Origin: Candidatus Shapirobacteria bacterium | GTDB taxonomy: Bacteria; Patescibacteriota; Microgenomatia; UBA12405 | Reading direction: 5' to 3' | Assembly (NCBI GenBank): GCA_041659325.1 | Contig: JBAZYN010000001.1 | Location: 302,819 to 366,818 of the forward strand | DNA length: 64,000 nucleotides | Shown here: positions 1 to 64,000 of the stretch, piece by piece | Layout of the letters: every line of letters begins with the position of its first letter | Numbering within the stretch: position 1 is the stretch's first letter | The notes under the pieces: model-generated | Databases searched by the model: none | What the model saw: only the letters and a program-made list of their open reading frames with translations | Told to the model about the DNA's origin: nothing | Position numbers and translations under genes: made by a program

Positions 1-475
1 CCTGGTTGGTTCCGCCGCCACCCGTAAAAATGTAGTCGACCACCCCTGGAACAAAGACATTCTTTGGGTTCAGTCTATAGCACCATCGCTCCAATCCTCT
101 AAAGCTCTAACACTAACGGGCTTCGTTCCCGACGGAGATCTCCCCCTAATCTTCAACCTCGCCACAATTTATTGTCAGCCATCCTACGCCGAAGGTTTTG
201 GCTTACCTCTTGTCCAAGCGATGAAATCCGGCTGTCCAGTCGCATATAGCCAGGAATCAAGTATCCCCGAAATTATGGACTACAATGGCGTTTTTTTTGA
301 TCCGTATTCTCAAAAATCCATGGAAAAAGCGATTGGCTCCCTTTGGAAAAGTAGAAAACTCAGACAAAAATACGCACAGCTTGGCCGCAAAAGAGCGGAA
401 ATTTTTGACTGGAGCTACACCGCCATTCAAACTCTATCCGTTTACGAATTAGCCCTAATCGACCAAAATGGGTAA
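1..475 (+). CDS. Glycosyltransferase family 4, C-terminal fragment; the 5' end lies outside the window
   Basis: Reading frame is open from position 2 with no stop. Translation ...IYCQPSYAEGFGLPLVQAMKSGCPVAYSQESSIPEI... matches the GT4 C-terminal E-x7-E/GFGLP region. Stop is TAA at 473-475. Confidence 0.6.
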   Translation, partial: LVGSAATRKNVVDHPWNKDILWVQSIAPSLQSSKALTLTGFVPDGDLPLIFNLATIYCQPSYAEGFGLPLVQAMKSGCPVAYSQESSIPEIMDYNGVFFDPYSQKSMEKAIGSLWKSRKLRQKYAQLGRKRAEIFDWSYTAIQTLSVYELALIDQNG

Positions 476-1271
476 CAAACCACACTTTCTGTCTGTCATT
501 ATCCCAATCTACAAACAGGAAAAGACTCTATTTCAAGATTTATGTAATATTAGCCAAACACTCGAAAAGATTCGCTATGACTATGAGATTATCGCCGTCG
601 TTGATGGAAAATATATCGACAAGTCTTATCAGATAGCCAAAAAATGTCAAATCAAAAAATTAAAAGTTTTTGCTTATAAAAAAAACCGGGGCAAGGGCTA
701 TGCCGTCCGTTTTGGGATGGCACACACAAGAGGGGATTATATCGCCTTTATTGACGCCGGTATGGAAATAGACCCCAACGGAATATCAATGGTTCTCGAG
801 CATATGGAATGGTATAACGCCGATATTGTTGTTGCCTCTAAAAAACATCCAGCCTCCAGAGTTAACTACCCTCTTCAAAGAAAGGTAATAAGTTTTGGTG
901 CTTTTATCGTTGCCAGAATTCTTTTGGGAATCACCATCCACGACACCCAAGCCGGTCTTAAAATCTTTAAAAGGAGAGTTCTAAAAAAGGTGCTTCCCAG
1001 ATTATTAGTTAAAAATTACGCTTTTGACCTGGAAATCCTGTCGGTCGCCAATCACCTCGGATTTAATCGTATATACGAAGCTCCCGTAAAACTAACATAC
1101 TGTTTTGATAGCTTAACTCATGCCACAGGATTAAAAACTATTTATAATAGCCTACTCGATGCCTTGGCAGTTTTTTACCGTCTCCGAATCCTGCATTATT
1201 ACGACAACCACAATAAACGGGAGTGGGTGTACGACAAAGATTTAGATATGAGAATTAATACCGGAAAATAA
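468..1271 (+). CDS. Glycosyltransferase family 2
   Basis: N-terminal LSVIIPIYKQEKTL, then DGKYID and the DAG motif, typical of the GT2 GT-A fold. Overlaps the upstream gene by 8 bp. Confidence 0.65.
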   Translation: MGNKPHFLSVIIPIYKQEKTLFQDLCNISQTLEKIRYDYEIIAVVDGKYIDKSYQIAKKCQIKKLKVFAYKKNRGKGYAVRFGMAHTRGDYIAFIDAGMEIDPNGISMVLEHMEWYNADIVVASKKHPASRVNYPLQRKVISFGAFIVARILLGITIHDTQAGLKIFKRRVLKKVLPRLLVKNYAFDLEILSVANHLGFNRIYEAPVKLTYCFDSLTHATGLKTIYNSLLDALAVFYRLRILHYYDNHNKREWVYDKDLDMRINTGK

Positions 1272-1272
1272 A

Positions 1273-2181
1273 ATGACAATTCCTATCTTTTCAATTATTA
1301 TTCCCGTCAAAGTCCCCACTCAATATCTCAAAGAAACCCTTAAAAAACTAAAAAAACAAAGTTTTAAATCCTTTGAGATACTTGTTATTACCGATAAGAT
1401 TTCGAAAAGCTCCAATCCCTCTGTTAAGCGAAATCTTGGGGCCAAAATGGCCAAAGGAAAGTATTTGGCTTTTTTGGACGACGATTCGTATCCGTCAAGA
1501 AATTGGTTAAAAAACGCCAAAATAGTTCTTGATAAAAAATCAACTGCAGCCGCTGCTTGCGGCCCCTGTTTAACCCCGCCCAAAGACACTGTTGGACAAC
1601 TTGCTTCAGGATTATTCTGGTCAAGTTGTCTCGGAAGCGGGGGAGCCGGAAACTATCGAAGCTCAGTCCAAGCTAGCCGATCGGTTGATGATTTTCCGTC
1701 AGTCAATTTGATTGTCAAAAAAAAAGACTTCGACAAAATTGGTGGCTTTAGTACCAAGGACTGGCCGGGAGAAGACACGGTGCTCTGTCTCGACTTAACA
1801 AAAAAACTCAACAAACAAATTATTTATAATCCAAAAATTGTTGTTTATCACCACCGCCGTACTATTCTCAAACCGCACCTCCAACAAATTGGCCGCTATG
1901 CCAAGATGAGGGGCTCTTTTGTCAAAAAATATCCCGCCACTAGCGCTCGTCTCGGTTATTTCCTCCCTAGCCTATTTTTTTTGTACCTCATTTCACTCCC
2001 AATCCATCGCTTCCTTTTTCCCCTCTATCTGTACCTACTTGCCCTTTTTATAACTTTTTTAATTTTTATTAAAAACAAAAGTAATCCCACAGCCTCCTTT
2101 TTGGCCATAATCATCACCCCGATTACCCATCTTTATTATGGTATTTTATTCCTAGTCGGCCTTTTTCAAAATGAAAAATAA
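1273..2181 (+). CDS. Glycosyltransferase family 2 with C-terminal transmembrane segment
   Basis: FSIIIPVKVPTQYL ... AFLDDDSYP (DxD) motif. Hydrophobic C-terminal ~70 aa. Antisense ORFs 1320-1624 are judged spurious. Confidence 0.6.
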   Translation: MTIPIFSIIIPVKVPTQYLKETLKKLKKQSFKSFEILVITDKISKSSNPSVKRNLGAKMAKGKYLAFLDDDSYPSRNWLKNAKIVLDKKSTAAAACGPCLTPPKDTVGQLASGLFWSSCLGSGGAGNYRSSVQASRSVDDFPSVNLIVKKKDFDKIGGFSTKDWPGEDTVLCLDLTKKLNKQIIYNPKIVVYHHRRTILKPHLQQIGRYAKMRGSFVKKYPATSARLGYFLPSLFFLYLISLPIHRFLFPLYLYLLALFITFLIFIKNKSNPTASFLAIIITPITHLYYGILFLVGLFQNEK

Positions 2182-3604
2182 ATTCTCTGTCTCCATCTCT
2201 TACCCACCTCTCGAATCTACCAAAGGTTCAGCTTTTTTATCTCAAAACCGCCAATTTCAATGGGGCAACACCGACAGTGTTTTCTATCCGGTAATTATGG
2301 CCTATGCCGCAACTCTTCTAAAAAAAAACGATTATCAGGTTTTTTGGGATGATGCCATTGCTGAAAGACTCAGCTACCAAAAATGGCTTTCCAGGCTAAT
2401 CACCAACAATCCCGACCTGGTTGTAATCGAAACAAAAACTCCGGTTGTCAAAAAACACTGGCAAATAATCAGTGATATCAAAGATAAACTCCCAAAAACT
2501 AAAATCGCCCTTATCGGCGACCACGTAACCGCCCTGCCGCAAGAATCGATATCAAACTCCAAAGTTGATTTCGTCTTAACCGGCGGTGATTACGATTTTA
2601 TGATTCTAAACCTCGCCGATCAGTTATCAAAAAATATATGCCCCGACAAAATCATTAACACACCACCCACTCATCTTCTCACTCCCCTCCCCATAATCGA
2701 CCGCAATCTGACCAAATGGTATCTATACTCCCAAAACAATACCAACTACAAATACAAACCCGGCGCCTACATAATGTCTGGACGTGATTGTTGGTGGGGC
2801 CGATGCACCTTCTGCTCCTGGACAACTCTTTTTCCGGGTAGAAATTACCGTCGTTTTTCTGTCGACCACACCATTAAGGAAATTAATAACCTGGTCGTAA
2901 ATTTTGGAGTAAAAGAAGTCTTTGACGATGCCGGGACTTTACCGGTAGGGGACTGGCTTCAAAAACTGTGTCAAAGACTAATCGATACAGGACTAAACCG
3001 AAAAGTCAAAATTAGCTGCAATATGCGATTTGGTGCGTTAACCGAAAATGATTATCAGCTGATGGCCAAGGCCGGTTTCAGGTTTATCCTCTATGGCCTT
3101 GAATCTGCCAACCCTCAAACTATCGAAAAAATTAACAAAAATATAGATCTGAAAAATGTCCCCAAAGAGCTTAAAATCGCCAAAAAATGCGGTCTGGAAC
3201 CCCATATAACCATAATGATCGGTTATCCCTGGGAAACAAAAAAAGATGCCCAAAACACTCTCAATTTTGCCAAAAAGTTATTTCGCCAGGGAATAGTGGA
3301 TAGTATGCAGGCCACCATTGTCATTCCCTACCCCGGAACCCCTCTTTTTGACTATTGTCAAAAAAATAATCTGTTAAATACTAAAAACTGGGATAATTTT
3401 GATATGCGCCAACCGGTTATAAAAAGTCCGATTTCTTCTGATGACCAGAAACAAATTGTTCAATCTTTATTCAAGGGCATCATCACTCCCAGATTTATGT
3501 TTAACAAAATTAAATCAATAAAGTCCCTCTCTGATCTAAAATTTCTTCTGGGATATACCTACAAGTTTTTCCGAAAGCTTAAAGACTTCAAAAAAGATTT
3601 ATGA
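2171..3604 (+). CDS. B12-binding-domain radical SAM protein (class B-like), putative sugar C-methyltransferase or related
   Basis: N-terminal Rossmann-like B12-binding region (VVIETKTP...IALIGDHVTALP) followed by a Cys cluster, SGRDCWWGRCTFCSW (Cx4Cx2C). 477 aa. TGA stop overlaps the next ATG (ATGA). Confidence 0.55.
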   Translation: MKNKFSVSISYPPLESTKGSAFLSQNRQFQWGNTDSVFYPVIMAYAATLLKKNDYQVFWDDAIAERLSYQKWLSRLITNNPDLVVIETKTPVVKKHWQIISDIKDKLPKTKIALIGDHVTALPQESISNSKVDFVLTGGDYDFMILNLADQLSKNICPDKIINTPPTHLLTPLPIIDRNLTKWYLYSQNNTNYKYKPGAYIMSGRDCWWGRCTFCSWTTLFPGRNYRRFSVDHTIKEINNLVVNFGVKEVFDDAGTLPVGDWLQKLCQRLIDTGLNRKVKISCNMRFGALTENDYQLMAKAGFRFILYGLESANPQTIEKINKNIDLKNVPKELKIAKKCGLEPHITIMIGYPWETKKDAQNTLNFAKKLFRQGIVDSMQATIVIPYPGTPLFDYCQKNNLLNTKNWDNFDMRQPVIKSPISSDDQKQIVQSLFKGIITPRFMFNKIKSIKSLSDLKFLLGYTYKFFRKLKDFKKDL

Positions 3605-4614
3605 CACCGCTTGTTTCAATTGTTATTCCTACTCTAAATTCCCAAGCAGTTCTCTCCGATTGTCTGAAATCCATTAAAAAACAAATCGGGGTATCCCTAG
3701 ATATAATTATCGCCGACGGGGGATCAACTGATAAAACGATTTATATTGCCAACCAATACAAATGTCAAATTGTTAAAAACCCTCTCAAAACCGCCGAATC
3801 CGGAAAAGCTATTGGCCTAAAACATGCCTCCGGTGAATTTGTTGGTTTAATCGATTCCGACAACATCCTTCCAAAATCCAATTGGCTCAAAAGCATGATT
3901 TCTCCTCTAATCAGAGATAAAGCCCTAATAGGTTCCGAACCGTGGAAATTTACTTACCGAAAAAATGGCGGTTTTATCGAAAGATATTCGTCACTTATTG
4001 GCGCCAACGACCCATATGCATTCGTTACCGGCATATATGACAGAAAAAATTATATCAATCATAAATGGACGGAGATGAACGTCAAAACAACCAATTATCC
4101 CAAATATCTAAAGCTCAAACTTACCAAAAATCAACCAATCCCAACAATTGGCGCAAACGGTACAATTTTTCGAAGTTCTTTCATAAAAAAGCACTTCTCC
4201 GGTGATTATTTGTTTGACATAGACGTCATCAGTCTCGCCATTACTAAAACCAACTTACCACTCTACTTTGCCAAAGTAAAAATCGGCATTATCCACACCT
4301 TTTGTGAATCCTCAATTTCAAAATTTATCAAAAAACAACAACGTCGGCTCACCGATTATTACACACTAAAAGAAATAAGGGCATTTAATTGGGACCAGAC
4401 CAATCGATTTGGTATTGTTAAATTTACTTTCTACACTTGCTGTATAATCTGGCCAATTGTGGACTCATTCCGTGGATTTTTTCATAAGCCTGATTTTGCC
4501 TGGTTTTTTCATCCATTCGCCTGCGTAATAACCTTATTTATATATACTCAAATAACAATCAAAAATAAAGTCGGATTATTAAAACCCCTAGATCGTCAAC
4601 AATGGCAACAGTAG
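3601..4614 (+). CDS. Glycosyltransferase family 2
   Basis: VSIVIPTLNSQAVL ... IIADGGSTDKT ... DSDN motif; hydrophobic C-terminus. Confidence 0.6.
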   Translation: MTPLVSIVIPTLNSQAVLSDCLKSIKKQIGVSLDIIIADGGSTDKTIYIANQYKCQIVKNPLKTAESGKAIGLKHASGEFVGLIDSDNILPKSNWLKSMISPLIRDKALIGSEPWKFTYRKNGGFIERYSSLIGANDPYAFVTGIYDRKNYINHKWTEMNVKTTNYPKYLKLKLTKNQPIPTIGANGTIFRSSFIKKHFSGDYLFDIDVISLAITKTNLPLYFAKVKIGIIHTFCESSISKFIKKQQRRLTDYYTLKEIRAFNWDQTNRFGIVKFTFYTCCIIWPIVDSFRGFFHKPDFAWFFHPFACVITLFIYTQITIKNKVGLLKPLDRQQWQQ

Positions 4615-5609
4615 ATATCCTTATCCCCACCTACAACGGTGCCATCTTTGTCAAAGATACTTTACAAAGCATCTTGTCCCAAAGTTACCCAGATTTTCGT
4701 ATCTTAATCTGCGATGACGCTTCTAAAGACGACACTCTCGGGATAATCAAAAAGATAAATGACAAAAGAATTGCAGTAATAAATAATAAAAATAACCTTG
4801 GCTACTCCGCCAACTTAGAAAGGGCCAGAAAACATGCTACCGCCGAATTTATTTATTTAATGGGTCAAGATGATATTATGGCAAGAGACACTCTGAAAAA
4901 TACCATTAAAGCCTTCTCACTCTCGTCGGATATCGGAGCAGTCACCCGTCCGTATTTCTGGTTTGATAAAGACATTCGTCTTCCGGTTCGGGCCAAAAAA
5001 AAGCTTGATCCGACAAACGATACTATTGTCAACATCACCGATAATCCCTTCAGAGTCATCCGCGTTTTTGAAACCCTTGATCAACTTTCAGGCCTCGCTT
5101 ATCGCCGCCGATTCATGGATTTACCTTTCCATCCGGATATTTTCCCCTGCCACATTTACCCCTTTGCCTCTATTTTCAAAAAACATCCGATAGTATTTTT
5201 AAAAGACTATAATATTGCTGTCCGAATCAGTAGCAGCCAAACCCGAAGCCTATCCTCAATTTACGATAAATCACCACTCTTAAGTTGGATCGAAATGGTT
5301 AAATCTGTTTATTCAGAAAAAGAATATCATCCCGTCCAAAAATATTTAATCAAAAATTTTATAACCAAAAACTATATCGGTTTGGTTCAGATAAGAAACT
5401 ACGCCAAATATCGGTATTTAATCCGGGAAATTTGGTATCTCATTAAATTTAATCCCCACAATCTTCTCAACCCATTATTCTGGTTTTTTTCCATCGGCTG
5501 TATAATTTCTCCACCATTTTTATTGATCCCCATGGTCGAATGGTATAAAGAAGCTATCTATTCAAAGACTCTGACAAAAATTAGCTTTGAACACAATAAT
5601 TTTCAATAA
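4602..5609 (+). CDS. Glycosyltransferase family 2
   Basis: VDILIPTYNGAIFV ... ILICDDASKDDT, GT2 hallmarks. Confidence 0.65.
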   Translation: MATVDILIPTYNGAIFVKDTLQSILSQSYPDFRILICDDASKDDTLGIIKKINDKRIAVINNKNNLGYSANLERARKHATAEFIYLMGQDDIMARDTLKNTIKAFSLSSDIGAVTRPYFWFDKDIRLPVRAKKKLDPTNDTIVNITDNPFRVIRVFETLDQLSGLAYRRRFMDLPFHPDIFPCHIYPFASIFKKHPIVFLKDYNIAVRISSSQTRSLSSIYDKSPLLSWIEMVKSVYSEKEYHPVQKYLIKNFITKNYIGLVQIRNYAKYRYLIREIWYLIKFNPHNLLNPLFWFFSIGCIISPPFLLIPMVEWYKEAIYSKTLTKISFEHNNFQ

Positions 5610-5614
5610 ATACC

Positions 5615-6235
5615 ATGTTTTTAGAAAAATTTAGACCAAATTTTTTGTACACAGAACTAAAACGAATTTTTCCAAAATACTTTAGTGTTGTTGACATCGG
5701 TTGTGGACCAAATTCAATTCTTAGATTGTTTAAAAATAACATCACATACTCCTATGGTTTTGAAATACACCCACAGTCAGTTTATACATCAAAAGCAAAC
5801 AACATTCATTCAGAATACATCCTGGATAATGTTTTGAATCTTAAAAAACATTTTAAAAAGAAGAGCATCGACATCGCATTCTGCCTCGACACAATAGAAC
5901 ATTTAAAAAAAGTTGATGCAATAAAACTTATAAAATGTATGGAATATATCGCCATTAAAAAAATAATAATTCAAACCACTAACGGGTATATTCATCAAAA
6001 TACTTATAACAATAATTGTTACCAAAAACATCTCTCAGGTTTCGACACGAAATATTTTCGAGAAAAGGGTTATAAAGTTTTAGGGATAGATGGTCCATAT
6101 TTTTTACGGGTTACTAAAAATAAAACAATAAAAGAAAGAAATATTTTCACCTCTATTTTGGCAAATCTACTCGATCCAATTTTTAGGTATTTTCCCAACC
6201 ACTCATTAAACTTTCTGGCTTACAAAAATGTTTAA
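5615..6235 (+). CDS. Class I SAM-dependent methyltransferase
   Basis: VVDIGCGPNS (motif I, GxGxG-like) and a downstream acidic motif (CLDTIEHL). Confidence 0.55.
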   Translation: MFLEKFRPNFLYTELKRIFPKYFSVVDIGCGPNSILRLFKNNITYSYGFEIHPQSVYTSKANNIHSEYILDNVLNLKKHFKKKSIDIAFCLDTIEHLKKVDAIKLIKCMEYIAIKKIIIQTTNGYIHQNTYNNNCYQKHLSGFDTKYFREKGYKVLGIDGPYFLRVTKNKTIKERNIFTSILANLLDPIFRYFPNHSLNFLAYKNV

Positions 6236-6809
6236 TATAATTTTTGGGATTTATAATTATTTTATTAAAAAAGGCTTTTATCACTTCGGGAAAAATTCTT
6301 CAATTAAACCTTTTTTAAATACAACAAATAAAAAATACATTTCTATCGGAGACAATGTTTCTATCGGTTCCTTTGCATGGATCGGAGTGGACACCGACTT
6401 TGCCGGCATAAAGTGTAAATCCAAAAACAAAATAAGACTAAAAATAGGTGACAACTCCACCATAGGTAACAACTCAATCATCACAGCAAACAATTCTGTT
6501 TTAATCGGGAAAAATTGTATTTTATCCGCCTACGTTTTTATTTCCGACCATGTCCACGAATATAACAATATTTCAAAAAATTTAAATCAACAACCACTAA
6601 GCGAAAACGGCAGTGTAATCATCGGCGATAATGTATTTATTGGGACAAAAGCCTCGATTATGCGTAATGTTACTATTGGCGAAAGAAGCGTAATCGGAGC
6701 AAACACCGTTGTAACCAAAGACATTCCTTCATATAGTGTAGTGGTAGGAAATCCGGGAAAAATCATCAAAAGATATGATTTTATTAAAAAGGATTGGATA
6801 AAATTTTAG
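6228..6809 (+). CDS. Hexapeptide-repeat (LbH) acyl/acetyltransferase
   Basis: Repeated [LIV]G-x-x-x-x hexapeptides: ISIGDNVSIGSFAWIG ... IGDNSTIGNNSIIT ... IGDNVFIGTKASI ... IGERSVIGANTVV. Confidence 0.65.
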   Translation: MFNIIFGIYNYFIKKGFYHFGKNSSIKPFLNTTNKKYISIGDNVSIGSFAWIGVDTDFAGIKCKSKNKIRLKIGDNSTIGNNSIITANNSVLIGKNCILSAYVFISDHVHEYNNISKNLNQQPLSENGSVIIGDNVFIGTKASIMRNVTIGERSVIGANTVVTKDIPSYSVVVGNPGKIIKRYDFIKKDWIKF

Positions 6810-6816
6810 AAGCGGT

Positions 6817-7491
6817 ATGAATCTGGTAAAAAAAATTTACTCAAACACAACTATCGGGAAAATTTTCCACACATTAGTAAATTGTCTACAAAATGAGCTT
6901 CTGGATTGCGAAACGGTTTTGGATTTAGGGTGCGGACCTGATTCTCCAATTAAATATTGTAAAAATATTAACAATAGTATTGGTGTTGAAGCGTTCAAGC
7001 CATATCTGACAAGATCACAAAATAGTCACATCCACACAAAATATCTCCACGACAAAATCGAAAATATAAACTTTCCCGAAAAGAGTTTCGATGCAATAAT
7101 ATTAATCGAAGTTATTGAGCACCTAACCCAAGAGGAAGGCCAAAAAATAATCGTGAAGGCGGAAAAGTGGGCCAAAAAAAAGGTAATCATATCTTCCCCA
7201 AACGGTTTCCTCCTCCAACATGCCGTCGATAACAATCCACATCAAAGACATCTCTCTGGCTGGACTTACGAGAAAATGCAACTCCTAGGATATAAATGTC
7301 ACGGACTTGCAGGGTTAAGGGTTTTTCGTAGGGAAACCCAGAGCAACACAATGGGTGATGATTTACTTGTATCTATCCGCTGGTGGCCAAAACCTTTTTG
7401 GTTTGCCATTGCTACCCTTAGTCAGCCTTTAAGCTACTATCTTCCCCGACTTGCATTTGAATTATTTTGCGTAAAAAACATCAAAGCATAA
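6817..7491 (+). CDS. Class I SAM-dependent methyltransferase
   Basis: VLDLGCGPDS motif I; ILIEVIEHL motif. Confidence 0.55.
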   Translation: MNLVKKIYSNTTIGKIFHTLVNCLQNELLDCETVLDLGCGPDSPIKYCKNINNSIGVEAFKPYLTRSQNSHIHTKYLHDKIENINFPEKSFDAIILIEVIEHLTQEEGQKIIVKAEKWAKKKVIISSPNGFLLQHAVDNNPHQRHLSGWTYEKMQLLGYKCHGLAGLRVFRRETQSNTMGDDLLVSIRWWPKPFWFAIATLSQPLSYYLPRLAFELFCVKNIKA

Positions 7492-7496
7492 AAGCA

Positions 7497-8444
7497 ATGA
7501 AGCCTACAATAATCATACCCGTATACAATAATCAAAGTACTCTTAACGATACTCTAAGGTCGCTTCTAACTTATAAAAAAGAAATAGAGAAAATTATCAT
7601 TATAAATGACGGATCTACGGACAGTTCGCTCAAAATTATCAATATATTTTCTAAAATATTGTCCAACAAGTTTTTTAAAATTATCAACCACAAAAAATCT
7701 CGGGGACTAGCTTACAGTTACAACGAAGGTATAACTAAAAGTGAAACAGAGATTGTGATAACCATGCACGCTGACATAATTCTAAAAAAAAACGCCATCA
7801 ATCTAATCCTCTCTCCTCTAAGGAAAAAAGATGTGGTTGCCTCAGTACCGATAGTTGAATATCCCAGAAATATCTGGAAAAAATATAGTTTTTGGCAAAA
7901 ATGTCATTTTTCCAGATTAGTAGGTAAAAGTTATTCTGGTCTGGGAGGTAAATTTGATGCCGTCAGAAAGGATACTTTTATGAAAGTCTATCTTTTTGAC
8001 GGAAATACCTTCTTGCGTGCCGGTGAAGACGGAGATATGGCCAAAAAACTTTCAAAAATCGGCAAAATTGCTAATAGCGATGCCCACATTATTCACGTCC
8101 ACAGCAAAGAATTAAACTTTGGTCTGAAAAAATATATCCATAAAAACGCTCAATACGCCGAAGCTCAGGGAGCCTCATTAAGAAAATATGGTATTTTGAA
8201 TTTCAAATATTTTGTACTTTCCTTTTTTAGAGAATTTTTGGTTGTCTCTTTATTTATTCCTAAAGTTCGTGTATTATCGATAATCCTTATCATTATATAT
8301 TCTGTCGCTTACACCAAAGAGGTATACCTATCTGAATATAAAAACCCTAAAATCATTATTCTCCCGATAGTCAACACATATCTTTTATTCATAAGTTGTT
8401 TTTATTCTGCCAGGGGATTTATATCCGGGAAACAAAAAATATGA
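7497..8444 (+). CDS. Glycosyltransferase family 2
   Basis: Start chosen at the internal ATG (MKPTIIIPVYNN) just after the upstream stop. IIINDGSTDSS motif. TGA stop overlaps the next start. Confidence 0.6.
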   Translation: MKPTIIIPVYNNQSTLNDTLRSLLTYKKEIEKIIIINDGSTDSSLKIINIFSKILSNKFFKIINHKKSRGLAYSYNEGITKSETEIVITMHADIILKKNAINLILSPLRKKDVVASVPIVEYPRNIWKKYSFWQKCHFSRLVGKSYSGLGGKFDAVRKDTFMKVYLFDGNTFLRAGEDGDMAKKLSKIGKIANSDAHIIHVHSKELNFGLKKYIHKNAQYAEAQGASLRKYGILNFKYFVLSFFREFLVVSLFIPKVRVLSIILIIIYSVAYTKEVYLSEYKNPKIIILPIVNTYLLFISCFYSARGFISGKQKI

Positions 8445-9154
8445 AAAACCTATTTCCTCCGTTAAAAAGATTACTTTTTTATAATCGTTTTCTTGGTTAC
8501 AGCAAATATAGGCTAACAAAATACGTTCAAAATATATCTAAGTCCTTAATTCCACATAAAAAAATACTTGATGCCGGAGCCGGAGAGTGCCAATATAAAC
8601 AATATTTCAAAAACATGAATTATGTTTCCCAGGATCTCTGCATTGGAGACATCCGGTGGGATTTTAGCCAGATTGATATAAAATCAGAAATTTACGACAT
8701 TCCAGTAAAAAATCACAGCTTCGATTACATACTTTGTATTGAAGTTTTGGAGCACCTAAAATACCCCGATCGCGTTTTCGCTGAATTTTCACGAATATTA
8801 AAACAAGGTGGAAAATTATTTTTGATTTGTCCCTTGGTTTGGGGTGAACACCAAAAACCACACGATTATTTCAGATATACTCAATTTGCCCTTCAGCTGC
8901 TCGGAAACGACAATGGTTTTACATTAAAAAAAATAGAAAAACAGGGCGGGAAATTTATTTGCTTAACTCAAATAATCACTGAAATCGCCCCTTCTTTCTT
9001 TATAGAAAGAAAACTCATTTTATTGGGATATATTTTCAAAATATTACTATATCCCATCAATTTTACAATTGGATTCATTTTCTATTTTTTGGATAAAATA
9101 GATAAGGACAAAGACCTGACTTCACAATATGAGTGTACTTTTATCAAAAAATAA
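8441..9154 (+). CDS. Class I SAM-dependent methyltransferase
   Basis: ILDAGAGECQ motif I and LCIEVLEHL. Start set at the ATGA overlap (MKNLFPP...). Confidence 0.55.
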   Translation: MKNLFPPLKRLLFYNRFLGYSKYRLTKYVQNISKSLIPHKKILDAGAGECQYKQYFKNMNYVSQDLCIGDIRWDFSQIDIKSEIYDIPVKNHSFDYILCIEVLEHLKYPDRVFAEFSRILKQGGKLFLICPLVWGEHQKPHDYFRYTQFALQLLGNDNGFTLKKIEKQGGKFICLTQIITEIAPSFFIERKLILLGYIFKILLYPINFTIGFIFYFLDKIDKDKDLTSQYECTFIKK

Positions 9155-9163
9155 ACATCCCAA

Positions 9164-10321
9164 ATGAAGATATTAGTAAACCTAACCACTGTTGGAAAAA
9201 ATGGCACTTATCCCCGTGTTATCTCTAAAATTAAAACATTTTTAGATTTAAAGGCGACCGTATCTATACATTGCGGCAACTTCATCGCCCCCGTCAACAA
9301 TATCAAAAACACTCTCACTTTCAATCAAACCTTCCCTTGGTTCCAAAAAATACCCACCTATAAACTAACCAGGCTCAATTTCATTGTCGATGCAATAAAA
9401 AAAAACTTTAATTCCATCGTTCGTCTCTCACAATTTAAAAATTTTGACGTAATCTACACTACATCATCAGTTTTAGACCTAGTCATCACTCCGTTTTTTG
9501 CCAAAGTTTTCTATCCAAAAATAATTTGGGTAACTGTTTTTGACAATATCGTTCCTTTTACCGACCCAGGTAATAAACTTATTCGGCTATTGGCCTGGAT
9601 ATTTTTCCAAATAAGTCTGGTCCTTATCAGATTTTCTGACAAAATATTTGTCTCCACCCCGGAATTAATGACTTTTCTCATATCAAAAAAGTACCCACCA
9701 AATATACTTTATCAAACTCATTTAGCTATCGAAAATGATCTAATTCGCGATGCGAAACCAAATCCAAAAATTAAAATCGATTCTCTATATATTGGCCGTA
9801 TCAACGAAACAAAAGGTATCTATGATCTACTAGAAATGATGAAAATCGTAACCCGAAAATTTCCCCATTTTCAGCTGGCCATAATGGGGGAAGGAGACGA
9901 AATCACCGTTCGGAAATTCAACGATAAAATTACCCAATTCAAACTCTCCAAAAACATAAATTTCCTTGGCTTTGTCCCTGAATCCGAAAAATATAATATT
10001 ATAAAAAGTAGTAAGACCTTCGTCTTTCTCAGTAAAAGTGATTGTGAAAGCTTTGGATTAGCTCTTTTTGAAGCCGTCTGCAGTGGCTTACCCGCTTTTG
10101 CCTATGACCTCCCGCCGTTCAAAACAATTTATCAAAACAACGAAGTTGATATAAGTCCAATAGGTGACTACAAAACCGTAGCCAACAAAATCATAAAGAC
10201 ATTTGAAAATAATAATTTTACAAATCTCAAGGGTAAGATATTATTGGGAAAATATTCCTGGGAAAATATTGCCAAAAAAGAACTGCTAGAAATAATAAAA
10301 CTAATTCATGAAAAAACATAG
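9164..10321 (+). CDS. Glycosyltransferase family 4
   Basis: C-terminal FVFLSKSDCESFGLALFEAVCSGLPAF, the GT4 E-x7-E region. 385 aa. Confidence 0.6.
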   Translation: MKILVNLTTVGKNGTYPRVISKIKTFLDLKATVSIHCGNFIAPVNNIKNTLTFNQTFPWFQKIPTYKLTRLNFIVDAIKKNFNSIVRLSQFKNFDVIYTTSSVLDLVITPFFAKVFYPKIIWVTVFDNIVPFTDPGNKLIRLLAWIFFQISLVLIRFSDKIFVSTPELMTFLISKKYPPNILYQTHLAIENDLIRDAKPNPKIKIDSLYIGRINETKGIYDLLEMMKIVTRKFPHFQLAIMGEGDEITVRKFNDKITQFKLSKNINFLGFVPESEKYNIIKSSKTFVFLSKSDCESFGLALFEAVCSGLPAFAYDLPPFKTIYQNNEVDISPIGDYKTVANKIIKTFENNNFTNLKGKILLGKYSWENIAKKELLEIIKLIHEKT

Positions 10322-11579
10322 CCTAAAAAGAATCTTATCAACAGGACTAATATTAGCCATAATCAACTATACTAGCGCATTCAGTAACTATCTCTTTCAT
10401 TTAATATCGGGAAGAATATTAACTCTTGATTCCTTCGGACAGCTACAGAGTCTGATAAATCTAAACACCATCGTCGGTATGTTGGTGAGCGCTGTCGGAC
10501 CTGCAATCATCCTGTTCTTCAGCAGTATCGACGACAATAATATCAAAAGCAATCTCAAATTAGTAGAAAAGAAAATATTTTCGATCTCTTTTTTCACCTC
10601 CATCCTTCTCATTGTTCTCTATCTACCGTTAAAGTTACTCTTAAAAATACAATCCGATATATATCTTATTTGGATAGTTCAGGTTGCGGCCTCGGTTTTC
10701 TATCTTCTCTATCTTTCTGTTTTTCAATCAAAACTAAAACTCATTATTTACGCCCTCTCAGGCTTATTTTTTTCAATACTCAAAAATATTTTCTCTATCC
10801 TTTTTTCTTTTACTGCAATAAGAGCCCTCGGCCCATACCTTAGCCCGGCACTTACCACCGTTATTATGGCAATATGCCTTAAAATATTAATTTCGGAAAT
10901 ATGGCCATCAAAAAATTACACCGCCATTAAATCAGACACCTCTATTTCTTTTTGGAAATACTCATTCTCTGCCCTCCTTACCAACACCTTTCTTATCTTT
11001 GTGATATCTCAGGATATTTTTATTGTCAGATATTATTTTTCTGAAACTACTTCCGGTATTTATTCGTCGGCGTCTATTATCGGGAAAATAATTTTATACG
11101 CTGTTTCCCCGATTACTATTTACCTTTTCCCTTTATATATAAAATATCGCAACGATATCCAAAAACTAAAATATATGTTATATACATCAACTCTAGCTAT
11201 AATTGCAGTCACCACCATCGCCTCGATTATCTATAAACTTTATTCCGATGCCATTATAAACCTGCTTCTTGGGACAAAATTCTCTGAATCTGCAAAAATT
11301 CTACCCGTTTATGCCGTTTTTATATCAATCTACTCAGTTCTTTTCCACGTTTGCCAGTTTTTTCTTTCCCGAAAATCATCGTTATCCTACAAAATACCGA
11401 TCTCAATTTTTTTGACCCAATCCTTACTTCTGTATCTTTTTCATCAAAACTCAAAACAAGTTATCTTAATGTCAACTATCTCAATGCCCCTCGGAGTTAT
11501 ATCTTTATCGTTATTAACTTTGTTGCGTCAACTGTATCATCGCGTCCTTGGCCGGTTTGTAAGTAGGAGATTTCTGTAA
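10308..11579 (+). CDS. Oligosaccharide flippase-like polytopic membrane protein (MOP/Wzx-like)
   Basis: 423 aa, about 12 predicted TM helices. N-terminal region resembles the polysaccharide biosynthesis protein family. Its 3' end overlaps the convergent gene by about 66 bp. Confidence 0.45.
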   Translation: MKKHSLKRILSTGLILAIINYTSAFSNYLFHLISGRILTLDSFGQLQSLINLNTIVGMLVSAVGPAIILFFSSIDDNNIKSNLKLVEKKIFSISFFTSILLIVLYLPLKLLLKIQSDIYLIWIVQVAASVFYLLYLSVFQSKLKLIIYALSGLFFSILKNIFSILFSFTAIRALGPYLSPALTTVIMAICLKILISEIWPSKNYTAIKSDTSISFWKYSFSALLTNTFLIFVISQDIFIVRYYFSETTSGIYSSASIIGKIILYAVSPITIYLFPLYIKYRNDIQKLKYMLYTSTLAIIAVTTIASIIYKLYSDAIINLLLGTKFSESAKILPVYAVFISIYSVLFHVCQFFLSRKSSLSYKIPISIFLTQSLLLYLFHQNSKQVILMSTISMPLGVISLSLLTLLRQLYHRVLGRFVSRRFL

Positions 11580-13223
11580 AATCATGGAAAAAATCTTTTC
11601 TGCTTCCTTCGTAAACCCCGCCTGGGCATTTACCACCCCATAAACATACCACGCCTGTAAATCATTTGGCTGCATATCTAAATATTTTTTCGAATGTTCC
11701 AATGCCTGATCATATTTCATCTCGGCCAAATCAATTTGGGTTAAACTCAAATAGGTCTGGAACAGCCCCGGAGAATACGACAAAGCCGTATTATAACTGT
11801 CCCGTGCCAAGTCAAACCGGCCCATTTTATAAAAAATATTAGCCCGATTGTGGAAAGCATCGGCATAGTTTGGCTTAACAATTGTTGACTGGGTAAATCC
11901 CTTTATCGCATTTTCGTATTGCGCCAACTTATCATAATCATCTCCAATATTATTCCAAGCATTGTGACTATTCGGAGAAACCTGGCACGTATTTACCCAT
12001 AAATTATGGTTAGTCTGCCAATCAATATTTCGAAGATAAACCCTTGCCCCATACAAAAACACAATCGACGCCAACAAAAAGTATTGAACCATAAAAAACT
12101 TGTTCCAAACCGAATCCAAAATTAACGCCAAAAAAGCCGCAAATCCCAGTGATCCTAGAAAGGCATATCTTTCGGCCACTAACCAACTTACCTTAACCGG
12201 TGCCATTGACGGCACCATTGCGAAGATCACATAAGCGAGCACAAACGCAATCCTTGGCTTCCTAAATAAGAAGTAAATAACCAACGCTACATACATCGTC
12301 AGCACCACCCAATTTAACCAAACGGGAATTACATACATTGTATGATACAAAGTCAAATCAATCGGCACAAACATTAACTGCAAATATTTAGTTATCGCTG
12401 TCGGATATTGAAAAAAAGGACTATAAAATACGCTTTCAGAAAAATTGTATCCACTATTAACTGTCGAAATACGATTCTGTATCATCCTCCACAAAATTAA
12501 TATGGCAACAGTCAGTATTGCCGCAATACCCGGAAGTACGGTAGTCCAATTTACCCGTCTCAATCTATCCCTACTAAAACAAAACAGATAAAGCATTATC
12601 AGAAACGGTAAGGATAATGACCGCACCATCTCAAACCAAAACACAATCGGAATTGAAGCAAAAAACCAATATAAATACTTCTTTTTGTTTGTTTTGTCAT
12701 ACATTGCAAACAAACTCATGGAAATCAAAATCATTAAGGCATTCATAAGATATGGTTTACCGGAAATCCATGAAACGGCCTCAACGTGAACAGGCATAAC
12801 CGCAAAGATCAACATCGCGATCCTGGCCACCCTCTCTTTAAACAAAATTGTTAAAAAAACAAAACCTGCCAGGCATGTTCCTAAATACAGAACTAGACTA
12901 AAAAGGTGAAACGGGGTAGAGCTCGTAACTCCAAACACCTTTGCTATCACATAATTCATCATCGTCACTGCAAAAAAACCTTTGGACATATAAGAAAAAT
13001 CTTTTACCTGCGGATTTTGGCTAATTGTGGCATAATCATCCGACACAAAGTCACCCTTCATCCCGTTCATATACAAAAGTACAATTCCCAACAGCAATCC
13101 GGCAAGATATATCCAGTTCTCCCCCAAAATCTTTCTTATCCCGATAGATATATCATATTCAATCCCGCTATCTTTTCGAGCAATTTCCTTAATTCTCTCT
13201 TGTTTATGCCTCTTTTGCGACAT
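11514..13223 (-). CDS. Polytopic membrane protein with C-terminal TPR repeats (GT-C-like / O-glycosyl-transferase-like)
   Basis: 569 aa. The N-terminal ~400 aa are multi-TM. The C-terminus carries TPR-like repeats (AWNNIGDDYDKLAQYENAIKGF ... ADAFHNRANIFYKMGRFDLARDSYNTAL ...). Confidence 0.45.
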   Translation of the reverse strand: MSQKRHKQERIKEIARKDSGIEYDISIGIRKILGENWIYLAGLLLGIVLLYMNGMKGDFVSDDYATISQNPQVKDFSYMSKGFFAVTMMNYVIAKVFGVTSSTPFHLFSLVLYLGTCLAGFVFLTILFKERVARIAMLIFAVMPVHVEAVSWISGKPYLMNALMILISMSLFAMYDKTNKKKYLYWFFASIPIVFWFEMVRSLSLPFLIMLYLFCFSRDRLRRVNWTTVLPGIAAILTVAILILWRMIQNRISTVNSGYNFSESVFYSPFFQYPTAITKYLQLMFVPIDLTLYHTMYVIPVWLNWVVLTMYVALVIYFLFRKPRIAFVLAYVIFAMVPSMAPVKVSWLVAERYAFLGSLGFAAFLALILDSVWNKFFMVQYFLLASIVFLYGARVYLRNIDWQTNHNLWVNTCQVSPNSHNAWNNIGDDYDKLAQYENAIKGFTQSTIVKPNYADAFHNRANIFYKMGRFDLARDSYNTALSYSPGLFQTYLSLTQIDLAEMKYDQALEHSKKYLDMQPNDLQAWYVYGVVNAQAGFTKEAEKIFSMILQKSPTYKPAKDAMIQLTQQS

Positions 13224-13343
13224 AGATTTATTTTAGCAACAGACACTCCTTATCAAAAGTGCTCAAAATTCTACTAATTACCCTTCCTCACCAAGACCAA
13301 CCATAATTATCTGCAAGTTACGAAACATCCCGACTATTATATA

Positions 13344-14153
13344 ATGAACTACATGTCAGAAATCATCAATGAATTCGGTGCCATTATCAAAAGGAGAGAA
13401 TTGTTGTGGCAAATGGTTGGCCGAGAAGTTAAATCCCGATATAAACAATCAATCCTGGGCTATTTCTGGGTAATTCTAAATCCGCTAGCACAGATGATGG
13501 TTATGAGCTTTGCTTTTTCTCTGATTCTTCGCATCCCCACTAATGCCGCCGGCAACATCCCATATTCTATTTTCCTCTTTGTCGGCCTCCTACCCTGGAA
13601 CCTGTTTTCTAACTCCCTAACCTTTGCCTCGAACTCCCTGGTTGGATCAGCTCCTCTCATTACCAAGATTTATTTTCCCAGAACAATCCTCGTCATCTCT
13701 ACCATTATTGCCAAAATTATTGACTTCCTTTTTGCCCTGTCCATTCTGGTGGTCTATATGGTCATTTACCAAATCCCGATTAACACCAATATCCTCTGGG
13801 TTGTCCCCATCTTCTTAATCCAACAGATTTTCACCATGGGTTTATCCTTATTTTTTGCCGCCGCTAATCTTTTGTACCGCGATATCCAATACCTCTTAAG
13901 CCTTATTATCACCTTGTGGATGTATGTTACTCCCGTCATTTACCCCGCCGATCTGGTCCCGGAAAGATTAAGATTTGTCTTTCAGCTTAACCCGATGGCA
14001 GTTATCATCAACGCCTACCGCCAAACCATCCTGGGTGGGGGACCCCCCAATTACTCCAGCATCTTTATTGCCCTACTCGTTTCCCTCATTACCCTTTTGC
14101 TTGGCCTCTCTTATTTTAAATCCCGGGAAAAAATCTTTGCAGACAATATTTAG
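13344..14153 (+). CDS. ABC-2 type polysaccharide export permease (Wzm/TagG-like)
   Basis: RELLWQMVGREVKSRYKQSILGYFWVILNPL is the canonical ABC-2 permease N-terminus. Six TM helices, 269 aa. Confidence 0.75.
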   Translation: MNYMSEIINEFGAIIKRRELLWQMVGREVKSRYKQSILGYFWVILNPLAQMMVMSFAFSLILRIPTNAAGNIPYSIFLFVGLLPWNLFSNSLTFASNSLVGSAPLITKIYFPRTILVISTIIAKIIDFLFALSILVVYMVIYQIPINTNILWVVPIFLIQQIFTMGLSLFFAAANLLYRDIQYLLSLIITLWMYVTPVIYPADLVPERLRFVFQLNPMAVIINAYRQTILGGGPPNYSSIFIALLVSLITLLLGLSYFKSREKIFADNI

Positions 14154-14217
14154 CGCATTAGCACTTTAGAACTTTGGAACGTTAGAGCTTTAGTGCCGTA
14201 GATCTTTAAACAAAAAT

Positions 14218-14585
14218 ATGAATTTTACTAATCTAAAAATCTGGGAAGAAAGTCACAATCTGGCTCTAAAATTTACAAACTTTGTAAACAATTTCCAAAA
14301 ACAGAAACCTTCGGAATCATCTCACAAATACAAAGATCATCTTCGTCAGTTCCCGCCAACATTGTTGAATGATTTGGCAGAAAGAGCAATAAGGAATTTA
14401 TTCAATTCCAATATCAAGCCAAAGGCTCTTTAATAGAAACCGAACGTTTTTTAATACTTATAAACTATCTAAATTATGCCAACAAATTAACAATAGAAAA
14501 TTTATTAAACGAATACGAAATACTAGCTAAAATGCTAAACTCCTTTATCACTCAGCAAAAAAACAAATCTCATGTCCAAATTTAA
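14218..14585 (+). pseudogene. Decayed four-helix-bundle protein gene (23S rRNA intervening-sequence protein / Avd-like family). It has a frameshift in an A4 run near 14268-14271 and a single in-frame TGA at 14370-14372.
   Basis: Frame 1 from ATG 14218 gives FTNLKIWEESHNLALK. Frame 0 from about 14238 gives KIYKLCKQFPKTETFGIISQIQRSSSSVPANIVE[TGA]FGRKSNKEFIQFQYQAKGSLIETERFLILINYLNYANKLTIENLLNEYEILAKMLNSFIT. This matches the family consensus ...SQxRRAAxSIxxNIAEGFGRxSxKEFxxFLxIAxGSxxExxT... The TGA sits at the invariant Gly. Confidence 0.6.
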
Positions 14586-15411
14586 CGCTCCAAAGCTCCA
14601 AAACTCTAATACTCTACCGCTCCAAAGTTCTAACACTCTAACGCCCCAAAGTTCCAAAGTTCCAAAGCTCCAACCCTCCGACGTTCCAATCATCCAATTC
14701 TCCCACGTCACCAAAGACTTTAGTCTTCAAAACCAAAAAACATTCAAAGAGTTTTTACCTGCCCTGTTTTTAGGTGAAAAAACCGTCAACAAATTCACCG
14801 CCCTTTCCGACATCTCTTTTGAAATCCAAAGAGGGGAGTGTGTCGGCATCATCGGCCCAAACGGTAGTGGCAAATCAACCATTCTAAAGCTTGTAGCCGG
14901 GGTAATGTCGCCTACCTCCGGAAAAGTTACGGTAGAAGGAAAAATCTCCCCTCTCATCGAGCTTGGTGCTGGCATGCATCCGGAACTATCAGGCAAAGAA
15001 AACATCTACCTCAACGGCTCCATTCTCGGCCTGAAAAAATCAGAAATAAATAATTATCTTCAAAGTATCATTGACTTTGCCCAACTAGTGGATTTTATTG
15101 ACCAACCGGTTAAACATTACTCATCCGGCATGTACATGCGCCTGGCCTTTGCCGTCGCCGTCCACGTTGATCCAGAAATTTTAATTGTCGACGAAATCCT
15201 GGCTGTTGGCGATTCTGCCTTTCAGGAAAAATGCTTCCAAAAGATGGAAGAATTCAAAGCCAAAGGAGTTACCATACTTTTTGTTTCCCACTCCATGACC
15301 CAAGTCCAATCCTTTTGTTCCCGGGTCATATACCTAAACCACTCAAAATTAGTCGACCAGGGAACTCCGGAAAAAATTATCGAAAGATATCAAACTGACC
15401 AAGTCAAATGA
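14572..15411 (+). CDS. ABC transporter ATP-binding protein (Wzt/TagH-like, short form without C-terminal carbohydrate-binding domain)
   Basis: Walker A GPNGSGKST. Signature LSGGQ-like YSSGMYMRLAF. Walker B ILIVDE. H-loop SHS. An unusual ~45 aa low-complexity N-terminal extension (NAPKLQNSNTLPLQSSNTLTPQSS...) is encoded by tandem CTCCAAAG-like repeats, so the real start is uncertain. Confidence 0.75.
   Translation: MSKFNAPKLQNSNTLPLQSSNTLTPQSSKVPKLQPSDVPIIQFSHVTKDFSLQNQKTFKEFLPALFLGEKTVNKFTALSDISFEIQRGECVGIIGPNGSGKSTILKLVAGVMSPTSGKVTVEGKISPLIELGAGMHPELSGKENIYLNGSILGLKKSEINNYLQSIIDFAQLVDFIDQPVKHYSSGMYMRLAFAVAVHVDPEILIVDEILAVGDSAFQEKCFQKMEEFKAKGVTILFVSHSMTQVQSFCSRVIYLNHSKLVDQGTPEKIIERYQTDQVK
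14575..14690. repeat. Degenerate tandem octamer repeats (C/T)TCCAAAG(C/T) at the 5' end of the ABC ATPase gene. A reverse-complement copy (ctttggaacgttagagctttag) lies at 14170-14195.
   Basis: ccaaagctccaaaactc...cgctccaaagttctaacactctaacgccccaaagttccaaagttccaaagctccaacc...acgttccaat. Intergenic 14171-14195 actttggaacgttagagctttagtg is the reverse complement of a ctctaacg(tt)ccaaagt-type unit. Confidence 0.6.
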
Positions 15412-16649
15412 AAGTTTTACTTTTTGCCAATATCGGCGGCGTTCCAAACGGTTTGTATTACCATGTTGGAGATGAAGCTATGTTCCTCCAAACTTATCAC
15501 TTATATCAAAAATATTTTCCAAAAATAGAATTATCAGCTTTTGTAAGTTATCCCTCTCACACTGATCTAAAAATTACAGAGCAGTCACTTCCTCCTTTCC
15601 CTTCAAATCGGTATCTTGTTAATTTTATAATCAAATTTCTAAAATTATTATCATTAAAATTATTGCACTTGAATTTTTTCTCCCCAGAAGATATTCGTTT
15701 TATAGACTGCCTAAAAAAACAAGACGTAATCCATTTCTGCGGTGGTGGTAATCTATCCAGCTTGTTCCAAAGCTGGCTCTATCTATCTGCCTTTACAATT
15801 ATTACCGCTAAATTATTAGGCAAAAAAATCATTTTGACAAACCAAACAATTGGTCCATTCAAATTTAGAGACTTACCCTTTATCATCCCGATTCTGAATC
15901 TGCCAGAAAAAATCGTTATCAGAGAACCTAGCTCTACACTCTCACGTTATGGAATTTTGATCCCAAAAACCTCCGGGGCACCTGATATTACCTGTTTTTT
16001 AAAAAATAATCCTGTAAAAATCCAACCTAAAAAGCATATCCGCATCGGAATCTCCATCCACAATTGGGGCAAATACAACAAAATACTTATAGACAGTATT
16101 GCCCACTCTCTAAACACTGTTTCCCGATCAAAAAAAATAGAAATATTATATTTACCTCATATAATTACAAACGTTAGTGATGAGCTTGATGACTCAATTT
16201 TTATGGCTCAGTTAAACCGTCTTTTCAACCCAAAAATTAAAATCATTTCTCTCGATTTAAAAAATATTATTTATCCTGAATCAAAATTAGCAGCAAAAAT
16301 TAAGTATCTTACCTCCACTTGTGATTTAACAATTTCTACCCGATACCATAATCTTATATTTTCTTTGTCAGAAAACGTGCCGGGAATTACCTTCACCTCA
16401 GAGTCATACTATTATCAAAAGAATTCCAATGCTCTAAAATTTTATTATCCATTATCATACGGCAATTATTTAGTTCAGTTAGATCGTCATCCCCAAAAAA
16501 GAGATGCTTTTAATACTACTCTTTCCAAAATAATAACCCGGATTCATTCCAATCAGGCAGAGAAAAAACACTTATCAAAAATAAACAAAAAATTAAATTT
16601 AACAGCCAAAACTAACCTATCAAATTTTTTATATTCCGAATCTGCTTAG
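15408..16649 (+). CDS. Polysaccharide pyruvyl transferase-like (CsaB/WcaK family)
   Basis: N-terminal NIGGVPNGLYYHVGDEAMF resembles the GDEA motif. C-terminal TRYHNLIFSL resembles the conserved R-H-x-x-I pyruvyltransferase motif. 413 aa. Confidence 0.45.
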   Translation: MKVLLFANIGGVPNGLYYHVGDEAMFLQTYHLYQKYFPKIELSAFVSYPSHTDLKITEQSLPPFPSNRYLVNFIIKFLKLLSLKLLHLNFFSPEDIRFIDCLKKQDVIHFCGGGNLSSLFQSWLYLSAFTIITAKLLGKKIILTNQTIGPFKFRDLPFIIPILNLPEKIVIREPSSTLSRYGILIPKTSGAPDITCFLKNNPVKIQPKKHIRIGISIHNWGKYNKILIDSIAHSLNTVSRSKKIEILYLPHIITNVSDELDDSIFMAQLNRLFNPKIKIISLDLKNIIYPESKLAAKIKYLTSTCDLTISTRYHNLIFSLSENVPGITFTSESYYYQKNSNALKFYYPLSYGNYLVQLDRHPQKRDAFNTTLSKIITRIHSNQAEKKHLSKINKKLNLTAKTNLSNFLYSESA

Positions 16650-17496
16650 CCCACCTTATTTTTTTGGGTACTGACACTCGTTTTATCAGGCCCTTTACCA
16701 GATATCTATCTGTTTTTCCCTTTAAACATAATTTGTTGTATTCATCAATCAAATTTCCCGCTTTATAAATTTTGTACCACGCTTTCCAATGCCATCCAAT
16801 ATTTGGGTCGTTTAGCGGATTTTTTTCATAAGCCGTACCGCCATTAATAACCTTACATTTAAAATGTTCAAATGATCTTATAGGAAAATGATGTATAAAT
16901 ATATCGTTTCTGATGATTTTTTCTTCATTTAATCCTCCGCTTCCTCTTTTAATTTCGTGATTACCATACCCAATTTTCCGGTACTCGCGAGTAGTTATCA
17001 CCTTCGGAGCGTATTCATACAATAAAAATTTGTCACTATACATCTTTAAAAGAGTCTTCGGATATTTCAATGGTTTAACCACCATTAAATTCATTGCCGC
17101 AATGCCTTCTCCTTCATCTCTCTCTGGCGGCAAATAATTTAGCACATTTACGTAGTTCACCCCAACCATATCTCTTATAGTCTCCCTCAAACTTCCATTA
17201 TTCGGAAACCACATTTCATCAGCATCACAGTGAATTAAATGTGTCGCCCCCAAATTATCAATAGCCTCCTCCGCCATCGACGACACCCATTTGTCTTGCT
17301 CATAAGTGTGTTCTTTTACAATTCTATAGTTTAAAATTCCCTTTTTAGAATATTTGTCTAAAACATCTGTAGTACCATCGATCGACCCATTGTCTATCAC
17401 TACAATATGGTCCACCCCATTGTTCAAATGAAAACAAATATTATCCTCGATAACATCCTCTTCGTCCCGAACTAACAAAGTCATTATTAATTTCAT
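16612..17496 (-). CDS. Glycosyltransferase family 2-like (Glyco_tranf_2_4-type)
   Basis: MTLLVRDEEDVIEDNICFHLNNGVDHIVVIDNGSIDGT. Convergently overlaps the upstream gene by 38 bp. Confidence 0.5.
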   Translation of the reverse strand: MKLIMTLLVRDEEDVIEDNICFHLNNGVDHIVVIDNGSIDGTTDVLDKYSKKGILNYRIVKEHTYEQDKWVSSMAEEAIDNLGATHLIHCDADEMWFPNNGSLRETIRDMVGVNYVNVLNYLPPERDEGEGIAAMNLMVVKPLKYPKTLLKMYSDKFLLYEYAPKVITTREYRKIGYGNHEIKRGSGGLNEEKIIRNDIFIHHFPIRSFEHFKCKVINGGTAYEKNPLNDPNIGWHWKAWYKIYKAGNLIDEYNKLCLKGKTDRYLVKGLIKRVSVPKKIRWAKQIRNIKNLIG

Positions 17497-17654
17497 CTTT
17501 TTACTATATCCACTTATAGCACACTTCCAAGGAAGAATATATCAACATGCTGATTGCTCCATAACTATACCATTTGCTTACACAACAATATTTGTCGGAT
17601 TCACAAACCAAATACACCACCTGAACTATTATTGGTAAAAACGATAAACTACCG

Positions 17655-17668
17655 ATTTTTTGCTATAA
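17655..17668 (+). promoter_or_regulatory. Putative -10 box (TATAAT) upstream of the SPASM radical-SAM gene
   Basis: ttgcTATAATcttgaaagtATG. The hexamer lies 13 nt upstream of the start. There is no clear Shine-Dalgarno sequence. Confidence 0.3.
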
Positions 17669-17678
17669 TCTTGAAAGT

Positions 17679-18725
17679 ATGAAACGTTTTATTGATGTCT
17701 TAGTTCCATCGCCAACATGCAACCTATGTTGCCATTATTGTTACGTACCCCAAGAGATAAAACAAAGTAAAGTATCATCTTTTTTATATGAGCCAAAGCA
17801 TATTGGTCTGGCATTATCAAAAAAACGATTGGGCGGAGTATGCCATTTTAACATTTGTGGAATGGGCGAGACATTGATTCCAAAGCAGGTTTTAGATATC
17901 ACTCGAGAAATATTGAAAAATGGTCACTACGTCATGATAGTTACTAATGGCACTTTGACGGAGCGATTTCATCAATTTACTAGACTTCCGATGAAATTAA
18001 GAGATAGGTTAGGTTTTAAATTTTCATTTCACTACTTGGAGTTGGTCAAACGAGGATTGTTAGATCTTTTTTTTGACAACATTGACTTAGTAAAAAAATC
18101 GGGAATGTCGTTTTCAGTGGAAATAACTCCGTCTGACGAACTGGAACCATATATTGAAGAAATTAAAAGAATTTCAAGGAGTAGAGTCGGGGCATTGCCC
18201 CATTTGACCATTCCTCGTGATATGAAGGTATCTGATATCGTGTTACTCTCAAAATATTCATTGGATGAATTCATAAAGAAGTGGAAAGGGTTTGATTCGG
18301 AAATGTTACGTTTTAAAAAATCTACCTGGGGAATTAAGCGATGTGAATATTGTTATGCAGGAGCCTGGTCCGGTCTGTTGAATATCGGAAACGGGATTTT
18401 GACAGCATGTTATGGTAGTAAAATTACTCAAAATATTTTTGAGGATCTTAAAAAACCAATTATGTTTGTAGCCGTAGGCAAGGGATGTAATTTACCCCAT
18501 TGTTATAACTCACACTCACTGTTGACATTGGGTAATATTCCAAAAATAAAGGGTGTATACGCCAACATAAGAAATCGTAAAAATGAAAAAGATGGAAGTG
18601 AATGGTTAAAACCAAATATGAAAAAATTCTTAAGTCATAGGCTTGAAAATTACAATAAGCAATTTACATTGATAGAAAAATTAAAGAACTATACGAGAAA
18701 AAAAAGAATCGAAAATAAAAAATGA
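17679..18725 (+). CDS. Radical SAM protein with SPASM/twitch-like C-terminal Cys clusters
   Basis: CNLCCHYCY provides CxxxCxxC. C-terminal clusters CEYCYAG...ACYG and GKGCNLPHCYN. A TATAAT box lies at 17660-17665 upstream. Confidence 0.6.
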   Translation: MKRFIDVLVPSPTCNLCCHYCYVPQEIKQSKVSSFLYEPKHIGLALSKKRLGGVCHFNICGMGETLIPKQVLDITREILKNGHYVMIVTNGTLTERFHQFTRLPMKLRDRLGFKFSFHYLELVKRGLLDLFFDNIDLVKKSGMSFSVEITPSDELEPYIEEIKRISRSRVGALPHLTIPRDMKVSDIVLLSKYSLDEFIKKWKGFDSEMLRFKKSTWGIKRCEYCYAGAWSGLLNIGNGILTACYGSKITQNIFEDLKKPIMFVAVGKGCNLPHCYNSHSLLTLGNIPKIKGVYANIRNRKNEKDGSEWLKPNMKKFLSHRLENYNKQFTLIEKLKNYTRKKRIENKK

Positions 18726-19357
18726 AACTACCATCCGTTTTCATAGTTGGCGACAGTATTTCGATCGGCTATGACCCATATCTTCGTAAATATTTAAAAG
18801 GGAAGTTTTGGTATTCACGAAAACTAGGCACCAAAGAGACTTTTTGGAACCCCGGTACACCCATGAGTGCAAACGGAGGAGATTCTTCTCTTGTACTAAA
18901 ATACCTTCAAAACAACCATAAACATAAAGAGATTCCAAAAGTTAATTATTTATTATTTAATTGCGGTTTGCACGATATTAAGACAAACCCCATCACTGAG
19001 AAAAAACAAATTACTATATCAAGATATAGGGAGAATCTACGCCTCATTCTCCAAAAGGCAAATAAGTTTACTAATTACATTGTTTGGGTAAACTCAACGC
19101 CAGTCAATGATACATGGCATAACACCAGGTGCAAAGATTTCTCTCGCTACAATAAAGATGTGTTGGAATATAACTGCGCTGCAAAAAAAATAATGCAAAA
19201 GCACAAGATACCCACTATCGACCTTTACTCACTCACACTAAAATTTGGACAAAATCTCTATACCGACCATATACATTTCAAAAAAACAATATATCAGAAA
19301 CTAGGCAGATATATTGCATTTTTCCTCTATAAACAACACCACCTAAACATCACCTAA
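18722..19357 (+). CDS. SGNH/GDSL-family hydrolase (esterase / acyltransferase fold)
   Basis: VFIVGDSISIGY block I with the catalytic Ser. Block GLHD-like CGLHD. C-terminal DHIH, matching the DxxH catalytic pair. Confidence 0.55.
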   Translation: MKLPSVFIVGDSISIGYDPYLRKYLKGKFWYSRKLGTKETFWNPGTPMSANGGDSSLVLKYLQNNHKHKEIPKVNYLLFNCGLHDIKTNPITEKKQITISRYRENLRLILQKANKFTNYIVWVNSTPVNDTWHNTRCKDFSRYNKDVLEYNCAAKKIMQKHKIPTIDLYSLTLKFGQNLYTDHIHFKKTIYQKLGRYIAFFLYKQHHLNIT

Positions 19358-19465
19358 CACGATACGCTCATTCTAATTTTTCTTCTAATTCCTTCACCAT
19401 CCGAGTGTCAGACCAAATATTTTTATTTCCAATAATTATCATCATTATATATCACCACAATAAGA

Positions 19466-20417
19466 TTAATATTTGGTTACCTTGACTTTTGCTTGTTCAA
19501 TCGCATAATGATAAACCATCATGTGACCCATACCCACATACCAAACATCAGCTCGGTTCTTTACATAGTCTAGATGAAGGGGAAAATATCCTCTACCCCC
19601 CCAAGATACTTTTTGTAAGTGAAACCCTAGGTGGTAAATTTTTCCCAAAGCATAATCACTGTCAAACCTAGCATTCATGATCTCCAAACTTGCCGATTCG
19701 GCAAATCCATATCTATCCCAAAGCTCGCATAGTCCGTCTACCCCATCCCACTCGGAGAAAAGACCATCATGAATATTAGTCCCGAAACCAGCAATATTAG
19801 TTAAATATTTATACTTTCCTGCTTTTGCCTACATTGTTTCACCATATTCACTAAAGGGTGCTATCCATGAAAAAATATATTCATCAGCGCCTTTTTTATT
19901 CAAAAATGGCATAGTGAGGTTATCCAATATCATTTGTCTTGATTCTCCCATCTCCACATCAAAGTCGTATGGCATATGCAAGTGAGACATACGGTGTGAA
20001 GTTAGCTCGACATATCCATTGTCAATTTTCGCCTGAATGTTCACCCAGGTCTCGGTAGTAAAATCTCCCATTTTAAAAAATCCTGCAGTAACCCAAAATT
20101 TTTAGAGGGATCTCCATCGTTGTTTTTCTTCCAGACTTCTATACCGCTTGAAAAAGGTGAAATCTGGAATTTATATTTTAATGGATAAGTTAGTCCATAA
20201 TCTGTTCTCGCAGTGGTATCTGAAATTATTCTAAATTGTAAGTTATTTTATAATTATTACTTTCCTTATGTTTGGCGGGAGGGGAGAAAACATAATAAAG
20301 CACTATCAGGAATGTGGTAACTGGCAAAATAACTAATGACAGTTTTCTCAAATGGATGCTACATATAGGCATATTCTTTATTATCATGCAAATTAAATTA
20401 ATTGTATCAAGGCCCAA
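19466..20417 (-). pseudogene. Disrupted gene: N-terminal TM fragment (20417-20226), a frameshift, then a ~210-codon body interrupted by one in-frame TAG at 19826-19828. Possible polysaccharide-deacetylase-like hydrolase.
   Basis: ORFs 19829-20071 and 19466-19687 are in the same frame. The stretch between them translates without further stops (AKAGKYKYLTNIAGFGTNIHDGLFSEWDGVDGLCELWDRYGFAESASLEIMNARF...). His-rich motifs SHRMSHLHM and GMGHMMVYH are present. Confidence 0.45.
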
Positions 20418-20519
20418 TCATAGTCTGTAAAAACAAGGTCCTCTATATTTGATTCTATTTTTAGATCTTCTTTTTTCGCGACACCAAACATTAAGTTAAT
20501 CTTATGTATAATATAGGCA

Positions 20520-20708
20520 TTGCAGGATATGGTCACAAAAAGTTTAGGTAATTATCTGGTCTCGAAAAACTCTCAATTCAAAAAAGAGCTTGCCGACACA
20601 AGGGCCAATCTCACTCAGATCAATTTGGATCTAGCCAAAGTCAAATCATCAAAATTTTACCGTCTCTGGCGCATATATCGCTATATTATAGAAAATGGAC
20701 AACCCTAA
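20520..20708 (+). CDS. Small hypothetical protein (62 aa, TTG start)
   Basis: ORF follows a TATAAT-like box (tgtataatat, ~20496-20506). Charged, coiled-coil-like composition. Could be a leader or a spurious call. Confidence 0.2.
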   Translation: MQDMVTKSLGNYLVSKNSQFKKELADTRANLTQINLDLAKVKSSKFYRLWRIYRYIIENGQP

Positions 20709-22011
20709 AAAAACAACACCACCAGACCTTTTCAAAGTCATCAAAGAAAATGAAAAACTCTTAACAAAGATTATCTCCTTAAAATATAAAAAACAGGATC
20801 GCCAAAAAGAACTATCAATTATCGTAAATTCCAGGGCTTATAAAATTTGGCGACTTTTTATTAAACTTAGGAAATATCTTTTACTTATTCCCGCCCAACT
20901 ATTATTCAGATTACCAATAAGTGTTTTTTACACCGCTATTTTTACCTTAATTTTTATTTTCTCTAAGTTTGTCTCCATATTTCAAGTATTTACCGGCAAA
21001 AAACTGACACTCACGACTCGGGAAACAATACTTGACGGCATTAGTTTTATTATTCCCACCTGGAACAAAAAAAATATGGTTCTCAAATGCCTGTCCCTAT
21101 TAGACCAAATTGCCACCGCCGAGAGGTCCGAGTTACCAGTTGAAATTATTGTTGTTGAAAATGGCTCAATTGACGGTACCTTCGATGCTCTAAATAAGCT
21201 CAAGACCAAAAATCGCCTACTTGTTCTAAAACAAAGTACCAATCTGGGTTATGCAAAAGCCGTCAACCTGGCCGTTCAAACCGCTCAGTACAATTACGTC
21301 TACCTCCTAAACAACGACATGGAACCACAAAAAAACTTTTTGTCCGAACTAATTAAGTTGACTCGAAAACTGATCGATAAAAATAAACTATTTTTTGGTA
21401 TCGCTTCACAAATATTCTTTTATGATAAAACTAAACGTCGGGAAGAATCCGGTAAAACCTTTTTTCATATGCACAACGGTTTTCTAGATGTTGCCCACGT
21501 CATTAATAAGTATAATCTTGAGGATATCAGTATAATCGCCTATGCAGGAGGAGGATCATCACTCATAAACAAGCATCTCCTTGTCAAACTGGGTCTACTT
21601 GATCACAAAACTTACACCCCACTTTATTGTGAAGACATGGACATAGGATATCTGGCCTGGAAATATGGATATCCTTCTTATTTTCTTCCATCATCACAAA
21701 TTATTCACCACCATCAATCATCATCAAAAAACCTTAGCCGCGACCCCAGATACTATATGTACAAAAACTTTGTTGCCTTTATTTTAAAAAATACCATGTC
21801 GTCCAAACTTTTCTTTAAATACCTTACCGTCTTTATGTTCAGGATAAACTTGTCTGAGGATGCATATAACTACGCCACCGAAAATTTACTAAACGTCTTT
21901 AATATCTTTAAAAGCAGAGTTAAATCCAATAAATATTTATCTGTATTTTCAGATAATAAACTTTTTGATTTTGTTAAATTTGAAACTAAATATGGAAGCA
22001 GATTCCTCTAA
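20695..22011 (+). CDS. Glycosyltransferase family 2 with N-terminal membrane anchor
   Basis: TM helix, then FIIPTWNKKNMV ... IIVVENGSIDGT ... LLNNDM (DxD-like). 438 aa. Confidence 0.6.
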   Translation: MDNPKKTTPPDLFKVIKENEKLLTKIISLKYKKQDRQKELSIIVNSRAYKIWRLFIKLRKYLLLIPAQLLFRLPISVFYTAIFTLIFIFSKFVSIFQVFTGKKLTLTTRETILDGISFIIPTWNKKNMVLKCLSLLDQIATAERSELPVEIIVVENGSIDGTFDALNKLKTKNRLLVLKQSTNLGYAKAVNLAVQTAQYNYVYLLNNDMEPQKNFLSELIKLTRKLIDKNKLFFGIASQIFFYDKTKRREESGKTFFHMHNGFLDVAHVINKYNLEDISIIAYAGGGSSLINKHLLVKLGLLDHKTYTPLYCEDMDIGYLAWKYGYPSYFLPSSQIIHHHQSSSKNLSRDPRYYMYKNFVAFILKNTMSSKLFFKYLTVFMFRINLSEDAYNYATENLLNVFNIFKSRVKSNKYLSVFSDNKLFDFVKFETKYGSRFL

Positions 22012-23200
22012 AAAAAATATATTAATCATATCGGCCATTTCACCTTTTCCCGCAGACAGTGGAGGAGCCACCCGCATCTATAACACCATAAAACATCTGT
22101 CCGGCCATTACAATTTGTATTTCTTATTACATAAAAATCCCAAATACCGGCTTAAAACAGACGAATTAGACTTTCTTCTAAAAAACACCATCGAATATTA
22201 TGTTTTTGACCTCAAAGAAGAAAAAACCAATTGCTTTTTTGGCTGTAAAACCATCCCTTACTGGTTTTCAAATTGGTTTGACAGTGAGCTGATTCTGGGG
22301 ATAAACAAAATCATTTCAACCCACGCCTTTGACTTTATTCAGGTAGAAACCACCCAACTTGGGTACCTTATCGATTATCTACCGGCTGATATTCCCAAAT
22401 CGCTTACCGCCTATGATGTTTGTTTTGTCTCTTTTTTGCGCCGATTAAAGGAAACAAGGGGCATAAAAACAAAATTTACTCATTTTTTTCTCTGGCTACA
22501 AATATATATTTTTGAAAACAAATATCTTTCTAAATACAATTTTGTCACTGCCATGTCGTCAGCAGACGATAAATTTTTTAAGCAATATTTAAACCTGAAA
22601 AACACTTTTATTGTTCCAAATGGAATTGAAAAAATTGAACCAAAAATATCAGCTAAAAAATCAACGCTAAAGCTAGGCTACATTGGCTCATTTAACCATC
22701 CTCCAAATTACCATGCTTTCAAATTTTTTGTCAATCAGATCGCCCCTCTTCTTGAAAAGAAAAATATAAAATATGAATTTATCTTAGCCGGTAATAACAA
22801 ACCCGAAGATGTAAGATATCTTGTCAACAATTCGCCCATAAAAAATAAAAAATCTATCAAGCAAGTTGGTTTTATAAAAGATTTAAGAGATTTTTATCAA
22901 CAAATCGATTTGTTAATCACCCCGATATTTTCCGGCTCGGGCACCCGCCTTAAAATCCTTGAATCTTTAAGTTTCAGCACCCCCGTAATTTCCACCACCA
23001 TCGGCGCCGAAGGTATCAACAGCATTGATCCAAAATATCTAATGATTGCCGACACCGCCCAAGATTTTTATAAGAAAATTTCTACTTATCTTTTCCCCAA
23101 AACAACCCAATCTTTGGTTAAATCACCCGGTCTTAGAAAGTATCTTTGGTCAAATATTTTTAAAAGTTATTATCAAGTTTTAAATCACCGATTTCAATGA
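21992..23200 (+). CDS. Glycosyltransferase family 4
   Basis: Start taken at the internal ATG (MEADSSKK) after the upstream stop. ISPFPADSGGATRIYN is the GT4 N-domain. C-terminal ITPIFSGSGTRLKILESLSFSTPVIST. Confidence 0.6.
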   Translation: MEADSSKKNILIISAISPFPADSGGATRIYNTIKHLSGHYNLYFLLHKNPKYRLKTDELDFLLKNTIEYYVFDLKEEKTNCFFGCKTIPYWFSNWFDSELILGINKIISTHAFDFIQVETTQLGYLIDYLPADIPKSLTAYDVCFVSFLRRLKETRGIKTKFTHFFLWLQIYIFENKYLSKYNFVTAMSSADDKFFKQYLNLKNTFIVPNGIEKIEPKISAKKSTLKLGYIGSFNHPPNYHAFKFFVNQIAPLLEKKNIKYEFILAGNNKPEDVRYLVNNSPIKNKKSIKQVGFIKDLRDFYQQIDLLITPIFSGSGTRLKILESLSFSTPVISTTIGAEGINSIDPKYLMIADTAQDFYKKISTYLFPKTTQSLVKSPGLRKYLWSNIFKSYYQVLNHRFQ

Positions 23201-23991
23201 AACAATATCAAAAATACCCAATTGTAGACCACACCTCATTTATTGAAAAAGCAATTATTTATTTAGGAAAATTCCCAGTTTATTGCCCCGTCTGCGGGAA
23301 TATTTCCTTTATTTCAAAAATTAATAAAATCAATCTCCGCGAGAGCTGTCAGAGTTATTGTTGCAATTCCACAAACAGACAACGACAGATGGCCATAGCA
23401 ATTTGCAAATATCTGAGAACTTCATCGTTAAAAAAGATTTCAAAATATCAGGGATCAATTTATAACACAGAGTCGTTTGGTCCAATCCATAATGAACTTA
23501 TTAAGGCAGGACATTACACGTGTTCCGAATATTTTGGCAATAAATATAAAAGCGGAAAAGTTTATAACGGTACGTTACACCAGGATTTAATGAATCTTTC
23601 TTTTTCTGACCAAACATTTGACATAGTTTTGTCCTCAGACGTCTTTGAGCACATTTCAAAACCGTATTTGGCACACAAGGAAATTTATAGAGTCCTAAAA
23701 CCAGGCGGGATACATATTTTTACAGTACCATTCAGCTCCAGTGGTTATCACGATGAAAAAAGAGCATCAATTGTCAAAGGCAAGATAAAACACCATCTCG
23801 CCCCTATTGTCCATCTTGATGGTATCAGACCCGATAGCGGCACTCTTGTTTATAATATATTTTCTCTTGAAATGGTGGTCCGATTAGATAAAATAGGTTT
23901 TTCGACAAAAATTCTTAACATCAAATCCTTAATCAATGGCGTAATAGGCGAAGGAAACTTAGTCTTTATTTCATCAAAAAATACTTTTTAG
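23197..23991 (+). CDS. SAM-dependent methyltransferase with N-terminal Cys-rich (zinc-ribbon-like) segment
   Basis: CPVCGN...C..CC, then VLSSDVFEHI and VLKPGGIHIF methyltransferase motifs. Confidence 0.5.
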   Translation: MKQYQKYPIVDHTSFIEKAIIYLGKFPVYCPVCGNISFISKINKINLRESCQSYCCNSTNRQRQMAIAICKYLRTSSLKKISKYQGSIYNTESFGPIHNELIKAGHYTCSEYFGNKYKSGKVYNGTLHQDLMNLSFSDQTFDIVLSSDVFEHISKPYLAHKEIYRVLKPGGIHIFTVPFSSSGYHDEKRASIVKGKIKHHLAPIVHLDGIRPDSGTLVYNIFSLEMVVRLDKIGFSTKILNIKSLINGVIGEGNLVFISSKNTF

Positions 23992-25772
23992 CGGCTTCCA
24001 CCAATCCCCTTAACACACTTATATAGAAGTGTGTCTCCGAAAATAGTAGGGCTCTGGAAATACCACGCCGACGGGTCAAAATCCACTATGGTGCACTGCC
24101 GACCTTTCGTCCAATAAATAGAATCTGGGGCTAACCATTGTTTATTACCCACCAACAAAAAACTATTTTCATCATCTACTTTTCTAATTACTGATTTTAT
24201 TTTCTCATCAATTTTATCACTGGCAACAATCTCATTGTATTTTCCCATATCAATTGCCGACACAACCGACATTCCTGCTATATTTGCCAAATATGCTAAT
24301 AATGTCTCCGGGCCACGATTTCTAACTACCATTACTTTATTGGAGTCAAAAACTGTTTTATAGCCGTCGGTCATTTCCGCCAAACGATCCCTGCCAAGCA
24401 ACTTTAAACCGGCAATATATTGTGAAAAAAAGTATCCACGGGGTTGAGCTCTTGTCAATGACCGCAAATTAGGGCGCCAACCAAAATCTGTTTGAATCGA
24501 GCTAAAACAAAAAAATATAAAAAATAAATAAATCAGCAATCTCCTCTTCCTCTCCAAAACTAGACGTAAAAAACGATCGTCAAGACCCTCCTCGTTTATA
24601 AGCCACAACCAATTTACACCAACAAAAACAATAAGATAACGGGAATATCCAAACAATACCGACCATAAAATATAACCTAACAAAAACAATCCGTATTTCA
24701 ACTTCCTTCTTCTCAACAAAAACCACCACGATAAACAATAGGGAACCGCACTAAATGCCGAAAAAAAATATTTTGCCATTGTATTTACGATTCCTTCTCC
24801 ATATCTAAGAGTAAATTGGCCAATTACTGGCCACAAAAAAACCTCCACCAGTCCTTTCGGGCCCCATCTGGTATCTTTAAAATTAGCCAGTGAATACAAA
24901 GGCGATTTAAAATAACTATTATACAAAAAAGCAATTGGATTACCGGTATTTACATAAGAAACCACAAAATATATCACTATTAGAAACAAAAACAATACTA
25001 CCCATCTCCACTTTATATCCTTCTTCTTCTGCCAAACAAAATACAAAAATATGGGCATTACTACAACTCCCGATGACTGTTTAATAATCATTGCTAAAAA
25101 TCCCACTATTACCCCCACTGTTCTGTTACCCCTCGCTGAAACCAATTGGTAAAACATCTCCAAGCTCAAGATCAGAGTCAAAAAATCCACCATAAAAGTA
25201 ACATGCGTCGCCATTAAATGCGGTACAAAAAATATGTACAAAAATATTATGTCCCACAACATCCTCTTGCTTGCACTTTTTTCCCCAGACTTTAGTCTTA
25301 AATTTATTGAGATATACCAACCAATCAACAACAGACCATTAATTAAGAGACTTAATCTAATTCCAAAAATTTCTAGCAAATACGGATACCCCAATTGAGC
25401 TACAGGATAAACATAAGTACCAAAATCCAGAGGCAAAAAATTAACAGCCTGCCAAATATCACTTGCGTAACCCCCAATGACTAAATGGAAAGCAAAATCA
25501 TCATACACCGGAAAATAGATTGGAAATCGGCTAACTAACACCAACCATAAAGGGATGGTCCATAACAATTCAATTTTTGAGAAAATAATTTGTCGATCTA
25601 CAACAAATTTCCATAAAACATACCACCACGTCAGCCACAAGACCAATAAAGTCCAACCAAATATTTGACGATCACTCATCAAGGGTAACACCGAACCAGC
25701 GGCCAGCAAAACCACTCCCGCAATTAAAAAACTGATATACCCAAGATAAAAATTTGCCAAAAAATCCTTCAT
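23988..25772 (-). CDS. Large polytopic membrane protein, putative GT-C-type glycosyltransferase/polymerase
   Basis: 594 aa. About 12 N-terminal TM helices, then a ~200 aa soluble C-terminal domain. Confidence 0.3.
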   Translation of the reverse strand: MKDFLANFYLGYISFLIAGVVLLAAGSVLPLMSDRQIFGWTLLVLWLTWWYVLWKFVVDRQIIFSKIELLWTIPLWLVLVSRFPIYFPVYDDFAFHLVIGGYASDIWQAVNFLPLDFGTYVYPVAQLGYPYLLEIFGIRLSLLINGLLLIGWYISINLRLKSGEKSASKRMLWDIIFLYIFFVPHLMATHVTFMVDFLTLILSLEMFYQLVSARGNRTVGVIVGFLAMIIKQSSGVVVMPIFLYFVWQKKKDIKWRWVVLFLFLIVIYFVVSYVNTGNPIAFLYNSYFKSPLYSLANFKDTRWGPKGLVEVFLWPVIGQFTLRYGEGIVNTMAKYFFSAFSAVPYCLSWWFLLRRRKLKYGLFLLGYILWSVLFGYSRYLIVFVGVNWLWLINEEGLDDRFLRLVLERKRRLLIYLFFIFFCFSSIQTDFGWRPNLRSLTRAQPRGYFFSQYIAGLKLLGRDRLAEMTDGYKTVFDSNKVMVVRNRGPETLLAYLANIAGMSVVSAIDMGKYNEIVASDKIDEKIKSVIRKVDDENSFLLVGNKQWLAPDSIYWTKGRQCTIVDFDPSAWYFQSPTIFGDTLLYKCVKGIGGSR

Positions 25773-25786
25773 GATCCCTTAGCTTC

Positions 25787-27190
25787 ATGATATCATCACA
25801 TCAAATGCTTTTCAGCTCCAATCTCTTCCTTTTTCTTTTTTTACCAATCATCCTTTTAGTCTACTTTGGTATCAATAAAATAGTCAAACCGCCTATTCTT
25901 ATCTCCAACCTTATCCTAATTATCTTTAGTTTCTTCTTTTATCTCTGGGGTAGTGGTTTATTCACCGCTATCTTTTTAGCCTCTATTTTTATCAACTATC
26001 TATTCGGTCGACTAATGGCCAAACACGCACGTTTAAAAAAAATATTTCTCTTTTTGGGTATAACCGCTAATCTTTGTTTGCTAGGCTATTTCAAATATTT
26101 TAATTTCTTCTGTCAACAAATCTCTACCTGGTTACACCTTACTCCTCCAACCATCGTCCCTATTTTTCTCCCCATCGGTATCTCTTTTTATTCATTTATG
26201 GCTATCTCTTATCTTGTTGATGTTTACCGTCAACAAAAATCAGCCAACTTTATCGACTTTGTTTTGTACCTTAGTTTTTTCCCCCACTTAGTCGCCGGAC
26301 CAATCGTCCGCTACCAGGAAATTGCTGAAGAAATAAAAAAACGCCAACCAAGCATCGACCAGTTTTTTGAAGGTCTTTGGAGGTTTTCTCTGGGTCTTAG
26401 TAAAAAGGTGATTATCGCTAACTCCGTAGGGCAGCTCACCGACAAGGTCTTTTCCCTGCCTCCAAACGAAGTCGGTTCACTTTTGGCTTTATCGGGGATA
26501 ATCGCATACACCATTCAAATCTATTTTGACTTTTCCGGTTACTCCGATATGGCAATTGGTCTGGCTGGTTTTTTTGGTTTTAAATTCCCCGAAAATTTTT
26601 GCCATCCCTATATGGCCAGTTCCATAACTGATTTTTGGCGGCGCTGGCACATGTCTTTATCACGTTTTTTCAGAGACTATCTCTATATCCCCCTTGGAGG
26701 AAATCGTCTTGTCTCAATACGAACTTATTTCAATCTTATTGTTGTCTTCACCCTCTGCGGGCTTTGGCATGGGGCCTCTTGGACATTTGTCGTGTGGGGA
26801 CTTTATCATGGAGTATTACTCGTAATCGAACGGATTCTCAAAAATAAATTTCATTATGAACCTAAGGGTATTTTCTCCATAATCTTAACTTTTTCTTTAG
26901 TTTCTTTAGGTTGGATTATTTTTCGCTCTCCTACGTTATCCTTTGCCATAAATTATGTCAAGACATTGTTTGCTTTTTCTGACAGATTACCTCCATTCTA
27001 TACCCTCCGCTATTTTATCCCACCCAACGTTGCCTTTTATCTGGCAATAGGGCTAATATTTTCTTTCTTCCCGCTGACTAAACCTAAAAACGCTTATCTT
27101 CGCGGGCTAATAATATTAACCTTAACCCTAATCTCACTCTCCTTTCTTTCTAAAATATCATTTACCCCTTTTATCTATTTCCAGTTCTAA
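25787..27190 (+). CDS. MBOAT family membrane-bound O-acyltransferase (AlgI/DltB-like)
   Basis: FWRRWHMSLSRFFRDYLYIPLGGNR carries the invariant MBOAT His. 467 aa, multi-TM. Confidence 0.75.
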   Translation: MISSHQMLFSSNLFLFLFLPIILLVYFGINKIVKPPILISNLILIIFSFFFYLWGSGLFTAIFLASIFINYLFGRLMAKHARLKKIFLFLGITANLCLLGYFKYFNFFCQQISTWLHLTPPTIVPIFLPIGISFYSFMAISYLVDVYRQQKSANFIDFVLYLSFFPHLVAGPIVRYQEIAEEIKKRQPSIDQFFEGLWRFSLGLSKKVIIANSVGQLTDKVFSLPPNEVGSLLALSGIIAYTIQIYFDFSGYSDMAIGLAGFFGFKFPENFCHPYMASSITDFWRRWHMSLSRFFRDYLYIPLGGNRLVSIRTYFNLIVVFTLCGLWHGASWTFVVWGLYHGVLLVIERILKNKFHYEPKGIFSIILTFSLVSLGWIIFRSPTLSFAINYVKTLFAFSDRLPPFYTLRYFIPPNVAFYLAIGLIFSFFPLTKPKNAYLRGLIILTLTLISLSFLSKISFTPFIYFQF

Positions 27191-27195
27191 CATCA

Positions 27196-28398
27196 ATGGC
27201 CATTCATAATCTTAAAGTCCTCATTATTTTTTTAGTAATAAATTTTTTGGTTCTCAAAATATATGCAAAGGCCAAAGGACCTAAATTTTACTTTAACCCA
27301 AAAACACCGTTCGTTGCTTTTTTTCTTTATTTAATATGTTTCCCGTTTTTTCAGGAAAAGACCAACATTTTCCGTTATCAATCCGTCGAAGAAAACCGCA
27401 AAAAAATTTCCCATCCTCTCGGTAATCCTATTGTTGAGCTTCTCAATACAAAAAATAATTACTCCTCCGCCTACGAAAAATATTTTAACGACAACTATGG
27501 CTTGCGGGATCTTTTTATTCGTCTCAAAAACCAAATCGATTACTCGGCGTTTGGAGTTTCCGATGAAATTATCATCGGTAAAAACCACTGGCTATTTTAC
27601 AAAAATGTCGTTGAACGGGAACAATTTTATCTTGAACAGCAAACCGAAGCTCAATTCGAAAATATTCAAAATAAAATTCTTTCACTAAATCAGTATTTCA
27701 AAAAGAGGGAAGTCCTCTTTGTAGTAATGCCTATTCCTATGAAAAACTCCGTCTATCCAGAACATTACACCAACCGCACCACCAATAGGCCATCGCCGAC
27801 CAAATTTGAAAGATTTATAACTTTTTTAAAATCACATCCGGAAGTAGCCTTTATTGACGCCCCTGCCATCTTGCAACAATACAAAAACCAATACCAATTG
27901 TTTCACAAAACAGACTTCCATTGGAATGACACTGCCGCCTTTCTCGTTTCCCAAGAAACTATCAGCTCTATTAACAAATGGACAAACCGTTCCGTCCGCT
28001 GGCAATACCCGCTCAAAACACAAAATGATACTGACTTTACCGGAGGCCAAACCAATTCTCTTGCTATCCTTATTTCCCCAAAAGAAAACATTTTACGAAT
28101 CAGTAACTCACCAAAAAGCGCTATCCCCGACCCAATCACACCTCTACCATTTCTATATTATTTTAAATCTCCGGTTTCTTCGCAAAACCTATTCCCAAAA
28201 ATGCTTTTGATCGGTAACTCTTACCTTCTTAATTTTCTCAACACAGGAATTTTTGATCATTTTAGCGAAACCCTGATCATCCATAGTAACGACATGCAAA
28301 AAATTCCGACTGCCGTTCCCAAAGACGTCAAAATTGTTATTTGGGAAATGATAGAAGTCGATCTTCTCAAAGAGTCTCTTTTTAAAATAAATTACTAA
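27196..28398 (+). CDS. AlgJ/AlgX/DHHW-family protein (periplasmic/extracytoplasmic O-acyltransferase partner of MBOAT)
   Basis: N-terminal TM. FHKTDFHWN is a DxHW-type motif characteristic of AlgX/AlgJ/DHHW partners. Lies immediately downstream of the MBOAT gene. Confidence 0.5.
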   Translation: MAIHNLKVLIIFLVINFLVLKIYAKAKGPKFYFNPKTPFVAFFLYLICFPFFQEKTNIFRYQSVEENRKKISHPLGNPIVELLNTKNNYSSAYEKYFNDNYGLRDLFIRLKNQIDYSAFGVSDEIIIGKNHWLFYKNVVEREQFYLEQQTEAQFENIQNKILSLNQYFKKREVLFVVMPIPMKNSVYPEHYTNRTTNRPSPTKFERFITFLKSHPEVAFIDAPAILQQYKNQYQLFHKTDFHWNDTAAFLVSQETISSINKWTNRSVRWQYPLKTQNDTDFTGGQTNSLAILISPKENILRISNSPKSAIPDPITPLPFLYYFKSPVSSQNLFPKMLLIGNSYLLNFLNTGIFDHFSETLIIHSNDMQKIPTAVPKDVKIVIWEMIEVDLLKESLFKINY

Positions 28399-28410
28399 CG
28401 GAAATTCCTA

Positions 28411-30624
28411 TCATCTTTTCGGCAGTTTACCAATAACAGCCACATTCTCAATAACCTGAGGATTATCTAAGTCAAAATTATTTTTCCTCATCCTGGCCAA
28501 AATACACGTATCCCAGTTTTCAGCCTGTTGTCCATAATTTATTGAATAAAATCTAGCATCACCGATTTTATTCTTATCAAATAGCATTATTACTTTATCA
28601 ACTCCGTCCAACTCAACAGGATAATAAAATATCTCTTGTTTTAAAAATGGGTAGGCTAACGCTTCTGGTAAAGAAATCATATCATTTATACCGACACTGG
28701 ATTGAAACTTCATAAATTTATCAATTATACCTTTTCGGCTTAAGTACAAAGTTTCGTAACTCTTATATATTTTGTCAAAAACATAACTTGATTCACCGAT
28801 TTTATAATTATCGACATTAAATTTGGAAATGAAAACTAAATACCCAAATAAAAATAAGGTCAAAAATACTTTATTTTTAAATTTGATTAAAGATACGGAA
28901 TAAACAAACAGCCACAATGTAGGAACAAAATACGATATATGATAATGGGTAGACCATGCAAGTTTACCAATCTGTATCATTATATTTGGCATTAAAAAAA
29001 ATATCCAAGCAATAAAATTTTTCGGTTTAAACAAAATTATAAAACCGCTAAAAATTATATTAACTAAAATAAATATACCGGAAGAACGAGAGATAATTAC
29101 ATTATAGAGATTTACTACGATACTAATAATTCCCCCCGAAAACGTATTGTTTATTACACTATTTTGTGTTGAACCTGGTTCGGCAGTTTGTTTGATTATT
29201 GTAATCATAATCAAACTTATAATCAAAGAAAACAAACCGATAATTAATATTTTTTTATCTCTTTTAAATAAAAATAAATAAACCAAAAAAACCATAAATA
29301 ACGAAATACCATAAATCTCATTTGACGAAATCGCCAACAAAGAGAAGATAGAAATCAATAAATAGTTTAACTTTTTACGAGACAACAATAAGATGGTCAA
29401 AGAACAAAACAACAAAAAAAATCTATTAAAATAAAATTGTCCGTAAAAACCCTGCAACCAAAGAGGATGCTGCGATGCAATTAAAACCAATATTGCAGAA
29501 TTTAAACTATCCACCATGTACCTTCTCGCCGCCAAATAAACAAACAATAATACCGTTGAATAAATAATCGCCTGCGTTAAGGCTATAAACCAATAAATAT
29601 CAAAAAATCGAAGCAAAAATCCCAACGGAAAAGCAATTAGATAGAAATGACCCCAGGGGGGAAACTCTTTTGGGGTAATTAGCGAACGGCCACAAACATA
29701 TTCGGCACTTCTATACCAAACGTCGTTAAGTGAATAAGTAATAGACCTGGCATAACTACTTTCAAACCCCAAACCTTTACTGATATTCAACATTATCTGG
29801 GCTGCAAAAGTTGTATCCCCAAACTGAGATTGCATATTCCGATAAAATAATAACCTAGTAAGAATCAATGATATTAAGATATAAAACACTACCACGATAA
29901 ATACTTCATATTTTTTACAACACATAATCTCGATTTTGAAAAATAGCTCTCTAAGCTTTTTCAAATAGGCCGTGAATATTTTTGTACTCTTAAACGTAAA
30001 AAAAAATATATACAAGTAAATTACAACAAAGATTAATAAATAATTTACCAAGGAAACATTACCAAAAAAAGACCTTATTTTATTGAAAACAAATCCAATA
30101 ATTTCTTCTTTATGCTCCAATAAATATTCTTTTGGAAAACTATGCTTACTCAAAATTGAAGAACCTTTAGCCACCATTTGAACCGAGTTCCCGTTTACCC
30201 CATCCAAGGACTCTATTTCTATCTGATATTTTTTGTTTTTTGAATCTTTAATTCCAGGAAACCCAAAGGGAAAATATTGATTATTTTGGAATTGGTCAAC
30301 CTTATATTTATTGCTGTAATACCAATCACCACTACCTATTTCCTTTATCCTAAATTGTAAGTAATCATCGTTAATTCTTCCATGCGTGTCAAACTTGACT
30401 GCGACTATACCTAAATTATTATTTTTAGCCGCAAATTCCTCCGAAACCTTCACACCCTTAAGTAATTCTCTGTTTTGACTACCTACAAAATCATGGCCTT
30501 CAACAATCACTGTAAAATTGTAATCCTGAAATTCACTAACTTTCATAAAACCTATCCCTATCAACACTAACACCGCTAAACCCAAAACAATTGCCAATTT
30601 ACTTTTAAAATACATAATATTCAA
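28411..30624 (-). CDS. Very large polytopic membrane protein (737 aa), putative GT-C fold glycan transferase/polymerase (YfhO-like?)
   Basis: Signal/TM, then a ~190 aa extracytoplasmic domain, then more than 12 TM helices, then a C-terminal soluble domain. Confidence 0.3.
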   Translation of the reverse strand: MNIMYFKSKLAIVLGLAVLVLIGIGFMKVSEFQDYNFTVIVEGHDFVGSQNRELLKGVKVSEEFAAKNNNLGIVAVKFDTHGRINDDYLQFRIKEIGSGDWYYSNKYKVDQFQNNQYFPFGFPGIKDSKNKKYQIEIESLDGVNGNSVQMVAKGSSILSKHSFPKEYLLEHKEEIIGFVFNKIRSFFGNVSLVNYLLIFVVIYLYIFFFTFKSTKIFTAYLKKLRELFFKIEIMCCKKYEVFIVVVFYILISLILTRLLFYRNMQSQFGDTTFAAQIMLNISKGLGFESSYARSITYSLNDVWYRSAEYVCGRSLITPKEFPPWGHFYLIAFPLGFLLRFFDIYWFIALTQAIIYSTVLLFVYLAARRYMVDSLNSAILVLIASQHPLWLQGFYGQFYFNRFFLLFCSLTILLLSRKKLNYLLISIFSLLAISSNEIYGISLFMVFLVYLFLFKRDKKILIIGLFSLIISLIMITIIKQTAEPGSTQNSVINNTFSGGIISIVVNLYNVIISRSSGIFILVNIIFSGFIILFKPKNFIAWIFFLMPNIMIQIGKLAWSTHYHISYFVPTLWLFVYSVSLIKFKNKVFLTLFLFGYLVFISKFNVDNYKIGESSYVFDKIYKSYETLYLSRKGIIDKFMKFQSSVGINDMISLPEALAYPFLKQEIFYYPVELDGVDKVIMLFDKNKIGDARFYSINYGQQAENWDTCILARMRKNNFDLDNPQVIENVAVIGKLPKR

Positions 30625-31374
30625 CTATATTTTTTGAAGCACTACCGTTAAACCCAGTCCTATTGGCGGTCTTATATACTTTTCCACAAATTTTTGAAAG
30701 GGAACGACATAACTATCATAAAATTTCCCCTGATTCTTGACCAGATTAATCCCGGAACCCGAACCAAGAGTTATTTTTTTAAACTTAAAATATAATAAAG
30801 ACCCTAACACACCAATAAAATCCTGATACCAAATATCTACGACGTTAAATCTTTCTCTATTTATTAAACCCAACATATATTTTTTCGAGTATCTCCGGTA
30901 ATGACCCAAAAATTTATCGTGAGATGAATACAAAAAAGGTAAGGCAGGGACTTCAATTAAAATCATACCACCAGGTTTGAGAAGTTCATAAGCTTTTTCT
31001 ATGGCTTTAATATCTTCTTTAATATGTTCCAACACATGAATAAACAAAATCGTGTCAAAATGTCCGACTGTTTTATCCTTTAGCTTAAAGAGATCTTCCA
31101 TTTGAAAAGAGACATATTTAGGAAAAACGAATCTCTTCTGATGAAGCTTAAAAAGAGTTTTTGAAGGTTCTATCGAGACCAATCTTTTTATACCCCTCGC
31201 ATTTTTAACAATTTCGTTTGTAAACCCCTTTTCTCCACTTCCTACTTCTAAAATTTCCCTCCCGACATATTTACCAATTAGATCATATTGATATTTTCGG
31301 TAATTATTTAGTTCATAATCTTTCACTTTCTTAGTCCAATCCATACCACACACATAATTATCGTCTTTCTTCAT
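30625..31374 (-). CDS. Class I SAM-dependent methyltransferase
   Basis: ILEVGSGEKGFT motif I; ILFIHVLEHI; LKPGGMILIEVP. Confidence 0.55.
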   Translation of the reverse strand: MKKDDNYVCGMDWTKKVKDYELNNYRKYQYDLIGKYVGREILEVGSGEKGFTNEIVKNARGIKRLVSIEPSKTLFKLHQKRFVFPKYVSFQMEDLFKLKDKTVGHFDTILFIHVLEHIKEDIKAIEKAYELLKPGGMILIEVPALPFLYSSHDKFLGHYRRYSKKYMLGLINRERFNVVDIWYQDFIGVLGSLLYFKFKKITLGSGSGINLVKNQGKFYDSYVVPFQKFVEKYIRPPIGLGLTVVLQKI

Positions 31375-31375
31375 A

Positions 31376-32497
31376 TTATTTTTTTAAAGATACTAGTAAT
31401 TCAATAATTTTTTCGGCCGCGCTAATTGGTAGTCCTCCGTAAAATGGCAATGCTAACACTTCTTGTACTACACGATGGGCATTAGGTAAGTTCGTTGGGT
31501 TTGATGAAGGTAGGTTTTTATAATACGGGTATTGACTGCAAAGTGGAAAAAAATACTTCCTCGGATATATGTTATACGTCTTTAAAATTTCACTTACCTC
31601 ATCACGGGAACGCCCAAATACTCTTTTGTCAATTCTAATAACAAAATATTGGTAACTTTTTTTTACATTAGGCCGATCTTTCAGGTAGGTTATTCCTTCA
31701 ATTTTATCAAGATGGTTCTGATACATCCTGCTAATTAGCATTCTTTTTTTTCTTTCAGTATTTACTAGTGATAAAACTACAAGACCAAGCACGGCCTGAA
31801 TCTCATTCATCTTACCGTTGATTCCAGGAACAAGCACTTCTTCCCCGATTATCCCAAAATTTCTAAGCAAATCAATTTTTTCTTTTAACAATTCATCTTT
31901 ACAAATCAGAGTTCCACCTTCCCCTGTGTGGAACAATTTTGTCGGGTGAAAACTAAACATTGAAATATCCCCAAAATTCCCGATGCCCACACCATCGATT
32001 TCGGTTTCAAAAGCATGGGCAGCATCATATATTACTTTTAAACTACGATCGTTTGCTATCTTCTGGATTTTTTCTACATCACATGGCGTCCCAAAAACAT
32101 GAACAGGTAAAATAGCCGTGGTTTTCTTGGTAATATTTTTTTCTATTTGGTCAGAGTCAATATTCATTGTTAAAGGGTCAATATCACAAAATACAGGTTT
32201 AATATTGCACCAGGTCAAACAATTTGGGGTTGCCGGAAAAGTAAAAGGTGTAGTGACAACTTCCCCTTTAAGATCAAGACTCTTAATGGCCGTTAATAGA
32301 GCTATTGTACCGTTATTAAATATTGATACTTGGGGAACTTTAAGTATTTTTTTAATTTTCTTTTCTAAGGTTTGAAGTTGTATTCCATTATTTGACAACC
32401 ATTTACTTTTCCATACCTCTTTTAATTTTCCATTAAATGCCGCTAAGGGCGGAAAAAGAGGCCTTGTAATATAAATAGGTTTCTTAAACGGTTTCAT
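31376..32497 (-). CDS. DegT/DnrJ/EryC1/StrS-family PLP-dependent sugar aminotransferase
   Basis: FSFHPTKLFHTGEGG carries the Lys of the PLP site. 373 aa, aminotransferase-like. Confidence 0.7.
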   Translation of the reverse strand: MKPFKKPIYITRPLFPPLAAFNGKLKEVWKSKWLSNNGIQLQTLEKKIKKILKVPQVSIFNNGTIALLTAIKSLDLKGEVVTTPFTFPATPNCLTWCNIKPVFCDIDPLTMNIDSDQIEKNITKKTTAILPVHVFGTPCDVEKIQKIANDRSLKVIYDAAHAFETEIDGVGIGNFGDISMFSFHPTKLFHTGEGGTLICKDELLKEKIDLLRNFGIIGEEVLVPGINGKMNEIQAVLGLVVLSLVNTERKKRMLISRMYQNHLDKIEGITYLKDRPNVKKSYQYFVIRIDKRVFGRSRDEVSEILKTYNIYPRKYFFPLCSQYPYYKNLPSSNPTNLPNAHRVVQEVLALPFYGGLPISAAEKIIELLVSLKK

Positions 32498-33432
32498 AGG
32501 TATTTCTTCCTAATGACATAATTTGGTTTCTTTCGAAGCTCACTATAAATACGCCATGTATATTCACCTATCACCCCCAGCATAATCATTATCAAGCCTC
32601 CCACAAATAAAATCGCCACCATAATCGGTGCCCACCCCGTAAAAGGTGTTTTACCGACAAACCAAGCGTAAATAATGGTTAACCCATATATAACCCCGAC
32701 AATAGAAGTGATAATGCCAGACAAAGAAATAAAACGGATGGGAAGATAAGAGGCGTCAAGAAAAGCATCCAAGAAATTTTTTAACTTTTTTGAGAAATTG
32801 TATTGCGATTTACCAATCGTTCGTTTCAGTCGAGTATAGGGGATAAAGCATGTTCGATAGCCAGTCCACAACAAATCTCCCTGAAAAGACCTATTCCGAA
32901 TATCTATTGTATTGTATTCATCCAATGGTTTTCGATCTATAAGGACATAGTCAAATCCACCTATAGGTAACTGAGGAAAAGAGAGCTTTAAAGCTCCATA
33001 TGCCAAACGGGAAAAAAATTTAGCCGCAAAAGTATCTGAACGACCCACCCGGTAACAAGCAACTATCTCTGACCCTTTCCTCCAACTTTTAATCATTTTC
33101 GGAATCATCTCCACCGGGTCCTGCATATCCGCCGAAATGTTAATGACCGCATCACCACTAGCCTCTTTTAACCCTGCGAGAATAGCTGCCATTTGACCAA
33201 AATTTCTGGTAAATGATATAGCTTTTACCCGTGAGTCTTCTTTTCTTACATTAAATATTTCTTTCAGCGAATCATCATCTGAACCATCATCAACAAAGAT
33301 AATTTCGTATTCATAACCCGCTAATGATTTTGCAAAAACTGATTTAATTTTCTCATATGTTTTGCAAATAGATCCCTCGTTGCGATATACGGCAATAACT
33401 AATGAAATTTTCATTGTTCTATCCTTTTTCAC
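32494..33432 (-). CDS. GT2 polyprenyl-phosphate sugar synthase (GtrB/ArnC/DPM-like) with two C-terminal TM helices
   Basis: ISLVIAVYRNEGSI ... IIFVDDGSDDDS ... ISADMQDP (DxD). C-terminal double TM. Confidence 0.65.
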   Translation of the reverse strand: MKKDRTMKISLVIAVYRNEGSICKTYEKIKSVFAKSLAGYEYEIIFVDDGSDDDSLKEIFNVRKEDSRVKAISFTRNFGQMAAILAGLKEASGDAVINISADMQDPVEMIPKMIKSWRKGSEIVACYRVGRSDTFAAKFFSRLAYGALKLSFPQLPIGGFDYVLIDRKPLDEYNTIDIRNRSFQGDLLWTGYRTCFIPYTRLKRTIGKSQYNFSKKLKNFLDAFLDASYLPIRFISLSGIITSIVGVIYGLTIIYAWFVGKTPFTGWAPIMVAILFVGGLIMIMLGVIGEYTWRIYSELRKKPNYVIRKKYL

Positions 33433-34159
33433 AAAGTAAAAAAATACTGGAACACAAATCCGGATACTGTTGACCTAGTTGATAACAGCCCTCTAGATAT
33501 TCCAATGAAATAATATCTGTTTTCAATAATCTATCCCATTGAAAATTGGCTAAAGCCTTAAAAAAAATACCAGAGCGATAAACCACTTTCAGCCCAGCAG
33601 TTTTTACATCTCGCTCGAGAGTGTCAAAAGTATAAGATATTTTATGCCCATGTTCCGATTCACTTTGGGTAATCGCCGTGTTATGACTTATTAGACCCAT
33701 TTTTACCGCAATTTGTCTTGAAGGAGCATTGGCATTAGGACAGACCAAAAATAGCCTCCCTCTGTCAGATAGCCATTTACTATTTATTTTTTTCAATAAG
33801 TCAACCGGAATGTCGATGTGTTCTAAAACGTGGGTTAATATAACATTATCATATTTTACCGGCAAATCAACAGTTTCAAAAAGCGAATTATATACGATTA
33901 CCTTTCCCCGTAACTTTCTTTCGGCTTCAGAAACTGCTTCATCTGAAGCTTCCACACAGGTAATATCGGTAAAATATGGAAGAAGTCTTTTAGTGAAATC
34001 ACCCTTAAAACTCCCTAGTTCGAGTACGTTACCTTTATTGAAAAAGGGGATAAATGATTTCAACATAAAAGAATGCATGACATCAAAATCAAAACTATAT
34101 ACATATTTATGACTTGGTGTATTTTTAAGCTCTTTATTATAGTCTCTTACCTTATTCAT
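33419..34159 (-). CDS. Class I SAM-dependent methyltransferase
   Basis: VLELGSFKGDFT motif I; VILTHVLEHI. Confidence 0.5.
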   Translation of the reverse strand: MNKVRDYNKELKNTPSHKYVYSFDFDVMHSFMLKSFIPFFNKGNVLELGSFKGDFTKRLLPYFTDITCVEASDEAVSEAERKLRGKVIVYNSLFETVDLPVKYDNVILTHVLEHIDIPVDLLKKINSKWLSDRGRLFLVCPNANAPSRQIAVKMGLISHNTAITQSESEHGHKISYTFDTLERDVKTAGLKVVYRSGIFFKALANFQWDRLLKTDIISLEYLEGCYQLGQQYPDLCSSIFLLCEKG

Positions 34160-34167
34160 TTTATTTA

Positions 34168-34623
34168 TTAAATATTGTCTAATGTTACCATCATCTTCAA
34201 TGAGTCGTCTTCAGTATCATACTGTCTAAAATTAAACTTTTTATACAAACTAATCGCCAAACTATTGTGTTTATTTACTTCCAACAATATTTTACAAAAC
34301 TTATTCTCTTTTACGTATTCGATACATCTTAATAATAACCCGGAGGCAATTCCTTGACCCATATACTCTCTTATTACACTCACATTTGTGATATATGCTA
34401 AATGGTTAATCTTGTCATTGATATAAGCGGCCACACACCCCACCAAAACTTTACCTGACCACGCCTCAAATCTAATTGCTTTTGCAAATAATTTTTTTGA
34501 ATACTTTTCGATATTAACTGTTTTGGATAACGAAGGGACAAAATCACCATCACATTTGACCAAATGTGAATATATCTCTTTTTCGGAAGCGGTATTAATT
34601 TCATATCTTATATTATTAGCCAT
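34168..34623 (-). CDS. GNAT-family N-acetyltransferase
   Basis: 151 aa. ITNVSVIREYMGQGIASGLL is GNAT motif A (Q/RxxGxG/A). Confidence 0.6.
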   Translation of the reverse strand: MANNIRYEINTASEKEIYSHLVKCDGDFVPSLSKTVNIEKYSKKLFAKAIRFEAWSGKVLVGCVAAYINDKINHLAYITNVSVIREYMGQGIASGLLLRCIEYVKENKFCKILLEVNKHNSLAISLYKKFNFRQYDTEDDSLKMMVTLDNI

Positions 34624-34629
34624 ATTGAA

Positions 34630-35583
34630 TTACTCCTCAAGCACAGCCATACCAAATCCACATCGTCCAAATTCATTCCCGTTATATAACAAATATATTT
34701 TGTCCCCACTTCGAAAAACATGTGGATAACACAACATGTCGCTATCCCAACCATTTCTTGAAACTTCAATACCAACTTTACTGTCATCTCTGATCCAATT
34801 GGTCAAATCCTGTGAAAAAGCATATCCAAGTCGATACCCCCTGTCTTTGTTTTCTCTAAAACCAATCGCCTCTCTATAACAAAACAACATATGGTACTGA
34901 TCATCAAAATTAATAATTGTCGGAAGTGCCTGACATTCCTGTAAATTTAATTTGTCAGGGATTAATTGCCTGCCCTCTTTTTGCCAACGAAAACCATCCT
35001 CAGAAGTTGCGTGACCAATTTTATAAATACGTTGCGGTTCTTTACCCTCTGTCTCTTTCAGCCATTTAATACCATAGATGTACCACATATGATATTTATT
35101 ATTATAGATTTGAACAAAAGGATCGCCTACCAAAAAAGGTTCATGTTGCGATGAGGTCAACACTGGACCGTCTCCTACTCTTTTAAAAGTCAGACCGTCA
35201 TCATCACTTATGGCCAAACCAATAGAAGTTTCAACTGATACAGACACCCTCCTGCTCCACCCACCGATATACCCCAATATCTTATTTTTTGTCCTTAAAA
35301 TATTTAGAGGAAAAATACCATGTTCATCAAAACAGCCTAAATTCCCAAGTTTAATTACTGTTTTTTTTGACACATTAATAATATTTGTAAAATTTTTGTC
35401 AAAATCAATAAATGAAATATGGCTCAAAAATTTACCGGTCTTGTCCTTTTCCCTAGTCGAAAAATAAATCCTCACAAAATCATCAAACAATAAAGTTTGT
35501 GGTGACTGAGCAAACTCAACACAATTATTTAATAATTTATGATCGCGGGGATCAAATATCTTCCCCAATTTTTTCCATTTCAT
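34630..35583 (-). CDS. Five-bladed beta-propeller glycosidase/phosphorylase-like protein (GH130/DUF377-like; GH43/GH32 clan also possible), paralog A
   Basis: 317 aa. About 40% identical by eye to the adjacent ORF. C-terminal ...YLLYNGNEFGRCGFGMAVLEE. Confidence 0.35.
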   Translation of the reverse strand: MKWKKLGKIFDPRDHKLLNNCVEFAQSPQTLLFDDFVRIYFSTREKDKTGKFLSHISFIDFDKNFTNIINVSKKTVIKLGNLGCFDEHGIFPLNILRTKNKILGYIGGWSRRVSVSVETSIGLAISDDDGLTFKRVGDGPVLTSSQHEPFLVGDPFVQIYNNKYHMWYIYGIKWLKETEGKEPQRIYKIGHATSEDGFRWQKEGRQLIPDKLNLQECQALPTIINFDDQYHMLFCYREAIGFRENKDRGYRLGYAFSQDLTNWIRDDSKVGIEVSRNGWDSDMLCYPHVFRSGDKIYLLYNGNEFGRCGFGMAVLEE

Positions 35584-35589
35584 ATATTT

Positions 35590-36549
35590 TTACACTTTAT
35601 ATGACTGAAGCTCTGCTAACCCAAAACCAAACCTCCCGACTTGATTTCCAAGATATAACATAAAAAGATTACCATCTAGTTCAAATACGTGGGGATAAGC
35701 AATTGACTCATCGTCCCATCCTTTTTTTGAAATGTCTATACCGACTTTGGTATCATCTCGGACCCAATCGACAAGATTATCAGAAAATGCATATCCAATG
35801 CGGTAACCTCTCCTATCACGATAATCTGTACTATACCTATAACAAAAAAACATGTGGTACTTACCTTTATAAAAAATTACATCCGGGCTAGCTTGAGCTT
35901 CATTCTCTTCCAATTTCACTTTAATTAGATCTTTGCCATGCTTCTTCCAGGTCGCTCCGTCCTTTGAAAATGCCACTCGAATTTTATACACTGGCTCTGG
36001 CTTACCGTTATCTAATATCCATTTCTTACCGGCAATATACCACAAGCACCACATATTATTATACTTTTTTATTTTTGGACCACTTATGATGTACGGTTCG
36101 TCAAGATCAAAAGATAATATCGGTCCCGGACCAAGCTTTTCAAACGTTATCCCATCGTCATAACTTATTGCTTTTCCAATAGCTACATTAAACGGCACCG
36201 ATTCACATCTTGTATAACCAGCATAATAAGCTATTATTTTTTTTCCGTCTTTTATCACCGACACCGGATAAGTTCCAAATTCATCAAAAGTACCCGTTTC
36301 TCCTAATTTTAAAATTGGTCTTTGGGATATATCAATTATTTTAAATAGATTATGCCGACTTAAATCAACATAACCGGTATAACTCACATACTGTCCATTT
36401 TCATCTCTAGGAGGTCTACAAGAAAAGTAAACTCTCACAAATTTTTCAAATATTAAAGTAGCCGGCGCTTGGGCAAATTCATGCATCCAATCCAAACCTT
36501 TATACTCTGTCGGATCAAAAACCTTCCCTAATTTTTTCCATTTAAACAT
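35590..36549 (-). CDS. Five-bladed beta-propeller glycosidase/phosphorylase-like protein, paralog B
   Basis: 319 aa tandem paralog: MFKWKKLGKVFDP..., and a GYRIGYAFS..LV.WVRDD block shared with paralog A. Confidence 0.35.
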   Translation of the reverse strand: MFKWKKLGKVFDPTEYKGLDWMHEFAQAPATLIFEKFVRVYFSCRPPRDENGQYVSYTGYVDLSRHNLFKIIDISQRPILKLGETGTFDEFGTYPVSVIKDGKKIIAYYAGYTRCESVPFNVAIGKAISYDDGITFEKLGPGPILSFDLDEPYIISGPKIKKYNNMWCLWYIAGKKWILDNGKPEPVYKIRVAFSKDGATWKKHGKDLIKVKLEENEAQASPDVIFYKGKYHMFFCYRYSTDYRDRRGYRIGYAFSDNLVDWVRDDTKVGIDISKKGWDDESIAYPHVFELDGNLFMLYLGNQVGRFGFGLAELQSYKV

Positions 36550-36565
36550 TTTCTGAGTTCACTTT

Positions 36566-37270
36566 TTACTGTAACGTAAAGTTAGAATTTAAATATTTCT
36601 TTATTTCCTCTATGGAATTAAACATCATCACATCGACAATTGATAAAAACGGAATATATTCATTCTCAAACTGCTTATAACTAAAATTACTTGTTTTTAT
36701 AAAATGTAAATCTATACCTTGTTTTTTAAATTCCTCTTTATTATATAACTCAACTCCCCCAATCGGATTTATATATATATTAGCTTTCCTAGCTTTACAA
36801 ATTGCTAATACTTTTTCTGCCGACTTAAGAGTATGATCAATCTCTACGCTAGAAGACACGATAAAAGTAGTCTTTATCTCTAAATACTCTTTTATTTTTA
36901 TCAGGGAATTATAAATAAATAGAAATAAGTTCTTTTCTTCAAACAAAACACAATTTTCTATTAACGGATACACCATTTCAAAATATGGTGCTTTTCGATA
37001 AGACTCTTTTATCCTATTTAAGAGCTTACTTTTATCCGTCACCCAAGTATCTGCCAAAAACCTGTCTTTCACATCAGAAGTATCAGGGTCTTTTCTTAGT
37101 GGAATTGTAATGTAGGAGTCCTTCCCATTTACCAAAATTCTATTACGATTAATCCATCCTTTTTTTGTATATTTGATATTATCGTAAACCACAAACTCAT
37201 CGACCGCATTGATTAACTGAAAATATCCTATATAAGGAAAGAAATATGGTTGCATAATACCTACTTTCAT
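36566..37270 (-). CDS. WbqC-like family protein (O-antigen-cluster-associated, function unknown)
   Basis: MKVGIMQPYFFPYIGYFQLINAVDEFVVYDN is the signature N-terminus of the WbqC-like family. Confidence 0.6.
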   Translation of the reverse strand: MKVGIMQPYFFPYIGYFQLINAVDEFVVYDNIKYTKKGWINRNRILVNGKDSYITIPLRKDPDTSDVKDRFLADTWVTDKSKLLNRIKESYRKAPYFEMVYPLIENCVLFEEKNLFLFIYNSLIKIKEYLEIKTTFIVSSSVEIDHTLKSAEKVLAICKARKANIYINPIGGVELYNKEEFKKQGIDLHFIKTSNFSYKQFENEYIPFLSIVDVMMFNSIEEIKKYLNSNFTLQ

Positions 37271-37470
37271 TACTATACTTTATAGCAAAAACATTTCCAC
37301 TTTGATATAACTAACATTGGCACTACTAAAGCCCGACCTTCTAAACTTCTATCTTTATAAGAGTATACTACCAATTTTTTAGGGAATTATCCGTCAATAT
37401 GTCTACAAAATCATCCCGATGTCCAAGACCAATTATACTATTATCTGCCAGTCATCGACGCTACCAATAA

Positions 37471-38430
37471 TCATTTAATTACCTCAGGTTGCTTTACAAC
37501 AATAACGATCAGATTATCCCCCTCATCCTTATCACTCAAATATACCTTTGTCTCGGATAATATTTTTCTATAATTTACTTTCATCCCTCTCATCAGCCAT
37601 TCACTCCCCAATCTGGCAACAAGGTCTTGTAATTTCGAGCTACTCCTAATCAATGAATAAACAAAAAATCTTATTTTCCCAAATAAGTTACTAGCCGGCT
37701 TCACCCTATTAGTAGAATCGACCATTAGTCTTCGATTCATTTTGTTATATGACTGCCAAATCTCATATGTCCCGAATGCCTTAACTTTTTCAAATAGTTT
37801 TCTAATTTCGTCATGATAATATTCATGTTCGTGAGGAAGAACAAATCTATATTTTCTTTTGTCATCTTTGTTAATTGCAAATAAATCCTGACAAAATTTT
37901 CTATTCGGTGTCCCGATCACCGCCACCCCACCTTCCTTCAAAACTCTGGATACTTCTTCTAAATAAAACTCAGCCTTATCTTTTGGAATATGCTCAATCA
38001 CATGCGAAGATACAACAAAATCAAAACATTTATCAGGAAAGGGTAAAATAGGACCTTGATATTGAACATATTGTACCCCTTTTTTCCCATATTGCTTTCT
38101 GGCAAAATCTATACAGGATTCTGAATAATCTACTCCGTAATAACTATAATTTTTTTGTACAGTATCTTTTACAAAAGAAATATTTCTGCCAGTACCACAT
38201 CCAAGATCCAACACAAAAGCATTGTCTTTTTTAGACCGTTCAATAATCCCTTTAAAAACAAGATATACAGGAACCGAGTTGGCATAATGTGTCAGAGGTA
38301 TTCGGTTTTCACCCGCACCCTCTTTTGCTACACCTAATGGAATCTGACCATAAGGATTTTTCTCCCCCCAGTCAATAAACTGTTTGCCTGATTTCCCTAA
38401 TTCAATTATTTTATGATCCTTTACTTTCAT
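37471..38430 (-). CDS. Class I SAM-dependent methyltransferase
   Basis: VLDLGCGTGRN motif I; VVSSHVIEHI; LKEGGVAVIGTP. Confidence 0.6.
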   Translation of the reverse strand: MKVKDHKIIELGKSGKQFIDWGEKNPYGQIPLGVAKEGAGENRIPLTHYANSVPVYLVFKGIIERSKKDNAFVLDLGCGTGRNISFVKDTVQKNYSYYGVDYSESCIDFARKQYGKKGVQYVQYQGPILPFPDKCFDFVVSSHVIEHIPKDKAEFYLEEVSRVLKEGGVAVIGTPNRKFCQDLFAINKDDKRKYRFVLPHEHEYYHDEIRKLFEKVKAFGTYEIWQSYNKMNRRLMVDSTNRVKPASNLFGKIRFFVYSLIRSSSKLQDLVARLGSEWLMRGMKVNYRKILSETKVYLSDKDEGDNLIVIVVKQPEVIK

Positions 38431-38924
38431 AATTGACCAACAAATGATAAATTTGAAATTTTTATATATTCCGTCACCACCACATTCTTTATATTATTGG
38501 GAACATAAATTATTAGTTCGCTAGGAATAGTCGGAATACTACTTAAAAATTTGATCATCGCCCCGATGTTATAAGTTTTTATCCCCGGCAAATAACCATA
38601 CTTTTTTGACAAAAAGAAAAAATATGTCATCATTCTCTTGTTGTCCAACGCCAGAGCCATATCAGCCATCTGGTTGTGTAGAATTACCCGCCCAAGCTTT
38701 TCTGATTCACTAAGCTTTAATATTTCCAGTTCACACAAAACCTTTATTCCCACGGCAAAATCCATTCTAGCCAAAAGCGGCAAAAATGGTAGATTGTTAA
38801 TCATTAGTTTTAATTTACTCATTAAATTTAATCCCAAAAAACGACTCAATATTATCCCCACCTGAGATCTGCTTGTCATTTCCCTGGCAATCAACGCCAC
38901 ATCTGGTACTATTTTTTCATTCAT
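38427..38924 (-). CDS. Hypothetical protein (165 aa), translationally coupled within operon
   Basis: ATGA and 8-bp overlaps with the flanking genes. No motif recognised. Confidence 0.3.
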   Translation of the reverse strand: MNEKIVPDVALIAREMTSRSQVGIILSRFLGLNLMSKLKLMINNLPFLPLLARMDFAVGIKVLCELEILKLSESEKLGRVILHNQMADMALALDNKRMMTYFFFLSKKYGYLPGIKTYNIGAMIKFLSSIPTIPSELIIYVPNNIKNVVVTEYIKISNLSFVGQL

Positions 38925-40824
38925 AGGATTTGTGAATAATTGATTCCGTATTTATCGCAAACTCCAAATCACTAATTAACAATTTTTTGTCATTATTTCT
39001 CACAGCCTTGACAAACAAACTATTTTCTATTGCGTACGCCTCTCCGTTTGCGTCTGGGTTAATATTAAAAACAACTGACTCCATGATTGGTTTCAGGTCA
39101 GATTCTTTTTTTACTTCGCCTTTTCCGTCGCCAACAACCCACAACACTCTACCGTCAGTTTTTATTTCTCCTCGCTCAAATTCTATTATTAATTTACTTT
39201 CGGCGATCCATTTTCCCGGTACTGACCAAGATAAATTGGCTTCGCCCTTGAAAACTCCATAATCCAAAATTACTCTGGCCTCATCGTCAACCTCCTCCGA
39301 ATAGATTTTTTTGACTTGTGCATTTACAATTTTTGGCACACCAAAAAGAAAGTTTACTATAGAAAATAAATGTGGCCCGGGATTCATCAGCACTCCTCCT
39401 CCTGACTTGGCCTTTTCAAACATCCAACCTTTTTTTGGAGAAAGCACCTCACCATGCTCATAACTTATCAAAAATTTCTTTACTTTTCCCAATTTTTCAC
39501 TGTCAACAATTCTTTTTATCTCTTTGTAAACTCTGGTATGTACCAGGGTATAACCTACCGATATAATCTTGTTGTATTTTTTTTCCAACATTCTTAATTT
39601 TTTCAACTCCCCAACGTTAAGCGCTGCCGGTTTTTCCACAAACACGTTAACTCCTTTTGACAAACATTTTTCTATTAACTTCACATGTGTAAACGTTGGA
39701 GTTAAAACCCAGACCATATCTAATCTTTCTTGCTTTAATGCCTCGTCAATATCCTGATAATAATTCCCCTCAATTCCCATACTTTGAATCGTCTTAAATA
39801 ACTTTGGATTGTTATCAACTAAGGCTAGAATTTTGACTTCTTCAAATGTTTTTAAAATAGACAAATGCAATAAACCCATTTTCCCCAGACCAACCACTCC
39901 AACCTTTAATTTATTATCACCAAAAACTATTGCCAAACCCTCCTTTATCCCAACCGTCTTTATCCCGGATTCGCGAATAATCGGCCGGGAGTCACATATG
40001 ATTTCTTGTGTTGACCCCAGTACATTGTCAATATAAAAAGGGGGATTTTTCATCTTTAAAAACTCAAACACTCTACCGGCCACAATTCCCACCCATACGG
40101 GGATGTGCAATAAGGTTACCTTCTTTCCCTTGTGGCTCATTAACAGCTTGTAAAAATAATTATAACTAATTGGTTTTACCGATCCTGCATCGTATATTTT
40201 GCCATCACCATTGGCAAAGAGCCATTCAACATATTTACACAAGTCTTTCACATAAACCGAATACACCTGAGTTTCACCATCACCAAACACAGGAACCACA
40301 GGCAAAGAAGACATTAACTTCATTATTTTCCCCACCAACCCCTTTTCCCCCTCGCCATACACCAAACTTGGCCTTAAAATTGAATATTTTATTCCGGATC
40401 TTTTTACAATTTCATCTGCCAATAGCTTCGTTTTTGAATACACCCCTTTTCTTTTTATTTTTGTTGCCTGGGTACTAAAGTGAATCAGCTTTGCTATCTG
40501 TCTTTCTTTTCCCGCCTTTATGATATTTTCTAAACCTTTTACATTTACTTCATAGCTCAAGGTCGGATGATAGCCATTTACTGCCAAATTAACCACAATG
40601 CTTTTTTGGGGAATTGCTTTTTTTAAAGAACCCAAATCCAAAACATCCGCATAATCCACCTTTAGAGATCCTTTTAAGTCAAACCCGGGGAGAGATCCTC
40701 GTCTGATCAACGCCACCACCTCGTAACCGCTACCGGCCAAGTAATTAACTAAATGCTGGCCGATAAAACCATTGGCCCCTATTACACAAATTTTACTTTT
40801 TATCACAGTTATAAATTCTAGCAA
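38917..40824 (-). CDS. Fusion protein: N-terminal NAD-dependent epimerase/dehydratase (SDR) plus C-terminal Gfo/Idh/MocA-family oxidoreductase
   Basis: N-terminal VIGANGFIGQHLVNYL is an SDR Rossmann motif. From about residue 310, KVGVVGLGKMGLLHLSIL is the Gfo/Idh/MocA N-terminal Rossmann motif, followed by an EKP motif (VFVEKP). 635 aa. Confidence 0.6.
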   Translation of the reverse strand: MLEFITVIKSKICVIGANGFIGQHLVNYLAGSGYEVVALIRRGSLPGFDLKGSLKVDYADVLDLGSLKKAIPQKSIVVNLAVNGYHPTLSYEVNVKGLENIIKAGKERQIAKLIHFSTQATKIKRKGVYSKTKLLADEIVKRSGIKYSILRPSLVYGEGEKGLVGKIMKLMSSLPVVPVFGDGETQVYSVYVKDLCKYVEWLFANGDGKIYDAGSVKPISYNYFYKLLMSHKGKKVTLLHIPVWVGIVAGRVFEFLKMKNPPFYIDNVLGSTQEIICDSRPIIRESGIKTVGIKEGLAIVFGDNKLKVGVVGLGKMGLLHLSILKTFEEVKILALVDNNPKLFKTIQSMGIEGNYYQDIDEALKQERLDMVWVLTPTFTHVKLIEKCLSKGVNVFVEKPAALNVGELKKLRMLEKKYNKIISVGYTLVHTRVYKEIKRIVDSEKLGKVKKFLISYEHGEVLSPKKGWMFEKAKSGGGVLMNPGPHLFSIVNFLFGVPKIVNAQVKKIYSEEVDDEARVILDYGVFKGEANLSWSVPGKWIAESKLIIEFERGEIKTDGRVLWVVGDGKGEVKKESDLKPIMESVVFNINPDANGEAYAIENSLFVKAVRNNDKKLLISDLEFAINTESIIHKSYE

Positions 40825-40847
40825 TCATTAATCCTTTTAGCCACATT

Positions 40848-41183
40848 CTAGAACCTTTTCCGACCTATTGCTAACTTTCTCACTAATTTCTCCAACTGCT
40901 CCTCATATTTTTTCATTTTTACATTATTTTCAAAAGTTAAATATGCCAAAATCATAAACGCCACAATTACCGCCAAATCCATTACCCTCACTATAAAAAG
41001 TTCTCTTATCAACGGTTCTAAAAGCTGTGGAAACAATGCAAAAAAAGAAAACATAAGCCAAATCAGTGCCCAGGAACCAAACATCCGGTTTGAAATATTT
41101 CTCTTTTTCCAATGCAGCAACAGCACATACATCATAAAAAAAGCAAAACCAAGCAAAACTAATTGAACACCGATTATATTCAT
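40848..41183 (-). CDS. DUF2304-like small membrane protein (GT2-associated)
   Basis: 111 aa, 3-4 TM helices, charged C-terminal coiled segment. Lies immediately downstream of a soluble GT2, as is typical for DUF2304. Confidence 0.45.
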   Translation of the reverse strand: MNIIGVQLVLLGFAFFMMYVLLLHWKKRNISNRMFGSWALIWLMFSFFALFPQLLEPLIRELFIVRVMDLAVIVAFMILAYLTFENNVKMKKYEEQLEKLVRKLAIGRKRF

Positions 41184-41208
41184 AAGTTAGTTATCAAGTT
41201 ATAACTTT

Positions 41209-41880
41209 CTACTTTCTCACATACCAAAAGGGGATATTAAAAAGAATTTTTAACGCATCTAGAATCGTAACCCCTTTGTATTTATCAATGTAGATTGTAT
41301 CAACATTTATTTCAGAAAATGGTATCTTATTTTTTCCCACCCGAGTCGCCATTTCCGTCTCTATCCCGTATCGGGGTGACTGCCACAAAATCTTTTCATA
41401 AACCTCTTTTTTCATTCCTAAAAACCCACACAATAAATCTTTTCTTTTGATATTAAACAAAAACTCGACCAACTTTAAAGCTATAATATTTCCGTATTTT
41501 CTGATAAAGGGCATCTTGCTGTTAAAACTACGATAACCAAAAACCAACTCGTTTGCCCGCAACGATTTTTCAAAATCCGACAGATGCGCTGGATTGTGTT
41601 GACCATCGGCGTCAATATAGATTATTGCTTCTGCCCCCAATTGCCAGGCTTTCTCCGCTCCGGTTTTCATCGCCGCCCCTTTCCCCAAATTAATCACATG
41701 ACGAAGTAGTGTGACCCTCTTTTTATTAGAATAATTTTTTTTCAACAAACTCCATGAATTATCAACGGATCCATCGTCTACCACTACCAAATTTTGCTCT
41801 GATAATTTCAGAATTTCTTTGATTGTGTTAACCGCCCTCTGCCCCTCATTATAAACCGGAACAATTATCGCTATTTTCAT
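41209..41880 (-). CDS. GT2 polyprenyl-phosphate glycosyltransferase-like (DPM1/ArnC-like, soluble)
   Basis: IAIIVPVYNEGQRA ... VVVDDGSVDNS ... IDADGQH (DxD). 223 aa. Confidence 0.6.
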   Translation of the reverse strand: MKIAIIVPVYNEGQRAVNTIKEILKLSEQNLVVVDDGSVDNSWSLLKKNYSNKKRVTLLRHVINLGKGAAMKTGAEKAWQLGAEAIIYIDADGQHNPAHLSDFEKSLRANELVFGYRSFNSKMPFIRKYGNIIALKLVEFLFNIKRKDLLCGFLGMKKEVYEKILWQSPRYGIETEMATRVGKNKIPFSEINVDTIYIDKYKGVTILDALKILFNIPFWYVRK

Positions 41881-41913
41881 TTTTTGTTATTTTACAACAA
41901 TAACATCTCCAGA

Positions 41914-43320
41914 TTACTTTCTGATCTCCTCCAGATACTCGGCTTCGTTATTTACCAAATTCAAATCATAAATATTTTTCCCGGCAACGAAATTTTTGGC
42001 CGCCAAAATTCCCGTATAGATCGAGTGATCCAAATTATTATAATGAAACATCCCGTTTCTGCCTACTAGCTGGACATTCTTCAGATGCTTTTTTGCATAC
42101 CCATAAATATCCTCTAAGGGTTTTACATAACTCAAATCATACTTCGGATAAGCCCCGGGTATCCAATATACCTTGCTACCCAAAATGTCACTCATTTTTA
42201 CCCCCTTCGGAGCAAAGTATTTTAGAAAATCGGATATGGTTGTCTCGACCAGTTCATTATCAGACATTTTTTCAATTTCATCACCCTTTTGGTACGGATA
42301 TTCAAAAACTAAACTTGTTTTGCCCGGCGGAGACATAGCAGGGGACCAGTTATTGGTTTCCATAAAACGGAAGGTTTTTATATTTTTTGGATGGACATAA
42401 ACCCAGGTAAAATTGGTCAAACGCTTGCCTTTTGCAAAAAGTACCACTATTTTTTGGTCAATATACCGTAACTTGCCGGCTCCGATATCAGTAAAGTTTG
42501 CCATAAATTTATCAAGCGGAATGGAAGATATAACATGTTTTGCCAAATATTGCCCTCTGGAGGTTTTGATTACATATTTGTCTCCCTGTTTTTTTATTTT
42601 TAAAAAGTCCTCGCCTAAACTTATCTTGCCCCTTCGAACCCTGATTCTTTCCGCCAATTTTTCACTTATCCGACCTGCTCCCATTTTTGGATATTTAAAT
42701 TCCGGTACCAAGGAGATAACCTTGTTGCGATTAAAACCCAAAGCATTCGTCAGAGCCGTCACCATTGACAAATTTTTCACCCTTTGATTTACAAAATCAG
42801 CCGACATTGTCTCGCAACCATTTTCCCCCCAAAGCTTGTCGTTGTATTCCCGGTTAAACCACTTGTACAACCCCCATCCAAATCTCGATACATAAGCATC
42901 TTTCATAGTAATAATTTTTCTTTTATAAAACACGGACCTTATTTTTTCCCATAAATATGTTAAAAACATATAGAAAGTTTTTGTCGGACTGATATTTTTG
43001 ACCACATCGGAAATCCTGATAGGATATTCAAAAAATTTACCGAATTGATACATCGGAGTAAGCTTTTTTACCGTAATCATTTCTTTGCCAATTAACTCAG
43101 TTAACCATTTGTTTAGCTCTTCATTTTTTGTATACCAGCGGTGTGGTGCCAAATCATAGTTATAGCCACCTTCCCTGATAGTTGCTGCCAATCCACCAAC
43201 ATACTTATTTTTTTCCAACACCAACAATTTTGTTTTTGGCAAGTCTCTCAAAATTTCGTCGGCGCACGACAGTCCGGCCACTCCGGCTCCAAGAATTAAA
43301 ACATCATAACTTTCGGCCAT
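41914..43320 (-). CDS. FAD/NAD(P)-binding flavoenzyme, UDP-galactopyranose mutase (Glf)-like
   Basis: YDVLILGAGVAGLSCA dinucleotide-binding motif. VGGLAAT; FFEYPI; YNDKLWG resembles the Glf YxKKQWG block. 468 aa. Confidence 0.45.
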   Translation of the reverse strand: MAESYDVLILGAGVAGLSCADEILRDLPKTKLLVLEKNKYVGGLAATIREGGYNYDLAPHRWYTKNEELNKWLTELIGKEMITVKKLTPMYQFGKFFEYPIRISDVVKNISPTKTFYMFLTYLWEKIRSVFYKRKIITMKDAYVSRFGWGLYKWFNREYNDKLWGENGCETMSADFVNQRVKNLSMVTALTNALGFNRNKVISLVPEFKYPKMGAGRISEKLAERIRVRRGKISLGEDFLKIKKQGDKYVIKTSRGQYLAKHVISSIPLDKFMANFTDIGAGKLRYIDQKIVVLFAKGKRLTNFTWVYVHPKNIKTFRFMETNNWSPAMSPPGKTSLVFEYPYQKGDEIEKMSDNELVETTISDFLKYFAPKGVKMSDILGSKVYWIPGAYPKYDLSYVKPLEDIYGYAKKHLKNVQLVGRNGMFHYNNLDHSIYTGILAAKNFVAGKNIYDLNLVNNEAEYLEEIRK

Positions 43321-43325
43321 ATCAC

Positions 43326-43691
43326 TTATCTATTTAGAACATATACTCCGACAAAAATCAACAACACTCCGGCAATTTTTTGAATACTAATTACCTCATG
43401 AAAGGCTATTGTACCGACAAGTAAGGTAACGACATAAGTCACAGCCAGAGAAGGATAAGCCACCGATACCGGAAATTTCTGCAATACAAACAGCCACATT
43501 ATCGAAGATAACCCATAAAAAACAAATCCTAGAAAAACCACCGGACTGAAAATTGTTTTAAAAATTGAGGCAATATCAAAAGTCAGACTCGATGAAGTAA
43601 TTCCTTTTTTCAAAAAGAATTGACCCAACAATGCCCCAATCATTGACATAGCCATAAACAAATACCTCACCATATGTTCAAAGCATAACAC
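43326..43691 (-). CDS. SMR/EamA-like 4-TM small membrane protein (ArnE/F- or GtrA-like lipid-linked sugar translocase candidate)
   Basis: 121 aa, four hydrophobic helices. Confidence 0.4.
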   Translation of the reverse strand: MLCFEHMVRYLFMAMSMIGALLGQFFLKKGITSSSLTFDIASIFKTIFSPVVFLGFVFYGLSSIMWLFVLQKFPVSVAYPSLAVTYVVTLLVGTIAFHEVISIQKIAGVLLIFVGVYVLNR

Positions 43692-43701
43692 AAGCTTTAT
43701 T

Positions 43702-45297
43702 CTAAAACTCCATCATCTTTTGGCCAAATATCTCCTGCCATTTTTCTTGGTTGAATTTTACTAAACCTATTTCCCTGTCATTCATCAAATCAGAAAAACA
43801 TTTTTTATCGCTAAATTGCAAACATCCATATATTTTATCTTCTAAATCAAATAAATTTTGGGGCTGATAACTACCATAACCATTGTAAAGATAACAACCG
43901 TGATACAAAGACGACAAGTGTATCCGAGTTAGATAATCAATTCCGGCGATTGCTCCACCCGAATAGCCAAAATGAGTCACGGGTATCTCGAGAAGCACCT
44001 TTTTTTCTGCTTGGCATACTTCTTTTATTTCTTCATACCCAGTTTTATAATCTCTTGCTTCCGATGCAAAAAATGGTAGTGATTCGGCCAGGAATATAAC
44101 TACCAAAATCAACCAGACACGACTGCTCTTGATTTTTTTCAATCCTTCAAGGGCAAAAAATGTCAGTCCAAAATATAATAGAAAATTCCACCTGGCCATG
44201 GCTCGAATCGAATCAGCGAAAGGAAAATACCGCCCAATTAGCACATACAGAGTTGGTACTCCGTAAACCCTCGTCCCCAACGAATTTACCAATCCCAAAA
44301 TCATTATTATCAAAAAAAATAATCGCTTTTTATCAAAGACGAAATTTATCTTTATTTTTTTATTCAGGGCAATCTTTACCAGTCCCGCCAACGCCAGCAA
44401 AGACAGAACTATACCGGGAAATTTCCCTTTCTCTCCCTGAACATGCAAATCAAAAGAATTCCATCTTTTCGTTATCGATGTTTTACCAAATATGGTTGGG
44501 GAATCGGTTGTAAAAAAATAGTCTGTTAAATGGGCCGCATACATTTCATATTCCGCCCGGTTTCGGACAAAGCCATACATATTTTTCATGCCTATATATC
44601 CACCGATAAATACCCCATCAAGCATCAAAAATACTAAGACTACTATCAAAAAGTCCTTAACTTTCCCATGTTTCAGCAGCGCCGAAATCGCCAGAGCTAC
44701 AAGTAAGTACACCACCAAATATACTGATGCCAAAAATTGAACCGCCAAAGCTACCCCAACCAGCACCCTCTTGTCTTTAAACCAAAAGTACAATGCCAAG
44801 AAAAACGGCCAGAATGAAAGCATTTGCGGATGGTTTTGTTGCAAAACCAAAAATGGCCCAAATATAAAAAAAATAGCTCCCAAAAATGCCAAAATATGTG
44901 TTTTAAAAATCAGCTTCCAAAAAATAAACAAAGACCAGTAATTTAAAATGAGTGTCAAAAGCAATACTAAATTAAAAACTAAAATTGGATTGTTTGTAAA
45001 AAAAGTTAAAGGTAAAGCAGTTAATGACTGGGGGATCAGTAAATCAGAAAAGAACAACGATAATTTATTTGGATAAAAAGCGTTCGTTTCAAAAAATTCG
45101 GTGACATTTCCGCTTTTGATATGCCCGATATTCTGAAACATTACCCATATCAGATACGGAGGATCGGACCAACTGACCAGATTAGTACCTATATGAATTA
45201 TCAAATCCCAATAACTAGCCGTTAATAGTCCCAAAAATACCAAAAAAAACCCAAAACTATTTATCGATCCCAACCTTTGGGATGACCTTTGTACCAT
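43702..45297 (-). CDS. GT-C-type polytopic membrane glycosyltransferase (ArnT/PMT-like)
   Basis: 531 aa. At least 10 TM helices, with loops in the N-terminal third. Confidence 0.4.
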   Translation of the reverse strand: MVQRSSQRLGSINSFGFFLVFLGLLTASYWDLIIHIGTNLVSWSDPPYLIWVMFQNIGHIKSGNVTEFFETNAFYPNKLSLFFSDLLIPQSLTALPLTFFTNNPILVFNLVLLLTLILNYWSLFIFWKLIFKTHILAFLGAIFFIFGPFLVLQQNHPQMLSFWPFFLALYFWFKDKRVLVGVALAVQFLASVYLVVYLLVALAISALLKHGKVKDFLIVVLVFLMLDGVFIGGYIGMKNMYGFVRNRAEYEMYAAHLTDYFFTTDSPTIFGKTSITKRWNSFDLHVQGEKGKFPGIVLSLLALAGLVKIALNKKIKINFVFDKKRLFFLIIMILGLVNSLGTRVYGVPTLYVLIGRYFPFADSIRAMARWNFLLYFGLTFFALEGLKKIKSSRVWLILVVIFLAESLPFFASEARDYKTGYEEIKEVCQAEKKVLLEIPVTHFGYSGGAIAGIDYLTRIHLSSLYHGCYLYNGYGSYQPQNLFDLEDKIYGCLQFSDKKCFSDLMNDREIGLVKFNQEKWQEIFGQKMMEF

Positions 45298-46265
45298 TTT
45301 ATGAGTGATTCTACACTATCCTTGACCGTCCTCTTTGGTACCCAACCCAAAAGCTCAGTTGCCCGACTAATATCGGCATACACCTCAGCATATTCACCTT
45401 TTCGTGTCTCACCACTGCCCACCGGAAATTTTATACCCGTTAACTCCTGTACTTGATTTACAATCTCCAAAACCGAATTCCCGCTTCCGGTTCCAAGATT
45501 AATCGTGGTGCTTTCTTTGCCTTCCTGCAAATATTTCAATGCCGCCAAGTGCGCCTCGACCAAATCGATTACGTTAATATAATCTCTAATCGGTGTCCCA
45601 TCTCTGGTATTAACTTTTGGGCAAGTAAGCTTAAAAGGTTCTATCCCCAAAGCACCCCGTACCACATTTTGGATCAACAACTGTGATGGTTTTTTACTAT
45701 CTCCGATCAATCCGTCTTCAGCTGTTCCCGAAACATTAAAATATCGAAAGATCACATAATTCAATCCATGGATTTCTCCAAACCACCGCAGCATTTTTTC
45801 CACTAACAACTTTGACTCACCATAGGGATTGGCCGGAGAGGTCGGATGCTTTTCGTCCATTGGTAAATATTTGCTTTCTCCGCATACGGCACAAGTTGAA
45901 GAAAATACTATATTTTTTACTCCGGTAGCTACCATTGCTTTTAGCAAGCTCAAACTTCCGCCAACATTATTTTCAAAATACAGCTCCGGTTTCTCCATTG
46001 ACTCATTCACCAAACACAACGCTCCGAAGTGGAGTATCCCTTCGGGTTTTGTTTCCAGAAGAATTTTTTCTATGGCCGGATAATCTCTTAAATCTGCTTT
46101 ATAAAAACACAGTTTATGTTGTCCGTATTTTTCCTGAAGTATTTCTACTGGCTGCATATATCCCCTGAATAAATTATCCACAATCCCCACTTCATATCCG
46201 TTTTCCAACAACAACTTTACCGCATGTGACCCGATATAACCGGCTCCTCCTGTTACTAAAATCAT
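45261..46265 (-). CDS. galE: UDP-glucose 4-epimerase (GalE-like SDR)
   Basis: MILVTGGAGYIGSH; catalytic S..YxxxK block (PYGESK). 334 aa. Confidence 0.75.
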   Translation of the reverse strand: MILVTGGAGYIGSHAVKLLLENGYEVGIVDNLFRGYMQPVEILQEKYGQHKLCFYKADLRDYPAIEKILLETKPEGILHFGALCLVNESMEKPELYFENNVGGSLSLLKAMVATGVKNIVFSSTCAVCGESKYLPMDEKHPTSPANPYGESKLLVEKMLRWFGEIHGLNYVIFRYFNVSGTAEDGLIGDSKKPSQLLIQNVVRGALGIEPFKLTCPKVNTRDGTPIRDYINVIDLVEAHLAALKYLQEGKESTTINLGTGSGNSVLEIVNQVQELTGIKFPVGSGETRKGEYAEVYADISRATELLGWVPKRTVKDSVESLIKWYKGHPKGWDR

Positions 46266-46266
46266 T

Positions 46267-47217
46267 TTATTTATCCTCCGACTTTAAATTACTAATTAAA
46301 ATCATCACTCCGCCAATAAGGGCGCACAGCACTCCGATTATACCGCTATAGGTGGACACCAGCAAAATTTTTTCGCTTGGTATCCCAATTTGGGAAAAGA
46401 AATAAACAAAAAGTCCCTCCCGTGGGCCAAAACCAGCAATCGATATCGGCAAAGCAATAATCAAATTGATAATCGGCACAAAAATAAAAATCGGAATTAA
46501 CCCGATTCCGGCATCAAAAATCAAACTATATAGCCAATAAGCAATAGTCCAAATCGGTTCCCATAAAAAGGAAAATAAAAGCACTTTAAAGACTCTATTT
46601 TTATTTTCTTTTTTCAAAACTATCATTAGCTCAAAAACTTTTTTCAACACAGCAACTTTGCCCACAAATTTTTCAAAATCAAAAAAGAATACTAATATAT
46701 AAAACAAACAAAACCCCACAAATAATATTATAAAAAACCAAAAAAGTGCGTCCGGAAACTGATACCCCAAAAGCTTTCCGACAATTACCACAATAAATGC
46801 CATAGCTGAAAAGGCAGACATCCCGATCATCCTATCTAGCAATACCGAGCTCATTAGCCGGGTTTTTGAAAGATTCGGATACCGCTTCATCAGCGGCATC
46901 CACTTAACCAAATCTCCTCCTATTGTCGAGGCCAAAAAAATACTATAAAAATTTCCAATATATGACGCCTTTGTAAACTCCCAGATATCTTTAAACCTAG
47001 GTTTATCGAGTAAAAGCATGCTCCATCTCCACGACCATAAAATATTTCCAAACAAAAAATATACCAAAATCGACAGAGTTGCCCACACCGGCACACCGGC
47101 GATTTTGACCAATATACCCACCATATCCACCCTTTTGAAGGCAATAAAAATCAAAACGGCAGAAAAGACTACCCGAAAAACTTTTGAAAAGAATATTTTC
47201 TTTAACGTATCCTTCAC
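46267..47217 (-). CDS. Flippase-like membrane protein (lysylphosphatidylglycerol-synthase TM region / UPF0104 family)
   Basis: 316 aa, 8 TM helices, GFGPREG motif. GTG start at 47217. Confidence 0.45.
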   Translation of the reverse strand: MKDTLKKIFFSKVFRVVFSAVLIFIAFKRVDMVGILVKIAGVPVWATLSILVYFLFGNILWSWRWSMLLLDKPRFKDIWEFTKASYIGNFYSIFLASTIGGDLVKWMPLMKRYPNLSKTRLMSSVLLDRMIGMSAFSAMAFIVVIVGKLLGYQFPDALFWFFIILFVGFCLFYILVFFFDFEKFVGKVAVLKKVFELMIVLKKENKNRVFKVLLFSFLWEPIWTIAYWLYSLIFDAGIGLIPIFIFVPIINLIIALPISIAGFGPREGLFVYFFSQIGIPSEKILLVSTYSGIIGVLCALIGGVMILISNLKSEDK

Positions 47218-47243
47218 TATTTCATTCTACAATATACATTGAA

Positions 47244-48398
47244 ATGAAGTTCCTATTGTTTTCCCACATCTCCCCGCCAGCCACCGATGGGGGATCAAGA
47301 CTCTTGTCCCAAATCGGCCAACACCTCTCCAAAAACCACACAGTAGAAACCTTATCTTCCGACTGTCAAAGCACCGATGATTTTATTAATCCCCGCTCCA
47401 AATCCCAAAAAAATGGCCTTCCAGTTTATAAGTTTCTTTACCGCCCCTTCAAATTACTGTCTCTGATTTTCCCCTCTATTTTGATTTTTGCCAAAGGCCC
47501 GATTTTTAAATTTATCCCGCTTGTTAAAACTATTATAAAAATCCAAAAGTTTAAACCTGACTTCGTAATTGCCGGGCCTTTCCCAACCACTATCCCGATC
47601 TATGCCCTGATTTTTTCAAGACTGATAAACCCCCGCCCAAAACTTATCCTGATCCCTTGTTTCCACTTTAGCGATCCCGTATTTTCAAAAAATATTCTCC
47701 TAAACATCTTAAGGCAAGCCGATTTTATCTGGTCTCTTACCGGTTTTGAAACCACCATGTACATTAATAAATTTGGTATCCACTCAAATCACATTCTCAC
47801 TCTGGGGGCCAGTATAGACATAGACACAACTCCCTTGCCCAAACCCAAAATCGGCAATCAAAACTTACTCTATGTCGGTAGTTTTGCCGCTCACAAAGGT
47901 ATCGATGTCCTAATCGACTCCTTTTCCGCTTTGTCCAAAAAATTCTCATCTCTATCACTCACTCTGGCCGGCCATCCTACTTTATATTCACCATTTATCT
48001 ATCAAAAAATTCAAAAACTCCCAAAAAATTTAACTCAAAGAATTACGGTCATTCCCAACTTTAAAGATTGCAAGTTGGCCGCTATCATCGATAAATGCTC
48101 TATCCTTGTCTTGCCCTCAAAACAGGAGAGTTTTGGCCTGGTGCTCCTGGAGGCCATGAGCAGAAAAAAACCAATTATTACCAGTGACATCCCCGCTTTA
48201 GCGGAAATGGTTGATTGCTCCCGTGCCGGTAAAACATTCAGCATTAATCATCCGTCTGATTTGAAAAACGTTTTAGACGAATTGCTACAAGATCCGACGT
48301 TGAGACAAAAATTAGGTCTATGCGGATATAAGTACCTTCAAAACAGCTGTAATTGGGATAAAATAATAGATAACCTATGCCAAAATATCTATCCATAG
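47244..48398 (+). CDS. Glycosyltransferase family 4
   Basis: Start set at the internal ATG (MKFLLFSH), avoiding overlap with the divergent gene. ILVLPSKQESFGLVLLEAMSRKKPIITSD is the E-x7-E region. Confidence 0.6.
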   Translation: MKFLLFSHISPPATDGGSRLLSQIGQHLSKNHTVETLSSDCQSTDDFINPRSKSQKNGLPVYKFLYRPFKLLSLIFPSILIFAKGPIFKFIPLVKTIIKIQKFKPDFVIAGPFPTTIPIYALIFSRLINPRPKLILIPCFHFSDPVFSKNILLNILRQADFIWSLTGFETTMYINKFGIHSNHILTLGASIDIDTTPLPKPKIGNQNLLYVGSFAAHKGIDVLIDSFSALSKKFSSLSLTLAGHPTLYSPFIYQKIQKLPKNLTQRITVIPNFKDCKLAAIIDKCSILVLPSKQESFGLVLLEAMSRKKPIITSDIPALAEMVDCSRAGKTFSINHPSDLKNVLDELLQDPTLRQKLGLCGYKYLQNSCNWDKIIDNLCQNIYP

Positions 48399-48844
48399 TT
48401 GCAATTCTAATCTTGTTCGGATTTCTGGTTTACAAAATCTTGTCAAAAGATTCACCCAAGGGAGTCGTCACCCTCGCCATCAACAATCAAAATTTCGATT
48501 TGGAGATTGCCAAAAGTATGGGGCAAAAAAGCGCCGGACTTTCGGGAAGACCCTCCCTGTGTAAAAACTGCGGTATGATTTTTGTTTATTCAACAGATGG
48601 TATATATCCGTTTTGGATGAAAGACACTCTTATCCCTCTTGACATGATTTGGATTAGCAAAGACGGAGTGATTACTGATATTTTTACCGCCCACCCGCAG
48701 CCCGATACCCCGATTACCAGGCTTACCCTCTATCAAAACACTACTCCCGCCCGATATATTATCGAGCTAAACGCCGGCATATCTACTCAAATCGGGCTAA
48801 AACCCGGTAATCGCATATGGATCGATCCCCCAACTTTTCCATAA
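48377..48844 (+). CDS. DUF192-domain protein with N-terminal signal/TM
   Basis: MIFVYSTDGIYPFWMKDTLIPLDMIWISKDGVI is the DUF192 (COG1430) core. Confidence 0.5.
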   Translation: MPKYLSIVAILILFGFLVYKILSKDSPKGVVTLAINNQNFDLEIAKSMGQKSAGLSGRPSLCKNCGMIFVYSTDGIYPFWMKDTLIPLDMIWISKDGVITDIFTAHPQPDTPITRLTLYQNTTPARYIIELNAGISTQIGLKPGNRIWIDPPTFP

Positions 48845-49791
48845 TAATTCCGAACTTGAACGGTAGTTCGTATCTGAAACTCTGTTTGCCTTCTCTTCTC
48901 ACCTCGGTTTCTAACACCAGAAGCTCAAAATTTGAAATAATTCTTATCGATAACGGCTCAACCGACGACAGCATTGATGTTTTTGGCAATCTTTTGCCGC
49001 CATCCGACTTACTTTCAACCAAAATTATCCTGCATACCAAAAACACCGGTGTATCAGCGGCATTCGCGCAGGGGATAGAAAGATCGTCTTTCCCCTGGAC
49101 TGTAATACTAAACAACGATATTACTTTCAAACCAGACTGGTTTCCTTTGATTTCACAAGCTATTTCCAAAAATAATGACCCAAAAGTTGTCACTTTTTTG
49201 GGCACCATCCTAAACCACGACGGTTCGAAAATTGAAAGCCAAGGGCTGAAATTTTTCTACCGTGGCAAATGCCTCAATATCAACAACGGAAAACTCTATA
49301 GCTCCAACGATCCATCGCTTCAAAGCTCTCCTACTCTAATTTGGGGGGCTCCCGCTGCCTGTGTCGTTTACCATCGCGATACTATTTTAAAAGTCGGCAA
49401 CTTTGATCCTGACTTCTTTGCCTACGAAGAAGATGTGGATTTAGCTCTCCGGCTTAGTAACCTAGGTTACAAAACACTCTATATTCCGCAAGCTATCTCT
49501 TATCATTTGGGAGGCGCCACCTCCTCAAAGATGGGAAATTTCCGTCATTGCATGGACGCCAAAAATTGGTTTTTCATCATCATAAAAAATTACTCCCTCA
49601 AAGAATTAAGAGCCAATTTATTTCCCATTATTGAAGAAAGGCTGAGAAATTTGTCATATCTTGTAAAAAAAACCCCTCTCCGTCTAGTTTTTAATTCAAT
49701 AGTTGCAACTTATTGGGGAGTAGCCAAACAAATTCCTGCCATGATTCGCAAGCGTAAAGCGATCAAAAAATTGATAAAATCAGCTACATGA
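48817..49791 (+). CDS. Glycosyltransferase family 2
   Basis: FSIIIPNLNGSSYL ... IILIDNGSTDDS ... ILNNDI. Confidence 0.65.
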   Translation: MDRSPNFSIIIPNLNGSSYLKLCLPSLLTSVSNTRSSKFEIILIDNGSTDDSIDVFGNLLPPSDLLSTKIILHTKNTGVSAAFAQGIERSSFPWTVILNNDITFKPDWFPLISQAISKNNDPKVVTFLGTILNHDGSKIESQGLKFFYRGKCLNINNGKLYSSNDPSLQSSPTLIWGAPAACVVYHRDTILKVGNFDPDFFAYEEDVDLALRLSNLGYKTLYIPQAISYHLGGATSSKMGNFRHCMDAKNWFFIIIKNYSLKELRANLFPIIEERLRNLSYLVKKTPLRLVFNSIVATYWGVAKQIPAMIRKRKAIKKLIKSAT

Positions 49792-50921
49792 TCATCTGCA
49801 TAGACATAACTTCGATTCCTTATGGCACGGGTGTCAGCAACTATACCCTCAACCTGGTCCGTAATTTGGTCAGACTGGACAAGGGCAATAATTATAAGTT
49901 ATTTTTTTCGTCTTTCCGCCTGCCGATTCCCTCCGAAATCACTGAGCTGAAAAAGTACCAAAACGTCAAAATTTATCGCTATTTCCTACCCATCAGTTTT
50001 CTTGAAATTATCTGGAACCGTCTGCATATTTTCCCGATTGAATTTTTTGTCGGCAAATGCGACATTTTCCACACCTCAGACTGGACCCAACCACCCACCG
50101 CTCAAGCCAGAACCATAACCACCGTTCACGATCTAGCTCCGTTTTTATTCCCCCAGTGGCAACACCCGAAAATCATTGAAACCCACTCCCGTAAGCTAAA
50201 ACTAGCCACCAAAAAATGCTCTCGGTTTATCTGTGTTTCCCAAAATACAAAAAAGGACCTCCTCCATTTTTTCCCTCAAATTTGTACCGACAGAATTTCG
50301 GTAATTTATGAAGCAGCCGAAGATAAATATGATAAATTCGTCAAACTTTCCAAAGAACTACAAAAGAAAAAAAAGGATATTATCCACCACCAATACGGAC
50401 TTAACAAATTTATATTAGCTCAGGGAACCAGAGAACCACGAAAAAATCTTACCAAGCTTATCGAAGCCTTTAATCTCTTCAAAAAAGCTAACCCCAGAAG
50501 TACTATCGAGCTAGCTATTGCCGGCAAGTATGGTTGGGGACAAGATGTGATTCATCTTAAAAACCCATCTGTAAAAATACTGGGGTATATACCGGAAAAA
50601 GATATGGTGGCTCTCCACGCCAGTGCTCTTTGCCTGGTCTATCCCTCGCTTTATGAAGGTTTTGGCTTACCGATTGTAAAATCAATGAAAGTCGGCACCC
50701 CGGTCATCGCCGGTAATACTTCTTCCCTGCCAGAAGTAAGCGGAAATGCCGCTATCCTGGTAGATCCCACCAGTGTCGGTAATATCGCCAAAGCCATAGA
50801 AAACATTGTTAAGTCGCCCAATCTCCGCCGTAACCTAGTCAACAAAGGCTACAAACAGGCAGCAAAATTTAGTTGGAATTTAGTGGCAAAAAACACTATA
50901 GATGTTTATAACTCACTGTGA
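49788..50921 (+). CDS. Glycosyltransferase family 4
   Basis: CLVYPSLYEGFGLPIVKSMKVGTPVIAGN. Confidence 0.7.
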   Translation: MIICIDITSIPYGTGVSNYTLNLVRNLVRLDKGNNYKLFFSSFRLPIPSEITELKKYQNVKIYRYFLPISFLEIIWNRLHIFPIEFFVGKCDIFHTSDWTQPPTAQARTITTVHDLAPFLFPQWQHPKIIETHSRKLKLATKKCSRFICVSQNTKKDLLHFFPQICTDRISVIYEAAEDKYDKFVKLSKELQKKKKDIIHHQYGLNKFILAQGTREPRKNLTKLIEAFNLFKKANPRSTIELAIAGKYGWGQDVIHLKNPSVKILGYIPEKDMVALHASALCLVYPSLYEGFGLPIVKSMKVGTPVIAGNTSSLPEVSGNAAILVDPTSVGNIAKAIENIVKSPNLRRNLVNKGYKQAAKFSWNLVAKNTIDVYNSL

Positions 50922-52018
50922 TTATCGGCATCGATGGCAATGAGGCAAATACCTACTCCCGATTTGGGGTAGGACAGTATGCCTTTCACACGCTTATAGC
51001 CCTCTATAAACTCGACTATAAAAACCAATACCACATCTATCTAAAAAATCCACCGTTGCCTGATCTCCCGCCAAAAAGAAACAATTGGACCTATCATATC
51101 TTTGGCCCATCCCGACTCTGGACCAAAATAACTCTCCCCCTACACTTATATTTTGACCGAGTTAAACTCGATCTTTTTTATTCTCCGGGGCATTACTCTC
51201 CCCAATTTTCTCCCTTTCCCACCATGCCCACCATCCACGACCTTGGATATCTTCAATCCCCCAAGCAATTTACAAAAAAAGACTTTTATCAGCTGAAACA
51301 TTGGACAGAAAATTCCTTAAAATCCGCCTCTCACATCGTTACGGTGTCCGAATTTTCCCGATTGGAGTTAATGAAAATCTATCAAATCCCATCCACAAAA
51401 ATCACTCTCGCCAGAAACGGAGTAGGGAAGCCGCTTCCCATCTCAAACAACCTATCTGACAAGATTCTCTCAAAATTTAAGATAAAAAAACCATATTTTT
51501 TGTGTCTTGGGACCCTTAAACCAAATAAAAACATCCCCTTTCTAATCAAGGCTTTTTCCGAATCAAAAATTGCCGACCATCAGCTCGTCATTGCCGGAAA
51601 AAAGGGTTGGCTTTTTGATGATATTTTTGAGGCAGTTCTTAAGGAAAAAATGGAGAACAAAATAATATTTACGGATTTCATCAGCGAAAAAGAAAAATGG
51701 GCACTATACCAAAATGCTATCTGTCTGGTCATCCCAAGCCTCTACGAAGGTTTTGGCATCCCTGCCATTGAATCGATGAAAGTCGGCACTCCGGTAATTG
51801 CTAGCAACATCCCCTCTCTTTCTGAGGTAACAGGAAATGCCGGGCTGCTAGTAGACCCCTTCGATTCAAAAAGTCTGGTTTCAGCCCTCAGACAATTGAC
51901 AAACCCGAAGATCCGTCAAAAGTTATCCGCCAAATGTTTACCTCAAGCCAAAAAGTTTACCTGGGTCAACACTGCCCGGTCCCTCATCTCTGCATTTACT
52001 AAAGTAACCAGGATTTAA
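50918..52018 (+). CDS. Glycosyltransferase family 4 (GTG start)
   Basis: CLVIPSLYEGFGIPAIESMKVGTPVIASN; paralogous to the previous gene. Confidence 0.7.
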   Translation: MIIGIDGNEANTYSRFGVGQYAFHTLIALYKLDYKNQYHIYLKNPPLPDLPPKRNNWTYHIFGPSRLWTKITLPLHLYFDRVKLDLFYSPGHYSPQFSPFPTMPTIHDLGYLQSPKQFTKKDFYQLKHWTENSLKSASHIVTVSEFSRLELMKIYQIPSTKITLARNGVGKPLPISNNLSDKILSKFKIKKPYFLCLGTLKPNKNIPFLIKAFSESKIADHQLVIAGKKGWLFDDIFEAVLKEKMENKIIFTDFISEKEKWALYQNAICLVIPSLYEGFGIPAIESMKVGTPVIASNIPSLSEVTGNAGLLVDPFDSKSLVSALRQLTNPKIRQKLSAKCLPQAKKFTWVNTARSLISAFTKVTRI

Positions 52019-52030
52019 TATAATCAAACC

Positions 52031-52627
52031 ATGAAAGATAAAAACGGCAAAAACCTTGAATCCGGGGAGGTCTTTGAAAAAATATCCAACCGCATCGGCT
52101 CAGTCAGTCTGGAATTTTGGCTGATGGTTCTTCGTTTTGTCGGGTTTATTCCCCTGCATACGGTACGAAAACTTTTTTATCTTGCCTCGGGTCTAAAAAT
52201 TCCATTCTTTGGCTCTACCATCCATATTGGCGCCAACTTTTTTAATCCCGAAAACATAACAATTGGCCACGATACTATTATTGGCGACCACTGCTTTTTG
52301 GACGGACGAGCTTCGCTGACTATCGGCAGTCATGTCGGCATTGCTTCCCAAGTCTTAATCTACAACGATGAGCATGATATAAATTCACCCGATTACGGCA
52401 ACTCATTTGGGCCAGTAACTATTGAGGATTATGTTTTTATTGGCCCTCGGGTCATTATTTTACCAGGAGTAAAAATTGGTAGGGGAGCGGTAATTGCCGC
52501 CGGAGCTGTTGTTACCAAAGACATCCCTGCCCTTGAAATCTGGGGAGGGGTACCGGCTAAAAAAATAAAAAATAGGGAGATAAAAAACTTAAATTATCGT
52601 CTCGGTCGACCAATGCTTTTCCAATGA
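52031..52627 (+). CDS. Hexapeptide-repeat acetyltransferase
   Basis: IGHDTIIGDHCFL...IGSHVGIASQVLI...IGPRVIILPGVKIGRGAVIAAGAVV. Confidence 0.65.
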   Translation: MKDKNGKNLESGEVFEKISNRIGSVSLEFWLMVLRFVGFIPLHTVRKLFYLASGLKIPFFGSTIHIGANFFNPENITIGHDTIIGDHCFLDGRASLTIGSHVGIASQVLIYNDEHDINSPDYGNSFGPVTIEDYVFIGPRVIILPGVKIGRGAVIAAGAVVTKDIPALEIWGGVPAKKIKNREIKNLNYRLGRPMLFQ

Positions 52628-53178
52628 ACATAAAAAAAATCGCAAAATTTGTTCCCTTGTTCTTTTTTAATCTTCTGGCTGTCTTTTACCTGATCGCCCC
52701 CCTCCCGGCAATTCCGGACTTATCAAACAGCGCCAAATCTGACGAACCCGGAGACACCACCCAACTACAAAACGTAGCCGGGTATTACACCAACCTCAGC
52801 CGCACCGAAGTTATAAATTTCTATAAAGCCAATTATAATGGATTCTTTCGAATCCAAATCAACCATCCACCTGAAAAAGCAAAACAGATTATCAGAGATA
52901 CTATCCAAAGCTACTATCTGGAAGAATTTATCCTGCCTTTCAGAGAATCATTGTTCGTTAATGGTTTTGAATGGAAAAACGACGTATTTACAAAACCGGA
53001 AAAAAGAATTGCCAATCGTCTTCTCTTTAAAGGCATAGAATACCAAGCAAAAATTACTACAAAAACTTTCCCCGTCCCGATTTTAAACCGATTAGTCTCT
53101 TTCTTCTTTATTGAAACAGTCGTAATTATTCTCTTAAAAATCTATTCGGGTTTTATCTTTAAAAAACGTCATGCTTAA
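52624..53178 (+). CDS. Hypothetical membrane-anchored protein (N- and C-terminal TM)
   Basis: 184 aa. ATGA-coupled on both sides. No motif recognised. Confidence 0.3.
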   Translation: MNIKKIAKFVPLFFFNLLAVFYLIAPLPAIPDLSNSAKSDEPGDTTQLQNVAGYYTNLSRTEVINFYKANYNGFFRIQINHPPEKAKQIIRDTIQSYYLEEFILPFRESLFVNGFEWKNDVFTKPEKRIANRLLFKGIEYQAKITTKTFPVPILNRLVSFFFIETVVIILLKIYSGFIFKKRHA

Positions 53179-54127
53179 ACCGGTAATTTCCATCATCATA
53201 GTTTCTTTTAACACCGAAAAAATCACTTTCGACTGTATAAAGTCGGTCCTAGCTGACAAAGGATTATCTTTTGAGCTCCAAAGAATCGATCTGTCGGGAA
53301 AAACTCCAGCAGAACTTATAGTTGTCGACAACTACTCCCGTGATAATTCATTAAAAGAAATCGCCAAATTCCCCTTTATCAAGATAATAAAAAATAAATC
53401 AAATCTGGGATTTGGTAAGGCCAACAATCAGGGGATCAATAAAGCCCTTGGCAACTACCTCCTTTTTTTAAATTCCGATACCGTAATCCTTCATTCCGCC
53501 ATCAGCCAAGCCCTAAACTGGCTCTCTTCACATCCTGAAGCCTCTGCATGTACTGCTCAATTACTCAACTCCGATCAAACTATTCAAGCATCTGGAGGTT
53601 TTTTCCCGAATTTGCTAAATGTTTTTACTTGGTCGACAGGGCTTGATGACCTACCTCTGATAAACAAACTAATTCTACCCCTCCACCCTCACACTCCGCA
53701 GTTTTACACCCATGATGATTTTTATAAAAAGGATCATCCCCAGGACTGGATAACCGGAGCATTCATGCTCCTCCGAAAATCAGCGTTGACCGAAAATCCC
53801 GGATTTGACGAAAACTACTTTATGTACGGCGAAGAACTGGAGTGGCTGTACAGAATTAAAAAAAGCCACCCCACAACACAAACATGGTATCTTGTTGGAC
53901 CGCAAATTATTCACCTGGGCGGCGCCTCTGCCACCAACAAAGCCGATCCTGTTATCAATGAGTATCTTGGTATTATGTCATTTTTCAAAAAACACAAAAG
54001 TGACCTCCAATTCCGAACGGTCAGGTTACTTTTGAAAACTAACTGCTCTCTTCGACGTATAATATATTCAATATTTGGCGAAAAAACCAAATCTTCTATT
54101 TACACCCAAGCATGCTCAAAAATTTAA
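53171..54127 (+). CDS. Glycosyltransferase family 2
   Basis: ISIIIVSFNTEKIT ... LIVVDNYSRDNS ... FLNSDT. Confidence 0.65.
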   Translation: MLKPVISIIIVSFNTEKITFDCIKSVLADKGLSFELQRIDLSGKTPAELIVVDNYSRDNSLKEIAKFPFIKIIKNKSNLGFGKANNQGINKALGNYLLFLNSDTVILHSAISQALNWLSSHPEASACTAQLLNSDQTIQASGGFFPNLLNVFTWSTGLDDLPLINKLILPLHPHTPQFYTHDDFYKKDHPQDWITGAFMLLRKSALTENPGFDENYFMYGEELEWLYRIKKSHPTTQTWYLVGPQIIHLGGASATNKADPVINEYLGIMSFFKKHKSDLQFRTVRLLLKTNCSLRRIIYSIFGEKTKSSIYTQACSKI

Positions 54128-55527
54128 AAATCTTGCGACCGGTTTTAGCTTTACTAATTCTGTTTATTCCTCTCTATCCAAAGTTCCCCCTGTCTTCCGT
54201 AAAAGGAACCTATGTTGCTATCAGACTTGATGACATCATTGTTTCTATTGCCATCGTCATTTGGGTGATATATCAGTTAAAACATAGGCTCCCGATTATA
54301 AAATTAAAAATTAGCCAATTATTTATTGCCTATTTTCTAGCAATCATTGCTAGTACTATCAATGCAATTCTTGTTTATCAGACTGACCCGATCAACATCC
54401 TTGTTCTCCACTTAATCCGTCGCTTCGAGTATATGGCCTTATTTTTTATCACCATCGATGCCATTAAAACAAAAAAAGACCTGCTCTTTCCATATATATT
54501 CCTCCTGGTGGCGACCGTATCAGTCACTGTCTACGGATACGGTCAAAAGTATCTGGAATTTCCGGTAGTTTCTACCATGAATTCTGAATTTTCTAAAGGC
54601 CAACTCCTGCAGATGGATATCTGGACCAGAATCAATTCAACCTTTGCCGGGCACTATGACTTAGCCGCTTACCTGAGCGTCGTGCTGATAATCATCGGCT
54701 GTGCGTTTGTCATCTCAAAAAATAAATATCTAAAAATTGCCAGTCTCTTAGCTTGGCTTCCTGCTTTTCAAATTTTTACCTTTACTGCCTCAAGAATATC
54801 CACCTTTTCTTTTTGGGGAGCCATAGTCCTGACCTTATTTTTAATTAGAAAATATCTCTGGATTATTCCTGTTTCCGCCATCGTCATTTTTAGTATTATG
54901 AACTCCAAAGACTTAAACCAAAGACTTTTGGCCACTATCCCCTCCATTGCCGGGATTTTTCAGGCCAAAGCTACCGTCACCCCGCTTCCGACCATTACCA
55001 TCGCCGCCCCCACACCCCAAGTTATTGTTACTGTCATCCCCACCCCTACGATCATCATCGTTGCTACCCCTATCCCCACTATCTTTCGCCACCCGCCCAT
55101 AGATGAATTTATTCCGGTTGATAGCGATGTTGGTGTCGTCCGCTCGGGTGAAATCCGTTTTAATGCCGAGTGGCCAAGAGCCATAAGTGCCTATTCTAAA
55201 AATTACCTGGTTGGTACTGGTCTAGGTTCAATCACCCTAGCCACCGACAATGACTATCTCCGACTGTTGGGAGAAAGCGGTCTTTTGGGTTTTATTTCTT
55301 TCATGGCCATAATTGTCTACTTCATCGTTCGATCAATCCCTTCAGTTTTCAGAAAACAACAAACAACTCTGGATATCATCAATTTAATCCTACTGGGTGG
55401 ACTAATCGCCACATTGGCAAACGCCATGTTTATCGACGTGTTTGAGGCCTCCAAGACTGCTTACACTTTTTGGATTATGATGGGTATCTTTTATCAGAGT
55501 CTAGCCCTCAATGTCAAAAAATCTTAA
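54112..55527 (+). CDS. O-antigen ligase/polymerase-like (Wzy/WaaL superfamily) membrane protein with Pro/Thr/Ile/Val-rich insert
   Basis: 471 aa, multi-TM. Low-complexity insert TVTPLPTITIAAPTPQVIVTVIPTPTIIIVATPIPT at about aa 285-325. Confidence 0.4.
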   Translation: MLKNLKILRPVLALLILFIPLYPKFPLSSVKGTYVAIRLDDIIVSIAIVIWVIYQLKHRLPIIKLKISQLFIAYFLAIIASTINAILVYQTDPINILVLHLIRRFEYMALFFITIDAIKTKKDLLFPYIFLLVATVSVTVYGYGQKYLEFPVVSTMNSEFSKGQLLQMDIWTRINSTFAGHYDLAAYLSVVLIIIGCAFVISKNKYLKIASLLAWLPAFQIFTFTASRISTFSFWGAIVLTLFLIRKYLWIIPVSAIVIFSIMNSKDLNQRLLATIPSIAGIFQAKATVTPLPTITIAAPTPQVIVTVIPTPTIIIVATPIPTIFRHPPIDEFIPVDSDVGVVRSGEIRFNAEWPRAISAYSKNYLVGTGLGSITLATDNDYLRLLGESGLLGFISFMAIIVYFIVRSIPSVFRKQQTTLDIINLILLGGLIATLANAMFIDVFEASKTAYTFWIMMGIFYQSLALNVKKS

Positions 55528-56992
55528 ACCAATTCTGGTCTTGGCTCTGTTGGCTCTCGGGACCTTTGTCCGCCTTTACAAAATCACCAATCCCGTTGCC
55601 GATTGGCACTCGCATCGCCAAGCAGATACCGCCTCAGTCACCCATAATTTTCTTGAAAATGGAATTAATTTTTTTGTCCCCATTTATCACGATCTATCCA
55701 ATGTTCAGTCGGGAATCGACAACCCAAAAGGCTACCGAATGGTAGAAGCCCCGATCTACAATATCGCTTCAATTTTCGTCCATCGGATAATTCAAATTTT
55801 TGACAAAAATATTACCATCGATAGATCATCGCGCCTCACCTCCGTTCTTTTTTCCGAAATTAGCGCCCTCCTAATTTTTTTTATCTGCCAAAAATATACC
55901 GGCAATTTTTTTGCCTCGATTCTGAGTATGGCCGTATTTCTTTTTCTACCTTTCAACATTTATTACTCCCGATCAATCCTTCCCGAAAATACCGCCATTA
56001 CCCTAATGCTTTTGTCCATTTGGACTTTTGACAAATCCATTATTTTATCCGGTTTCTTTATCTCTCTTTCAATCCTTTGTAAACCCTTTACTGCCCTTAT
56101 CTCATTTCCAACGCTTTTATATCTGTCATATCAAAAATATCGACATACCATAAATTTAAAAAGCCTGCTCTCCCTACTTCTGTTCGGCGTAATTGCCCTG
56201 ATTCCTTTTTATTTTTGGCGTCGTTGGATCGCTCAATTCCCCGAAGGTATCCCCGTAAACGCCTGGCTTTTTAATGACAACCCCACTCCTTTTCTTCCCG
56301 AATGGTACAAAGGGTACAACCTGACCTTTTTTAATAAACTTGTGGCTTTCCGTCCTTTTTGGTTTAAGTGGCTTTTTTTTGAACGAATCAATAAACTCAT
56401 TCTTGGCTCTTTTGGCCTAATTCCATTGTTCCTGGGCTTTGCTTATAAAAAAAACCACAGCCAAAAAATTACCCTGTCCTTGGTCCTTGGAATTCTTTTA
56501 TATTTTATTATCGTTGCCCAAGGGAATATTCAACACGACTATTATCAGGCTCTAATTATTCCATCCATATCAATTATCGTCGGCTTCGGATATTTTTATA
56601 TGGCCAACTTTGTTTTTAAAAACAAAACCATCGCCTGGTTTTCAATCCTTATCGTTTACCTTTTTTCCTTTTACTTTTCCTGGGACCAGGTAAAGACATA
56701 CTACAAAATTAATAACTCCGCCATTGTCGCCGCCGGAGACAAAATCCGAGAGTTGACCCCCAAAAACGCCCTTGTCGTTGCCCCCTATAACGGTGATACC
56801 GCCTTTTTGTATCAAACCAAACGATCGGGCTGGCCGACCGAAATCTATAACCTGGATGAGTTAAAATTAAGACACGGGGATAACCCATTTTATTTAGTCT
56901 CCGTCAGTTTTGACAAATACACCACAGACTTTGCCGCTCAATACAAAACTGTCTACAAAAATGACCAATTTATTATTTTGAATCTAAACTGA
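55511..56992 (+). CDS. GT-C-type membrane glycosyltransferase (PMT/ArnT-like, GT39/GT83-like)
   Basis: 493 aa. N-terminal TM, then a loop with the DxD-like HSHRQADTAS motif, then multiple TM helices. Confidence 0.4.
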   Translation: MSKNLKPILVLALLALGTFVRLYKITNPVADWHSHRQADTASVTHNFLENGINFFVPIYHDLSNVQSGIDNPKGYRMVEAPIYNIASIFVHRIIQIFDKNITIDRSSRLTSVLFSEISALLIFFICQKYTGNFFASILSMAVFLFLPFNIYYSRSILPENTAITLMLLSIWTFDKSIILSGFFISLSILCKPFTALISFPTLLYLSYQKYRHTINLKSLLSLLLFGVIALIPFYFWRRWIAQFPEGIPVNAWLFNDNPTPFLPEWYKGYNLTFFNKLVAFRPFWFKWLFFERINKLILGSFGLIPLFLGFAYKKNHSQKITLSLVLGILLYFIIVAQGNIQHDYYQALIIPSISIIVGFGYFYMANFVFKNKTIAWFSILIVYLFSFYFSWDQVKTYYKINNSAIVAAGDKIRELTPKNALVVAPYNGDTAFLYQTKRSGWPTEIYNLDELKLRHGDNPFYLVSVSFDKYTTDFAAQYKTVYKNDQFIILNLN

Positions 56993-58212
56993 TGGGTACA
57001 AATACAAAACGAAAAATTTTGATGATTACCCCTTATATCCCCAGACTTTCTCAATCAGGCGGTCAAAATAGCTCTTATTATTCTATAAAATACCTTGCCA
57101 AAGATAATGACATTACCCTCATATGTTTTAGTAGGGATGCCGAGGGACTCGAAGAAGTTAAACCTTTTTGTAAAAAGGTCGTCGTCGTCAAGAGAGGCAA
57201 AACCTGGGATCTGAAAAAAATTCTTTCTACCGGTTTCGGGCCTTACCCGTTTTTGGTTACAAACTACATCTCTGCTGAATTCAAAAACGCCATCCAATCA
57301 GAGCTAAACAACAATCGATTTGACCTGATCCACTGCGATTGTTTTTACCCAATGCCAAACATTCCCAAAACCGATATCCCCATCGTCCTGGTTGATTTAA
57401 CAATAGAATATGGAGTCTATCAGCACTTTGTAGAAAATTTAAAAGGTATAAAAAAAATATTTGCTCCATTTCTTTGGATTGATGTCCTAAAACTGAAATA
57501 CTGGGAAACTCACTACTGGAAAAACACCCATACGGTTGTTGCCTTCGGCCACGATGATCAAAAATTAATCTCCCGTGTTACCGGCCGAAACGATATTCAG
57601 GTTTTCCAAAACGGAGTTGACAAAAAATTCTATGATTCGCCGCCAAAATCAAAAAAAAGCAATCAACCTTCGATGATCTTTGGGGTTTCCAATATGAAGT
57701 GGATGCAAAACCGAGAATCCGTCGACATGATAATCAGAGACATTTGGCCCAAAATTAAAAAAGAAATCCCCTCATGTCAGCTTTATATCATCGGTCGTTT
57801 TGCCCCCGACTTTTATGGACACCTCCAGTCAGAAGACATTATAGTCACCGAAGCAGACCACGACGGCGAACCAAAAGACCCTCAATATTACTACCACCTG
57901 TCCTGGATTCTTCTGGCTCCGATGGGCAGTGGGGGTGGAACCAGAAATAAATTTCTGGAGGCCATGGCCTGCCGATTACCAATCGTTACTACTCCGGAGG
58001 GGATGGGGGGAATTGCAATTGAAAATTATAAACACGCCATCGTCTGTGACTTAAAAGATATCACCACAGAGGCCATAAAACTTCTCCGTAACAATAAAAA
58101 AAGATTGCAAATTGGTATTGAGGCCAACAAGCTCATCAAAGAAAAATATTCCTACGAGCAAAGTGTCCGGGAGTTAAACCAAATTTATGAAAATATCACT
58201 CGAAAAAAGTAA
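56992..58212 (+). CDS. Glycosyltransferase family 4
   Basis: MITPYIPRLSQSGGQNSSYYSIKYL is the GT4 N-domain. 406 aa. Confidence 0.55.
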   Translation: MGTNTKRKILMITPYIPRLSQSGGQNSSYYSIKYLAKDNDITLICFSRDAEGLEEVKPFCKKVVVVKRGKTWDLKKILSTGFGPYPFLVTNYISAEFKNAIQSELNNNRFDLIHCDCFYPMPNIPKTDIPIVLVDLTIEYGVYQHFVENLKGIKKIFAPFLWIDVLKLKYWETHYWKNTHTVVAFGHDDQKLISRVTGRNDIQVFQNGVDKKFYDSPPKSKKSNQPSMIFGVSNMKWMQNRESVDMIIRDIWPKIKKEIPSCQLYIIGRFAPDFYGHLQSEDIIVTEADHDGEPKDPQYYYHLSWILLAPMGSGGGTRNKFLEAMACRLPIVTTPEGMGGIAIENYKHAIVCDLKDITTEAIKLLRNNKKRLQIGIEANKLIKEKYSYEQSVRELNQIYENITRKK

Positions 58213-59095
58213 CCATCCGATACTATCCATAGTAATTTTAAATTACAATTCCGGTGAATACCTAAAAAACTGTCTCTTGAGTCTGTATCACTCAACACTA
58301 GCCGCTCAAAATTTTGAAATCATAGTCGTGGACAATTCCTCGACTGACAATAGTATCATCCAGGCCCAAAAAATTTCCGTCCCACACACGAAATTCCTGA
58401 AATTAAAAACAAATAGAGGATTTTCTTTTGGGAACAATAGGGGAGTTGAAGCAACAAACCCTAAAAGTAATTTTATTCTCTTTTTAAACCCCGACACAAT
58501 TGTCAAAGAAGCAACTCTCGAAAAAATGATCGGATTTTTTGAAAAAAATCATCAGGTTGATGCGGCTACCTGTAAAATAATTCTGGCAAAAACCAATCAA
58601 ATTCAACCAGAATGTCACCGGGATTTCCCGACTCCATTAAACGCTTTCATGCATTTTGGCGGTATTTCCAGTCGACAATATTTTATGGAATATCTCGACT
58701 TTTCAAAAACTCAAAAAATTAATGCCTGTGTCGGGGCATTTTTTATGATCAAACGGGAAATCGGAAACAAAGTCGGCTGGTGGAATGAAAAATATTTTAT
58801 GTACGGCGAAGATTTGGACTTTTGTTTTAAATTAAAACTAAAAAAATATAATTTGTTTTATTACCCCAAAACACATATTACTCATTTTCAGGGAATCTCG
58901 TCGGGAATTAAAAAGACCGTCTCTGCCGCCTCCCGCGCCACCAAAGTCCGGTCCGCTCTTGCCACCACCAACGCAATGCGCATTTTCTATCAGGAAAACC
59001 TTTTTTCGAAATACTCACTTTTCACCCAAACCCTCGTCCTTGGCGGAATAAAACTATTGGAAATATTTAGAGTCTTTAAAGCAAAATACCTATGA
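58187..59095 (+). CDS. Glycosyltransferase family 2
   Basis: LSIVILNYNSGEYL ... IIVVDNSSTDNS ... FLNPDT. Confidence 0.65.
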   Translation: MKISLEKSNHPILSIVILNYNSGEYLKNCLLSLYHSTLAAQNFEIIVVDNSSTDNSIIQAQKISVPHTKFLKLKTNRGFSFGNNRGVEATNPKSNFILFLNPDTIVKEATLEKMIGFFEKNHQVDAATCKIILAKTNQIQPECHRDFPTPLNAFMHFGGISSRQYFMEYLDFSKTQKINACVGAFFMIKREIGNKVGWWNEKYFMYGEDLDFCFKLKLKKYNLFYYPKTHITHFQGISSGIKKTVSAASRATKVRSALATTNAMRIFYQENLFSKYSLFTQTLVLGGIKLLEIFRVFKAKYL

Positions 59096-60207
59096 AACAC
59101 CTGGTAATCGATGCCAGACTATATGGCAGCACCCACACCGGTATCGGCCGATATACCAAAAATCTTCTTGTTGCTCTGACAAAAATTCCCGACTTTCAAA
59201 AAGTCAAAACCACTTTAATTGTCTATCCTGAGCTCCTGGATGAAATCAAAAAAGACCTGGGCACTAATTTTTCATACGTCATCACAAATATCCGACATTA
59301 CTCGCTCCAGGAACAGTTATTTCTGCCCTTTTTGCTATACCGGCTCAAACCTAACTTAGTCCATTTTACCCACTTTAATAAACCCCTTTTATATTTTGGA
59401 AAATCACTAGTTACTATCCACGACCTTATCAAACACTTTTTCCATGGCAGACAAGCCACGACTAAAAATTCATTTATGTATTGGCCAAAATATCTGGCCT
59501 ATCTTTTGGTAACCCACATTGTCATAAAAACCAGTGCCATTATAGTTCCGAGTAATTTTTGGAGAAATTATCTAATCAAAAATTATCATGTCTCCCCAAA
59601 AGACATAACTACCACCTACGAAGCCGTCGACCCGAAATTTATTACCAATTACGGATTACCGATTACTAATTACAAAAATTATATTCTGTATACCGGCAAC
59701 CTTTATCCCCACAAAAATATCCGGATAGTAATCGAAGCTCTGAAAAAAATACCTGACTTAAAATTAAAAATCATTTGCGCCAGAAGTATATTTTCTCAGC
59801 GGGCCCAACGACTAATTCAAAAATACCAAATAGAGCAGCAAGTAGAATTTTTGGGCTATGTACCGGACAGCGATTTTAAAAATATTTACCAACATGCTCT
59901 AGCTCTGGTTCATCCTTCTCTTATGGAGGGCTTTAGCCTGACCGGGCTAGAAGCAATGGCCCTGAATTGTCCGGTAATTTCCTCAAACGCCAGTTGCCTC
60001 CCCGAGATTTATGGAGACAAATCAGTCCTCTATTTTGATCCCTACGATCCCGATGATCTGGTTATAAAAATCCAACAACTCCGGTCATCCGACAGGCTTC
60101 GTCAAAAATTGATCAAGTGGGGGCATCTACAAGTTGCCAAATATTCCTGGTCAAAAACAGCCATTCAAACACTAGACCTTTACTCAAAGATACTTTCTAC
60201 AAAATGA
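59092..60207 (+). CDS. Glycosyltransferase family 4
   Basis: ALVHPSLMEGFSLTGLEAMALNCPVISSN. Confidence 0.65.
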   Translation: MKHLVIDARLYGSTHTGIGRYTKNLLVALTKIPDFQKVKTTLIVYPELLDEIKKDLGTNFSYVITNIRHYSLQEQLFLPFLLYRLKPNLVHFTHFNKPLLYFGKSLVTIHDLIKHFFHGRQATTKNSFMYWPKYLAYLLVTHIVIKTSAIIVPSNFWRNYLIKNYHVSPKDITTTYEAVDPKFITNYGLPITNYKNYILYTGNLYPHKNIRIVIEALKKIPDLKLKIICARSIFSQRAQRLIQKYQIEQQVEFLGYVPDSDFKNIYQHALALVHPSLMEGFSLTGLEAMALNCPVISSNASCLPEIYGDKSVLYFDPYDPDDLVIKIQQLRSSDRLRQKLIKWGHLQVAKYSWSKTAIQTLDLYSKILSTK

Positions 60208-61238
60208 AAACACCCAAGGTTGCCCTGTTTTATGATTGGCTCAACCAATGGGGAGGAGCCGAAAGGGTACTTTTAGATCTCCATAAACTATACCCAGACG
60301 CGCCTATTTACACCTTGGTTTACAATCCGGAAAAAACCGCTTGGCTCAAAAACGCAAAAGTTATTACCCCAGATTTTTTGTTCAAATACCCTTTTTTTTA
60401 CCCCTTAATGGCGCAACAGCTCGATTTTTCCGATTATGATATTGTTATCTCGACCACCTCATATTTTGGTCATTGCCTCCTGACCAAACCACCCACCAAA
60501 TATTTTTGTTATTGTCATACTCCAAACCGCTATGTCTGGCATAAAAATTATCTAAAGTTCTATCGCCCTACCGATTATATTTATGGTCAACGACCGGATT
60601 TTTTTATCGCCAGTTCGAAAAATTCACAACAACGGATTTTAAAATTTTACAATCGGGATTCAACACTAATTTATCCCGGCATTGATACCAATAAATTTGT
60701 CCCCAAAGTTACAGATTACAGATTACAGATTACAGATTACTTCCTCATTGTTTCCCGTCTGGTCCCTCACAAAAAAATTGATCTGGCCATTCGCGCTTGT
60801 CTTCAATCTCACCGGCATTTATACATCGCCGGCACCGGCCGTTGTCTTGGACAACTTACTGCCCTGGCTTCCCAAAGCCCATTAATCAAATTCCTGGGTT
60901 ATGTTTCCGAAAAAAAATTACTTAATCTATACCAAAACTGCCGGGCTCTTATTCATCCCCAAGAAGAAGATTTCGGACTTACCGCCCTTGAAGTTCAAAG
61001 TTGCGGTAAGCCAGTAATTGCTTTCAACCAAGGTGGCAGCCTGGAAACAATAATAGATGGGAAAACCGGATTATTTTTCAATAATCAATCCACAGAATCG
61101 CTGACGGAGGCTCTGGAAATTTTTGACTCGTATAATTTCAAGCCAGCAGATTGCCGGCGCAACGCCCTCAGATTTTCAACCCAATCATTTATGCTAAACT
61201 TTAGAAATTACATAAACTCAGTATGCAGTTACCGGTAA
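60204..61238 (+). CDS. Glycosyltransferase family 4, containing a heptanucleotide tandem repeat (candidate phase-variable)
   Basis: Start set at the ATGA overlap (MKTPKVALF). ALIHPQEEDFGLTALEVQSCGKPVIAFN. (TTACAGA)x4.6 at 60709-60740. Confidence 0.6.
   Translation: MKTPKVALFYDWLNQWGGAERVLLDLHKLYPDAPIYTLVYNPEKTAWLKNAKVITPDFLFKYPFFYPLMAQQLDFSDYDIVISTTSYFGHCLLTKPPTKYFCYCHTPNRYVWHKNYLKFYRPTDYIYGQRPDFFIASSKNSQQRILKFYNRDSTLIYPGIDTNKFVPKVTDYRLQITDYFLIVSRLVPHKKIDLAIRACLQSHRHLYIAGTGRCLGQLTALASQSPLIKFLGYVSEKKLLNLYQNCRALIHPQEEDFGLTALEVQSCGKPVIAFNQGGSLETIIDGKTGLFFNNQSTESLTEALEIFDSYNFKPADCRRNALRFSTQSFMLNFRNYINSVCSYR
60709..60740. repeat. Perfect heptanucleotide tandem repeat (TTACAGA)x4 plus TTAC inside the GT4 coding sequence
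   Basis: Direct reading: gTTACAGATTACAGATTACAGATTACAGATTACttcc. Confidence 0.9.
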
Positions 61239-62332
61239 CCCCTAACGACATTTATATTCTAATTCTCTGTGGCGGATCAGGCCCCAGGCTTTGGCCCTTA
61301 TCCCGTGCCGACTCCCCGAAACAATTTTTAAAGCTGTTTGGGCCTAAATCAATTCTCGAACAAACCATCTCCCGCTCCAGAAAAATCACCAGAAAAGAAA
61401 ATATTTATCTAATTACCAACCATAAATATCTTGACAAAGTTCTCAAAGAAACAGCCGGAAAAGTCCTCCCCAAAAACATCCTTTCTGAACCCACAAAGAA
61501 AAACACCACCATGGCGCTAATTTATGGAACTATCGCTATAAAAAACATTAACCCCAATGCCATTATTACCAGTTTTCCCTCCGACCACCTCATCCTTGAT
61601 ACCAATCTTTTCAAAACCACCATCCTCTCTGCCGCTAAACTGGCAAAAAACACCAATTCTATCGTTGCCATAGGCACAAAACCAACCAATCCCAATCCTT
61701 CTTACGGCTACCTTATCCCCAAAGAACAAAAAAAGGGGGTTTTTACAGTTTCAAAATTCGTTGAAAAACCGGATTTTGTACAAGCCCAAAAACTAATCAG
61801 CCAGGATGCTTATTGGAATTCAGGTATTTACACTTTTTCGGCAGAAACATTTGTTAGTGAAATCGCCAAAAACCAACCCGGATATTTCAAGATCCTTAAT
61901 CTCATCGAAAACAATTTACACCACAAAAAAATAATCACCAAAGCTTATCAGCTTTCTGAAAATCTCTCCTTTGATATTGCCATTTCCGAAAAAACAAAAA
62001 ACCTTTTAATGCTTCTGGCTACCTTTGATTGGAGTGATATCGGCGAATGGGGCTCAATTCATAACCGTCTGAAGAAAGACCAAGACGATATTTCAATACT
62101 AAACAAAAAAACTCAAACTATTAGCCATAACTCAAAAAACTGTCTTGTTTCAGGATTAGACAAAAAATTAATCGGGCTTGTCGGAGTCAAGAACCTCGCC
62201 ATTATCGACACTCCTGATGCACTACTTATATGTTCGTTGCAAAACAGCTCAAACGTCCGGGATTTAGTGGGTAAAATTGTTAAAAGCAACAAAACCATTA
62301 GTTATTTTTTGACTAAAAGTTATAATGATTAA
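61223..62332 (+). CDS. Mannose-1-phosphate guanylyltransferase-like nucleotidyltransferase (ManC/GMP family)
   Basis: ILCGGSGPRLWPLSRADSPKQFLKL is the canonical N-terminus of GDP-mannose pyrophosphorylases. 369 aa. Confidence 0.65.
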   Translation: MQLPVTPNDIYILILCGGSGPRLWPLSRADSPKQFLKLFGPKSILEQTISRSRKITRKENIYLITNHKYLDKVLKETAGKVLPKNILSEPTKKNTTMALIYGTIAIKNINPNAIITSFPSDHLILDTNLFKTTILSAAKLAKNTNSIVAIGTKPTNPNPSYGYLIPKEQKKGVFTVSKFVEKPDFVQAQKLISQDAYWNSGIYTFSAETFVSEIAKNQPGYFKILNLIENNLHHKKIITKAYQLSENLSFDIAISEKTKNLLMLLATFDWSDIGEWGSIHNRLKKDQDDISILNKKTQTISHNSKNCLVSGLDKKLIGLVGVKNLAIIDTPDALLICSLQNSSNVRDLVGKIVKSNKTISYFLTKSYND

Positions 62333-62999
62333 CGAAAAGTCGCACAAGCTCTTTTTAAAACAACGGATTGAACTATTTAATCTCTTCAAACGATCGATCG
62401 ACATTTTCGGATCCATCTTTTTGATTTTTCTGTTTTCCCCTATAATGCTTGTTACCGCTGTTTTGGTAAAGCTATCCTCCCCCGGTCCGATCTTTTTTAA
62501 GCAACAAAGGGTAGGTAAAAGTAGTAAACCGTTTCATATGTTCAAATTTCGGTCAATGTACATAGGCGACAATGATAAACGACTAAAAGAAAACTATCCT
62601 GATTTATGGGACAAATACAAAAAGTCAGGCTGGAAACTACCCATGAACGAAGACCCTAGAATTACACCAGTTGGCAAAAAGATTCGCTCACTTACTATCG
62701 ATGAATTCCCCCAACTCTTTAATGTATTAAAAGGCGAAATGAGTTTAACCGGCCCCCGCGCCTACCGGGAAGAAGAACTAAAAGAATATGAGGCAAAATA
62801 CCCTCTCACCAAAAAATATATAGATGATATCCGGTCCGTGAAGCCAGGAATCACCGGTCCGTGGCAAACATCCGGTCGAAATGCTCTAAATTTTGAAGAC
62901 CGGGCCAAACTCGACTCTCATTATGTGAGAACCCTGTCTGTCAGGCAGGAACTCCTGATTCTGATAAAAACTCCTCTGGCTATGATTTCGCGCTGGTAA
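62325..62999 (+). CDS. Polyprenyl-phosphate hexose-1-phosphate transferase (small WbaP/PglC-like 'bacterial sugar transferase')
   Basis: Single N-terminal TM. PGPIFFKQQRVG ... DEFPQLFNVLKGEMSLTGPR ... KPGITGPWQ, hallmark motifs of initiating sugar-phosphate transferases. Confidence 0.75.
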   Translation: MINEKSHKLFLKQRIELFNLFKRSIDIFGSIFLIFLFSPIMLVTAVLVKLSSPGPIFFKQQRVGKSSKPFHMFKFRSMYIGDNDKRLKENYPDLWDKYKKSGWKLPMNEDPRITPVGKKIRSLTIDEFPQLFNVLKGEMSLTGPRAYREEELKEYEAKYPLTKKYIDDIRSVKPGITGPWQTSGRNALNFEDRAKLDSHYVRTLSVRQELLILIKTPLAMISRW

Positions 63000-63028
63000 A
63001 AGAAAATATGTTAGTATAGACTCATAGA

Positions 63029-64000
63029 ATGGAAGAAATTATCAACCTCGCCCCAACCGTCGATACAGAAAGCAAACCGGTGTCTAAACAACCGGGCCAA
63101 AAGCTTCTAAAACAAAAGACTGTCCTCCAAAAAATCCTAACCGTTTTATTTTCCATAATTTGTGTTTTGTTAATTATCATTACTATTACAGGTACTCTGG
63201 CTTTCTTTTTTGTCTATGTCCCCGGTAAAAAGCTTTACGACAAGGTTGACCTGGCAAAAACCGAAGTTGCAAACCTCCAACTTGCTCTATCAGAAAAAGA
63301 CCTAAAGAGAGGACAGGAGAGTTTAGTAGCTCTAAGAAGTCAGCTCTCGACCATTGAATCCGACTATAAAAAACTTTCCCATCTCAGTAAATTACCCTAT
63401 TCAAAAGAGTATTATGCCGACGGTGAACAGGTCATTATTATCGCCAAAGAAGCTCTTGATACAGGTGAAATTATTATAAAAGCGATAGAACCCTACACTG
63501 ATTTTCTCGGGCTAAAAGGTGCTTCCACCGACAGCGGAAAAACCACCGAGGACAGAATCGCCTTTTTAACCCAATCCGTTGAAGGGTTAGTCCCTCATTT
63601 AAAAACAATCGAAGAAAAAGTAGGCAAAATTGAAAGCTCGCTTAATAAAATTGATCCTAACCGTTATCCCGACGAATATAAAAATATAAAAATAAAATCC
63701 ACCCTTCTTAAGGCCAAAGAAACTATTTCAGAAACCCGAAAATTAATCAGAGACGGTAGCCCGATCCTCACCAAAACCTCCTGGCTTTTGGGCAAAGATA
63801 AACCCCGAACCTACTTAATGATTTTTCAAAATGATGCCGAGCTTCGGCCCACCGGTGGTTTCTGGACCGCCTATGGATTATTGAAAGTCACCGACGGCAA
63901 GTTTACCCCCTTGGGTTCCGACGATATTTATTCGCTTGATGCCAAGTTCAACAGCACGATTCCCGCTCCCCGGCCGATAAAAGCCTATCACATCAACGTC
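63029..64000 (+). CDS. DUF4012-domain protein, N-terminal part (the 3' end lies outside the window)
   Basis: Open frame from ATG 63029 to the window end (324 codons). N-terminal TM helix. MIFQNDAELRPTGGFWTAYG matches the conserved DUF4012 core. Confidence 0.5.
   Translation, partial: MEEIINLAPTVDTESKPVSKQPGQKLLKQKTVLQKILTVLFSIICVLLIIITITGTLAFFFVYVPGKKLYDKVDLAKTEVANLQLALSEKDLKRGQESLVALRSQLSTIESDYKKLSHLSKLPYSKEYYADGEQVIIIAKEALDTGEIIIKAIEPYTDFLGLKGASTDSGKTTEDRIAFLTQSVEGLVPHLKTIEEKVGKIESSLNKIDPNRYPDEYKNIKIKSTLLKAKETISETRKLIRDGSPILTKTSWLLGKDKPRTYLMIFQNDAELRPTGGFWTAYGLLKVTDGKFTPLGSDDIYSLDAKFNSTIPAPRPIKAYHINV

Follow-up and report, generated by a model that had tools for sequence, protein, structure and literature searches.

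Gene content and integrity of the locus

The window, a stretch of 64 kb that was analysed in full, comes from a metagenome-assembled genome (MAG) of Candidatus Shapirobacteria, as expected from the CPR-like organism proposed by the first-pass annotation. The glycan locus begins before position 1 and extends to approximately 65.0 kb, where the DUF4012 gene ends (~65011 in window coordinates) and recO follows. It occupies at least 11% of the 573,898-bp contig, in agreement with a large investment by a reduced genome. Chimeric assembly, named beforehand as grounds for discarding this picture, was ruled out because an independent assembly, synteny in relatives, proteins that stay intact across contig joins, and a uniform GC skew at third codon positions all speak against it; the window is a genuine, non-chimeric piece of a tiny-genome CPR chromosome.

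All 63 ORFs of the window were scanned against Pfam (Table 1). This recount reproduced the earlier numbers of glycosyltransferases (GTs), methyltransferases and tailoring enzymes: 21 nucleotide-sugar (Leloir) GTs, namely 12 GT2 and nine GT4/GT1-fold enzymes, plus one Bac_transf phosphoglycosyl transferase, and seven class-I methyltransferases, all above gathering scores and at the positions first given (that placed at 8441 starts at an ATG inside ORF 8396, which an independent gene call also uses). The other tailoring genes comprise one B12-type radical SAM protein, three acetyltransferases (two of the hexapeptide type and one GNAT), a pyruvyltransferase, and an MBOAT paired with an AlgX-like protein; a second radical SAM protein and two pseudogenes were among the features initially overlooked. 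Nearly all genes are thus predicted to make or decorate surface sugars, as a glycan-related assignment is absent for only three of the 63 ORFs (38427, 48377 and 52624), each of which lies within conserved synteny inside the clusters.

Table 1. Features of the window (window coordinates; L-numbers are loci of relatives, with protein identities; TM, transmembrane).
Feature	Position	Strand	Evidence
GT4, C-terminal part; first left-arm gene, begins ~0.6 kb before window	2..472	+	Glycos_transf_1 70.3 bits; orthologs 61-82% in L084-L089, full-length ones 363-365 aa
GT2, left arm	468..1271	+	Glycos_transf_2 87 bits; 84% in L086
GT2, two C-terminal TM helices, left arm	1273..2181	+	Pfam, TM prediction; PDB sequence matches generic GT2 N-terminal only
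B12-binding-type (class B) radical SAM, left arm	2171..3604	+	Radical_SAM 49.7 bits; CWWGRCTFC, residues 207-215; syntenic in 6 contigs, 53-82%
GT2, left arm	3601..4614	+	75 bits; 54-61% in 5 contigs
GT2, last gene in common with L086	4602..5609	+	88.6 bits; 75%, L086 only
Class-I methyltransferase 1	5615..6235	+	Methyltransf_11 38.3 bits; VVDIGCGPN
Hexapeptide acetyltransferase, WbbJ/WcaF-like	6228..6809	+	Hexapep 65.7 bits; WbbJ 97 bits, below cutoff
Class-I methyltransferase 2	6817..7491	+	Pfam; 32% to 5615
GT2, two C-terminal TM helices	7467..8444	+	Pfam, TM prediction
Class-I methyltransferase 3	8396..9154	+	Methyltransf_11 48.9 bits
GT4	9164..10321	+	87.1 bits
Wzx-like MOP flippase, ~10 TM helices	10308..11579	+	Polysacc_synt_3 23.6 bits vs gathering score 23
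Probable PMT_2-like GT-C, ~9-TM domain + C-terminal TPR domain	11514..13223	-	TPR matches
Wzm, ABC-2 permease	13344..14153	+	ABC2_membrane 57.4 bits; 76% in L143
Decayed 23S_rRNA_IVP-family gene (~14218-14590), flanking inverted octamer arrays (14158-14193, 14587-14673)	14158..14673	+	Frameshift and TGA at conserved Gly; 76% to intact L143 gene at equivalent position
Wzt, ABC ATPase	14572..15411	+	ABC_tran 83.5 bits; 72% in L143 (251 aa there); true start probably ~28 codons downstream
Polysaccharide pyruvyltransferase	15408..16649	+	PS_pyruv_trans 90.4 bits
GT2 (Glyco_tranf_2_4 / GT92-like)	16612..17496	-	51.8 bits; 52% L143, 43% L144
Second radical SAM	17679..18725	+	Radical_SAM 36.7 bits; canonical CNLCCHYC, residues 14-21; NCBIfam matches weak only
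GDSL/SGNH esterase or acyltransferase	18722..19357	+	Lipase_GDSL 34.4 bits
Pseudogene, N-terminal TM anchor frameshifted	19469..20360	-	In-frame TAG 19829-19831; fills 1.3-kb stretch without ORF; no Pfam match
GT2, 438 aa	20695..22011	+	67.8 bits; 40% in L143
GT4	21965..23200	+	Glyco_trans_1_4 72.4 bits; 41% in L143
Class-I methyltransferase 4, Cys-rich N-terminus	23197..23991	+	Methyltransf_11 51.2 bits, residues 126-175 (C-terminal half only)
Polytopic membrane protein, putative GT-C of CPR-restricted family	23988..25772	-	8 TM helices; 60% in L143
MBOAT O-acyltransferase	25787..27190	+	99.6 bits; 70% in L143
AlgX/AlgJ-like SGNH partner, signal anchor	27196..28398	+	ALGX 67.8 bits; 69% in L143
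GT-C-fold transferase (predicted)	28411..30624	-	AF2 model, pLDDT 79.3; 60% in L144
Class-I methyltransferase 5	30625..31374	-	Pfam; 75% in L144
DegT/DesI/PseC-type sugar aminotransferase	31376..32497	-	DegT_DnrJ_EryC1 313 bits; DesI 281, PseC 221 bits, both below cutoffs
GtrB/ArnC-type polyprenyl-phosphate GT (GT2, two C-terminal TM helices)	32494..33432	-	PDB sequence match
Class-I methyltransferase 6	33419..34159	-	Pfam; weak NodS-like match; 78% in L144
GNAT acetyltransferase	34168..34623	-	Acetyltransf_1 53.9 bits
Two tandem cytoplasmic GH130/GH32N-like paralogs	34630-35583, 35590-36549	-	Weak Pfam matches; 45% to each other, 73-75% in L144; beta-1,2-mannobiose phosphorylase 44-45 bits vs cutoff 450
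WbqC-family protein	36566..37270	-	WbqC 232.6 bits; 79% in L144
Class-I methyltransferase 7	37471..38430	-	Methyltransf_11 79 bits; VLDLGCGTG
165-aa protein without family match	38427..38924	-	46-51% in L143 and L144; conserved next to SDR-GFO gene
Fused SDR (epimerase/dehydratase-like) + GFO/IDH/MocA oxidoreductase	38917..40824	-	Pfam; 48-50% L143, L144; UDP-GlcNAc 3-dehydrogenase 78 bits, below cutoff
DUF2304 small 3-TM protein (GacJ/Rv3632 family)	40848..41183	-	61.9 bits; family role from 10.1101/180810
Short GT2, 223 aa; probable polyprenyl-phosphate sugar synthase	41209..41880	-	Glycos_transf_2 80.3 bits; best NCBIfam PpgS 70, AglJ 58 bits, both below cutoffs
FAD/NAD-binding oxidoreductase (PRK07208-like)	41914..43320	-	Amino_oxidase 61.8 bits; NF005548 345 bits vs cutoff 389
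Small EamA-type membrane protein, 3 TM helices; candidate carrier-lipid flippase subunit	43326..43691	-	EamA 28.3 bits vs gathering score 28.2
GT-C-fold transferase (predicted)	43702..45297	-	AF2 model, pLDDT 87.9, pTM 0.89
UDP-glucose 4-epimerase GalE	45261..46265	-	TIGR01179 336 bits, above cutoff 262
LPG_synthase_TM / flippase-like membrane protein	46267..47217	-	102.7 bits; TIGR00374 27.9 bits, below cutoff
GT4	47184..48398	+	88.1 bits
DUF192 protein	48377..48844	+	88.7 bits
GT2	48817..49791	+	65.4 bits
Two GT4 genes, right-arm start	49788-50921, 50918-52018	+	95.9 and 114.1 bits; 54-61% in L011, L012, L015
Hexapeptide acetyltransferase, right arm	52031..52627	+	Pfam; 66-78% in relatives
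184-aa 2-TM protein without family match, conserved in right arm	52624..53178	+	56-62% in relatives
GT2, right arm	53171..54127	+	73.9 bits
Polytopic Wzy_C-like protein	54112..55527	+	Orthogroup Wzy_C matches
PMT_2/PMT-family GT-C	55511..56992	+	PMT_2 27.0 bits vs gathering score 26.1
GT4, GT2, GT4, GT4	56992-58212, 58187-59095, 59092-60207, 60117-61238	+	Pfam; syntenic orthologs, 49-71%
Mannose-1-phosphate guanylyltransferase (ManC-like)	61223..62332	+	NTP_transferase 111.4 bits; ManC beta-helix 43.1 bits
Initiating phosphoglycosyl transferase (Bac_transf)	62325..62999	+	190.9 bits; 67-77% in Shapirobacteria and Woesebacteria MAGs
DUF4012 membrane-anchored protein, N-terminal half of 660 aa	63020..64000	+	Pfam

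Freshwater CPR genomes carry on average approximately 15 CAZyme genes (PMC9166423); the 21 GT2 and GT4 genes of this window alone therefore represent a concentration of glycan genes far above chance. The density of tailoring enzymes, at first considered striking, is not unusual for this lineage, as relatives have 2-7 methyltransferases per 17-22 kb.

The left-arm radical SAM protein aligns over its whole length to B12-radical SAM families of NCBIfam, even though its B12-binding domain, at 24.9 bits, falls short of the Pfam gathering score (32.1); its best match is HpnJ (155 bits, residues 34-434), far below the cutoff of 577. HpnJ has been proposed to work in hopanoid cyclitol-ether formation, not as a methylase. 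The suggested role as a C-methylase is only one option. The MBOAT does have an AlgX-family partner, but the motif of the latter is DFHW instead of the DHHW originally reported.

GT-C candidates and lipid-linked donors

The five GT-C candidates (11514, 23988, 28411, 43702 and 55511) are all polytopic, with 8-9 predicted TM helices, and the case for each differs. Structure models support 28411 and 43702 as GT-C enzymes: Foldseek comparison of the 28411 model with the PDB returned DPY19, PglB, ALG12, STT3 and ArnT (best E 8.2e-6), with an N-terminal CBM6/36-like beta-sandwich (residues 38-162) after TM1, and the best 15 PDB fold matches of 43702 are without exception GT-C proteins (best E 1.4e-3). 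Homologs of 43702 have DUF6311, and its neighbourhood is conserved. For 55511, three of the four orthogroup members match PMT_2 (best E 1.6e-11) and PMT (3.2e-8); the gene is present in the right-arm clusters L008, L011 and L014 and absent from L007, L010, L012 and L015. The two remaining candidates are only suggestive. The TPR repeats noted earlier on one candidate are indeed found in 11514, whose window copy has no direct GT-C family match; its N-terminal 400 aa have 5861 relatives, and all seven sampled carry TPR tails, two of them with PMT_2 matches (27.1 and 20.9 bits). For 23988, no more than 12 homologs were found, all of which lack a Pfam match; its family has an invariant D91-D92 and a profile similarity to the 28411 family (hhalign probability 78%, E 1.7e-5). 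In L143, too, the gene lies beside MBOAT/AlgX.

The initial proposal that the GT-C enzymes transfer sugars from lipid-linked donors is well supported, because 32494 matches GtrB (5EKP, E 1.3e-53) and ArnC (E 2.9e-34) over its full length, and a GT2 plus DUF2304 (GacJ-like) pair adjoins 43702, in a neighbourhood that recurs in other genomes. Protein glycosylation by the PMT-like enzyme is a weak proposition, since the PMT_2 family includes ArnT-like enzymes, whose substrates are lipids and glycans.

Modular architecture and the question of a single polymer

The 14-kb right arm is syntenic in seven relatives, and the 5.6-kb left arm in five metagenome contigs. The interior, which has a lower GC content, contains each of the seven methyltransferases, along with four GT-C candidates out of five; its cassettes are seen again elsewhere, combined differently from genome to genome, and that at 28.4-40.8 kb has a whole copy in another organism, among other neighbours. 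By these patterns, the sub-clusters have separate evolutionary histories.

These histories bear on the idea that the locus makes a single hyper-modified polymer, which is supported in part but not as worded. Two export systems are encoded, the Wzx-like flippase and Wzm/Wzt, together with at least two cassettes that pair a donor gene with a GT-C gene (the GtrB/ArnC-like and the GacI/GacJ-like). A further component is the Wzy_C-like protein 54112, whose role may be that of polymerase, ligase or O-oligosaccharyltransferase: the window copy has neither a Wzy_C match of its own nor a PDB sequence match, but Wzy_C is matched in six of the eight orthogroup members (window copy plus seven relatives; best E 2.1e-6), the L012 ortholog scoring 27.8 bits against a gathering score of 31.7. 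One final product is nevertheless possible, as separately made chains may be joined extracytoplasmically; such joining is described for the lactococcal Rha-CWPS (PMC9574508). The locus has its closest analogues in the rhamnose-rich wall polysaccharide loci of Gram-positive bacteria and in the HVR2 island of SAR11. Overall, it combines glycan pathways of several known types into a mosaic and does not amount to a single exotic new system; its modules are partly common to relatives and partly swapped between them.

Gene content and extent of the locus

We consider it probable, though with clear reservations, that the window covers the larger part of a super-locus for cell-envelope glycans, at least 65 kb long, in a Ca. 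Shapirobacteria (Microgenomates, CPR) chromosome, assembled as a mosaic of standard modules and not as one pathway. Sixty-three ORFs were called in the window (coding density 96%), and every one was scanned against Pfam. This profile-based recount showed the inventory of the first-pass annotation, made by reading the sequence alone, to be accurate: the roughly 21 glycosyltransferases (GTs) counted there correspond to 21 nucleotide-sugar GTs (12 GT2 and nine of the GT4/GT1 fold), with one Bac_transf phosphoglycosyl transferase besides; all seven class-I methyltransferases lie where they had been placed and score above the Pfam gathering thresholds; and the two hexapeptide acetyltransferases, the GNAT, the pyruvyltransferase and DUF4012 are all present. 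Missing from that list were a second radical SAM protein, a GDSL protein, Wzm/Wzt, a Wzx-like flippase, GalE (called above the NCBIfam cutoff), ManC, a DegT aminotransferase, WbqC, two tandem GH130-like proteins, an SDR-GFO fusion and two pseudogenes. Recent duplication as the origin of the many GTs and methyltransferases was rejected, as every paralog pair is at most 47% identical. No Rfam RNAs or tRNAs were found in the window, so that this is not a tRNA-bounded island; moreover, no long repeats, IS elements or recombinase genes were found in the window at the cassette borders.

To the right, the DUF4012 gene ends at ~65.0 kb and is followed by recO, an uncharacterised gene and a class-II aminoacyl-tRNA synthetase. 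To the left, the window start falls within a GT4 gene, and relatives with the left arm have tandem PMT/PMT_2/YfhO-type GT-C genes and a GT2 upstream of it, so that the locus probably reaches beyond the window; a JGI scan for the left boundary returned relatives only, at 82% identity or less. The locus takes up at least 11% of the 574-kb contig, which bears out the large investment proposed in the first-pass annotation. In one relative (L089, 232-8552), five tandem GT-C paralogs of 540-591 aa (PMT/PMT_2/YfhO-like) stand directly upstream of the conserved left arm, suggesting that arrays of extracytoplasmic glycosyltransferases characterise these loci.

Positions of the modules and genes discussed (genes are named by window coordinate), with their family matches
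Position	Feature	Match or score
1-11.6 kb	Left arm
2171	Radical SAM protein	Radical_SAM 49.7 bits; B12-binding 24.9 bits (gathering 32.1); best NCBIfam HpnJ 155 bits (cutoff 577), next best <=81 bits
5615, 6817, 8441, 23197, 30625, 33419, 37471	Class-I methyltransferases	Above Pfam gathering scores
5.6-47 kb	Interior
10308	Wzx-like flippase, ~10 TM helices	Polysacc_synt_3 23.6 bits (gathering 23)
11514	GT-C candidate
13.3-~28.4 kb	Wzm/Wzt block	Wzm 57.4 bits; Wzt 83.5 bits
14158-14673	Decayed 23S_rRNA_IVP-family gene
15408	Pyruvyltransferase	PS_pyruv_trans 90.4 bits
17679	Second radical SAM protein
19357-20695	Pseudogene, minus strand
23988	GT-C candidate
28.4-40.8 kb	First putative decorating cassette
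28411	GT-C candidate	AF2 model, pLDDT 79
32494	GtrB/ArnC-type GT2	GtrB E 1.3e-53; ArnC E 2.9e-34; both full length
34630-37270	WbqC and two GH130/GH32N-like paralogs
40.8-47.2 kb	Second putative decorating cassette
40848	DUF2304 protein, 3 TM helices	61.9 bits
41209	Short GT2	Best NCBIfam match PpgS, below cutoff
43326	EamA protein	28.3 bits (gathering 28.2)
43702	GT-C candidate (DUF6311)	AF2 model, pLDDT 88
46267	Flippase-like protein	LPG_synthase_TM 102.7 bits
~49.8-64 kb	Right arm
54112	Wzy_C-like protein
55511	PMT-like GT-C candidate	PMT_2 27.0 bits (gathering 26.1)
62325	Phosphoglycosyl transferase	Bac_transf 190.9 bits

Conserved arms and an apparently exchangeable interior

Comparison with relatives separated the window into two conserved arms and an interior. 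The right arm runs GT4, GT4, acetyltransferase, a 184-aa protein, GT2, Wzy_C-like protein, an optional PMT-like GT-C, GT4, GT2, GT4, GT4, ManC, phosphoglycosyl transferase and DUF4012, and is syntenic in seven MAGs at ~45-81% amino-acid identity, while the left arm order (GT4, GT2, GT2, B12 radical SAM, GT2, with a further GT2 in one case) has a syntenic counterpart in five metagenome contigs. The interior, where all seven methyltransferases and four of the five GT-C candidates lie, had no orthologs in relatives within 10 kb of an anchor gene; this variability is read from few relatives, each viewed ±10 kb around an anchor gene, and not from a population or pangenome. Parts of the interior recur elsewhere. 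The 12-gene cassette 28411-40824 is found whole, at 50-79% identity and with other neighbours, in a contig from another sample (L144); a set comprising wzm, wzt, GT2-438, GT4-411, GT2_4, the GT-C candidate 23988, MBOAT, AlgX and SDR-GFO is rearranged in Shapirobacteria assembly GCA_016188545.1 (40-76% identity to the window); and the neighbourhood of epimerase, short GT2, DUF2304 and a 43702 homolog recurs in two further loci (L145 and L146). A lower-GC interior with swapped cassettes suggests diversification of a surface "glycotype".

The density of tailoring enzymes, which the first-pass annotation had found striking, is typical of the lineage, since these relatives commonly have glycan neighbourhoods rich in methyltransferases. 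Shapirobacteria and Woesebacteria MAGs hold the nearest relatives of the phosphoglycosyl transferase 62325. Many of the closest relatives (L004, L007, L008, L013, L014, L016-L020 and others) are TPA assemblies titled 'uncultured Gammaproteobacteria' or 'uncultured Pseudomonadales'; as their genes are 50-77% identical to, and syntenic with, Shapirobacteria/Woesebacteria loci, these record titles look mislabelled.

Integrity of the window

GC content is 0.40-0.42 in the arms and drops to 0.31-0.39 in the interior (0.354 against ~0.40), and an independent Logan assembly of SRR18595301, collinear with the window at -41..11958, 11931..57717 and 60711..68110, is broken at ~11.94 and 57.7 kb. Both observations could be read as signs of an artefact or a recent import, that is, of a chimeric assembly of several organisms or of recent horizontal acquisition. 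We regard either as very improbable, and the chimera raised by the first-pass annotation was rejected on four lines of evidence. One 45.8-kb Logan contig covers 11.9-57.7 kb, including both transitions between interior and arms; one of the two breaks lies in a TPR region and the other in a conserved GT4 motif, and the ORFs crossing them are intact, full-length and collinear with their homologs. Tetranucleotide correlations among 8-kb segments of the window range from 0.89 to 0.98. Third-codon GC skew on the plus strand is -0.40 in plus-strand genes and -0.39 in minus-strand genes, and is the same in arms and interior. Finally, codon usage of the plus-strand interior genes correlates with that of arm genes at r = 0.89 (within-class baseline 0.87-0.91), as near to the arms as the arm halves are to one another. 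With the skew equal across genes and the codon usage matching the flanks, the genes appear to be long resident, which, on sequence composition, argues against recent horizontal acquisition despite the lower interior GC.

The strand asymmetry is strong in its own right (GC3 skew ~-0.40 on the plus strand over window 1-64000, for genes of both orientations), and the C-rich strand, by the usual rule the lagging strand, carries 63% of coding bases.

The conserved arms

In the right arm, the phosphoglycosyl transferase 62325 would start a polyprenyl-PP-linked oligosaccharide, which five GT4, two GT2 and the acetyltransferase would lengthen, with ManC providing GDP-mannose; the Wzy_C-like protein 54112 would then polymerise or ligate the chain outside the membrane, DUF4012 serving as a putative accessory protein. 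Wzy_C is matched at E <=0.01 by six of the eight members of the 54112 orthogroup and not by the window copy; the ortholog in the relative L012 reaches 27.8 bits (gathering 31.7), in a family that does not split polymerases from ligases or oligosaccharyltransferases. A profile of the 54112 orthologs found no match among PDB sequences, and 54112 is not a GT-C. No Wzz/PCP family member occurs among the 63 ORFs, and the DUF4012 protein sits at that spot beside the phosphoglycosyl transferase. The alignment of the Wzy_C-like family (A5) contains a Pro/Thr-rich low-complexity loop, ~40 residues long, ahead of the strongly conserved block VARSGEIRFNVEWPRA...GTGLGS...TDNDYLR.

The PMT-like enzyme 55511 has the sole direct family match among the five GT-C candidates; three of the four members of its orthogroup match PMT_2 (best E 1.6e-11) and PMT (3.2e-8). 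This gene shows a presence/absence polymorphism in the right arm, being present in three of seven relatives and absent in L007, L010, L012 and L015.

The left arm consists of a GT4-GT2-GT2-B12 radical SAM-GT2-GT2 series, then methyltransferases, an acetyltransferase and a putative flippase, the Wzx-like 10308, 40 kb from the phosphoglycosyl transferase. The earlier call of a B12 radical SAM, 2171, stands as far as the full-length alignment to B12 families goes, whereas the B12-binding domain alone remains below threshold. Like HpnJ, 2171 aligns over its full length to B12 radical SAM families and its gene lies among GT2 genes (hpnJ itself lies beside the GT2 gene hpnI); unlike HpnJ, its score is far under the cutoff, there are no hopanoid genes in the window, and it has a Cx4Cx2C motif. 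HpnJ is not known as a methylase, and both methylation and rearrangement are candidate reactions for 2171. The motif, CWWGRCTFC at residues 207-215, departs from the canonical Cx3Cx2C, which the second radical SAM protein, 17679, has. Genes 1273 and 7467 were considered as lipid-phosphate sugar synthases for their C-terminal TM helices and rejected, as their GtrB/ArnC match is the generic GT2 core.

The Wzm/Wzt block

The block around wzm and wzt would make a chain of the ABC-transporter type with its own GT2 and GT4 genes, tailored by the pyruvyltransferase, a methyltransferase, extracytoplasmic O-acylation by MBOAT and an AlgX-like protein, and a probable GT-C. Pyruvylation and MBOAT/AlgX O-acylation would come after the backbone chains of the right arm and of this block. 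The PS_pyruv_trans domain of 15408 is the one expected of a CsaB-type pyruvyltransferase, which may act on a wall polymer that anchors SLH-domain proteins. The adjacent wzm and wzt are paired in a Ca. Shapirobacteria contig (L143) at 76% and 72% identity, where GT2-438 and GT4-411 accompany them. The first-pass annotation had proposed an MBOAT with a DHHW partner; the MBOAT is there, adjacent to an AlgX-family protein with an N-terminal TM anchor, but the D-x-H-W block of this partner reads DFHW. The pair, also kept in L143, resembles AlgI/AlgJ/AlgX, PatA/PatB and DltB/DltD in that an MBOAT adjoins a signal-anchored SGNH-like AlgX protein with a D-x-H-W block, and differs from them in its DFHW and in being kept beside a CPR-specific putative GT-C.

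Both pseudogenes of the window lie in this block. Between wzm and wzt there is a decayed gene of the 23S_rRNA_IVP family (four-helix bundle), with one frameshift and a TGA at the conserved Gly of NIAEG, which is 76% identical to an intact copy at the same place in L143, beside a Fic/RhuM gene (L143 18662-20192). Recoding of UGA to Gly was rejected, as TGA serves as the stop codon in 16 of the 60 complete ORFs, and the frameshift is also there. Inverted octamer tandem arrays flank this pseudogene (TTAGAACT x4.5 and GCTCCAAA x10.9); an invertible promoter at these arrays (14.2-14.6 kb) was likewise rejected, the segment between them being the decayed gene, with no recombinase. The sole long ORF-free stretch of the window holds the second, a ~300-aa pseudogene in two in-frame pieces with a TAG at 19829-19831 between them and a frameshifted N-terminal TM anchor; no family was detectable for it.

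Proposed decorating cassettes and GT-C enzymes

From families, folds and neighbourhoods we infer the substrates and the order of steps in two further cassettes. In the first, a nucleotide sugar would be oxidised (SDR-GFO), transaminated by a DesI/PseC-like DegT protein, then probably N-acetylated by the GNAT and methylated; 32494 would load it onto polyprenyl phosphate and, after flipping, the GT-C 28411 would transfer it to the acceptor. In the second, a GalE sugar would be loaded by the short GT2 with DUF2304, flipped by the EamA or flippase-like proteins and transferred by the GT-C 43702. The DUF2304 gene lies 25 bp from the short GT2 41209, and the same pairing is found in L145 and L146; in the GacI/GacJ system, the DUF2304 partner complexes with the GT2 and stimulates it (10.1101/180810). 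This cassette can be likened to GacIJKL and PpgS-Rv3632 in its GT2 and DUF2304, its small flippase-like proteins and its GT-C. No match to the GtrA family was found in the window.

The first cassette resembles Arn/Gtr systems in having a DegT aminotransferase and a GtrB/ArnC-type GT2 beside a GT-C, with a small EamA protein in the neighbouring cassette. However, neither a formyltransferase nor a polysaccharide deacetylase was found in it, so that, with the ArnA (formyltransferase/UDP-GlcA decarboxylase) and ArnD (deformylase) domains absent, it would work like Arn without being a member. Moreover, 28411 falls outside Pfam PMT_2/ArnT and has an N-terminal beta-sandwich, the cassette adds three methyltransferases, the GNAT, WbqC and two GH130-like proteins, and lipid A is not expected as the acceptor in a monoderm-like CPR cell. 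The WbqC gene and the two cytoplasmic GH130/GH32N-like paralogs, for which no functional literature was found in the case of WbqC, lie inside this biosynthetic cassette and are 73-79% identical in L144, where only two methyltransferases and the GT2/DegT pair are more conserved. From sequence conservation, this suggests a synthetic, phosphorylase-like or transferase role, not a degradative one.

The first-pass annotation had named five GT-C membrane enzymes and transfer from lipid-linked donors. All five candidates are polytopic and 28411, 43702 and 55511 are supported, whereas 11514 and 23988 are suggestive only; the proposed transfer is well supported by the cassettes, where predicted polyprenyl-phosphate GTs and GT-C folds occur together. 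Only two polyprenyl-phosphate sugar synthases were found for the five candidates. Searches of Pfam (E to 5), NCBIfam (E to 1) and, by phmmer, the PDB returned nothing for 23988, 28411, 43702 and the membrane domain of 11514, and a profile of the 28411 family found no match among PDB sequences. The GT-C fold of 28411 and 43702 was reached only via structure prediction from homolog alignments and Foldseek, which gave DPY19, PglB, AglB, STT3, ALG9/12, ArnT and AftA as the best PDB folds (TM-scores 0.3-0.5). For 23988, 12 homologs were detectable, those with a source name all from CPR, with no Pfam match and with an invariant DD pair; its hhalign probability against the 28411 family, 78%, is no more than suggestive. 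Relatives of the membrane domain of 11514 number in the thousands; all seven sampled have TPR tails, and two of the seven reach or come near the PMT_2 threshold.

The beta-sandwich of 28411 resembles carbohydrate-binding modules. It (residues 38-162) is the part most shared, with the match of ~35 of 45 homologs confined to that 17-36% of the query and almost every near-invariant column falling within it. By sequence, it looks like a mobile extracytoplasmic module on differing membrane domains.

One product or several, and the acceptor

The first-pass annotation had read the region as a single hyper-modified surface polymer; a single pathway in which the 21 GTs and the tailoring enzymes together make one such polymer we now hold to be unlikely. 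The genes are contiguous, with long co-directional blocks of overlapping start and stop codons in densely coding DNA, and there is one initiating phosphoglycosyl transferase in 64 kb; moreover, in lactococcal Rha-CWPS, ABC-exported and separately flipped chains from one locus are joined into one polymer (PMC9574508). Against this, the window has two distinct export systems and a Wzy_C-like protein, nine strand blocks and two pseudogenes, and its sub-clusters are found independently, in other combinations, in other genomes. A single final product may still arise if separate chains are joined outside the membrane. The chains would end up either as one heteropolymer linked to the wall, like the Rha-CWPS of lactococci and enterococci, or as separate products.

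A somewhat more doubtful alternative makes protein the main acceptor, the right arm being a general O-glycosylation system with a PglL/PilO-like Wzy_C oligosaccharyltransferase and the PMT-like GT-Cs acting on S-layer proteins or pilins. The Wzy_C family includes PglL/PilO-type oligosaccharyltransferases, and the orthogroups of 54112 and 55511 match Wzy_C and PMT plus PMT_2, respectively, and a ManC gene lies nearby. In addition, pilin glycosylation has been predicted, not demonstrated, in Saccharibacteria among the CPR (PMC11623550). However, a Wzy_C match fits polymerases, ligases and oligosaccharyltransferases alike, PMT_2 extends to ArnT-like transferases with lipid and glycan acceptors, four of the seven orthologous right arms lack the PMT-like gene, and no pilin, S-layer or sortase-substrate genes were found in the window or 3 kb downstream.

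Beyond the preferred reading of a modular super-locus, a fuller scheme may be drawn, speculative as a whole: a lineage-specific, heavily methylated, multi-chain wall glycopolymer or protein O-glycan of Shapirobacteria/Microgenomates, whose chains would be joined and decorated extracytoplasmically by the GT-Cs 23988, 28411 and 43702, with DUF4012 in place of PCP/LCP proteins, the HpnJ-like radical SAM protein changing the sugar carbon skeleton (C-methylation or carbocycle), and swaps of interior cassettes setting host-attachment and phage-receptor specificity.

Comparison with known loci and biological meaning

The locus comes nearest to the Rha-CWPS loci of lactococci, enterococci and streptococci. 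[quoted passage not shown] Similarly, the window has Wzm/Wzt, Wzx-like and Wzy_C-like proteins, GT-Cs and a GT2+DUF2304 pair, and the Rha-CWPS model, by analogy, would keep the one-polymer idea via several assembly lines rather than one. In contrast to those loci, the super-locus is about twice as long, no rmlABCD or rhamnosyltransferase signatures were detected in the window, no TagO/WecA-type (PF00953) initiator was found among its 63 ORFs, and neither an LCP-type ligase nor a Wzz/PCP co-polymerase was detected in it; it has seven methyltransferases, a B12 radical SAM and DUF4012, and its host is a CPR bacterium. DUF4012 is known to be overrepresented in CPR and to be associated with CPS/EPS clusters (PMC6744442).

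Another likeness is with SAR11 HVR2, in which a streamlined genome devotes 50-83 genes, mostly for GTs, methyltransferases and unannotated membrane proteins, to a region of conserved position and variable content (PMC3448164). Unlike HVR2, the variability described here comes from few relatives and not from metagenome recruitment, the arms and cassettes are conserved at 50-80%, and the flanks are recO and a tRNA synthetase, whereas those of HVR2 are rRNA genes.

Overall, the finding carries known biology into the CPR and reveals no new kind of system; the pattern of GTs, methyltransferases and unannotated membrane proteins, in part conserved and in part swapped, fits both Gram-positive wall-polysaccharide loci and the islands of streamlined bacteria. 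What had been an undifferentiated list of GTs now becomes a set of testable units: a recO-adjacent lineage core, two cassettes each pairing a donor with a GT-C, which imply predicted lipid-phosphate-sugar intermediates, an O-acylation pair and three GT-C families without curated annotation. These three families, the HpnJ-like radical SAM protein conserved among GTs, and WbqC with the twin GH130-like genes are worth study. Freshwater CPR genomes average ~15 CAZyme genes (PMC9166423), a figure that this organism exceeds by a wide margin. Although CPR bacteria lack most biosynthetic pathways through loss, at least 11% of this contig goes to surface glycans. Whether they serve in attachment to a host, in escape from phages or in keeping the envelope intact, these glycans must play a central part in episymbiotic life.

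Follow-up and report, generated by a model that had tools for sequence, protein, structure and literature searches.

Why does an ABC glycan exporter carry a broken gene between its permease (wzm) and its ATPase (wzt), and what is to be made of an in-frame TGA that falls exactly on the most conserved glycine of that gene? These questions arise from a 64-kb stretch of a Candidatus Shapirobacteria genome (64,000 nt in full, hereafter the window). The first-pass annotation described the insert as an orphan Avd-like four-helix-bundle (FHB) gene and offered two explanations for its state, namely an ordinary pseudogene (hypothesis A) or import from a genetic-code-25 donor in which TGA encodes Gly (hypothesis B). 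Here we examine the locus together with related loci. We interpret the region, with good though not complete confidence, as a recently inactivated, native, operon-embedded cassette in which the FHB gene is bracketed by inverted 8-nt tandem arrays. The cassette sits exactly between the wzm stop and the conserved wzt start of a standard-code, Shapirobacteria-type CPR host.

Results

An FHB gene between two repeat arms

The end of wzm and the start of wzt (Table 1) agree with the gap of about 420 bp that was originally reported. Within it, frame 2 reads MNFTNLKIWEESHNLALK from 14218, and the remainder of the FHB gene continues in frame 1 as IYKLCKQFPKTETFGIISQIQRSSSSVPANIVE, a stop and then FGRKSNKEF, ending at the TAA at 14583-14585. 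Once one base is restored and the TGA is taken as Gly, the repaired translation has 122 aa. It matches PF05635 over profile positions 2-106 of 106 (E=6.5e-37; 126.4 bits against a cut-off of 33.8) and TIGR02436 (E=1.2e-35; 122 bits against a cut-off of 24), and these scores, far above the cut-offs, bear out the family first proposed for the insert. A tblastn search of the 64-kb window with the repaired protein found no second copy.

Table 1. Coordinates of the wzm–FHB–wzt features within the window
Feature	Position	Strand	Evidence or detail
wzm (ABC-2 permease)	13344..14153	+	PF01061, E=1.9e-15
5' arm, 7-8 tandem octamers, each starting TAG	14151..14209	+	Inverted-repeat search; TRF period 8
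Predicted long-range RNA stem, ~14164-14205 with ~14615-14670, enclosing the FHB frame	14164..14670	+	
FHB pseudogene (PF05635/TIGR02436, S23p/IVP family)	14218..14585	+	Codons 1-17 in one frame, rest in another
Lesion 1, frameshifting 1-nt deletion	14266..14271	+	CTCT-AAAATTT vs CTCTCAAAATTT in L001
Lesion 2, TGA for GGA at invariant Gly52 (end of helix 2, motif NIxEG-xGR)	14370..14372	+	
wzt (ABC ATPase)	14572..15411	+	PF00005, E=2.7e-23
3' arm, ~13 tandem octamers, CTCCAAAG / CTCTAACG type	~14583..14690	+	Direct and inverted repeats, TRF

Inverted octamer arrays lie on both sides of the FHB frame, a feature absent from the first-pass annotation. The units of the 5' arm read TAGCGCAT TAGCACTT TAGAACTT TGGAACGT TAGAGCTT TAGTGCCG TAGATCTT TAAAC.., where the wzm stop codon itself (14151-14153) provides the first TAG, and because the period is 8, TAG recurs in all three reading frames. 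The octamer pattern TAGNNCNNTAGNNCNNTAG was matched 8 times against 0.19 expected in a pattern search. The 3' arm is the inverse of the 5' arm, a CTAAAG-type array. The inverted arms span 44-59 nt with a complementarity of only 71-77%, and repetition in the window is imperfect: units have 63-78% identity to the reference unit, and just one adjacent pair is an exact duplicate. A perfect heptamer array is also found within a nearby glycosyltransferase gene, and a GATTACA tract occupies 60709-60740.

Folding of the region predicts a long-range stem between the arms, present in both the minimum-free-energy (MFE) and the centroid structure, with an MFE of -91.5 kcal/mol against -72.7 +/- 4.7 for shuffled sequences (z = -4.0; 0/100 shuffles as stable). 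The arm type is conserved among relatives (that of the window's 5' arm is shared with L001, L002, L084, L088, L109, L145, L146 and L159), and the lengths of both arms co-vary, with copy numbers of 4-5 units in some relatives and 10-13 in others. A sense-strand selection test on 72 cassettes counted 70 G:U mismatches against 117 A/C mismatches; this lack of a G:U excess means that a sense RNA hairpin is not specifically favoured over DNA-level or antisense structure. An RNA stem formed by the arms may nonetheless serve as a model, one drawn by analogy with the systems considered in the Discussion.

Part of the cassette now belongs to wzt

The wzt ATG falls within the 3' end of the FHB gene, and the 3' arm encodes Wzt residues 1-39, an N-terminal extension ahead of the conserved core (PIIQFSHVTKDF), which starts at 14689. 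Arm units that would place TAA in the wzt frame are altered. In empty-site relatives, Wzt starts M-x-K-P-I-I-E-F directly after the wzm stop, and the ATG is placed as in the window in L002, L088, L109, L138, L141, L144, L145, L146 and L159. Part of such an element has thus become coding sequence of a CPR glycan exporter, and the arms survive because the cassette is now joined to wzt.

Such an arrangement could also mean that the cassette now serves wzt as a domesticated regulatory leader and that the FHB frame no longer matters. The arms would then set the level of Wzt, either by the structure or processing of the mRNA or by changes in repeat number, where a single 8-nt unit would shift the wzt frame and make glycan export phase-variable. 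The start of wzt, with the ATG and first 39 codons, does lie inside the cassette, the units have been edited so that the wzt frame stays open, arm copy number varies widely in relatives, a heptamer array is present in the glycosyltransferase gene mentioned above, and SSR- and RNase III-dependent phase variation is known in Haemophilus (PMC12721329). However, the 8-nt units inside the wzt 5' coding region are imperfect, so that slippage among them should be rare, and the differences in copy number are differences between lineages. In relatives, moreover, purifying selection on the FHB gene is strong, which argues that the protein matters there. We consider a leader function improbable.

The same junction in relatives

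The nearest FHB homologues (70-83% identity) are intact genes of Shapirobacteria-type CPR bacteria and occupy this very wzm|wzt junction. L002, L084 and L088-L092 repeat the gene order wzm-FHB-wzt and share the TPR gene upstream of it, and the purifying selection on intact copies is strong (dN/dS 0.04-0.10). The junction could be scored at 69 Wzm-relative loci: it is empty at 38 (TAA, then ATG directly), holds an FHB gene at 10 and carries other small accessory inserts at 21. The premise that wzm and wzt normally adjoin therefore holds for the 38 empty loci and fails for the 10 in which an intact FHB cassette lies exactly there.

FHB-filled loci are scattered across the Wzm+Wzt tree, and the cassettes at the junction have at least three arm types. 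In some pairs, the FHB genes are more alike than the host genes (0.91 vs 0.77 for L084-L109). The coexistence of empty, FHB-filled and other-insert junctions marks this position, as judged from sequence comparison, as an insertion hotspot at which FHB cassettes have arrived more than once; repeated loss, instead of repeated gain, could account in part for the patchy distribution, and FHB and host identities do correlate (r = 0.51). The FHB gene is a recurrent resident of the junction, not an isolated relic.

Recent inactivation of the FHB gene

The copy in the window is not an intact family member, as it carries both a 1-nt deletion and a TGA. The frame slip first placed at an A4 run resolves, on comparison with the closest intact gene, L001 (CTCTCAAAATTTAC against CTCT-AAAATTTAC in the window), into a 1-nt deletion at 14266-14271. 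At the second lesion, L001 and L002 carry GGA where the window has TGA, and the column is Gly in 18 of 18 close homologues aligned, so the stop does fall exactly on the invariant glycine, as the first reading had it. Hypothesis A is thereby supported: the gene is a pseudogene, inactivated by the loss of 1 nt and by a GGA>TGA transversion.

Could the gene instead be intact in the organism, with both lesions being errors of assembly or sequencing? A 1-nt length change beside an A4 run is a typical homopolymer error, and the window is probably metagenome-assembled, all relatives being MAGs or metagenome contigs. However, a G>T substitution, as in the second lesion, is less likely to be an error than an A-run indel. 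In addition, the window copy has two private radical changes, L65Q and D84Y, both at otherwise invariant columns, and no such change is seen among the 13 nearest homologues. Its dN/dS against L001 is raised as well (0.146, compared with the range given above among intact copies themselves), and decayed copies are known elsewhere, namely the truncated homologues P0059, P0070 and P0089 and a frameshifted X. citri copy. An artefact is thus quite unlikely, and we conclude that the FHB gene was inactivated recently.

Fold and relation to Avd

The fold was tested on the nearest intact homologue, P0001, which is 83% identical to the window FHB and whose AF2 model has four helices and a pLDDT of 93.5. 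This model superimposes on XCC0516 (2gsc) with a TM score of 0.90, an rmsd of 1.1 and 27-28% identity, and on BT_0352 (2RLD) with a TM score of 0.79. Avd (4dwl) is matched with a TM score of 0.80 at 13% identity, and DGR RNP chains (8ub-prefixed entries) match too. Identities reach 27-30% for non-DGR S23p structures compared with 13-16% for Avd. On the modelled fold, the window protein belongs to the S23p/IVP branch; the earlier label of an orphan Avd is misleading, both because this branch is nearer and because the gene recurs at the junction.

The fold shared with Avd, together with weak PF22296 bAvd matches in some close homologues, would fit a DGR remnant, that is, an Avd gene left behind after the loss of RT, TR and VR. 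The repaired translation itself, however, has no PF22296 match at E<=0.01 and lies closer to the S23p structures. Pfam, run on 57 of the 60 window ORFs of at least 150 codons (wzm and wzt in a separate search), found no reverse transcriptase (RVT) domain; the scanned ORFs encode glycosyltransferases, methyltransferases, radical SAM proteins and similar. A TR/VR pair was likewise absent from the 64-kb window, where direct repeats of at least 40 nt were conserved glycosyltransferase motifs only, and no RT was seen at the related junction loci. The original statement that neither an RT nor DGR repeats lie nearby is upheld, and descent from a DGR is very unlikely.

The TGA codon and the genetic code

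TGA terminates 16 of the 60 window ORFs of at least 150 codons, wzt among them, so the host uses TGA as a stop; yet this fact gives no sign of import. Hypothesis B, in which the gene came from an SR1/Gracilibacteria donor (TGA = Gly) and is silent in this host, draws on the coincidence that the stop is TGA and the position a Gly codon. This coincidence is no more than chance would give. In L001, a single substitution can turn 50 of the 120 codons into a stop, by 64 mutational paths in all, and 14 of these paths (22%) reach invariant columns. About 1 in 5 nonsense mutations should therefore strike an invariant codon; GGA>TGA belongs to the 64 single-step routes.

The comparison with relatives refutes the import. 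The nearest homologues are standard-code, Shapirobacteria-type organisms with the gene at the same syntenic junction and GGA, GGT, GGC or GGG at Gly52. Across distinct FHB genes, the codon is GGN in 66/66 and TGA in 0/66. The GC content of the cassette (31%) is only modestly lower than that of the window (37%), and the frameshift is a lesion that no alternative code accounts for. We therefore give the code-25 import practically no credence.

Programmed recoding, with a +1/-1 frameshift at the slippery-looking A-run plus read-through of the TGA to yield a full-length protein, is just as implausible, since no intact orthologue needs any recoding, the private radical substitutions suggest relaxed constraint, and we know of no precedent for two independent recoding events within one 122-codon gene.

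The cassette anatomy recurs across the FHB family

The wider comparison covered 80 loci from many phyla, plus Xanthomonas. Flanking inverted repeats beat all 40 controls, taken as positions from the same locus, in 65 of 87 FHB genes (mean score 38 vs 16). Of the FHB genes, 48% are preceded and 36% are followed by a tandem array, against 2.8% for 428 other ORFs; 62 of the 72 arms have a period of 7. Both neighbours are co-directional for 65/74 FHB genes against a baseline of 179/307. The resulting anatomy is an array, the ORF and the inverse array, co-directional within an operon. At the level of sequence, FHB genes in many phyla thus share inverted tandem arrays, mostly of heptamers, and co-directional operon placement. 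They repeat, outside rRNA, the architecture of 23S rRNA intervening sequences. The XCC0516 orthologue of Xanthomonas, for instance, is inserted between accB and accC and flanked by inverted arms of GGGAATC type, and 23S_rRNA_IVP genes have been described as inserted between cmr3 and cmr2 (PMC3936711).

Outside the Coxiella IVS, no literature linking FHB/S23p genes to flanking tandem arrays was found in a search that covered few subscription journals, so an earlier description may exist; specifically, no such link is made in PMC4692102, PMC4679880 (searched by family names) or the portion of PMC6344855 covered. The repeat-bracketed FHB cassette is a widespread kind of operon insert for which the literature covered gave no description.

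Discussion

The closest parallel to the cassette is the 23S rRNA intervening sequence (IVS) of Leptospira, Coxiella burnetii, Brucella and Xanthomonas. Both contain a PF05635 protein gene, and in both the ORF is nested in stem-forming inverted repeats, the stem of the window cassette being a predicted one. In Coxiella, an S23p ORF that is decaying lies in an RNase III-cut stem, with 2-3 tandem GACAGAT heptamers upstream of the ORF (PMC4990558); the window cassette resembles it in having short-period tandem repeats just upstream of the ORF, in a decay-prone ORF whose stem persists and in a GC content lower than that of the host. The differences are equally clear. The window cassette lies between two ABC-exporter protein genes and outside any rRNA gene (no Rfam family reached threshold in the window, and a tRNA scan was also empty), its arms are long octamer arrays with TAG in each 5' copy, and translation of its 3' arm adds residues to the downstream protein. 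Excision by RNase III is a feature of the IVS, and would apply to the window cassette by analogy.

A second parallel is provided by Avd (PDB 4DWL, 8UB7; PF22296). It forms a pentameric barrel whose RNA partner is a stem-loop immediately downstream of the Avd gene, and all five protomers contact this RNA (bioRxiv 10.1101/2023.10.23.563531). Since Avd binds an RNA stem-loop, a role in binding RNA stems is suggested for FHB proteins. The likeness is one of the four-helix-bundle fold; sequence identity is low, and the window has neither RT nor TR/VR nor a PF22296 match. The closest solved structures, XCC0516 (2GSC) and BT_0352 (2RLD), are stand-alone pentamers of the 'S23 ribosomal protein family'. 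The XCC0516 orthologue is, like the window FHB, inserted between coupled genes with inverted tandem repeats on both sides, although the Xanthomonas arms are G-rich heptamers (GGGAATC) without a stop codon and the X. campestris copy is intact. The window arms are also alike in kind to the bacterial intergenic tandem heptamers (GGGAATC in Xanthomonas, GGGGAYT in Nostoc, TAACTGA in Beggiatoaceae and cyanobacteria), from which they differ in having a period of 8, not 7. Xanthomonas carries roughly 186 GGGAATC arrays. Its convergent array pairs are able to form stem-loops (PMC4692102), and PMC6344855 gives the function of such heptamers as unknown.

We envision that the native cassette would be co-transcribed with wzm and wzt and that its arms may pair in the transcript, as in the 23S rRNA IVS, whose stem is cut by RNase III. 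A pentameric FHB protein might, instead or as well, bind the stem, much as Avd binds its RNA stem-loop. Where the FHB gene is intact, its translation would be coupled to wzt initiation via the overlapping stop and start. The element itself may be a selfish or accessory insert with an ORF that the host can do without and that decays, as the Coxiella ORF does.

A broader reading, which we offer tentatively and consider less probable than not by some distance, joins these observations. FHB genes would be the coding 'master copies' of widespread hairpin elements whose arms are inverted heptamer arrays (octamers in this CPR clade) and which enter operons co-directionally, at junctions of tightly coupled genes (rRNA helices, accB|accC, cmr3|cmr2, wzm|wzt). 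The stem in the host transcript would be bound by the FHB pentamer and/or removed by RNase III, and ORF-less arrays and convergent pairs would represent non-autonomous or decayed derivatives. If true, the ubiquitous 7-nt periodic intergenic repeats would gain both an origin and a partner protein.

That the gene is an ordinary pseudogene removes an attractive but wrong story of cross-code transfer. More is to be gained from the cassette. The FHB family is very large, with 38,358 representatives after clustering at 50% identity, and has solved structures but no known function outside DGRs. The co-occurrence of FHB genes and arrays in a fixed anatomy makes questions on both testable: whether the FHB pentamer binds the arm duplex, whether the stem is cut from mRNAs as it is from 23S rRNA, and how the arrays are made and move. 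One junction locus, L102, has an FHB gene of ~50% identity with heptamer arms, and there the original wzt ATG is retained after the arm.

The four-helix-bundle gene between wzm and wzt

The first-pass annotation placed a gene of the four-helix-bundle (FHB) family between wzm and wzt, split over two frames and interrupted by an in-frame TGA, and our three-frame reading of 14150-14620 reproduces that translation. Restoring one base and translating TGA as glycine gives a product of 122 residues that matches PF05635 (23S_rRNA_IVP) end to end (E=6.5e-37) and TIGR02436, 'four helix bundle protein' (1.2e-35), which bears out the family assignment. The window holds no further FHB copy. The fold is confidently predicted as a four-helix bundle (pLDDT 93.5) with Gly52 at the end of helix 2; its structural neighbours are XCC0516 (2gsc; TM 0.90, 27-28% identity) and Avd (4dwl; TM 0.80, 13%). 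The surrounding window (1-64000) is a single very large glycan-biosynthesis cluster, with about 25 glycosyltransferases, about 10 methyltransferases, radical-SAM enzymes, MBOAT/AlgX, sugar-nucleotide enzymes and an initiating Bac_transf, and contains no tRNA, rRNA or other Rfam family.

Coordinates of the features discussed
Feature	Position	Strand	Content
wzm	13344-14153	+	PF01061; flanks FHB upstream
5' arm	14151-14209		TAGCGCAT TAGCACTT TAGAACTT TGGAACGT TAGAGCTT TAGTGCCG TAGATCTT
FHB, starting frame	from 14218	+	MNFTNLKIWEESHNLALK
FHB, continuation in other frame	to TAA 14583-14585	+	IYKLCKQFPKTETFGIISQIQRSSSSVPANIVE*FGRKSNKEF...
wzt	14572 (ATG)-15411	+	PF00005; flanks FHB downstream
3' arm	about 14583-14690		CTCCAAAG, CTCTAACG, TTCCAAAG and similar
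GT4 heptamer tracts	60709-60740 and 59641-59673		
Octamer fragment	60552-60570		CTAAAGTTCTATCGCCCTA
Region with the wzm remnant, contig L001	1186-1282		YFKSREKIF.DNI*
Xanthomonas XCC0516 orthologue	L173 / L176 2420-2875		between accB and accC

The two proposed lesions, a 1-nt slip in an A-run and the TGA, are confirmed by the closest intact gene (contig L001, 83% protein identity), which has CTCTCAAAATTTAC against CTCT-AAAATTTAC in the window, and GAAGGATTTGG against GAATGATTTGG; GGA also stands at the latter site in a second homologue-bearing locus, L002. The suggestion of a pseudogene thus holds, as a 1-nt deletion plus GGA to TGA relative to L001, and the finding as first posed is an ordinary pseudogene. 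The stop does lie, as noted earlier, on the family's most conserved glycine: Gly52 is without variation among close homologues, and its codon is GGN in 66/66 distinct FHB genes compared. This placement is unremarkable, since a single substitution would turn any of 50 of the 120 codons into a stop, and of the 64 such routes 14 (22%) land on invariant columns. Because the window copy carries two private radical changes in otherwise invariant columns (L65Q and D84Y; 0 in the 13 nearest homologues), and its dN/dS against L001 is 0.146 versus 0.04-0.10 among intact copies, the gene was strongly constrained until recently and is decaying now.

Import from a donor using genetic code 25, in which TGA encodes glycine, had been offered as a more interesting source of this stop; that reading is wrong. 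The nearest homologues (70-83% identity) come from Candidatus Shapirobacteria or metagenome contigs, and GCA_016188545.1 and several metagenome contigs carry an intact FHB gene at the same site, downstream of wzm and overlapping the wzt start, with the same TPR-containing gene upstream as in the window. Standard-code relatives carry GGA at this codon, the outcome that the first-pass annotation had itself named as speaking against import, and the window reads TGA as stop, as previously assumed: it ends 16/60 ORFs of at least 150 codons, wzt included. A DGR remnant is likewise rejected, since, in agreement with the first reading, Pfam scans of 57 of those 60 ORFs found no reverse transcriptase and a repeat search no TR/VR-like repeats in the window, and the protein is structurally nearer to XCC0516 and BT_0352 (2rld) than to Avd.

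Repeat arms and the start of wzt

The gap between wzm and wzt had been ascribed to the FHB gene, which is indeed there, but the inverted octamer arms flanking it were overlooked. The 5' arm comprises 7-8 octamers, beginning at the stop codon of wzm and ending 9 nt upstream of the FHB ATG, and the 3' arm about 13 inverse-type octamers from the FHB stop onward; the arm pattern TAGNNCNNTAGNNCNNTAG occurs 8 times versus 0.19 expected. The transcript is predicted to fold into a long-range stem, arm to arm, enclosing the reading frame (MFE -91.5 kcal/mol versus -72.7 +/- 4.7 in shuffles, z = -4.0). The 8-nt period spreads the 5'-arm TAGs over all three frames; the first of them is also the stop of wzm. 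In the wzt frame the 3' arm is open and read through: the wzt ATG lies inside the FHB 3' end, Wzt residues 1-39 are arm-encoded, and wzt depends on the cassette (both arms plus the FHB ORF) for its start codon. Units of the 3' arm with a would-be in-frame TAA are changed to CTACCG or CCAACG, which is why the arms are complementary at only 71-77%.

In L001, wzm is represented ahead of the 5' arm by no more than its final 13 or so codons, and the genes further upstream are unrelated and on the opposite strand; the remnant reflects either a wzm deletion, a cassette moving with a piece of wzm, or a chimeric short Logan contig.

The wzm-wzt junction in relatives

Scanning for Wzm relatives gave 80 metagenome loci (70-84% identity), with both genes placeable in 69. 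The junction is empty in 38/69 (...ATATCTAAATGACCAAGCCAATCATCGAGTTC, the wzm stop followed directly by wzt M-x-K-P-I-I-E-F), 10/69 hold an intact FHB cassette, an eleventh FHB locus being cut off, and 21/69 hold other inserts. The latter include NYN-domain genes (PF01936; L084), sometimes two in tandem, a RhuM/Fic gene (L002), a DUF5674 gene and its 90-aa partner ORF, DUF3800 and a GNAT-like ORF, all without hairpin arms; the few bases between wzm stop and wzt start are a hotspot for small accessory genes besides FHB.

Three arm types occur at the junction. The window's group has octamers of the TAGAACTT type; a second type, octamers of TCTAGAAC / CACCAGAG, accompanies FHB proteins that are 55-60% identical; the third, AGAGTAT / ATACTCT heptamers, is that of locus L102 with a roughly 50%-identical FHB, where the original wzt ATGACCAAACCTATCATC is kept directly behind the arm. 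Arm lengths co-vary: the two arms of a cassette either both have 4-5 units or both have 7-13. FHB-filled loci are dispersed in a Wzm+Wzt tree, adjoining empty ones; FHB identity correlates moderately with host-gene identity (r = 0.51), and some FHB pairs are closer than their host genes (e.g. 0.91 vs 0.77). These comparisons are most simply read as a hotspot of insertion, entered more than once by FHB cassettes, with vertical descent, losses and some exchange thereafter.

Arm-flanked FHB genes across phyla

Our survey covered 80 loci in GTDB species genomes (CPR, Cyanobacteria, Bacteroidota, Chloroflexota, Acidobacteriota, Alphaproteobacteria, Planctomycetota and others); the family as a whole clusters to 38,358 representatives at 50% identity. 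Flanking inverted repeats exceeded all 40 same-locus positional controls at 65/87 FHB genes (mean score 38 versus 16 in controls). Tandem arrays (at least 75% self-identity, short period) occupy 48% of upstream and 36% of downstream FHB flanks, compared with 2.8% for 428 other ORFs from those loci. Of 72 arms, 62 have a period of 7, and units vary by locus (GGAGACA, GGGAGTA, AGGCAGT, GGTGAAT and others), the two arms being complementary within each locus. About 30 nt separate the end of the 5' arm from the ATG, and about 4 nt lie between the stop and the 3' arm. Arms are G-rich 5' and C-rich 3' in 66/72 cases; for an inverted repeat, such fixed polarity is true on both strands. In 65/74 cassettes both neighbours are close by and co-directional, versus 179/307 ordinary gene triplets.

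As a directed test of the pattern, the orthologue of the crystallised XCC0516 was examined; it lies between accB and accC. GGGAATC GGGAGTG GAGAATC GGGAATC stands directly past the stop of accB, and the inverse array reaches up to the accC ATG. In X. citri a deletion of 2 nt has frameshifted the gene, altering its C-terminus and making it overlap accC; it is another decaying FHB gene. GGGAATC is the Xanthomonas heptamer catalogued by Rehm et al., 70-75 convergent pairs included (PMC4692102), a text in which 'S23', 'four helix' and 'four-helix' do not occur. Bacterial heptamer repeats are called unexplained in PMC6344855, and a full-text literature search, its coverage excluding most subscription journals, returned no link between them and the FHB family.

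A proposed intervening element in mRNA operons

The cassette is embedded in an operon, syntenic and under purifying selection in relatives, and lesioned in the window. We propose that it would be transcribed together with the operon, its arms pairing, and that it is probably an intervening-sequence-like selfish or accessory element whose FHB protein would act on its own stem. This proposal draws on three analogies. In 23S rRNA, a same-family ORF sits in a stem excised by RNase III; in Coxiella, GACAGAT heptamers stand in tandem ahead of the ORF, and that ORF is decaying (PMC4990558). Avd, the only characterised relative of the family, is pentameric, and all five protomers hold an RNA stem-loop encoded directly downstream of Avd's own gene (bioRxiv 10.1101/2023.10.23.563531). 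23S_rRNA_IVP genes have also been noted in cas operons, e.g. between cmr3 and cmr2 (PMC3936711). The S23p intervening sequence is already known; what is new here is an element of the same kind outside rRNA, with tandem-repeat arms.

Instead of a sense RNA hairpin, the arms may form a DNA-level or antisense structure. Arm mismatches in the survey cassettes show no excess of sense-strand G:U (70, versus 117 A/C), so that a bottom-strand hairpin would be better paired. The window has now lost the FHB protein and keeps a repeat-rich, structured leader joined to wzt.

Tandem heptamers also lie inside two adjacent GT4 glycosyltransferase genes of the window, both in the linker ahead of the C-terminal Rossmann domain. 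One tract, at 60709-60740, is a perfect GATTACA x4.6 (translated ..VTDYRLQITDY...), the other, at 59641-59673, a degenerate ATTACCA/ATTACGG (..ITNYGLPITNY...); since one 7-nt unit gained or lost would frameshift the gene, these genes may be phase-variable. The glycosyltransferase gene holding the GATTACA array also contains the only arm-pattern match outside the cassette, a three-unit fragment of the 3'-arm octamer type with 13 nt common to the arm of locus L145, which could be chance (0.19 matches expected) or a relic.

Follow-up and report, generated by a model that had tools for sequence, protein, structure and literature searches.

What do two glycosidase-like proteins do in an operon that builds glycans? 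The question is posed by PropB and PropA, the products of two adjacent genes in a 64-kb stretch of DNA from a CPR bacterium (the window). The window as a whole is a glycan-assembly island and the neighbours of the pair are glycan-assembly genes as well (Table 1), which confirms the biosynthetic setting assumed in the original prediction. Database labels name the two proteins 'glycosylase' or 'predicted GH43/DUF377 glycosyl hydrolase'.

Table 1. Genes of the block that contains the propeller pair
Product	Positions in the window	Strand	Family matches and remarks
WbqC-family protein	36566..37270	-	PF08889, 232.6 bits; first gene of the conserved core
PropB	35590..36549	-	319 aa, complete ORF; five-bladed beta-propeller model
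PropA	34630..35583	-	317 aa, complete ORF; propeller by homology to PropB
GNAT N-acetyltransferase	34168..34623	-	PF00583, 53.9 bits; variable N-acyl slot
MT1, class I SAM methyltransferase	33419..34159	-	PF13489 and PF08242; 70/82 loci
GT2 with C-terminal membrane region (GtrB/ArnC/CsbB-like)	32494..33432	-	PF00535; hydrophobic C-terminus in translation
DegT-family aminotransferase, DesI-like	31376..32497	-	PF01041, 313 bits
MT2, second class I SAM methyltransferase	30625..31374	-	part of nine-gene block
737-aa polytopic membrane protein	28411..30624	-	no Pfam family

Fold, relatives and conserved residues

The genes of PropB and PropA are separated by 6 nt in the window, and both open reading frames lie exactly where adjacent paralogs had been predicted. 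In a BLASTP comparison the proteins are 45% identical (69% positives) over their full length, with an E value of 7e-108. They have in common an N-terminal motif, M(F)KWKKLGK(V/I)FDP, a central block, RGYR(I/L)GYAFS..(D/N)W(V/I)RDD, and a C-terminal motif, GR(F/C)GFG(L/M)A(E/V)L, all three of which had been noticed before. The flanking GNAT and WbqC-like genes were verified by their Pfam matches (Table 1). As predicted, neither N-terminus contains a hydrophobic, signal-peptide-like stretch; residues 2-11 of PropB form a beta-strand in the AlphaFold model, and, judging by the order of the strands, we take it to be the one that closes the last blade. PropA and PropB are cytoplasmic proteins inside a biosynthetic operon.

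The AlphaFold (AF2) model of PropB is a confident five-bladed beta-propeller (pLDDT 85.8, pTM 0.89), in line with the predicted architecture, and PropA should share this fold, given its full-length identity to PropB. Judging by the model, PropB would belong to the GH43/32/130/117/137 superfamily: Foldseek comparisons with GH137, GH32, GH130, GH43 and GH117 structures gave TM scores of 0.6-0.69. The GH130 structures 7fip and 9fj8 reached 0.66-0.70, GH137 (N-terminal domain of BT_0996, 5mt2) a TMq of 0.68, and GH32, GH43 and GH117 structures a TMq of 0.55-0.64; identity to GH137, GH32, GH43 and GH117 was just 10-18%. Among the 50 best Foldseek matches of the PropB model there was no GT108 structure. 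By sequence, the best solved relative is a GH130 beta-1,2-mannobiose phosphorylase; the hhalign alignment with GH130 structure 7fip showed a Prob of 98.7% and an identity of 28% over 223 columns (four blades), with a shift of one blade. The closest solved relatives are members of GH130, GH32, GH137 and GH43, all at a remote level.

Regarding family profiles, PF04041 (GH130) scored 20.5 bits with PropA, below its cut-off of 26, and yielded no match in PropB. The NCBIfam model for beta-1,2-mannobiose phosphorylase scored 44-45 bits with the propellers (cut-off 450) and PF04616 (GH43) 16.2 bits (cut-off 32.2). In this comparison of PF04041 with GH43 and GH32, which had been proposed as a check, only PF00251 (GH32N) passed its cut-off of 22.1 bits, with 31.3 bits for PropB and 22.7 bits for PropA, and it did so as a blade fragment of 75 positions (15-89 of 307) that pairs blade IV of the propellers with blade I of GH32. 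The stretch 'IFxKGKYHMF' is near-identical in the T. maritima invertase (GH32). PF24793 (GINT1_N) scored 17 bits with PropA (cut-off 27); many orthologs have a precomputed PF24793 match, which makes GINT1_N a related family of the same superfamily.

The WbqC-associated propeller family, as defined here, comprises proteins of about 310-325 aa encoded beside DegT, GNAT and methyltransferase genes, and amounts to 879 clusters at 50% identity (E <= 1e-30). The residues D89, [ED]90, [ED]151, D266, D279, R39, R45, R238, R264 and Y285-P286 are conserved family-wide, and PropA and PropB show the size, residues and gene context of the family. Candidate catalytic Asp and Glu residues are kept in the alignments; the loss of all of them, named in advance as fatal to the glycosidase-like reading, was not found. 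B-type proteins carry the signature DEFGTYP / SGPK / EAQASPD and A-type proteins DEHGIFP / GDxF / ECQALPT, and D154 of PropA is invariant in 75 orthologs. In blades I-IV, the fixed differences between A and B fall on x-P motifs of the inner strands, which are putative active-site positions.

The canonical catalytic sets of GH32, GH43 and GH130 are matched in no consistent register. GH32 enzymes have a catalytic Asp (NDPNG), an Asp (RDP), a Glu (EC) and a C-terminal beta-sandwich domain; neither this set nor such a domain was found in PropA or PropB, the latter being a single 319-aa propeller. The GH32 match begins just past the nucleophile motif, and the residue preceding the conserved Pro is S221 in PropB and L220 in PropA. 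The GH43 set consists of an Asp in blade I, an Asp in blade III and a Glu in blade IV. With blades assigned from the model, blade I of the propellers reads AQ-A/S-P without the Asp, blade III has the Asp in PropA only, and blade IV reads A-S/L-P and is missing the Glu at -2.

In GH130 the proton donor is an Asp (D104 in Uhgb_MP numbering, in an 'EDP' motif) and phosphate is bound by the pair R168/H231 (PMC7660257). In the best-scoring +1-blade register, itself ambiguous, the proton donor corresponds to D154 in PropA (100% conserved) and to G157 in PropB; in register 0, located by motif anchoring, the position would hold Tyr (B) or Phe (A), and in the single-copy subgroup described below it holds Ser, Thr or Gly. 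The Arg of the phosphate pair corresponds to R238 in the best register, again an ambiguous one, and the His to Leu (B) or Asn (A), so that the pair is at best half conserved. HMMER and hhalign yield three different blade registers, and a firm catalytic assignment onto GH130 is therefore impossible.

The predicted resemblance to GH130 thus holds in that GH130 is the best solved sequence relative, and fails in that scores stay below the family thresholds and the catalytic set is not consistently conserved; as for GH43 and GH32, GH43 is sub-threshold, the GH32N match is a blade fragment and the canonical catalytic sets occur in no consistent register. GH130 enzymes are five-bladed, intracellular propellers without signal peptide (PMC7660257), an architecture that PropB shows and PropA should share. 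Like the propellers, GH130 members (7fip, Teth514_1789; 9fj8, Teth514_1788; Uhgb_MS) are cytoplasmic proteins of about 300 aa, and the blade-I catalytic base is missing in both. The context of GH130, however, is mannoside catabolism, whereas that of the propellers is nucleotide-amino-sugar tailoring, and the fixed heterologous pairing sets the propellers apart from GH130 phosphorylases. The propellers are an uncharacterised family of the five-bladed glycosidase/phosphorylase superfamily with GH130 as nearest known relative, and should not be tallied as degradative GH43, GH32 or GH130 in CAZyme surveys, especially of CPR.

The cassette and the partners of the pair

Unbiased clustering of 82 loci recovered WbqC in 79, propellers in 78 (150 copies), DegT in 72, MT1 in 70 and GNAT in 55; WbqC lies directly upstream of PropB. 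The order is fixed in about 78 of the 82 loci: DesI-like aminotransferase, WbqC, PropB, PropA, N-acyl module, SAM methyltransferase and, usually, GT2. The cassette was found in at least 12 phyla, with propeller orthologs 64-71% identical across phyla (80 loci). Comparisons across CPR bacteria, Bacteroidota, Proteobacteria, Chloroflexota and further groups give identities of 65-75% for the propellers and for MT1, which is the most conserved cassette member. Identity is 72% within the B group, 66% within the A group and 45% between A and B; the conservation of the propellers across phyla (66-72%) is higher than that of DegT and GNAT. The spacing from B to A is -1 to 22 nt in all 68 pairs (68/68). 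The distance matrices of A and B correlate with r = 0.90, and that of WbqC with either of them with r = 0.85-0.86. PropB and PropA are an ancient, always-paired set in fixed B-then-A order and an invariant part of the cassette; the tandem arrangement seen in the window did not arise by local duplication.

The cassette is horizontally mobile. Copies are located on Rhizobium and Tateyamaria plasmids, and in Dickeya zeae between fliA and fliC in a flagellin glycosylation island (PMC9650423). Such an island of seven genes between fliA and fliC is present in Pectobacterium atrosepticum SCRI1043 and Dickeya zeae WH1, and Mucilaginibacter flavidus, Flavobacterium fructosi and Methylomonas are cultivable carriers. 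O-antigen and capsule loci, rhizobial symbiosis-related megaplasmids and flagellin islands of soft-rot pathogens are among its settings, which makes the product a likely surface epitope that matters for recognition by phages, hosts and the immune system. In phage genomes, no homolog was found. The cassette ranks with the most conserved and most widely transferred glycan-decoration modules seen here, and for WbqC, PropB and PropA, three of the five invariant core genes, no reaction is known.

The best PDB match of the DegT protein is DesI (2po3, E = 5e-60), as it is for the remaining cassette-linked DegT types, and the aminotransferase is predicted from this similarity to act at C4 of dTDP-4-keto-6-deoxyglucose. 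The N-acyl slot varies among loci and holds a GNAT, a formyltransferase or a 3-hydroxybutyryl(-CoA) module. Fusions were observed of PropA with GNAT (P0252, P0265, P0301) and of GNAT with MT1 (L068, L078-L080). MT1 matches the structure of an ortholog, 2p7h ('hypothetical protein'), with E = 7e-117. GT2 follows MT1 in most loci; orthologs of the window GT2, which is presumed to transfer the cassette product as a polyprenyl-phosphate sugar transferase, come after MT1 in 18, often together with GtrA. A third propeller subgroup is single-copy and occurs in an analogous MT-propeller-GNAT-DegT cassette; five of its six contexts contain WbqC or a Fem/CelD-like Acetyltransf_6 protein.

The AF2 model of WbqC (pLDDT 89.9) has BshC (4wbd) as its best Foldseek PDB match (prob 0.99, TMq 0.43), and the predicted BshC/class-I aaRS-like Rossmann fold suggests an amino-acid (or carboxylate):amino-sugar ligase. 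BshC, the cysteine-adding enzyme of bacillithiol synthesis, works on an amino-sugar amine; it has 540 aa, whereas WbqC has 234 aa and is without the C-terminal domain of BshC. In other settings WbqC is accompanied by GT4 and LmbE genes, a set that parallels BshA, BshB and BshC (PMC10404621).

The viosamine island of Pseudomonas syringae comprises vioA, vioB, vioM, vioR, vioS, acp and vioT, has flagellin as its target, and yields N-acyl-2-O-methyl-viosamine without propellers or WbqC (PMC3927599). Like the cassette, it is mobile and combines C4 amination, N-acylation, O-methylation and transfer of 4-amino-4,6-dideoxyglucose, and a 3-hydroxybutyryl route is among the acyl modules of the cassette. 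The island shows for what WbqC and the propellers are dispensable; because N-acyl-2-O-methyl-viosamine is made without them, they would add a further step, and the comparison singles out this one change to N-acyl-O-methyl-viosamine.

Proposed role of the pair and alternatives

We give a probability of roughly 0.4 to the reading that PropB and PropA form an obligate enzyme of a decorated-viosamine cassette that performs GH130/GT108-type chemistry on an activated sugar. Taken by itself, it is likely that the pair is an obligate, catalytic cassette component working on an activated amino sugar; the assignment of its reaction to the GH130/GT108 class is tentative. In the proposed pathway, the DesI-like aminotransferase would produce an NDP-4-amino-4,6-dideoxyhexose, on which WbqC, as a BshC/aaRS-like ligase, and the propeller pair would carry out one or more extra steps. 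The N-acyl module, which is exchangeable, would then cap an amine with an acetyl, formyl or 3-hydroxybutyryl group, the SAM methyltransferase would methylate the product, and the dedicated GT2 would pass the sugar to an O-antigen, a capsule or a glycan on flagellin; in the CPR bacterium of the window the recipient would be a wall polymer, reached via a lipid carrier.

PropB and PropA are probably a cytoplasmic hetero-oligomer, as the genomic evidence suggests. The anionic activated sugar would bind to an Arg-rich, carboxylate-rich face of the pair (D89, E90, E151, D266, D279, R39, R45, R238 and R264), and the paralogs would supply different catalytic residues, e.g., D154 of PropA and K159 and D223 of PropB. 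The two may use GH130/GT108-like transfer chemistry on an activated 4-amino-4,6-dideoxyhexose, namely inverting glycosyl transfer helped by phosphate or nucleotide, in a biosynthetic or remodelling role and not in the degradation of polysaccharides. Weak NDP-sugar transferase activity has been demonstrated for GH130 beta-1,2 phosphorylases, in which oligomer interfaces shape the nucleotide/phosphate site (PMC12814180). The conceptual precedent for a biosynthetic GH130-like propeller is GT108, the Leishmania mannogen mannosyltransferase/phosphorylases (PMC12814180, PMC10913872); in these MTP enzymes an Arg switch separates transferase-only from phosphorylase activity (PMC12814180). GT108 is eukaryotic and its product is storage beta-1,2-mannan, whereas the propeller cassette serves an amino-sugar decoration. 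The proton-donor Asp of GH130 is matched by PropA only, and in the +1 register only, which speaks against a GH130-type reading. A biochemical, genetic or other functional study of any family member was not found in the accessible literature.

Because the cassette usually has a GT2 of its own, transfer does not have to be the task of the propellers, for which the suggested non-Leloir transferase or editing role is a possibility; a role as sole glycosyltransferase is weakened by the GT2 after MT1 in most loci. A role as supplier of the acyl group was rejected, as the acyl slot is taken by self-sufficient alternative modules.

It is possible, though we remain doubtful, that the PropB/PropA heterodimer and the BshC-like WbqC constitute a new nucleotide-sugar tailoring system that places on 4-amino-4,6-dideoxyhexoses a substituent that known pathways do not account for; candidates are an aminoacyl group or one akin to it, and a glycosyl attached by a non-Leloir route. 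If so, an unrecognised sugar modification would exist on O-antigens, capsules, flagellins and CPR surfaces in at least 12 phyla, and the propellers would count as a new family, either of the CAZy type or amide-forming. The pair is a well-defined target for the discovery of new sugar chemistry.

The most serious competitor to GH130/GT108-type chemistry, which we consider rather unlikely, involves no glycosidic chemistry at all. The propellers would bind sugar nucleotides as partners of WbqC, or of Fem-like enzymes, while an N-(acyl-aminoacyl) substituent is built at the 4-amino position, and could keep the acceptor in place for condensation, epimerise, cyclise or edit the aminoacyl-sugar, or hand it over to the GNAT, whether fused or adjacent. 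The constant position of WbqC directly upstream, its co-evolution with both propellers and its BshC/aaRS-like fold favour this view, as do the WbqC or Acetyltransf_6 proteins beside the single-copy subgroup, the PropA-GNAT fusions and the closest NCBIfam models of the GNAT (RimI, streptothricin and arsinothricin acetyltransferases), which acetylate amino-acid amines. The cassette also has no second-sugar pathway and has its own Leloir GT2, which counts against glycosidic-bond chemistry by the propellers. The WbqC family is named after the E. coli O121 cluster, and the N-acetylglycine of O121 is located on Qui4N. N-acetylglycine as a component of the O121 O antigen (PMC7685785) fits an aminoacyl substituent, but blastn with an Enterobacterales copy of the cassette as query, a comparison at the DNA level, found no match in the O121 wbq cluster. 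A further objection comes from the superfamily itself, in which Foldseek places the PropB model. To our knowledge, every characterised member performs glycosyl transfer to water, phosphate or sugar; we are aware of no such propeller that transfers acyl groups or forms amides, nor of a propeller-like partner required by BshC, MshC or Fem enzymes.

Genuine hydrolases or phosphorylases for trimming or quality control are improbable. Such enzymes might strip a sugar or a protecting group that is added transiently, hydrolyse NDP-sugars that have become dead ends or free a sugar from its nucleotide for re-activation, and the glycosidase fold, the many invariant carboxylates and the database labels would suit them. 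The blade I general base/nucleophile Asp and the blade IV acid of GH32/GH43 are missing, however, the proteins are cytoplasmic and encoded in a tight operon with biosynthetic enzymes, a conserved transferase for a transient sugar is not in the cassette, and simple proofreading poorly accounts for two conserved, co-evolving paralogs. Non-catalytic, lectin-like scaffolds that gather the pathway enzymes into a complex would explain the absence of canonical catalytic sets and the GNAT fusions, but are very improbable in view of a conservation across phyla that DegT and GNAT, both enzymes, do not reach, an invariant charged cluster at positions typical of active sites, and A and B signatures that are fixed yet different at those same positions. 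Adjacent paralogs with generic glycosidase-family matches could also suggest that an ordinary catabolic gene of the GH130/GH43 kind came into the operon by chance and was recently duplicated in tandem. This is refuted: each ortholog group is conserved in its own right, and their order is the same in about 78 loci of at least 12 phyla, and A and B differ from each other far more than members of either group do among themselves.

Other genes of the block

A scan for promoters and terminators was not above chance (43 sites observed versus 48.6 expected). An FdtA/QdtA gene lies near the Tateyamaria cassette; of 83 loci, one has FdtA. The idea of a missing 3,4-ketoisomerase was rejected on this count and on account of the DegT types of the cassette, all of them DesI-like and predicted to be C4 aminotransferases. 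MT2 is kept with the nine-gene block in two loci (L002 and L013), with 71% identity. The 737-aa membrane protein, to which Pfam assigns no family, has a 62% identical ortholog at the equivalent position in L002 and is, by analogy, a candidate extracytoplasmic (GT-C/YfhO-like) transferase that would complete the GT2-TM route.

The propeller pair and its surroundings in the window

The two adjacent beta-propeller genes, here termed PropA and PropB, were found exactly where the original prediction had placed them, separated by 6 nt. Their paralogy was borne out by 45% identity across the full length (E = 7e-108), and the three sequence motifs quoted for the pair were all recovered, as were the flanking GNAT and WbqC-like genes. 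The claim that both proteins lack a signal peptide also held; residues 2-11 form a strand in the PropB model, which we read as probably closing the last blade. A database entry with 100% identity (P0001) is labelled 'glycosylase' and belongs to Candidatus Shapirobacteria (CPR). The entire window is a glycan-assembly island, in which 15 or more glycosyltransferases are accompanied by a pyruvyl transferase, radical-SAM enzymes and an MBOAT/AlgX pair. Four island proteins of 471-737 aa do not match any Pfam family; at least the 737-aa one is polytopic and is kept alongside the cassette in the Gammaproteobacteria MAG L002.

Features of the window, of PropB and of selected loci with propeller homologs (L numbers)
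Feature	Position	Strand	Remarks
PropB	35590-36549	-	319 aa
PropA	34630-35583	-	317 aa
GNAT neighbour	34168-34623		flanks propeller pair
WbqC-family neighbour	36566-37270	-	PF08889; flanks propeller pair
MT1, class I SAM methyltransferase	33419-34159	-	
Nine-gene block	28411-37270		WbqC to 737-aa membrane protein
SDR epimerase/dehydratase (N-terminal) and GFO/IDH/MocA oxidoreductase fusion	38917-40824	-	635 aa; upstream of cassette
Methyltransferase	37471-38430		after the fusion, as is a 165-aa ORF without family
Pfam-less protein, 737 aa	28411-30624		
Other Pfam-less proteins	23988-25772, 43702-45297, 54112-55527		
MBOAT and AlgX-like SGNH pair; short GT2 and DUF2304 membrane-protein pair	25787-28398 and 40848-41880	+ and -	first pair of glycan O-acylation type
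Blade I inner strand	PropB 24-33		
Blade II inner strand	PropB 93-101		
Blade III inner strand	PropB 153-163		
Blade IV inner strand	PropB 218-227		
Blade V inner strand	PropB 284-291		
L004	10047-12070		formyltransferase and B12/radical-SAM enzyme in slot after PropA
L013	9969-13070		RimL-type GNAT, thiolase, 3-hydroxyacyl-CoA dehydrogenase
L026	9966-10526		RimL-type GNAT
L034	6117-7756		3-hydroxybutyryl-CoA dehydrogenase and extra methyltransferase between WbqC and PropB
L065			3-hydroxybutyryl-CoA dehydrogenase between WbqC and PropB
L071	7287-11120		WbqC, PropB, PropA, GNAT, MT1

Fold and putative active-site residues

The predicted five-bladed pattern was upheld by a confident AlphaFold model of PropB (pLDDT 85.8, pTM 0.89), the strand layout of which fits. 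The best PDB matches listed by Foldseek were exclusively members of the five-bladed glycosidase/phosphorylase superfamily, led by GH137 BT_0996, GH32, GH130, GH43 and GH117 (TM 0.55-0.69, 10-18% identity); a close structural relative was not found among them. Matches in curated libraries were weak and scattered: GH32N scored 31.3 and 22.7 bits (75 of 307 profile positions covered), GINT1_N 17 bits (cut-off 27) and the NCBIfam beta-1,2-mannobiose phosphorylase model 44 bits (cut-off 450). Of the families originally proposed, GH130 (20.5 bits) and GH43 (16.2 bits) fell short of their cut-offs, 26 and 32.2 bits respectively. The propeller family comprises more than 6000 matches in a 90%-identity collection and 879 clusters at 50% identity (E <= 1e-30). 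Two giant tandem-propeller proteins also occur among the matches in the representative library: P0241 (5844 aa, 34 matched stretches) gave the best score of the search (E = 1e-178), and P0343 (1935 aa, nine matched stretches) matches GH130 at 162 bits.

Each inner strand of PropB, as inferred from the strands of its model, carries an 'x-P' motif, the position at which GH32, GH43 and GH130 enzymes bear their catalytic Asp/Glu. Family-wide invariants are D89, [ED]90, [ED]151, D266, D279, R39, R45, R238, R264 and Y285-P286; since this core is retained in both paralogs, both look catalytically competent from their sequences. Fixed paralog-specific residues lie on the 'x-P' motifs (PropB/PropA: A28/S27, F91/H88, Y94/F91, G157/D154, K159/F156, S221/L220 and D223/T222), and the two putative active sites differ systematically.

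Published criteria for GH130 are a proton-donor Asp (D104), phosphate-binding R168/H231 and the absence of both a catalytic base and a signal peptide (PMC7660257). The nearest solved protein by sequence is a GH130 enzyme, the beta-1,2-mannoside phosphorylase Teth514_1789 (PDB 7fip), to which sequence alignments of the propellers land in differing blade registers. A forced global profile alignment (Prob 98.7%, 28% identity) covered 223 columns, or four blades, with a one-blade shift, and the unshifted register was never picked when all five rotations were scored; the Foldseek alignment to GH130, by contrast, was full-length (343 columns, 16% identity). The shift could mean that the propellers are circularly permuted with respect to GH130, or simply that internal repeats resemble one another. 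At register +1, S-G-P-K of PropB and G-D-x-F of PropA lie opposite the 'E-D-P-R' motif of GH130, a complementary pattern in which PropA keeps the Asp and PropB the basic residue; R238 lies opposite a GH130 Arg, and the phosphate-binding His is replaced by Leu (PropB) or Asn (PropA). Because the register is ambiguous and a third, single-copy propeller subgroup lacks the GH130 proton-donor Asp, these alignments do not establish GH130 membership of PropA and PropB.

Conservation and distribution of the cassette

A scan of species-representative genomes yielded PropB orthologs with 64-71% identity at 80 loci in Patescibacteria, Bacteroidota, Ignavibacteria, Gamma-, Beta-, Alpha- and Zetaproteobacteria, Desulfobacterota, Myxococcota, Chloroflexota, Planctomycetota, Verrucomicrobiota, Nitrospirota, Omnitrophota and Acidobacteriota. 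When the window proteins were used as tblastn queries, the single-strand order DegT (aminotransferase), WbqC, PropB, PropA, GNAT, MT1 was observed in nearly all loci. Unbiased clustering of all ORFs from 82 loci confirmed this core, with WbqC in 79, propellers in 78 (150 copies), DegT in 72, MT1 in 70 and GNAT in 55. Identities were 72% (B-B), 66% (A-A) and 45% (A-B), the B-to-A gap was -1 to 22 nt in 68/68 scorable pairs, and the pairwise-distance matrices of A and B showed the highest correlation in the cassette (r = 0.90), followed by WbqC (0.85-0.86). PropB and PropA are an ancient and fixed pair, probably an obligate one; the reading that a catabolic gene was recently duplicated in place is refuted.

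The whole nine-gene block is shared with L002 (62-76% protein identity) and has a GC content of 31-36%, lower than the 40-42% at the window edges, which together point to a horizontal, inter-phylum transfer of the block into a CPR genome. Copies of the cassette are also carried by megaplasmids of Rhizobium leguminosarum and by a plasmid of Tateyamaria, and that of Dickeya zeae WH1 sits between fliA and fliC (PMC9650423). At L071 (Enterobacterales MAG), DegT and a glycosyltransferase are both absent within 8 kb of the cassette, which is flanked by a phage-type integrase, a hybrid two-component system and SrfB/virulence-factor genes. On plasmid pRlvE of R. leguminosarum UPM791 (L082), DegT is separated by an IS3 transposase from a truncated WbqC (~130 aa annotated), and the cassette is probably inactivated in that strain.

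Proposed cassette chemistry and role of the propellers

DesI is the C4 aminotransferase of dTDP-4-keto-6-deoxyglucose. All three cassette-linked DegT variants compared had DesI as closest match (E 1e-56 to 1e-60; the next match was worse by ten or more orders of magnitude), so the cassette sugar is predicted to be a 4-amino-4,6-dideoxyhexose. The slot after PropA is exchangeable, with a GNAT in most loci (one of RimL type in L013 and L026) and a formyltransferase with a B12/radical-SAM enzyme in L004, and such N-acyl modules imply one decorated sugar in acetyl, formyl and 3-hydroxybutyryl variants. MT1 is followed in most loci by a GT2, soluble in some and of the GtrB/ArnC kind, with GtrA, in others. 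The window GT2 is of the membrane type and is followed by a DegT, a second methyltransferase and the 737-aa family-less membrane protein, a set that would deliver the sugar by way of a lipid carrier to a polymer outside the cytoplasm. Fusions join PropA to GNAT (P0252, P0265 and P0301, ~470 aa) and GNAT to MT1 (L068, L078, L079 and L080, ~400 aa).

The WbqC model (pLDDT 89.9; PF08889, listed as uncharacterised) has a Rossmann/HUP fold. Its sole strong PDB match is BshC (prob 0.99, TMq 0.43), the bacillithiol-pathway enzyme that attaches cysteine to the glucosaminyl-malate amine. The catalytic domains of class-I aminoacyl-tRNA synthetases come next as weak matches. In E. coli O121, N-acetylglycine is amide-linked to Qui4N, and it is from the O121 cluster that the WbqC family was named. 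N-acetylglycine has been reported in the O121 antigen (PMC7685785), and WbqC is elsewhere found together with GT4 and LmbE genes beside a dedicated ProRS/tRNA (PMC10404621), a grouping that mirrors the BshA/BshB/BshC logic. By analogy, the BshC-like model, the GT4/LmbE context and the O121 N-acetylglycine suggest that WbqC, including the whole family, may be an amino-acid:amino-sugar ligase.

The viosamine island of P. syringae makes dTDP-N-(3-hydroxybutyryl)-2-O-methyl-viosamine and attaches this sugar to flagellin, for which vioA, vioB, vioM, vioR, vioS, acp and vioT suffice (PMC3927599). Amination, N-acylation, O-methylation and transfer are thus complete without WbqC or propellers, and by this comparison WbqC, PropB and PropA must add a further step. 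We favor, at a probability of about 0.4, a cytoplasmic PropB/PropA hetero-oligomer acting on the activated 4-amino-4,6-dideoxyhexose, probably by anion-assisted GH130/GT108-like transfer; this step would fall between that of WbqC and N-acyl capping. GH130 beta-1,2 phosphorylases, which use GDP-mannose weakly and form a nucleotide site at the oligomer interface (PMC12814180), provide a precedent for such transfer chemistry. The main rival, which we regard as rather doubtful, casts the propellers as non-glycosidic partners in WbqC-dependent aminoacylation. Hydrolytic trimming or proofreading by the propellers is unlikely, and a non-catalytic scaffold very improbable. The fold was already known; for the family and the cassette, no functional description was found in the accessible literature. 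The propeller pair is of interest for how widespread and conserved it is, and because soft-rot enterobacteria allow a clean genetic test.

The single-copy propeller subgroup lies in an analogous cassette, mostly on Acidobacteria-type contigs (L084-L089), with an ACP, ketoreductase, AMP-ligase, LbH acyltransferase, UbiE-like methyltransferase, the propeller, a RimL-type (Acetyltransf_3) GNAT and DegT. WbqC was present in 1/6 sampled contexts and a Fem/CelD-like Acetyltransf_6 protein in 4/6. The recurring theme is a propeller with a methyltransferase, GNAT, DegT and a candidate aminoacyl-adding enzyme. L089 contains two propellers. An MT1 ortholog (E = 7e-117) has a solved structural-genomics structure, PDB 2p7h/2p7i, labelled 'hypothetical protein'.
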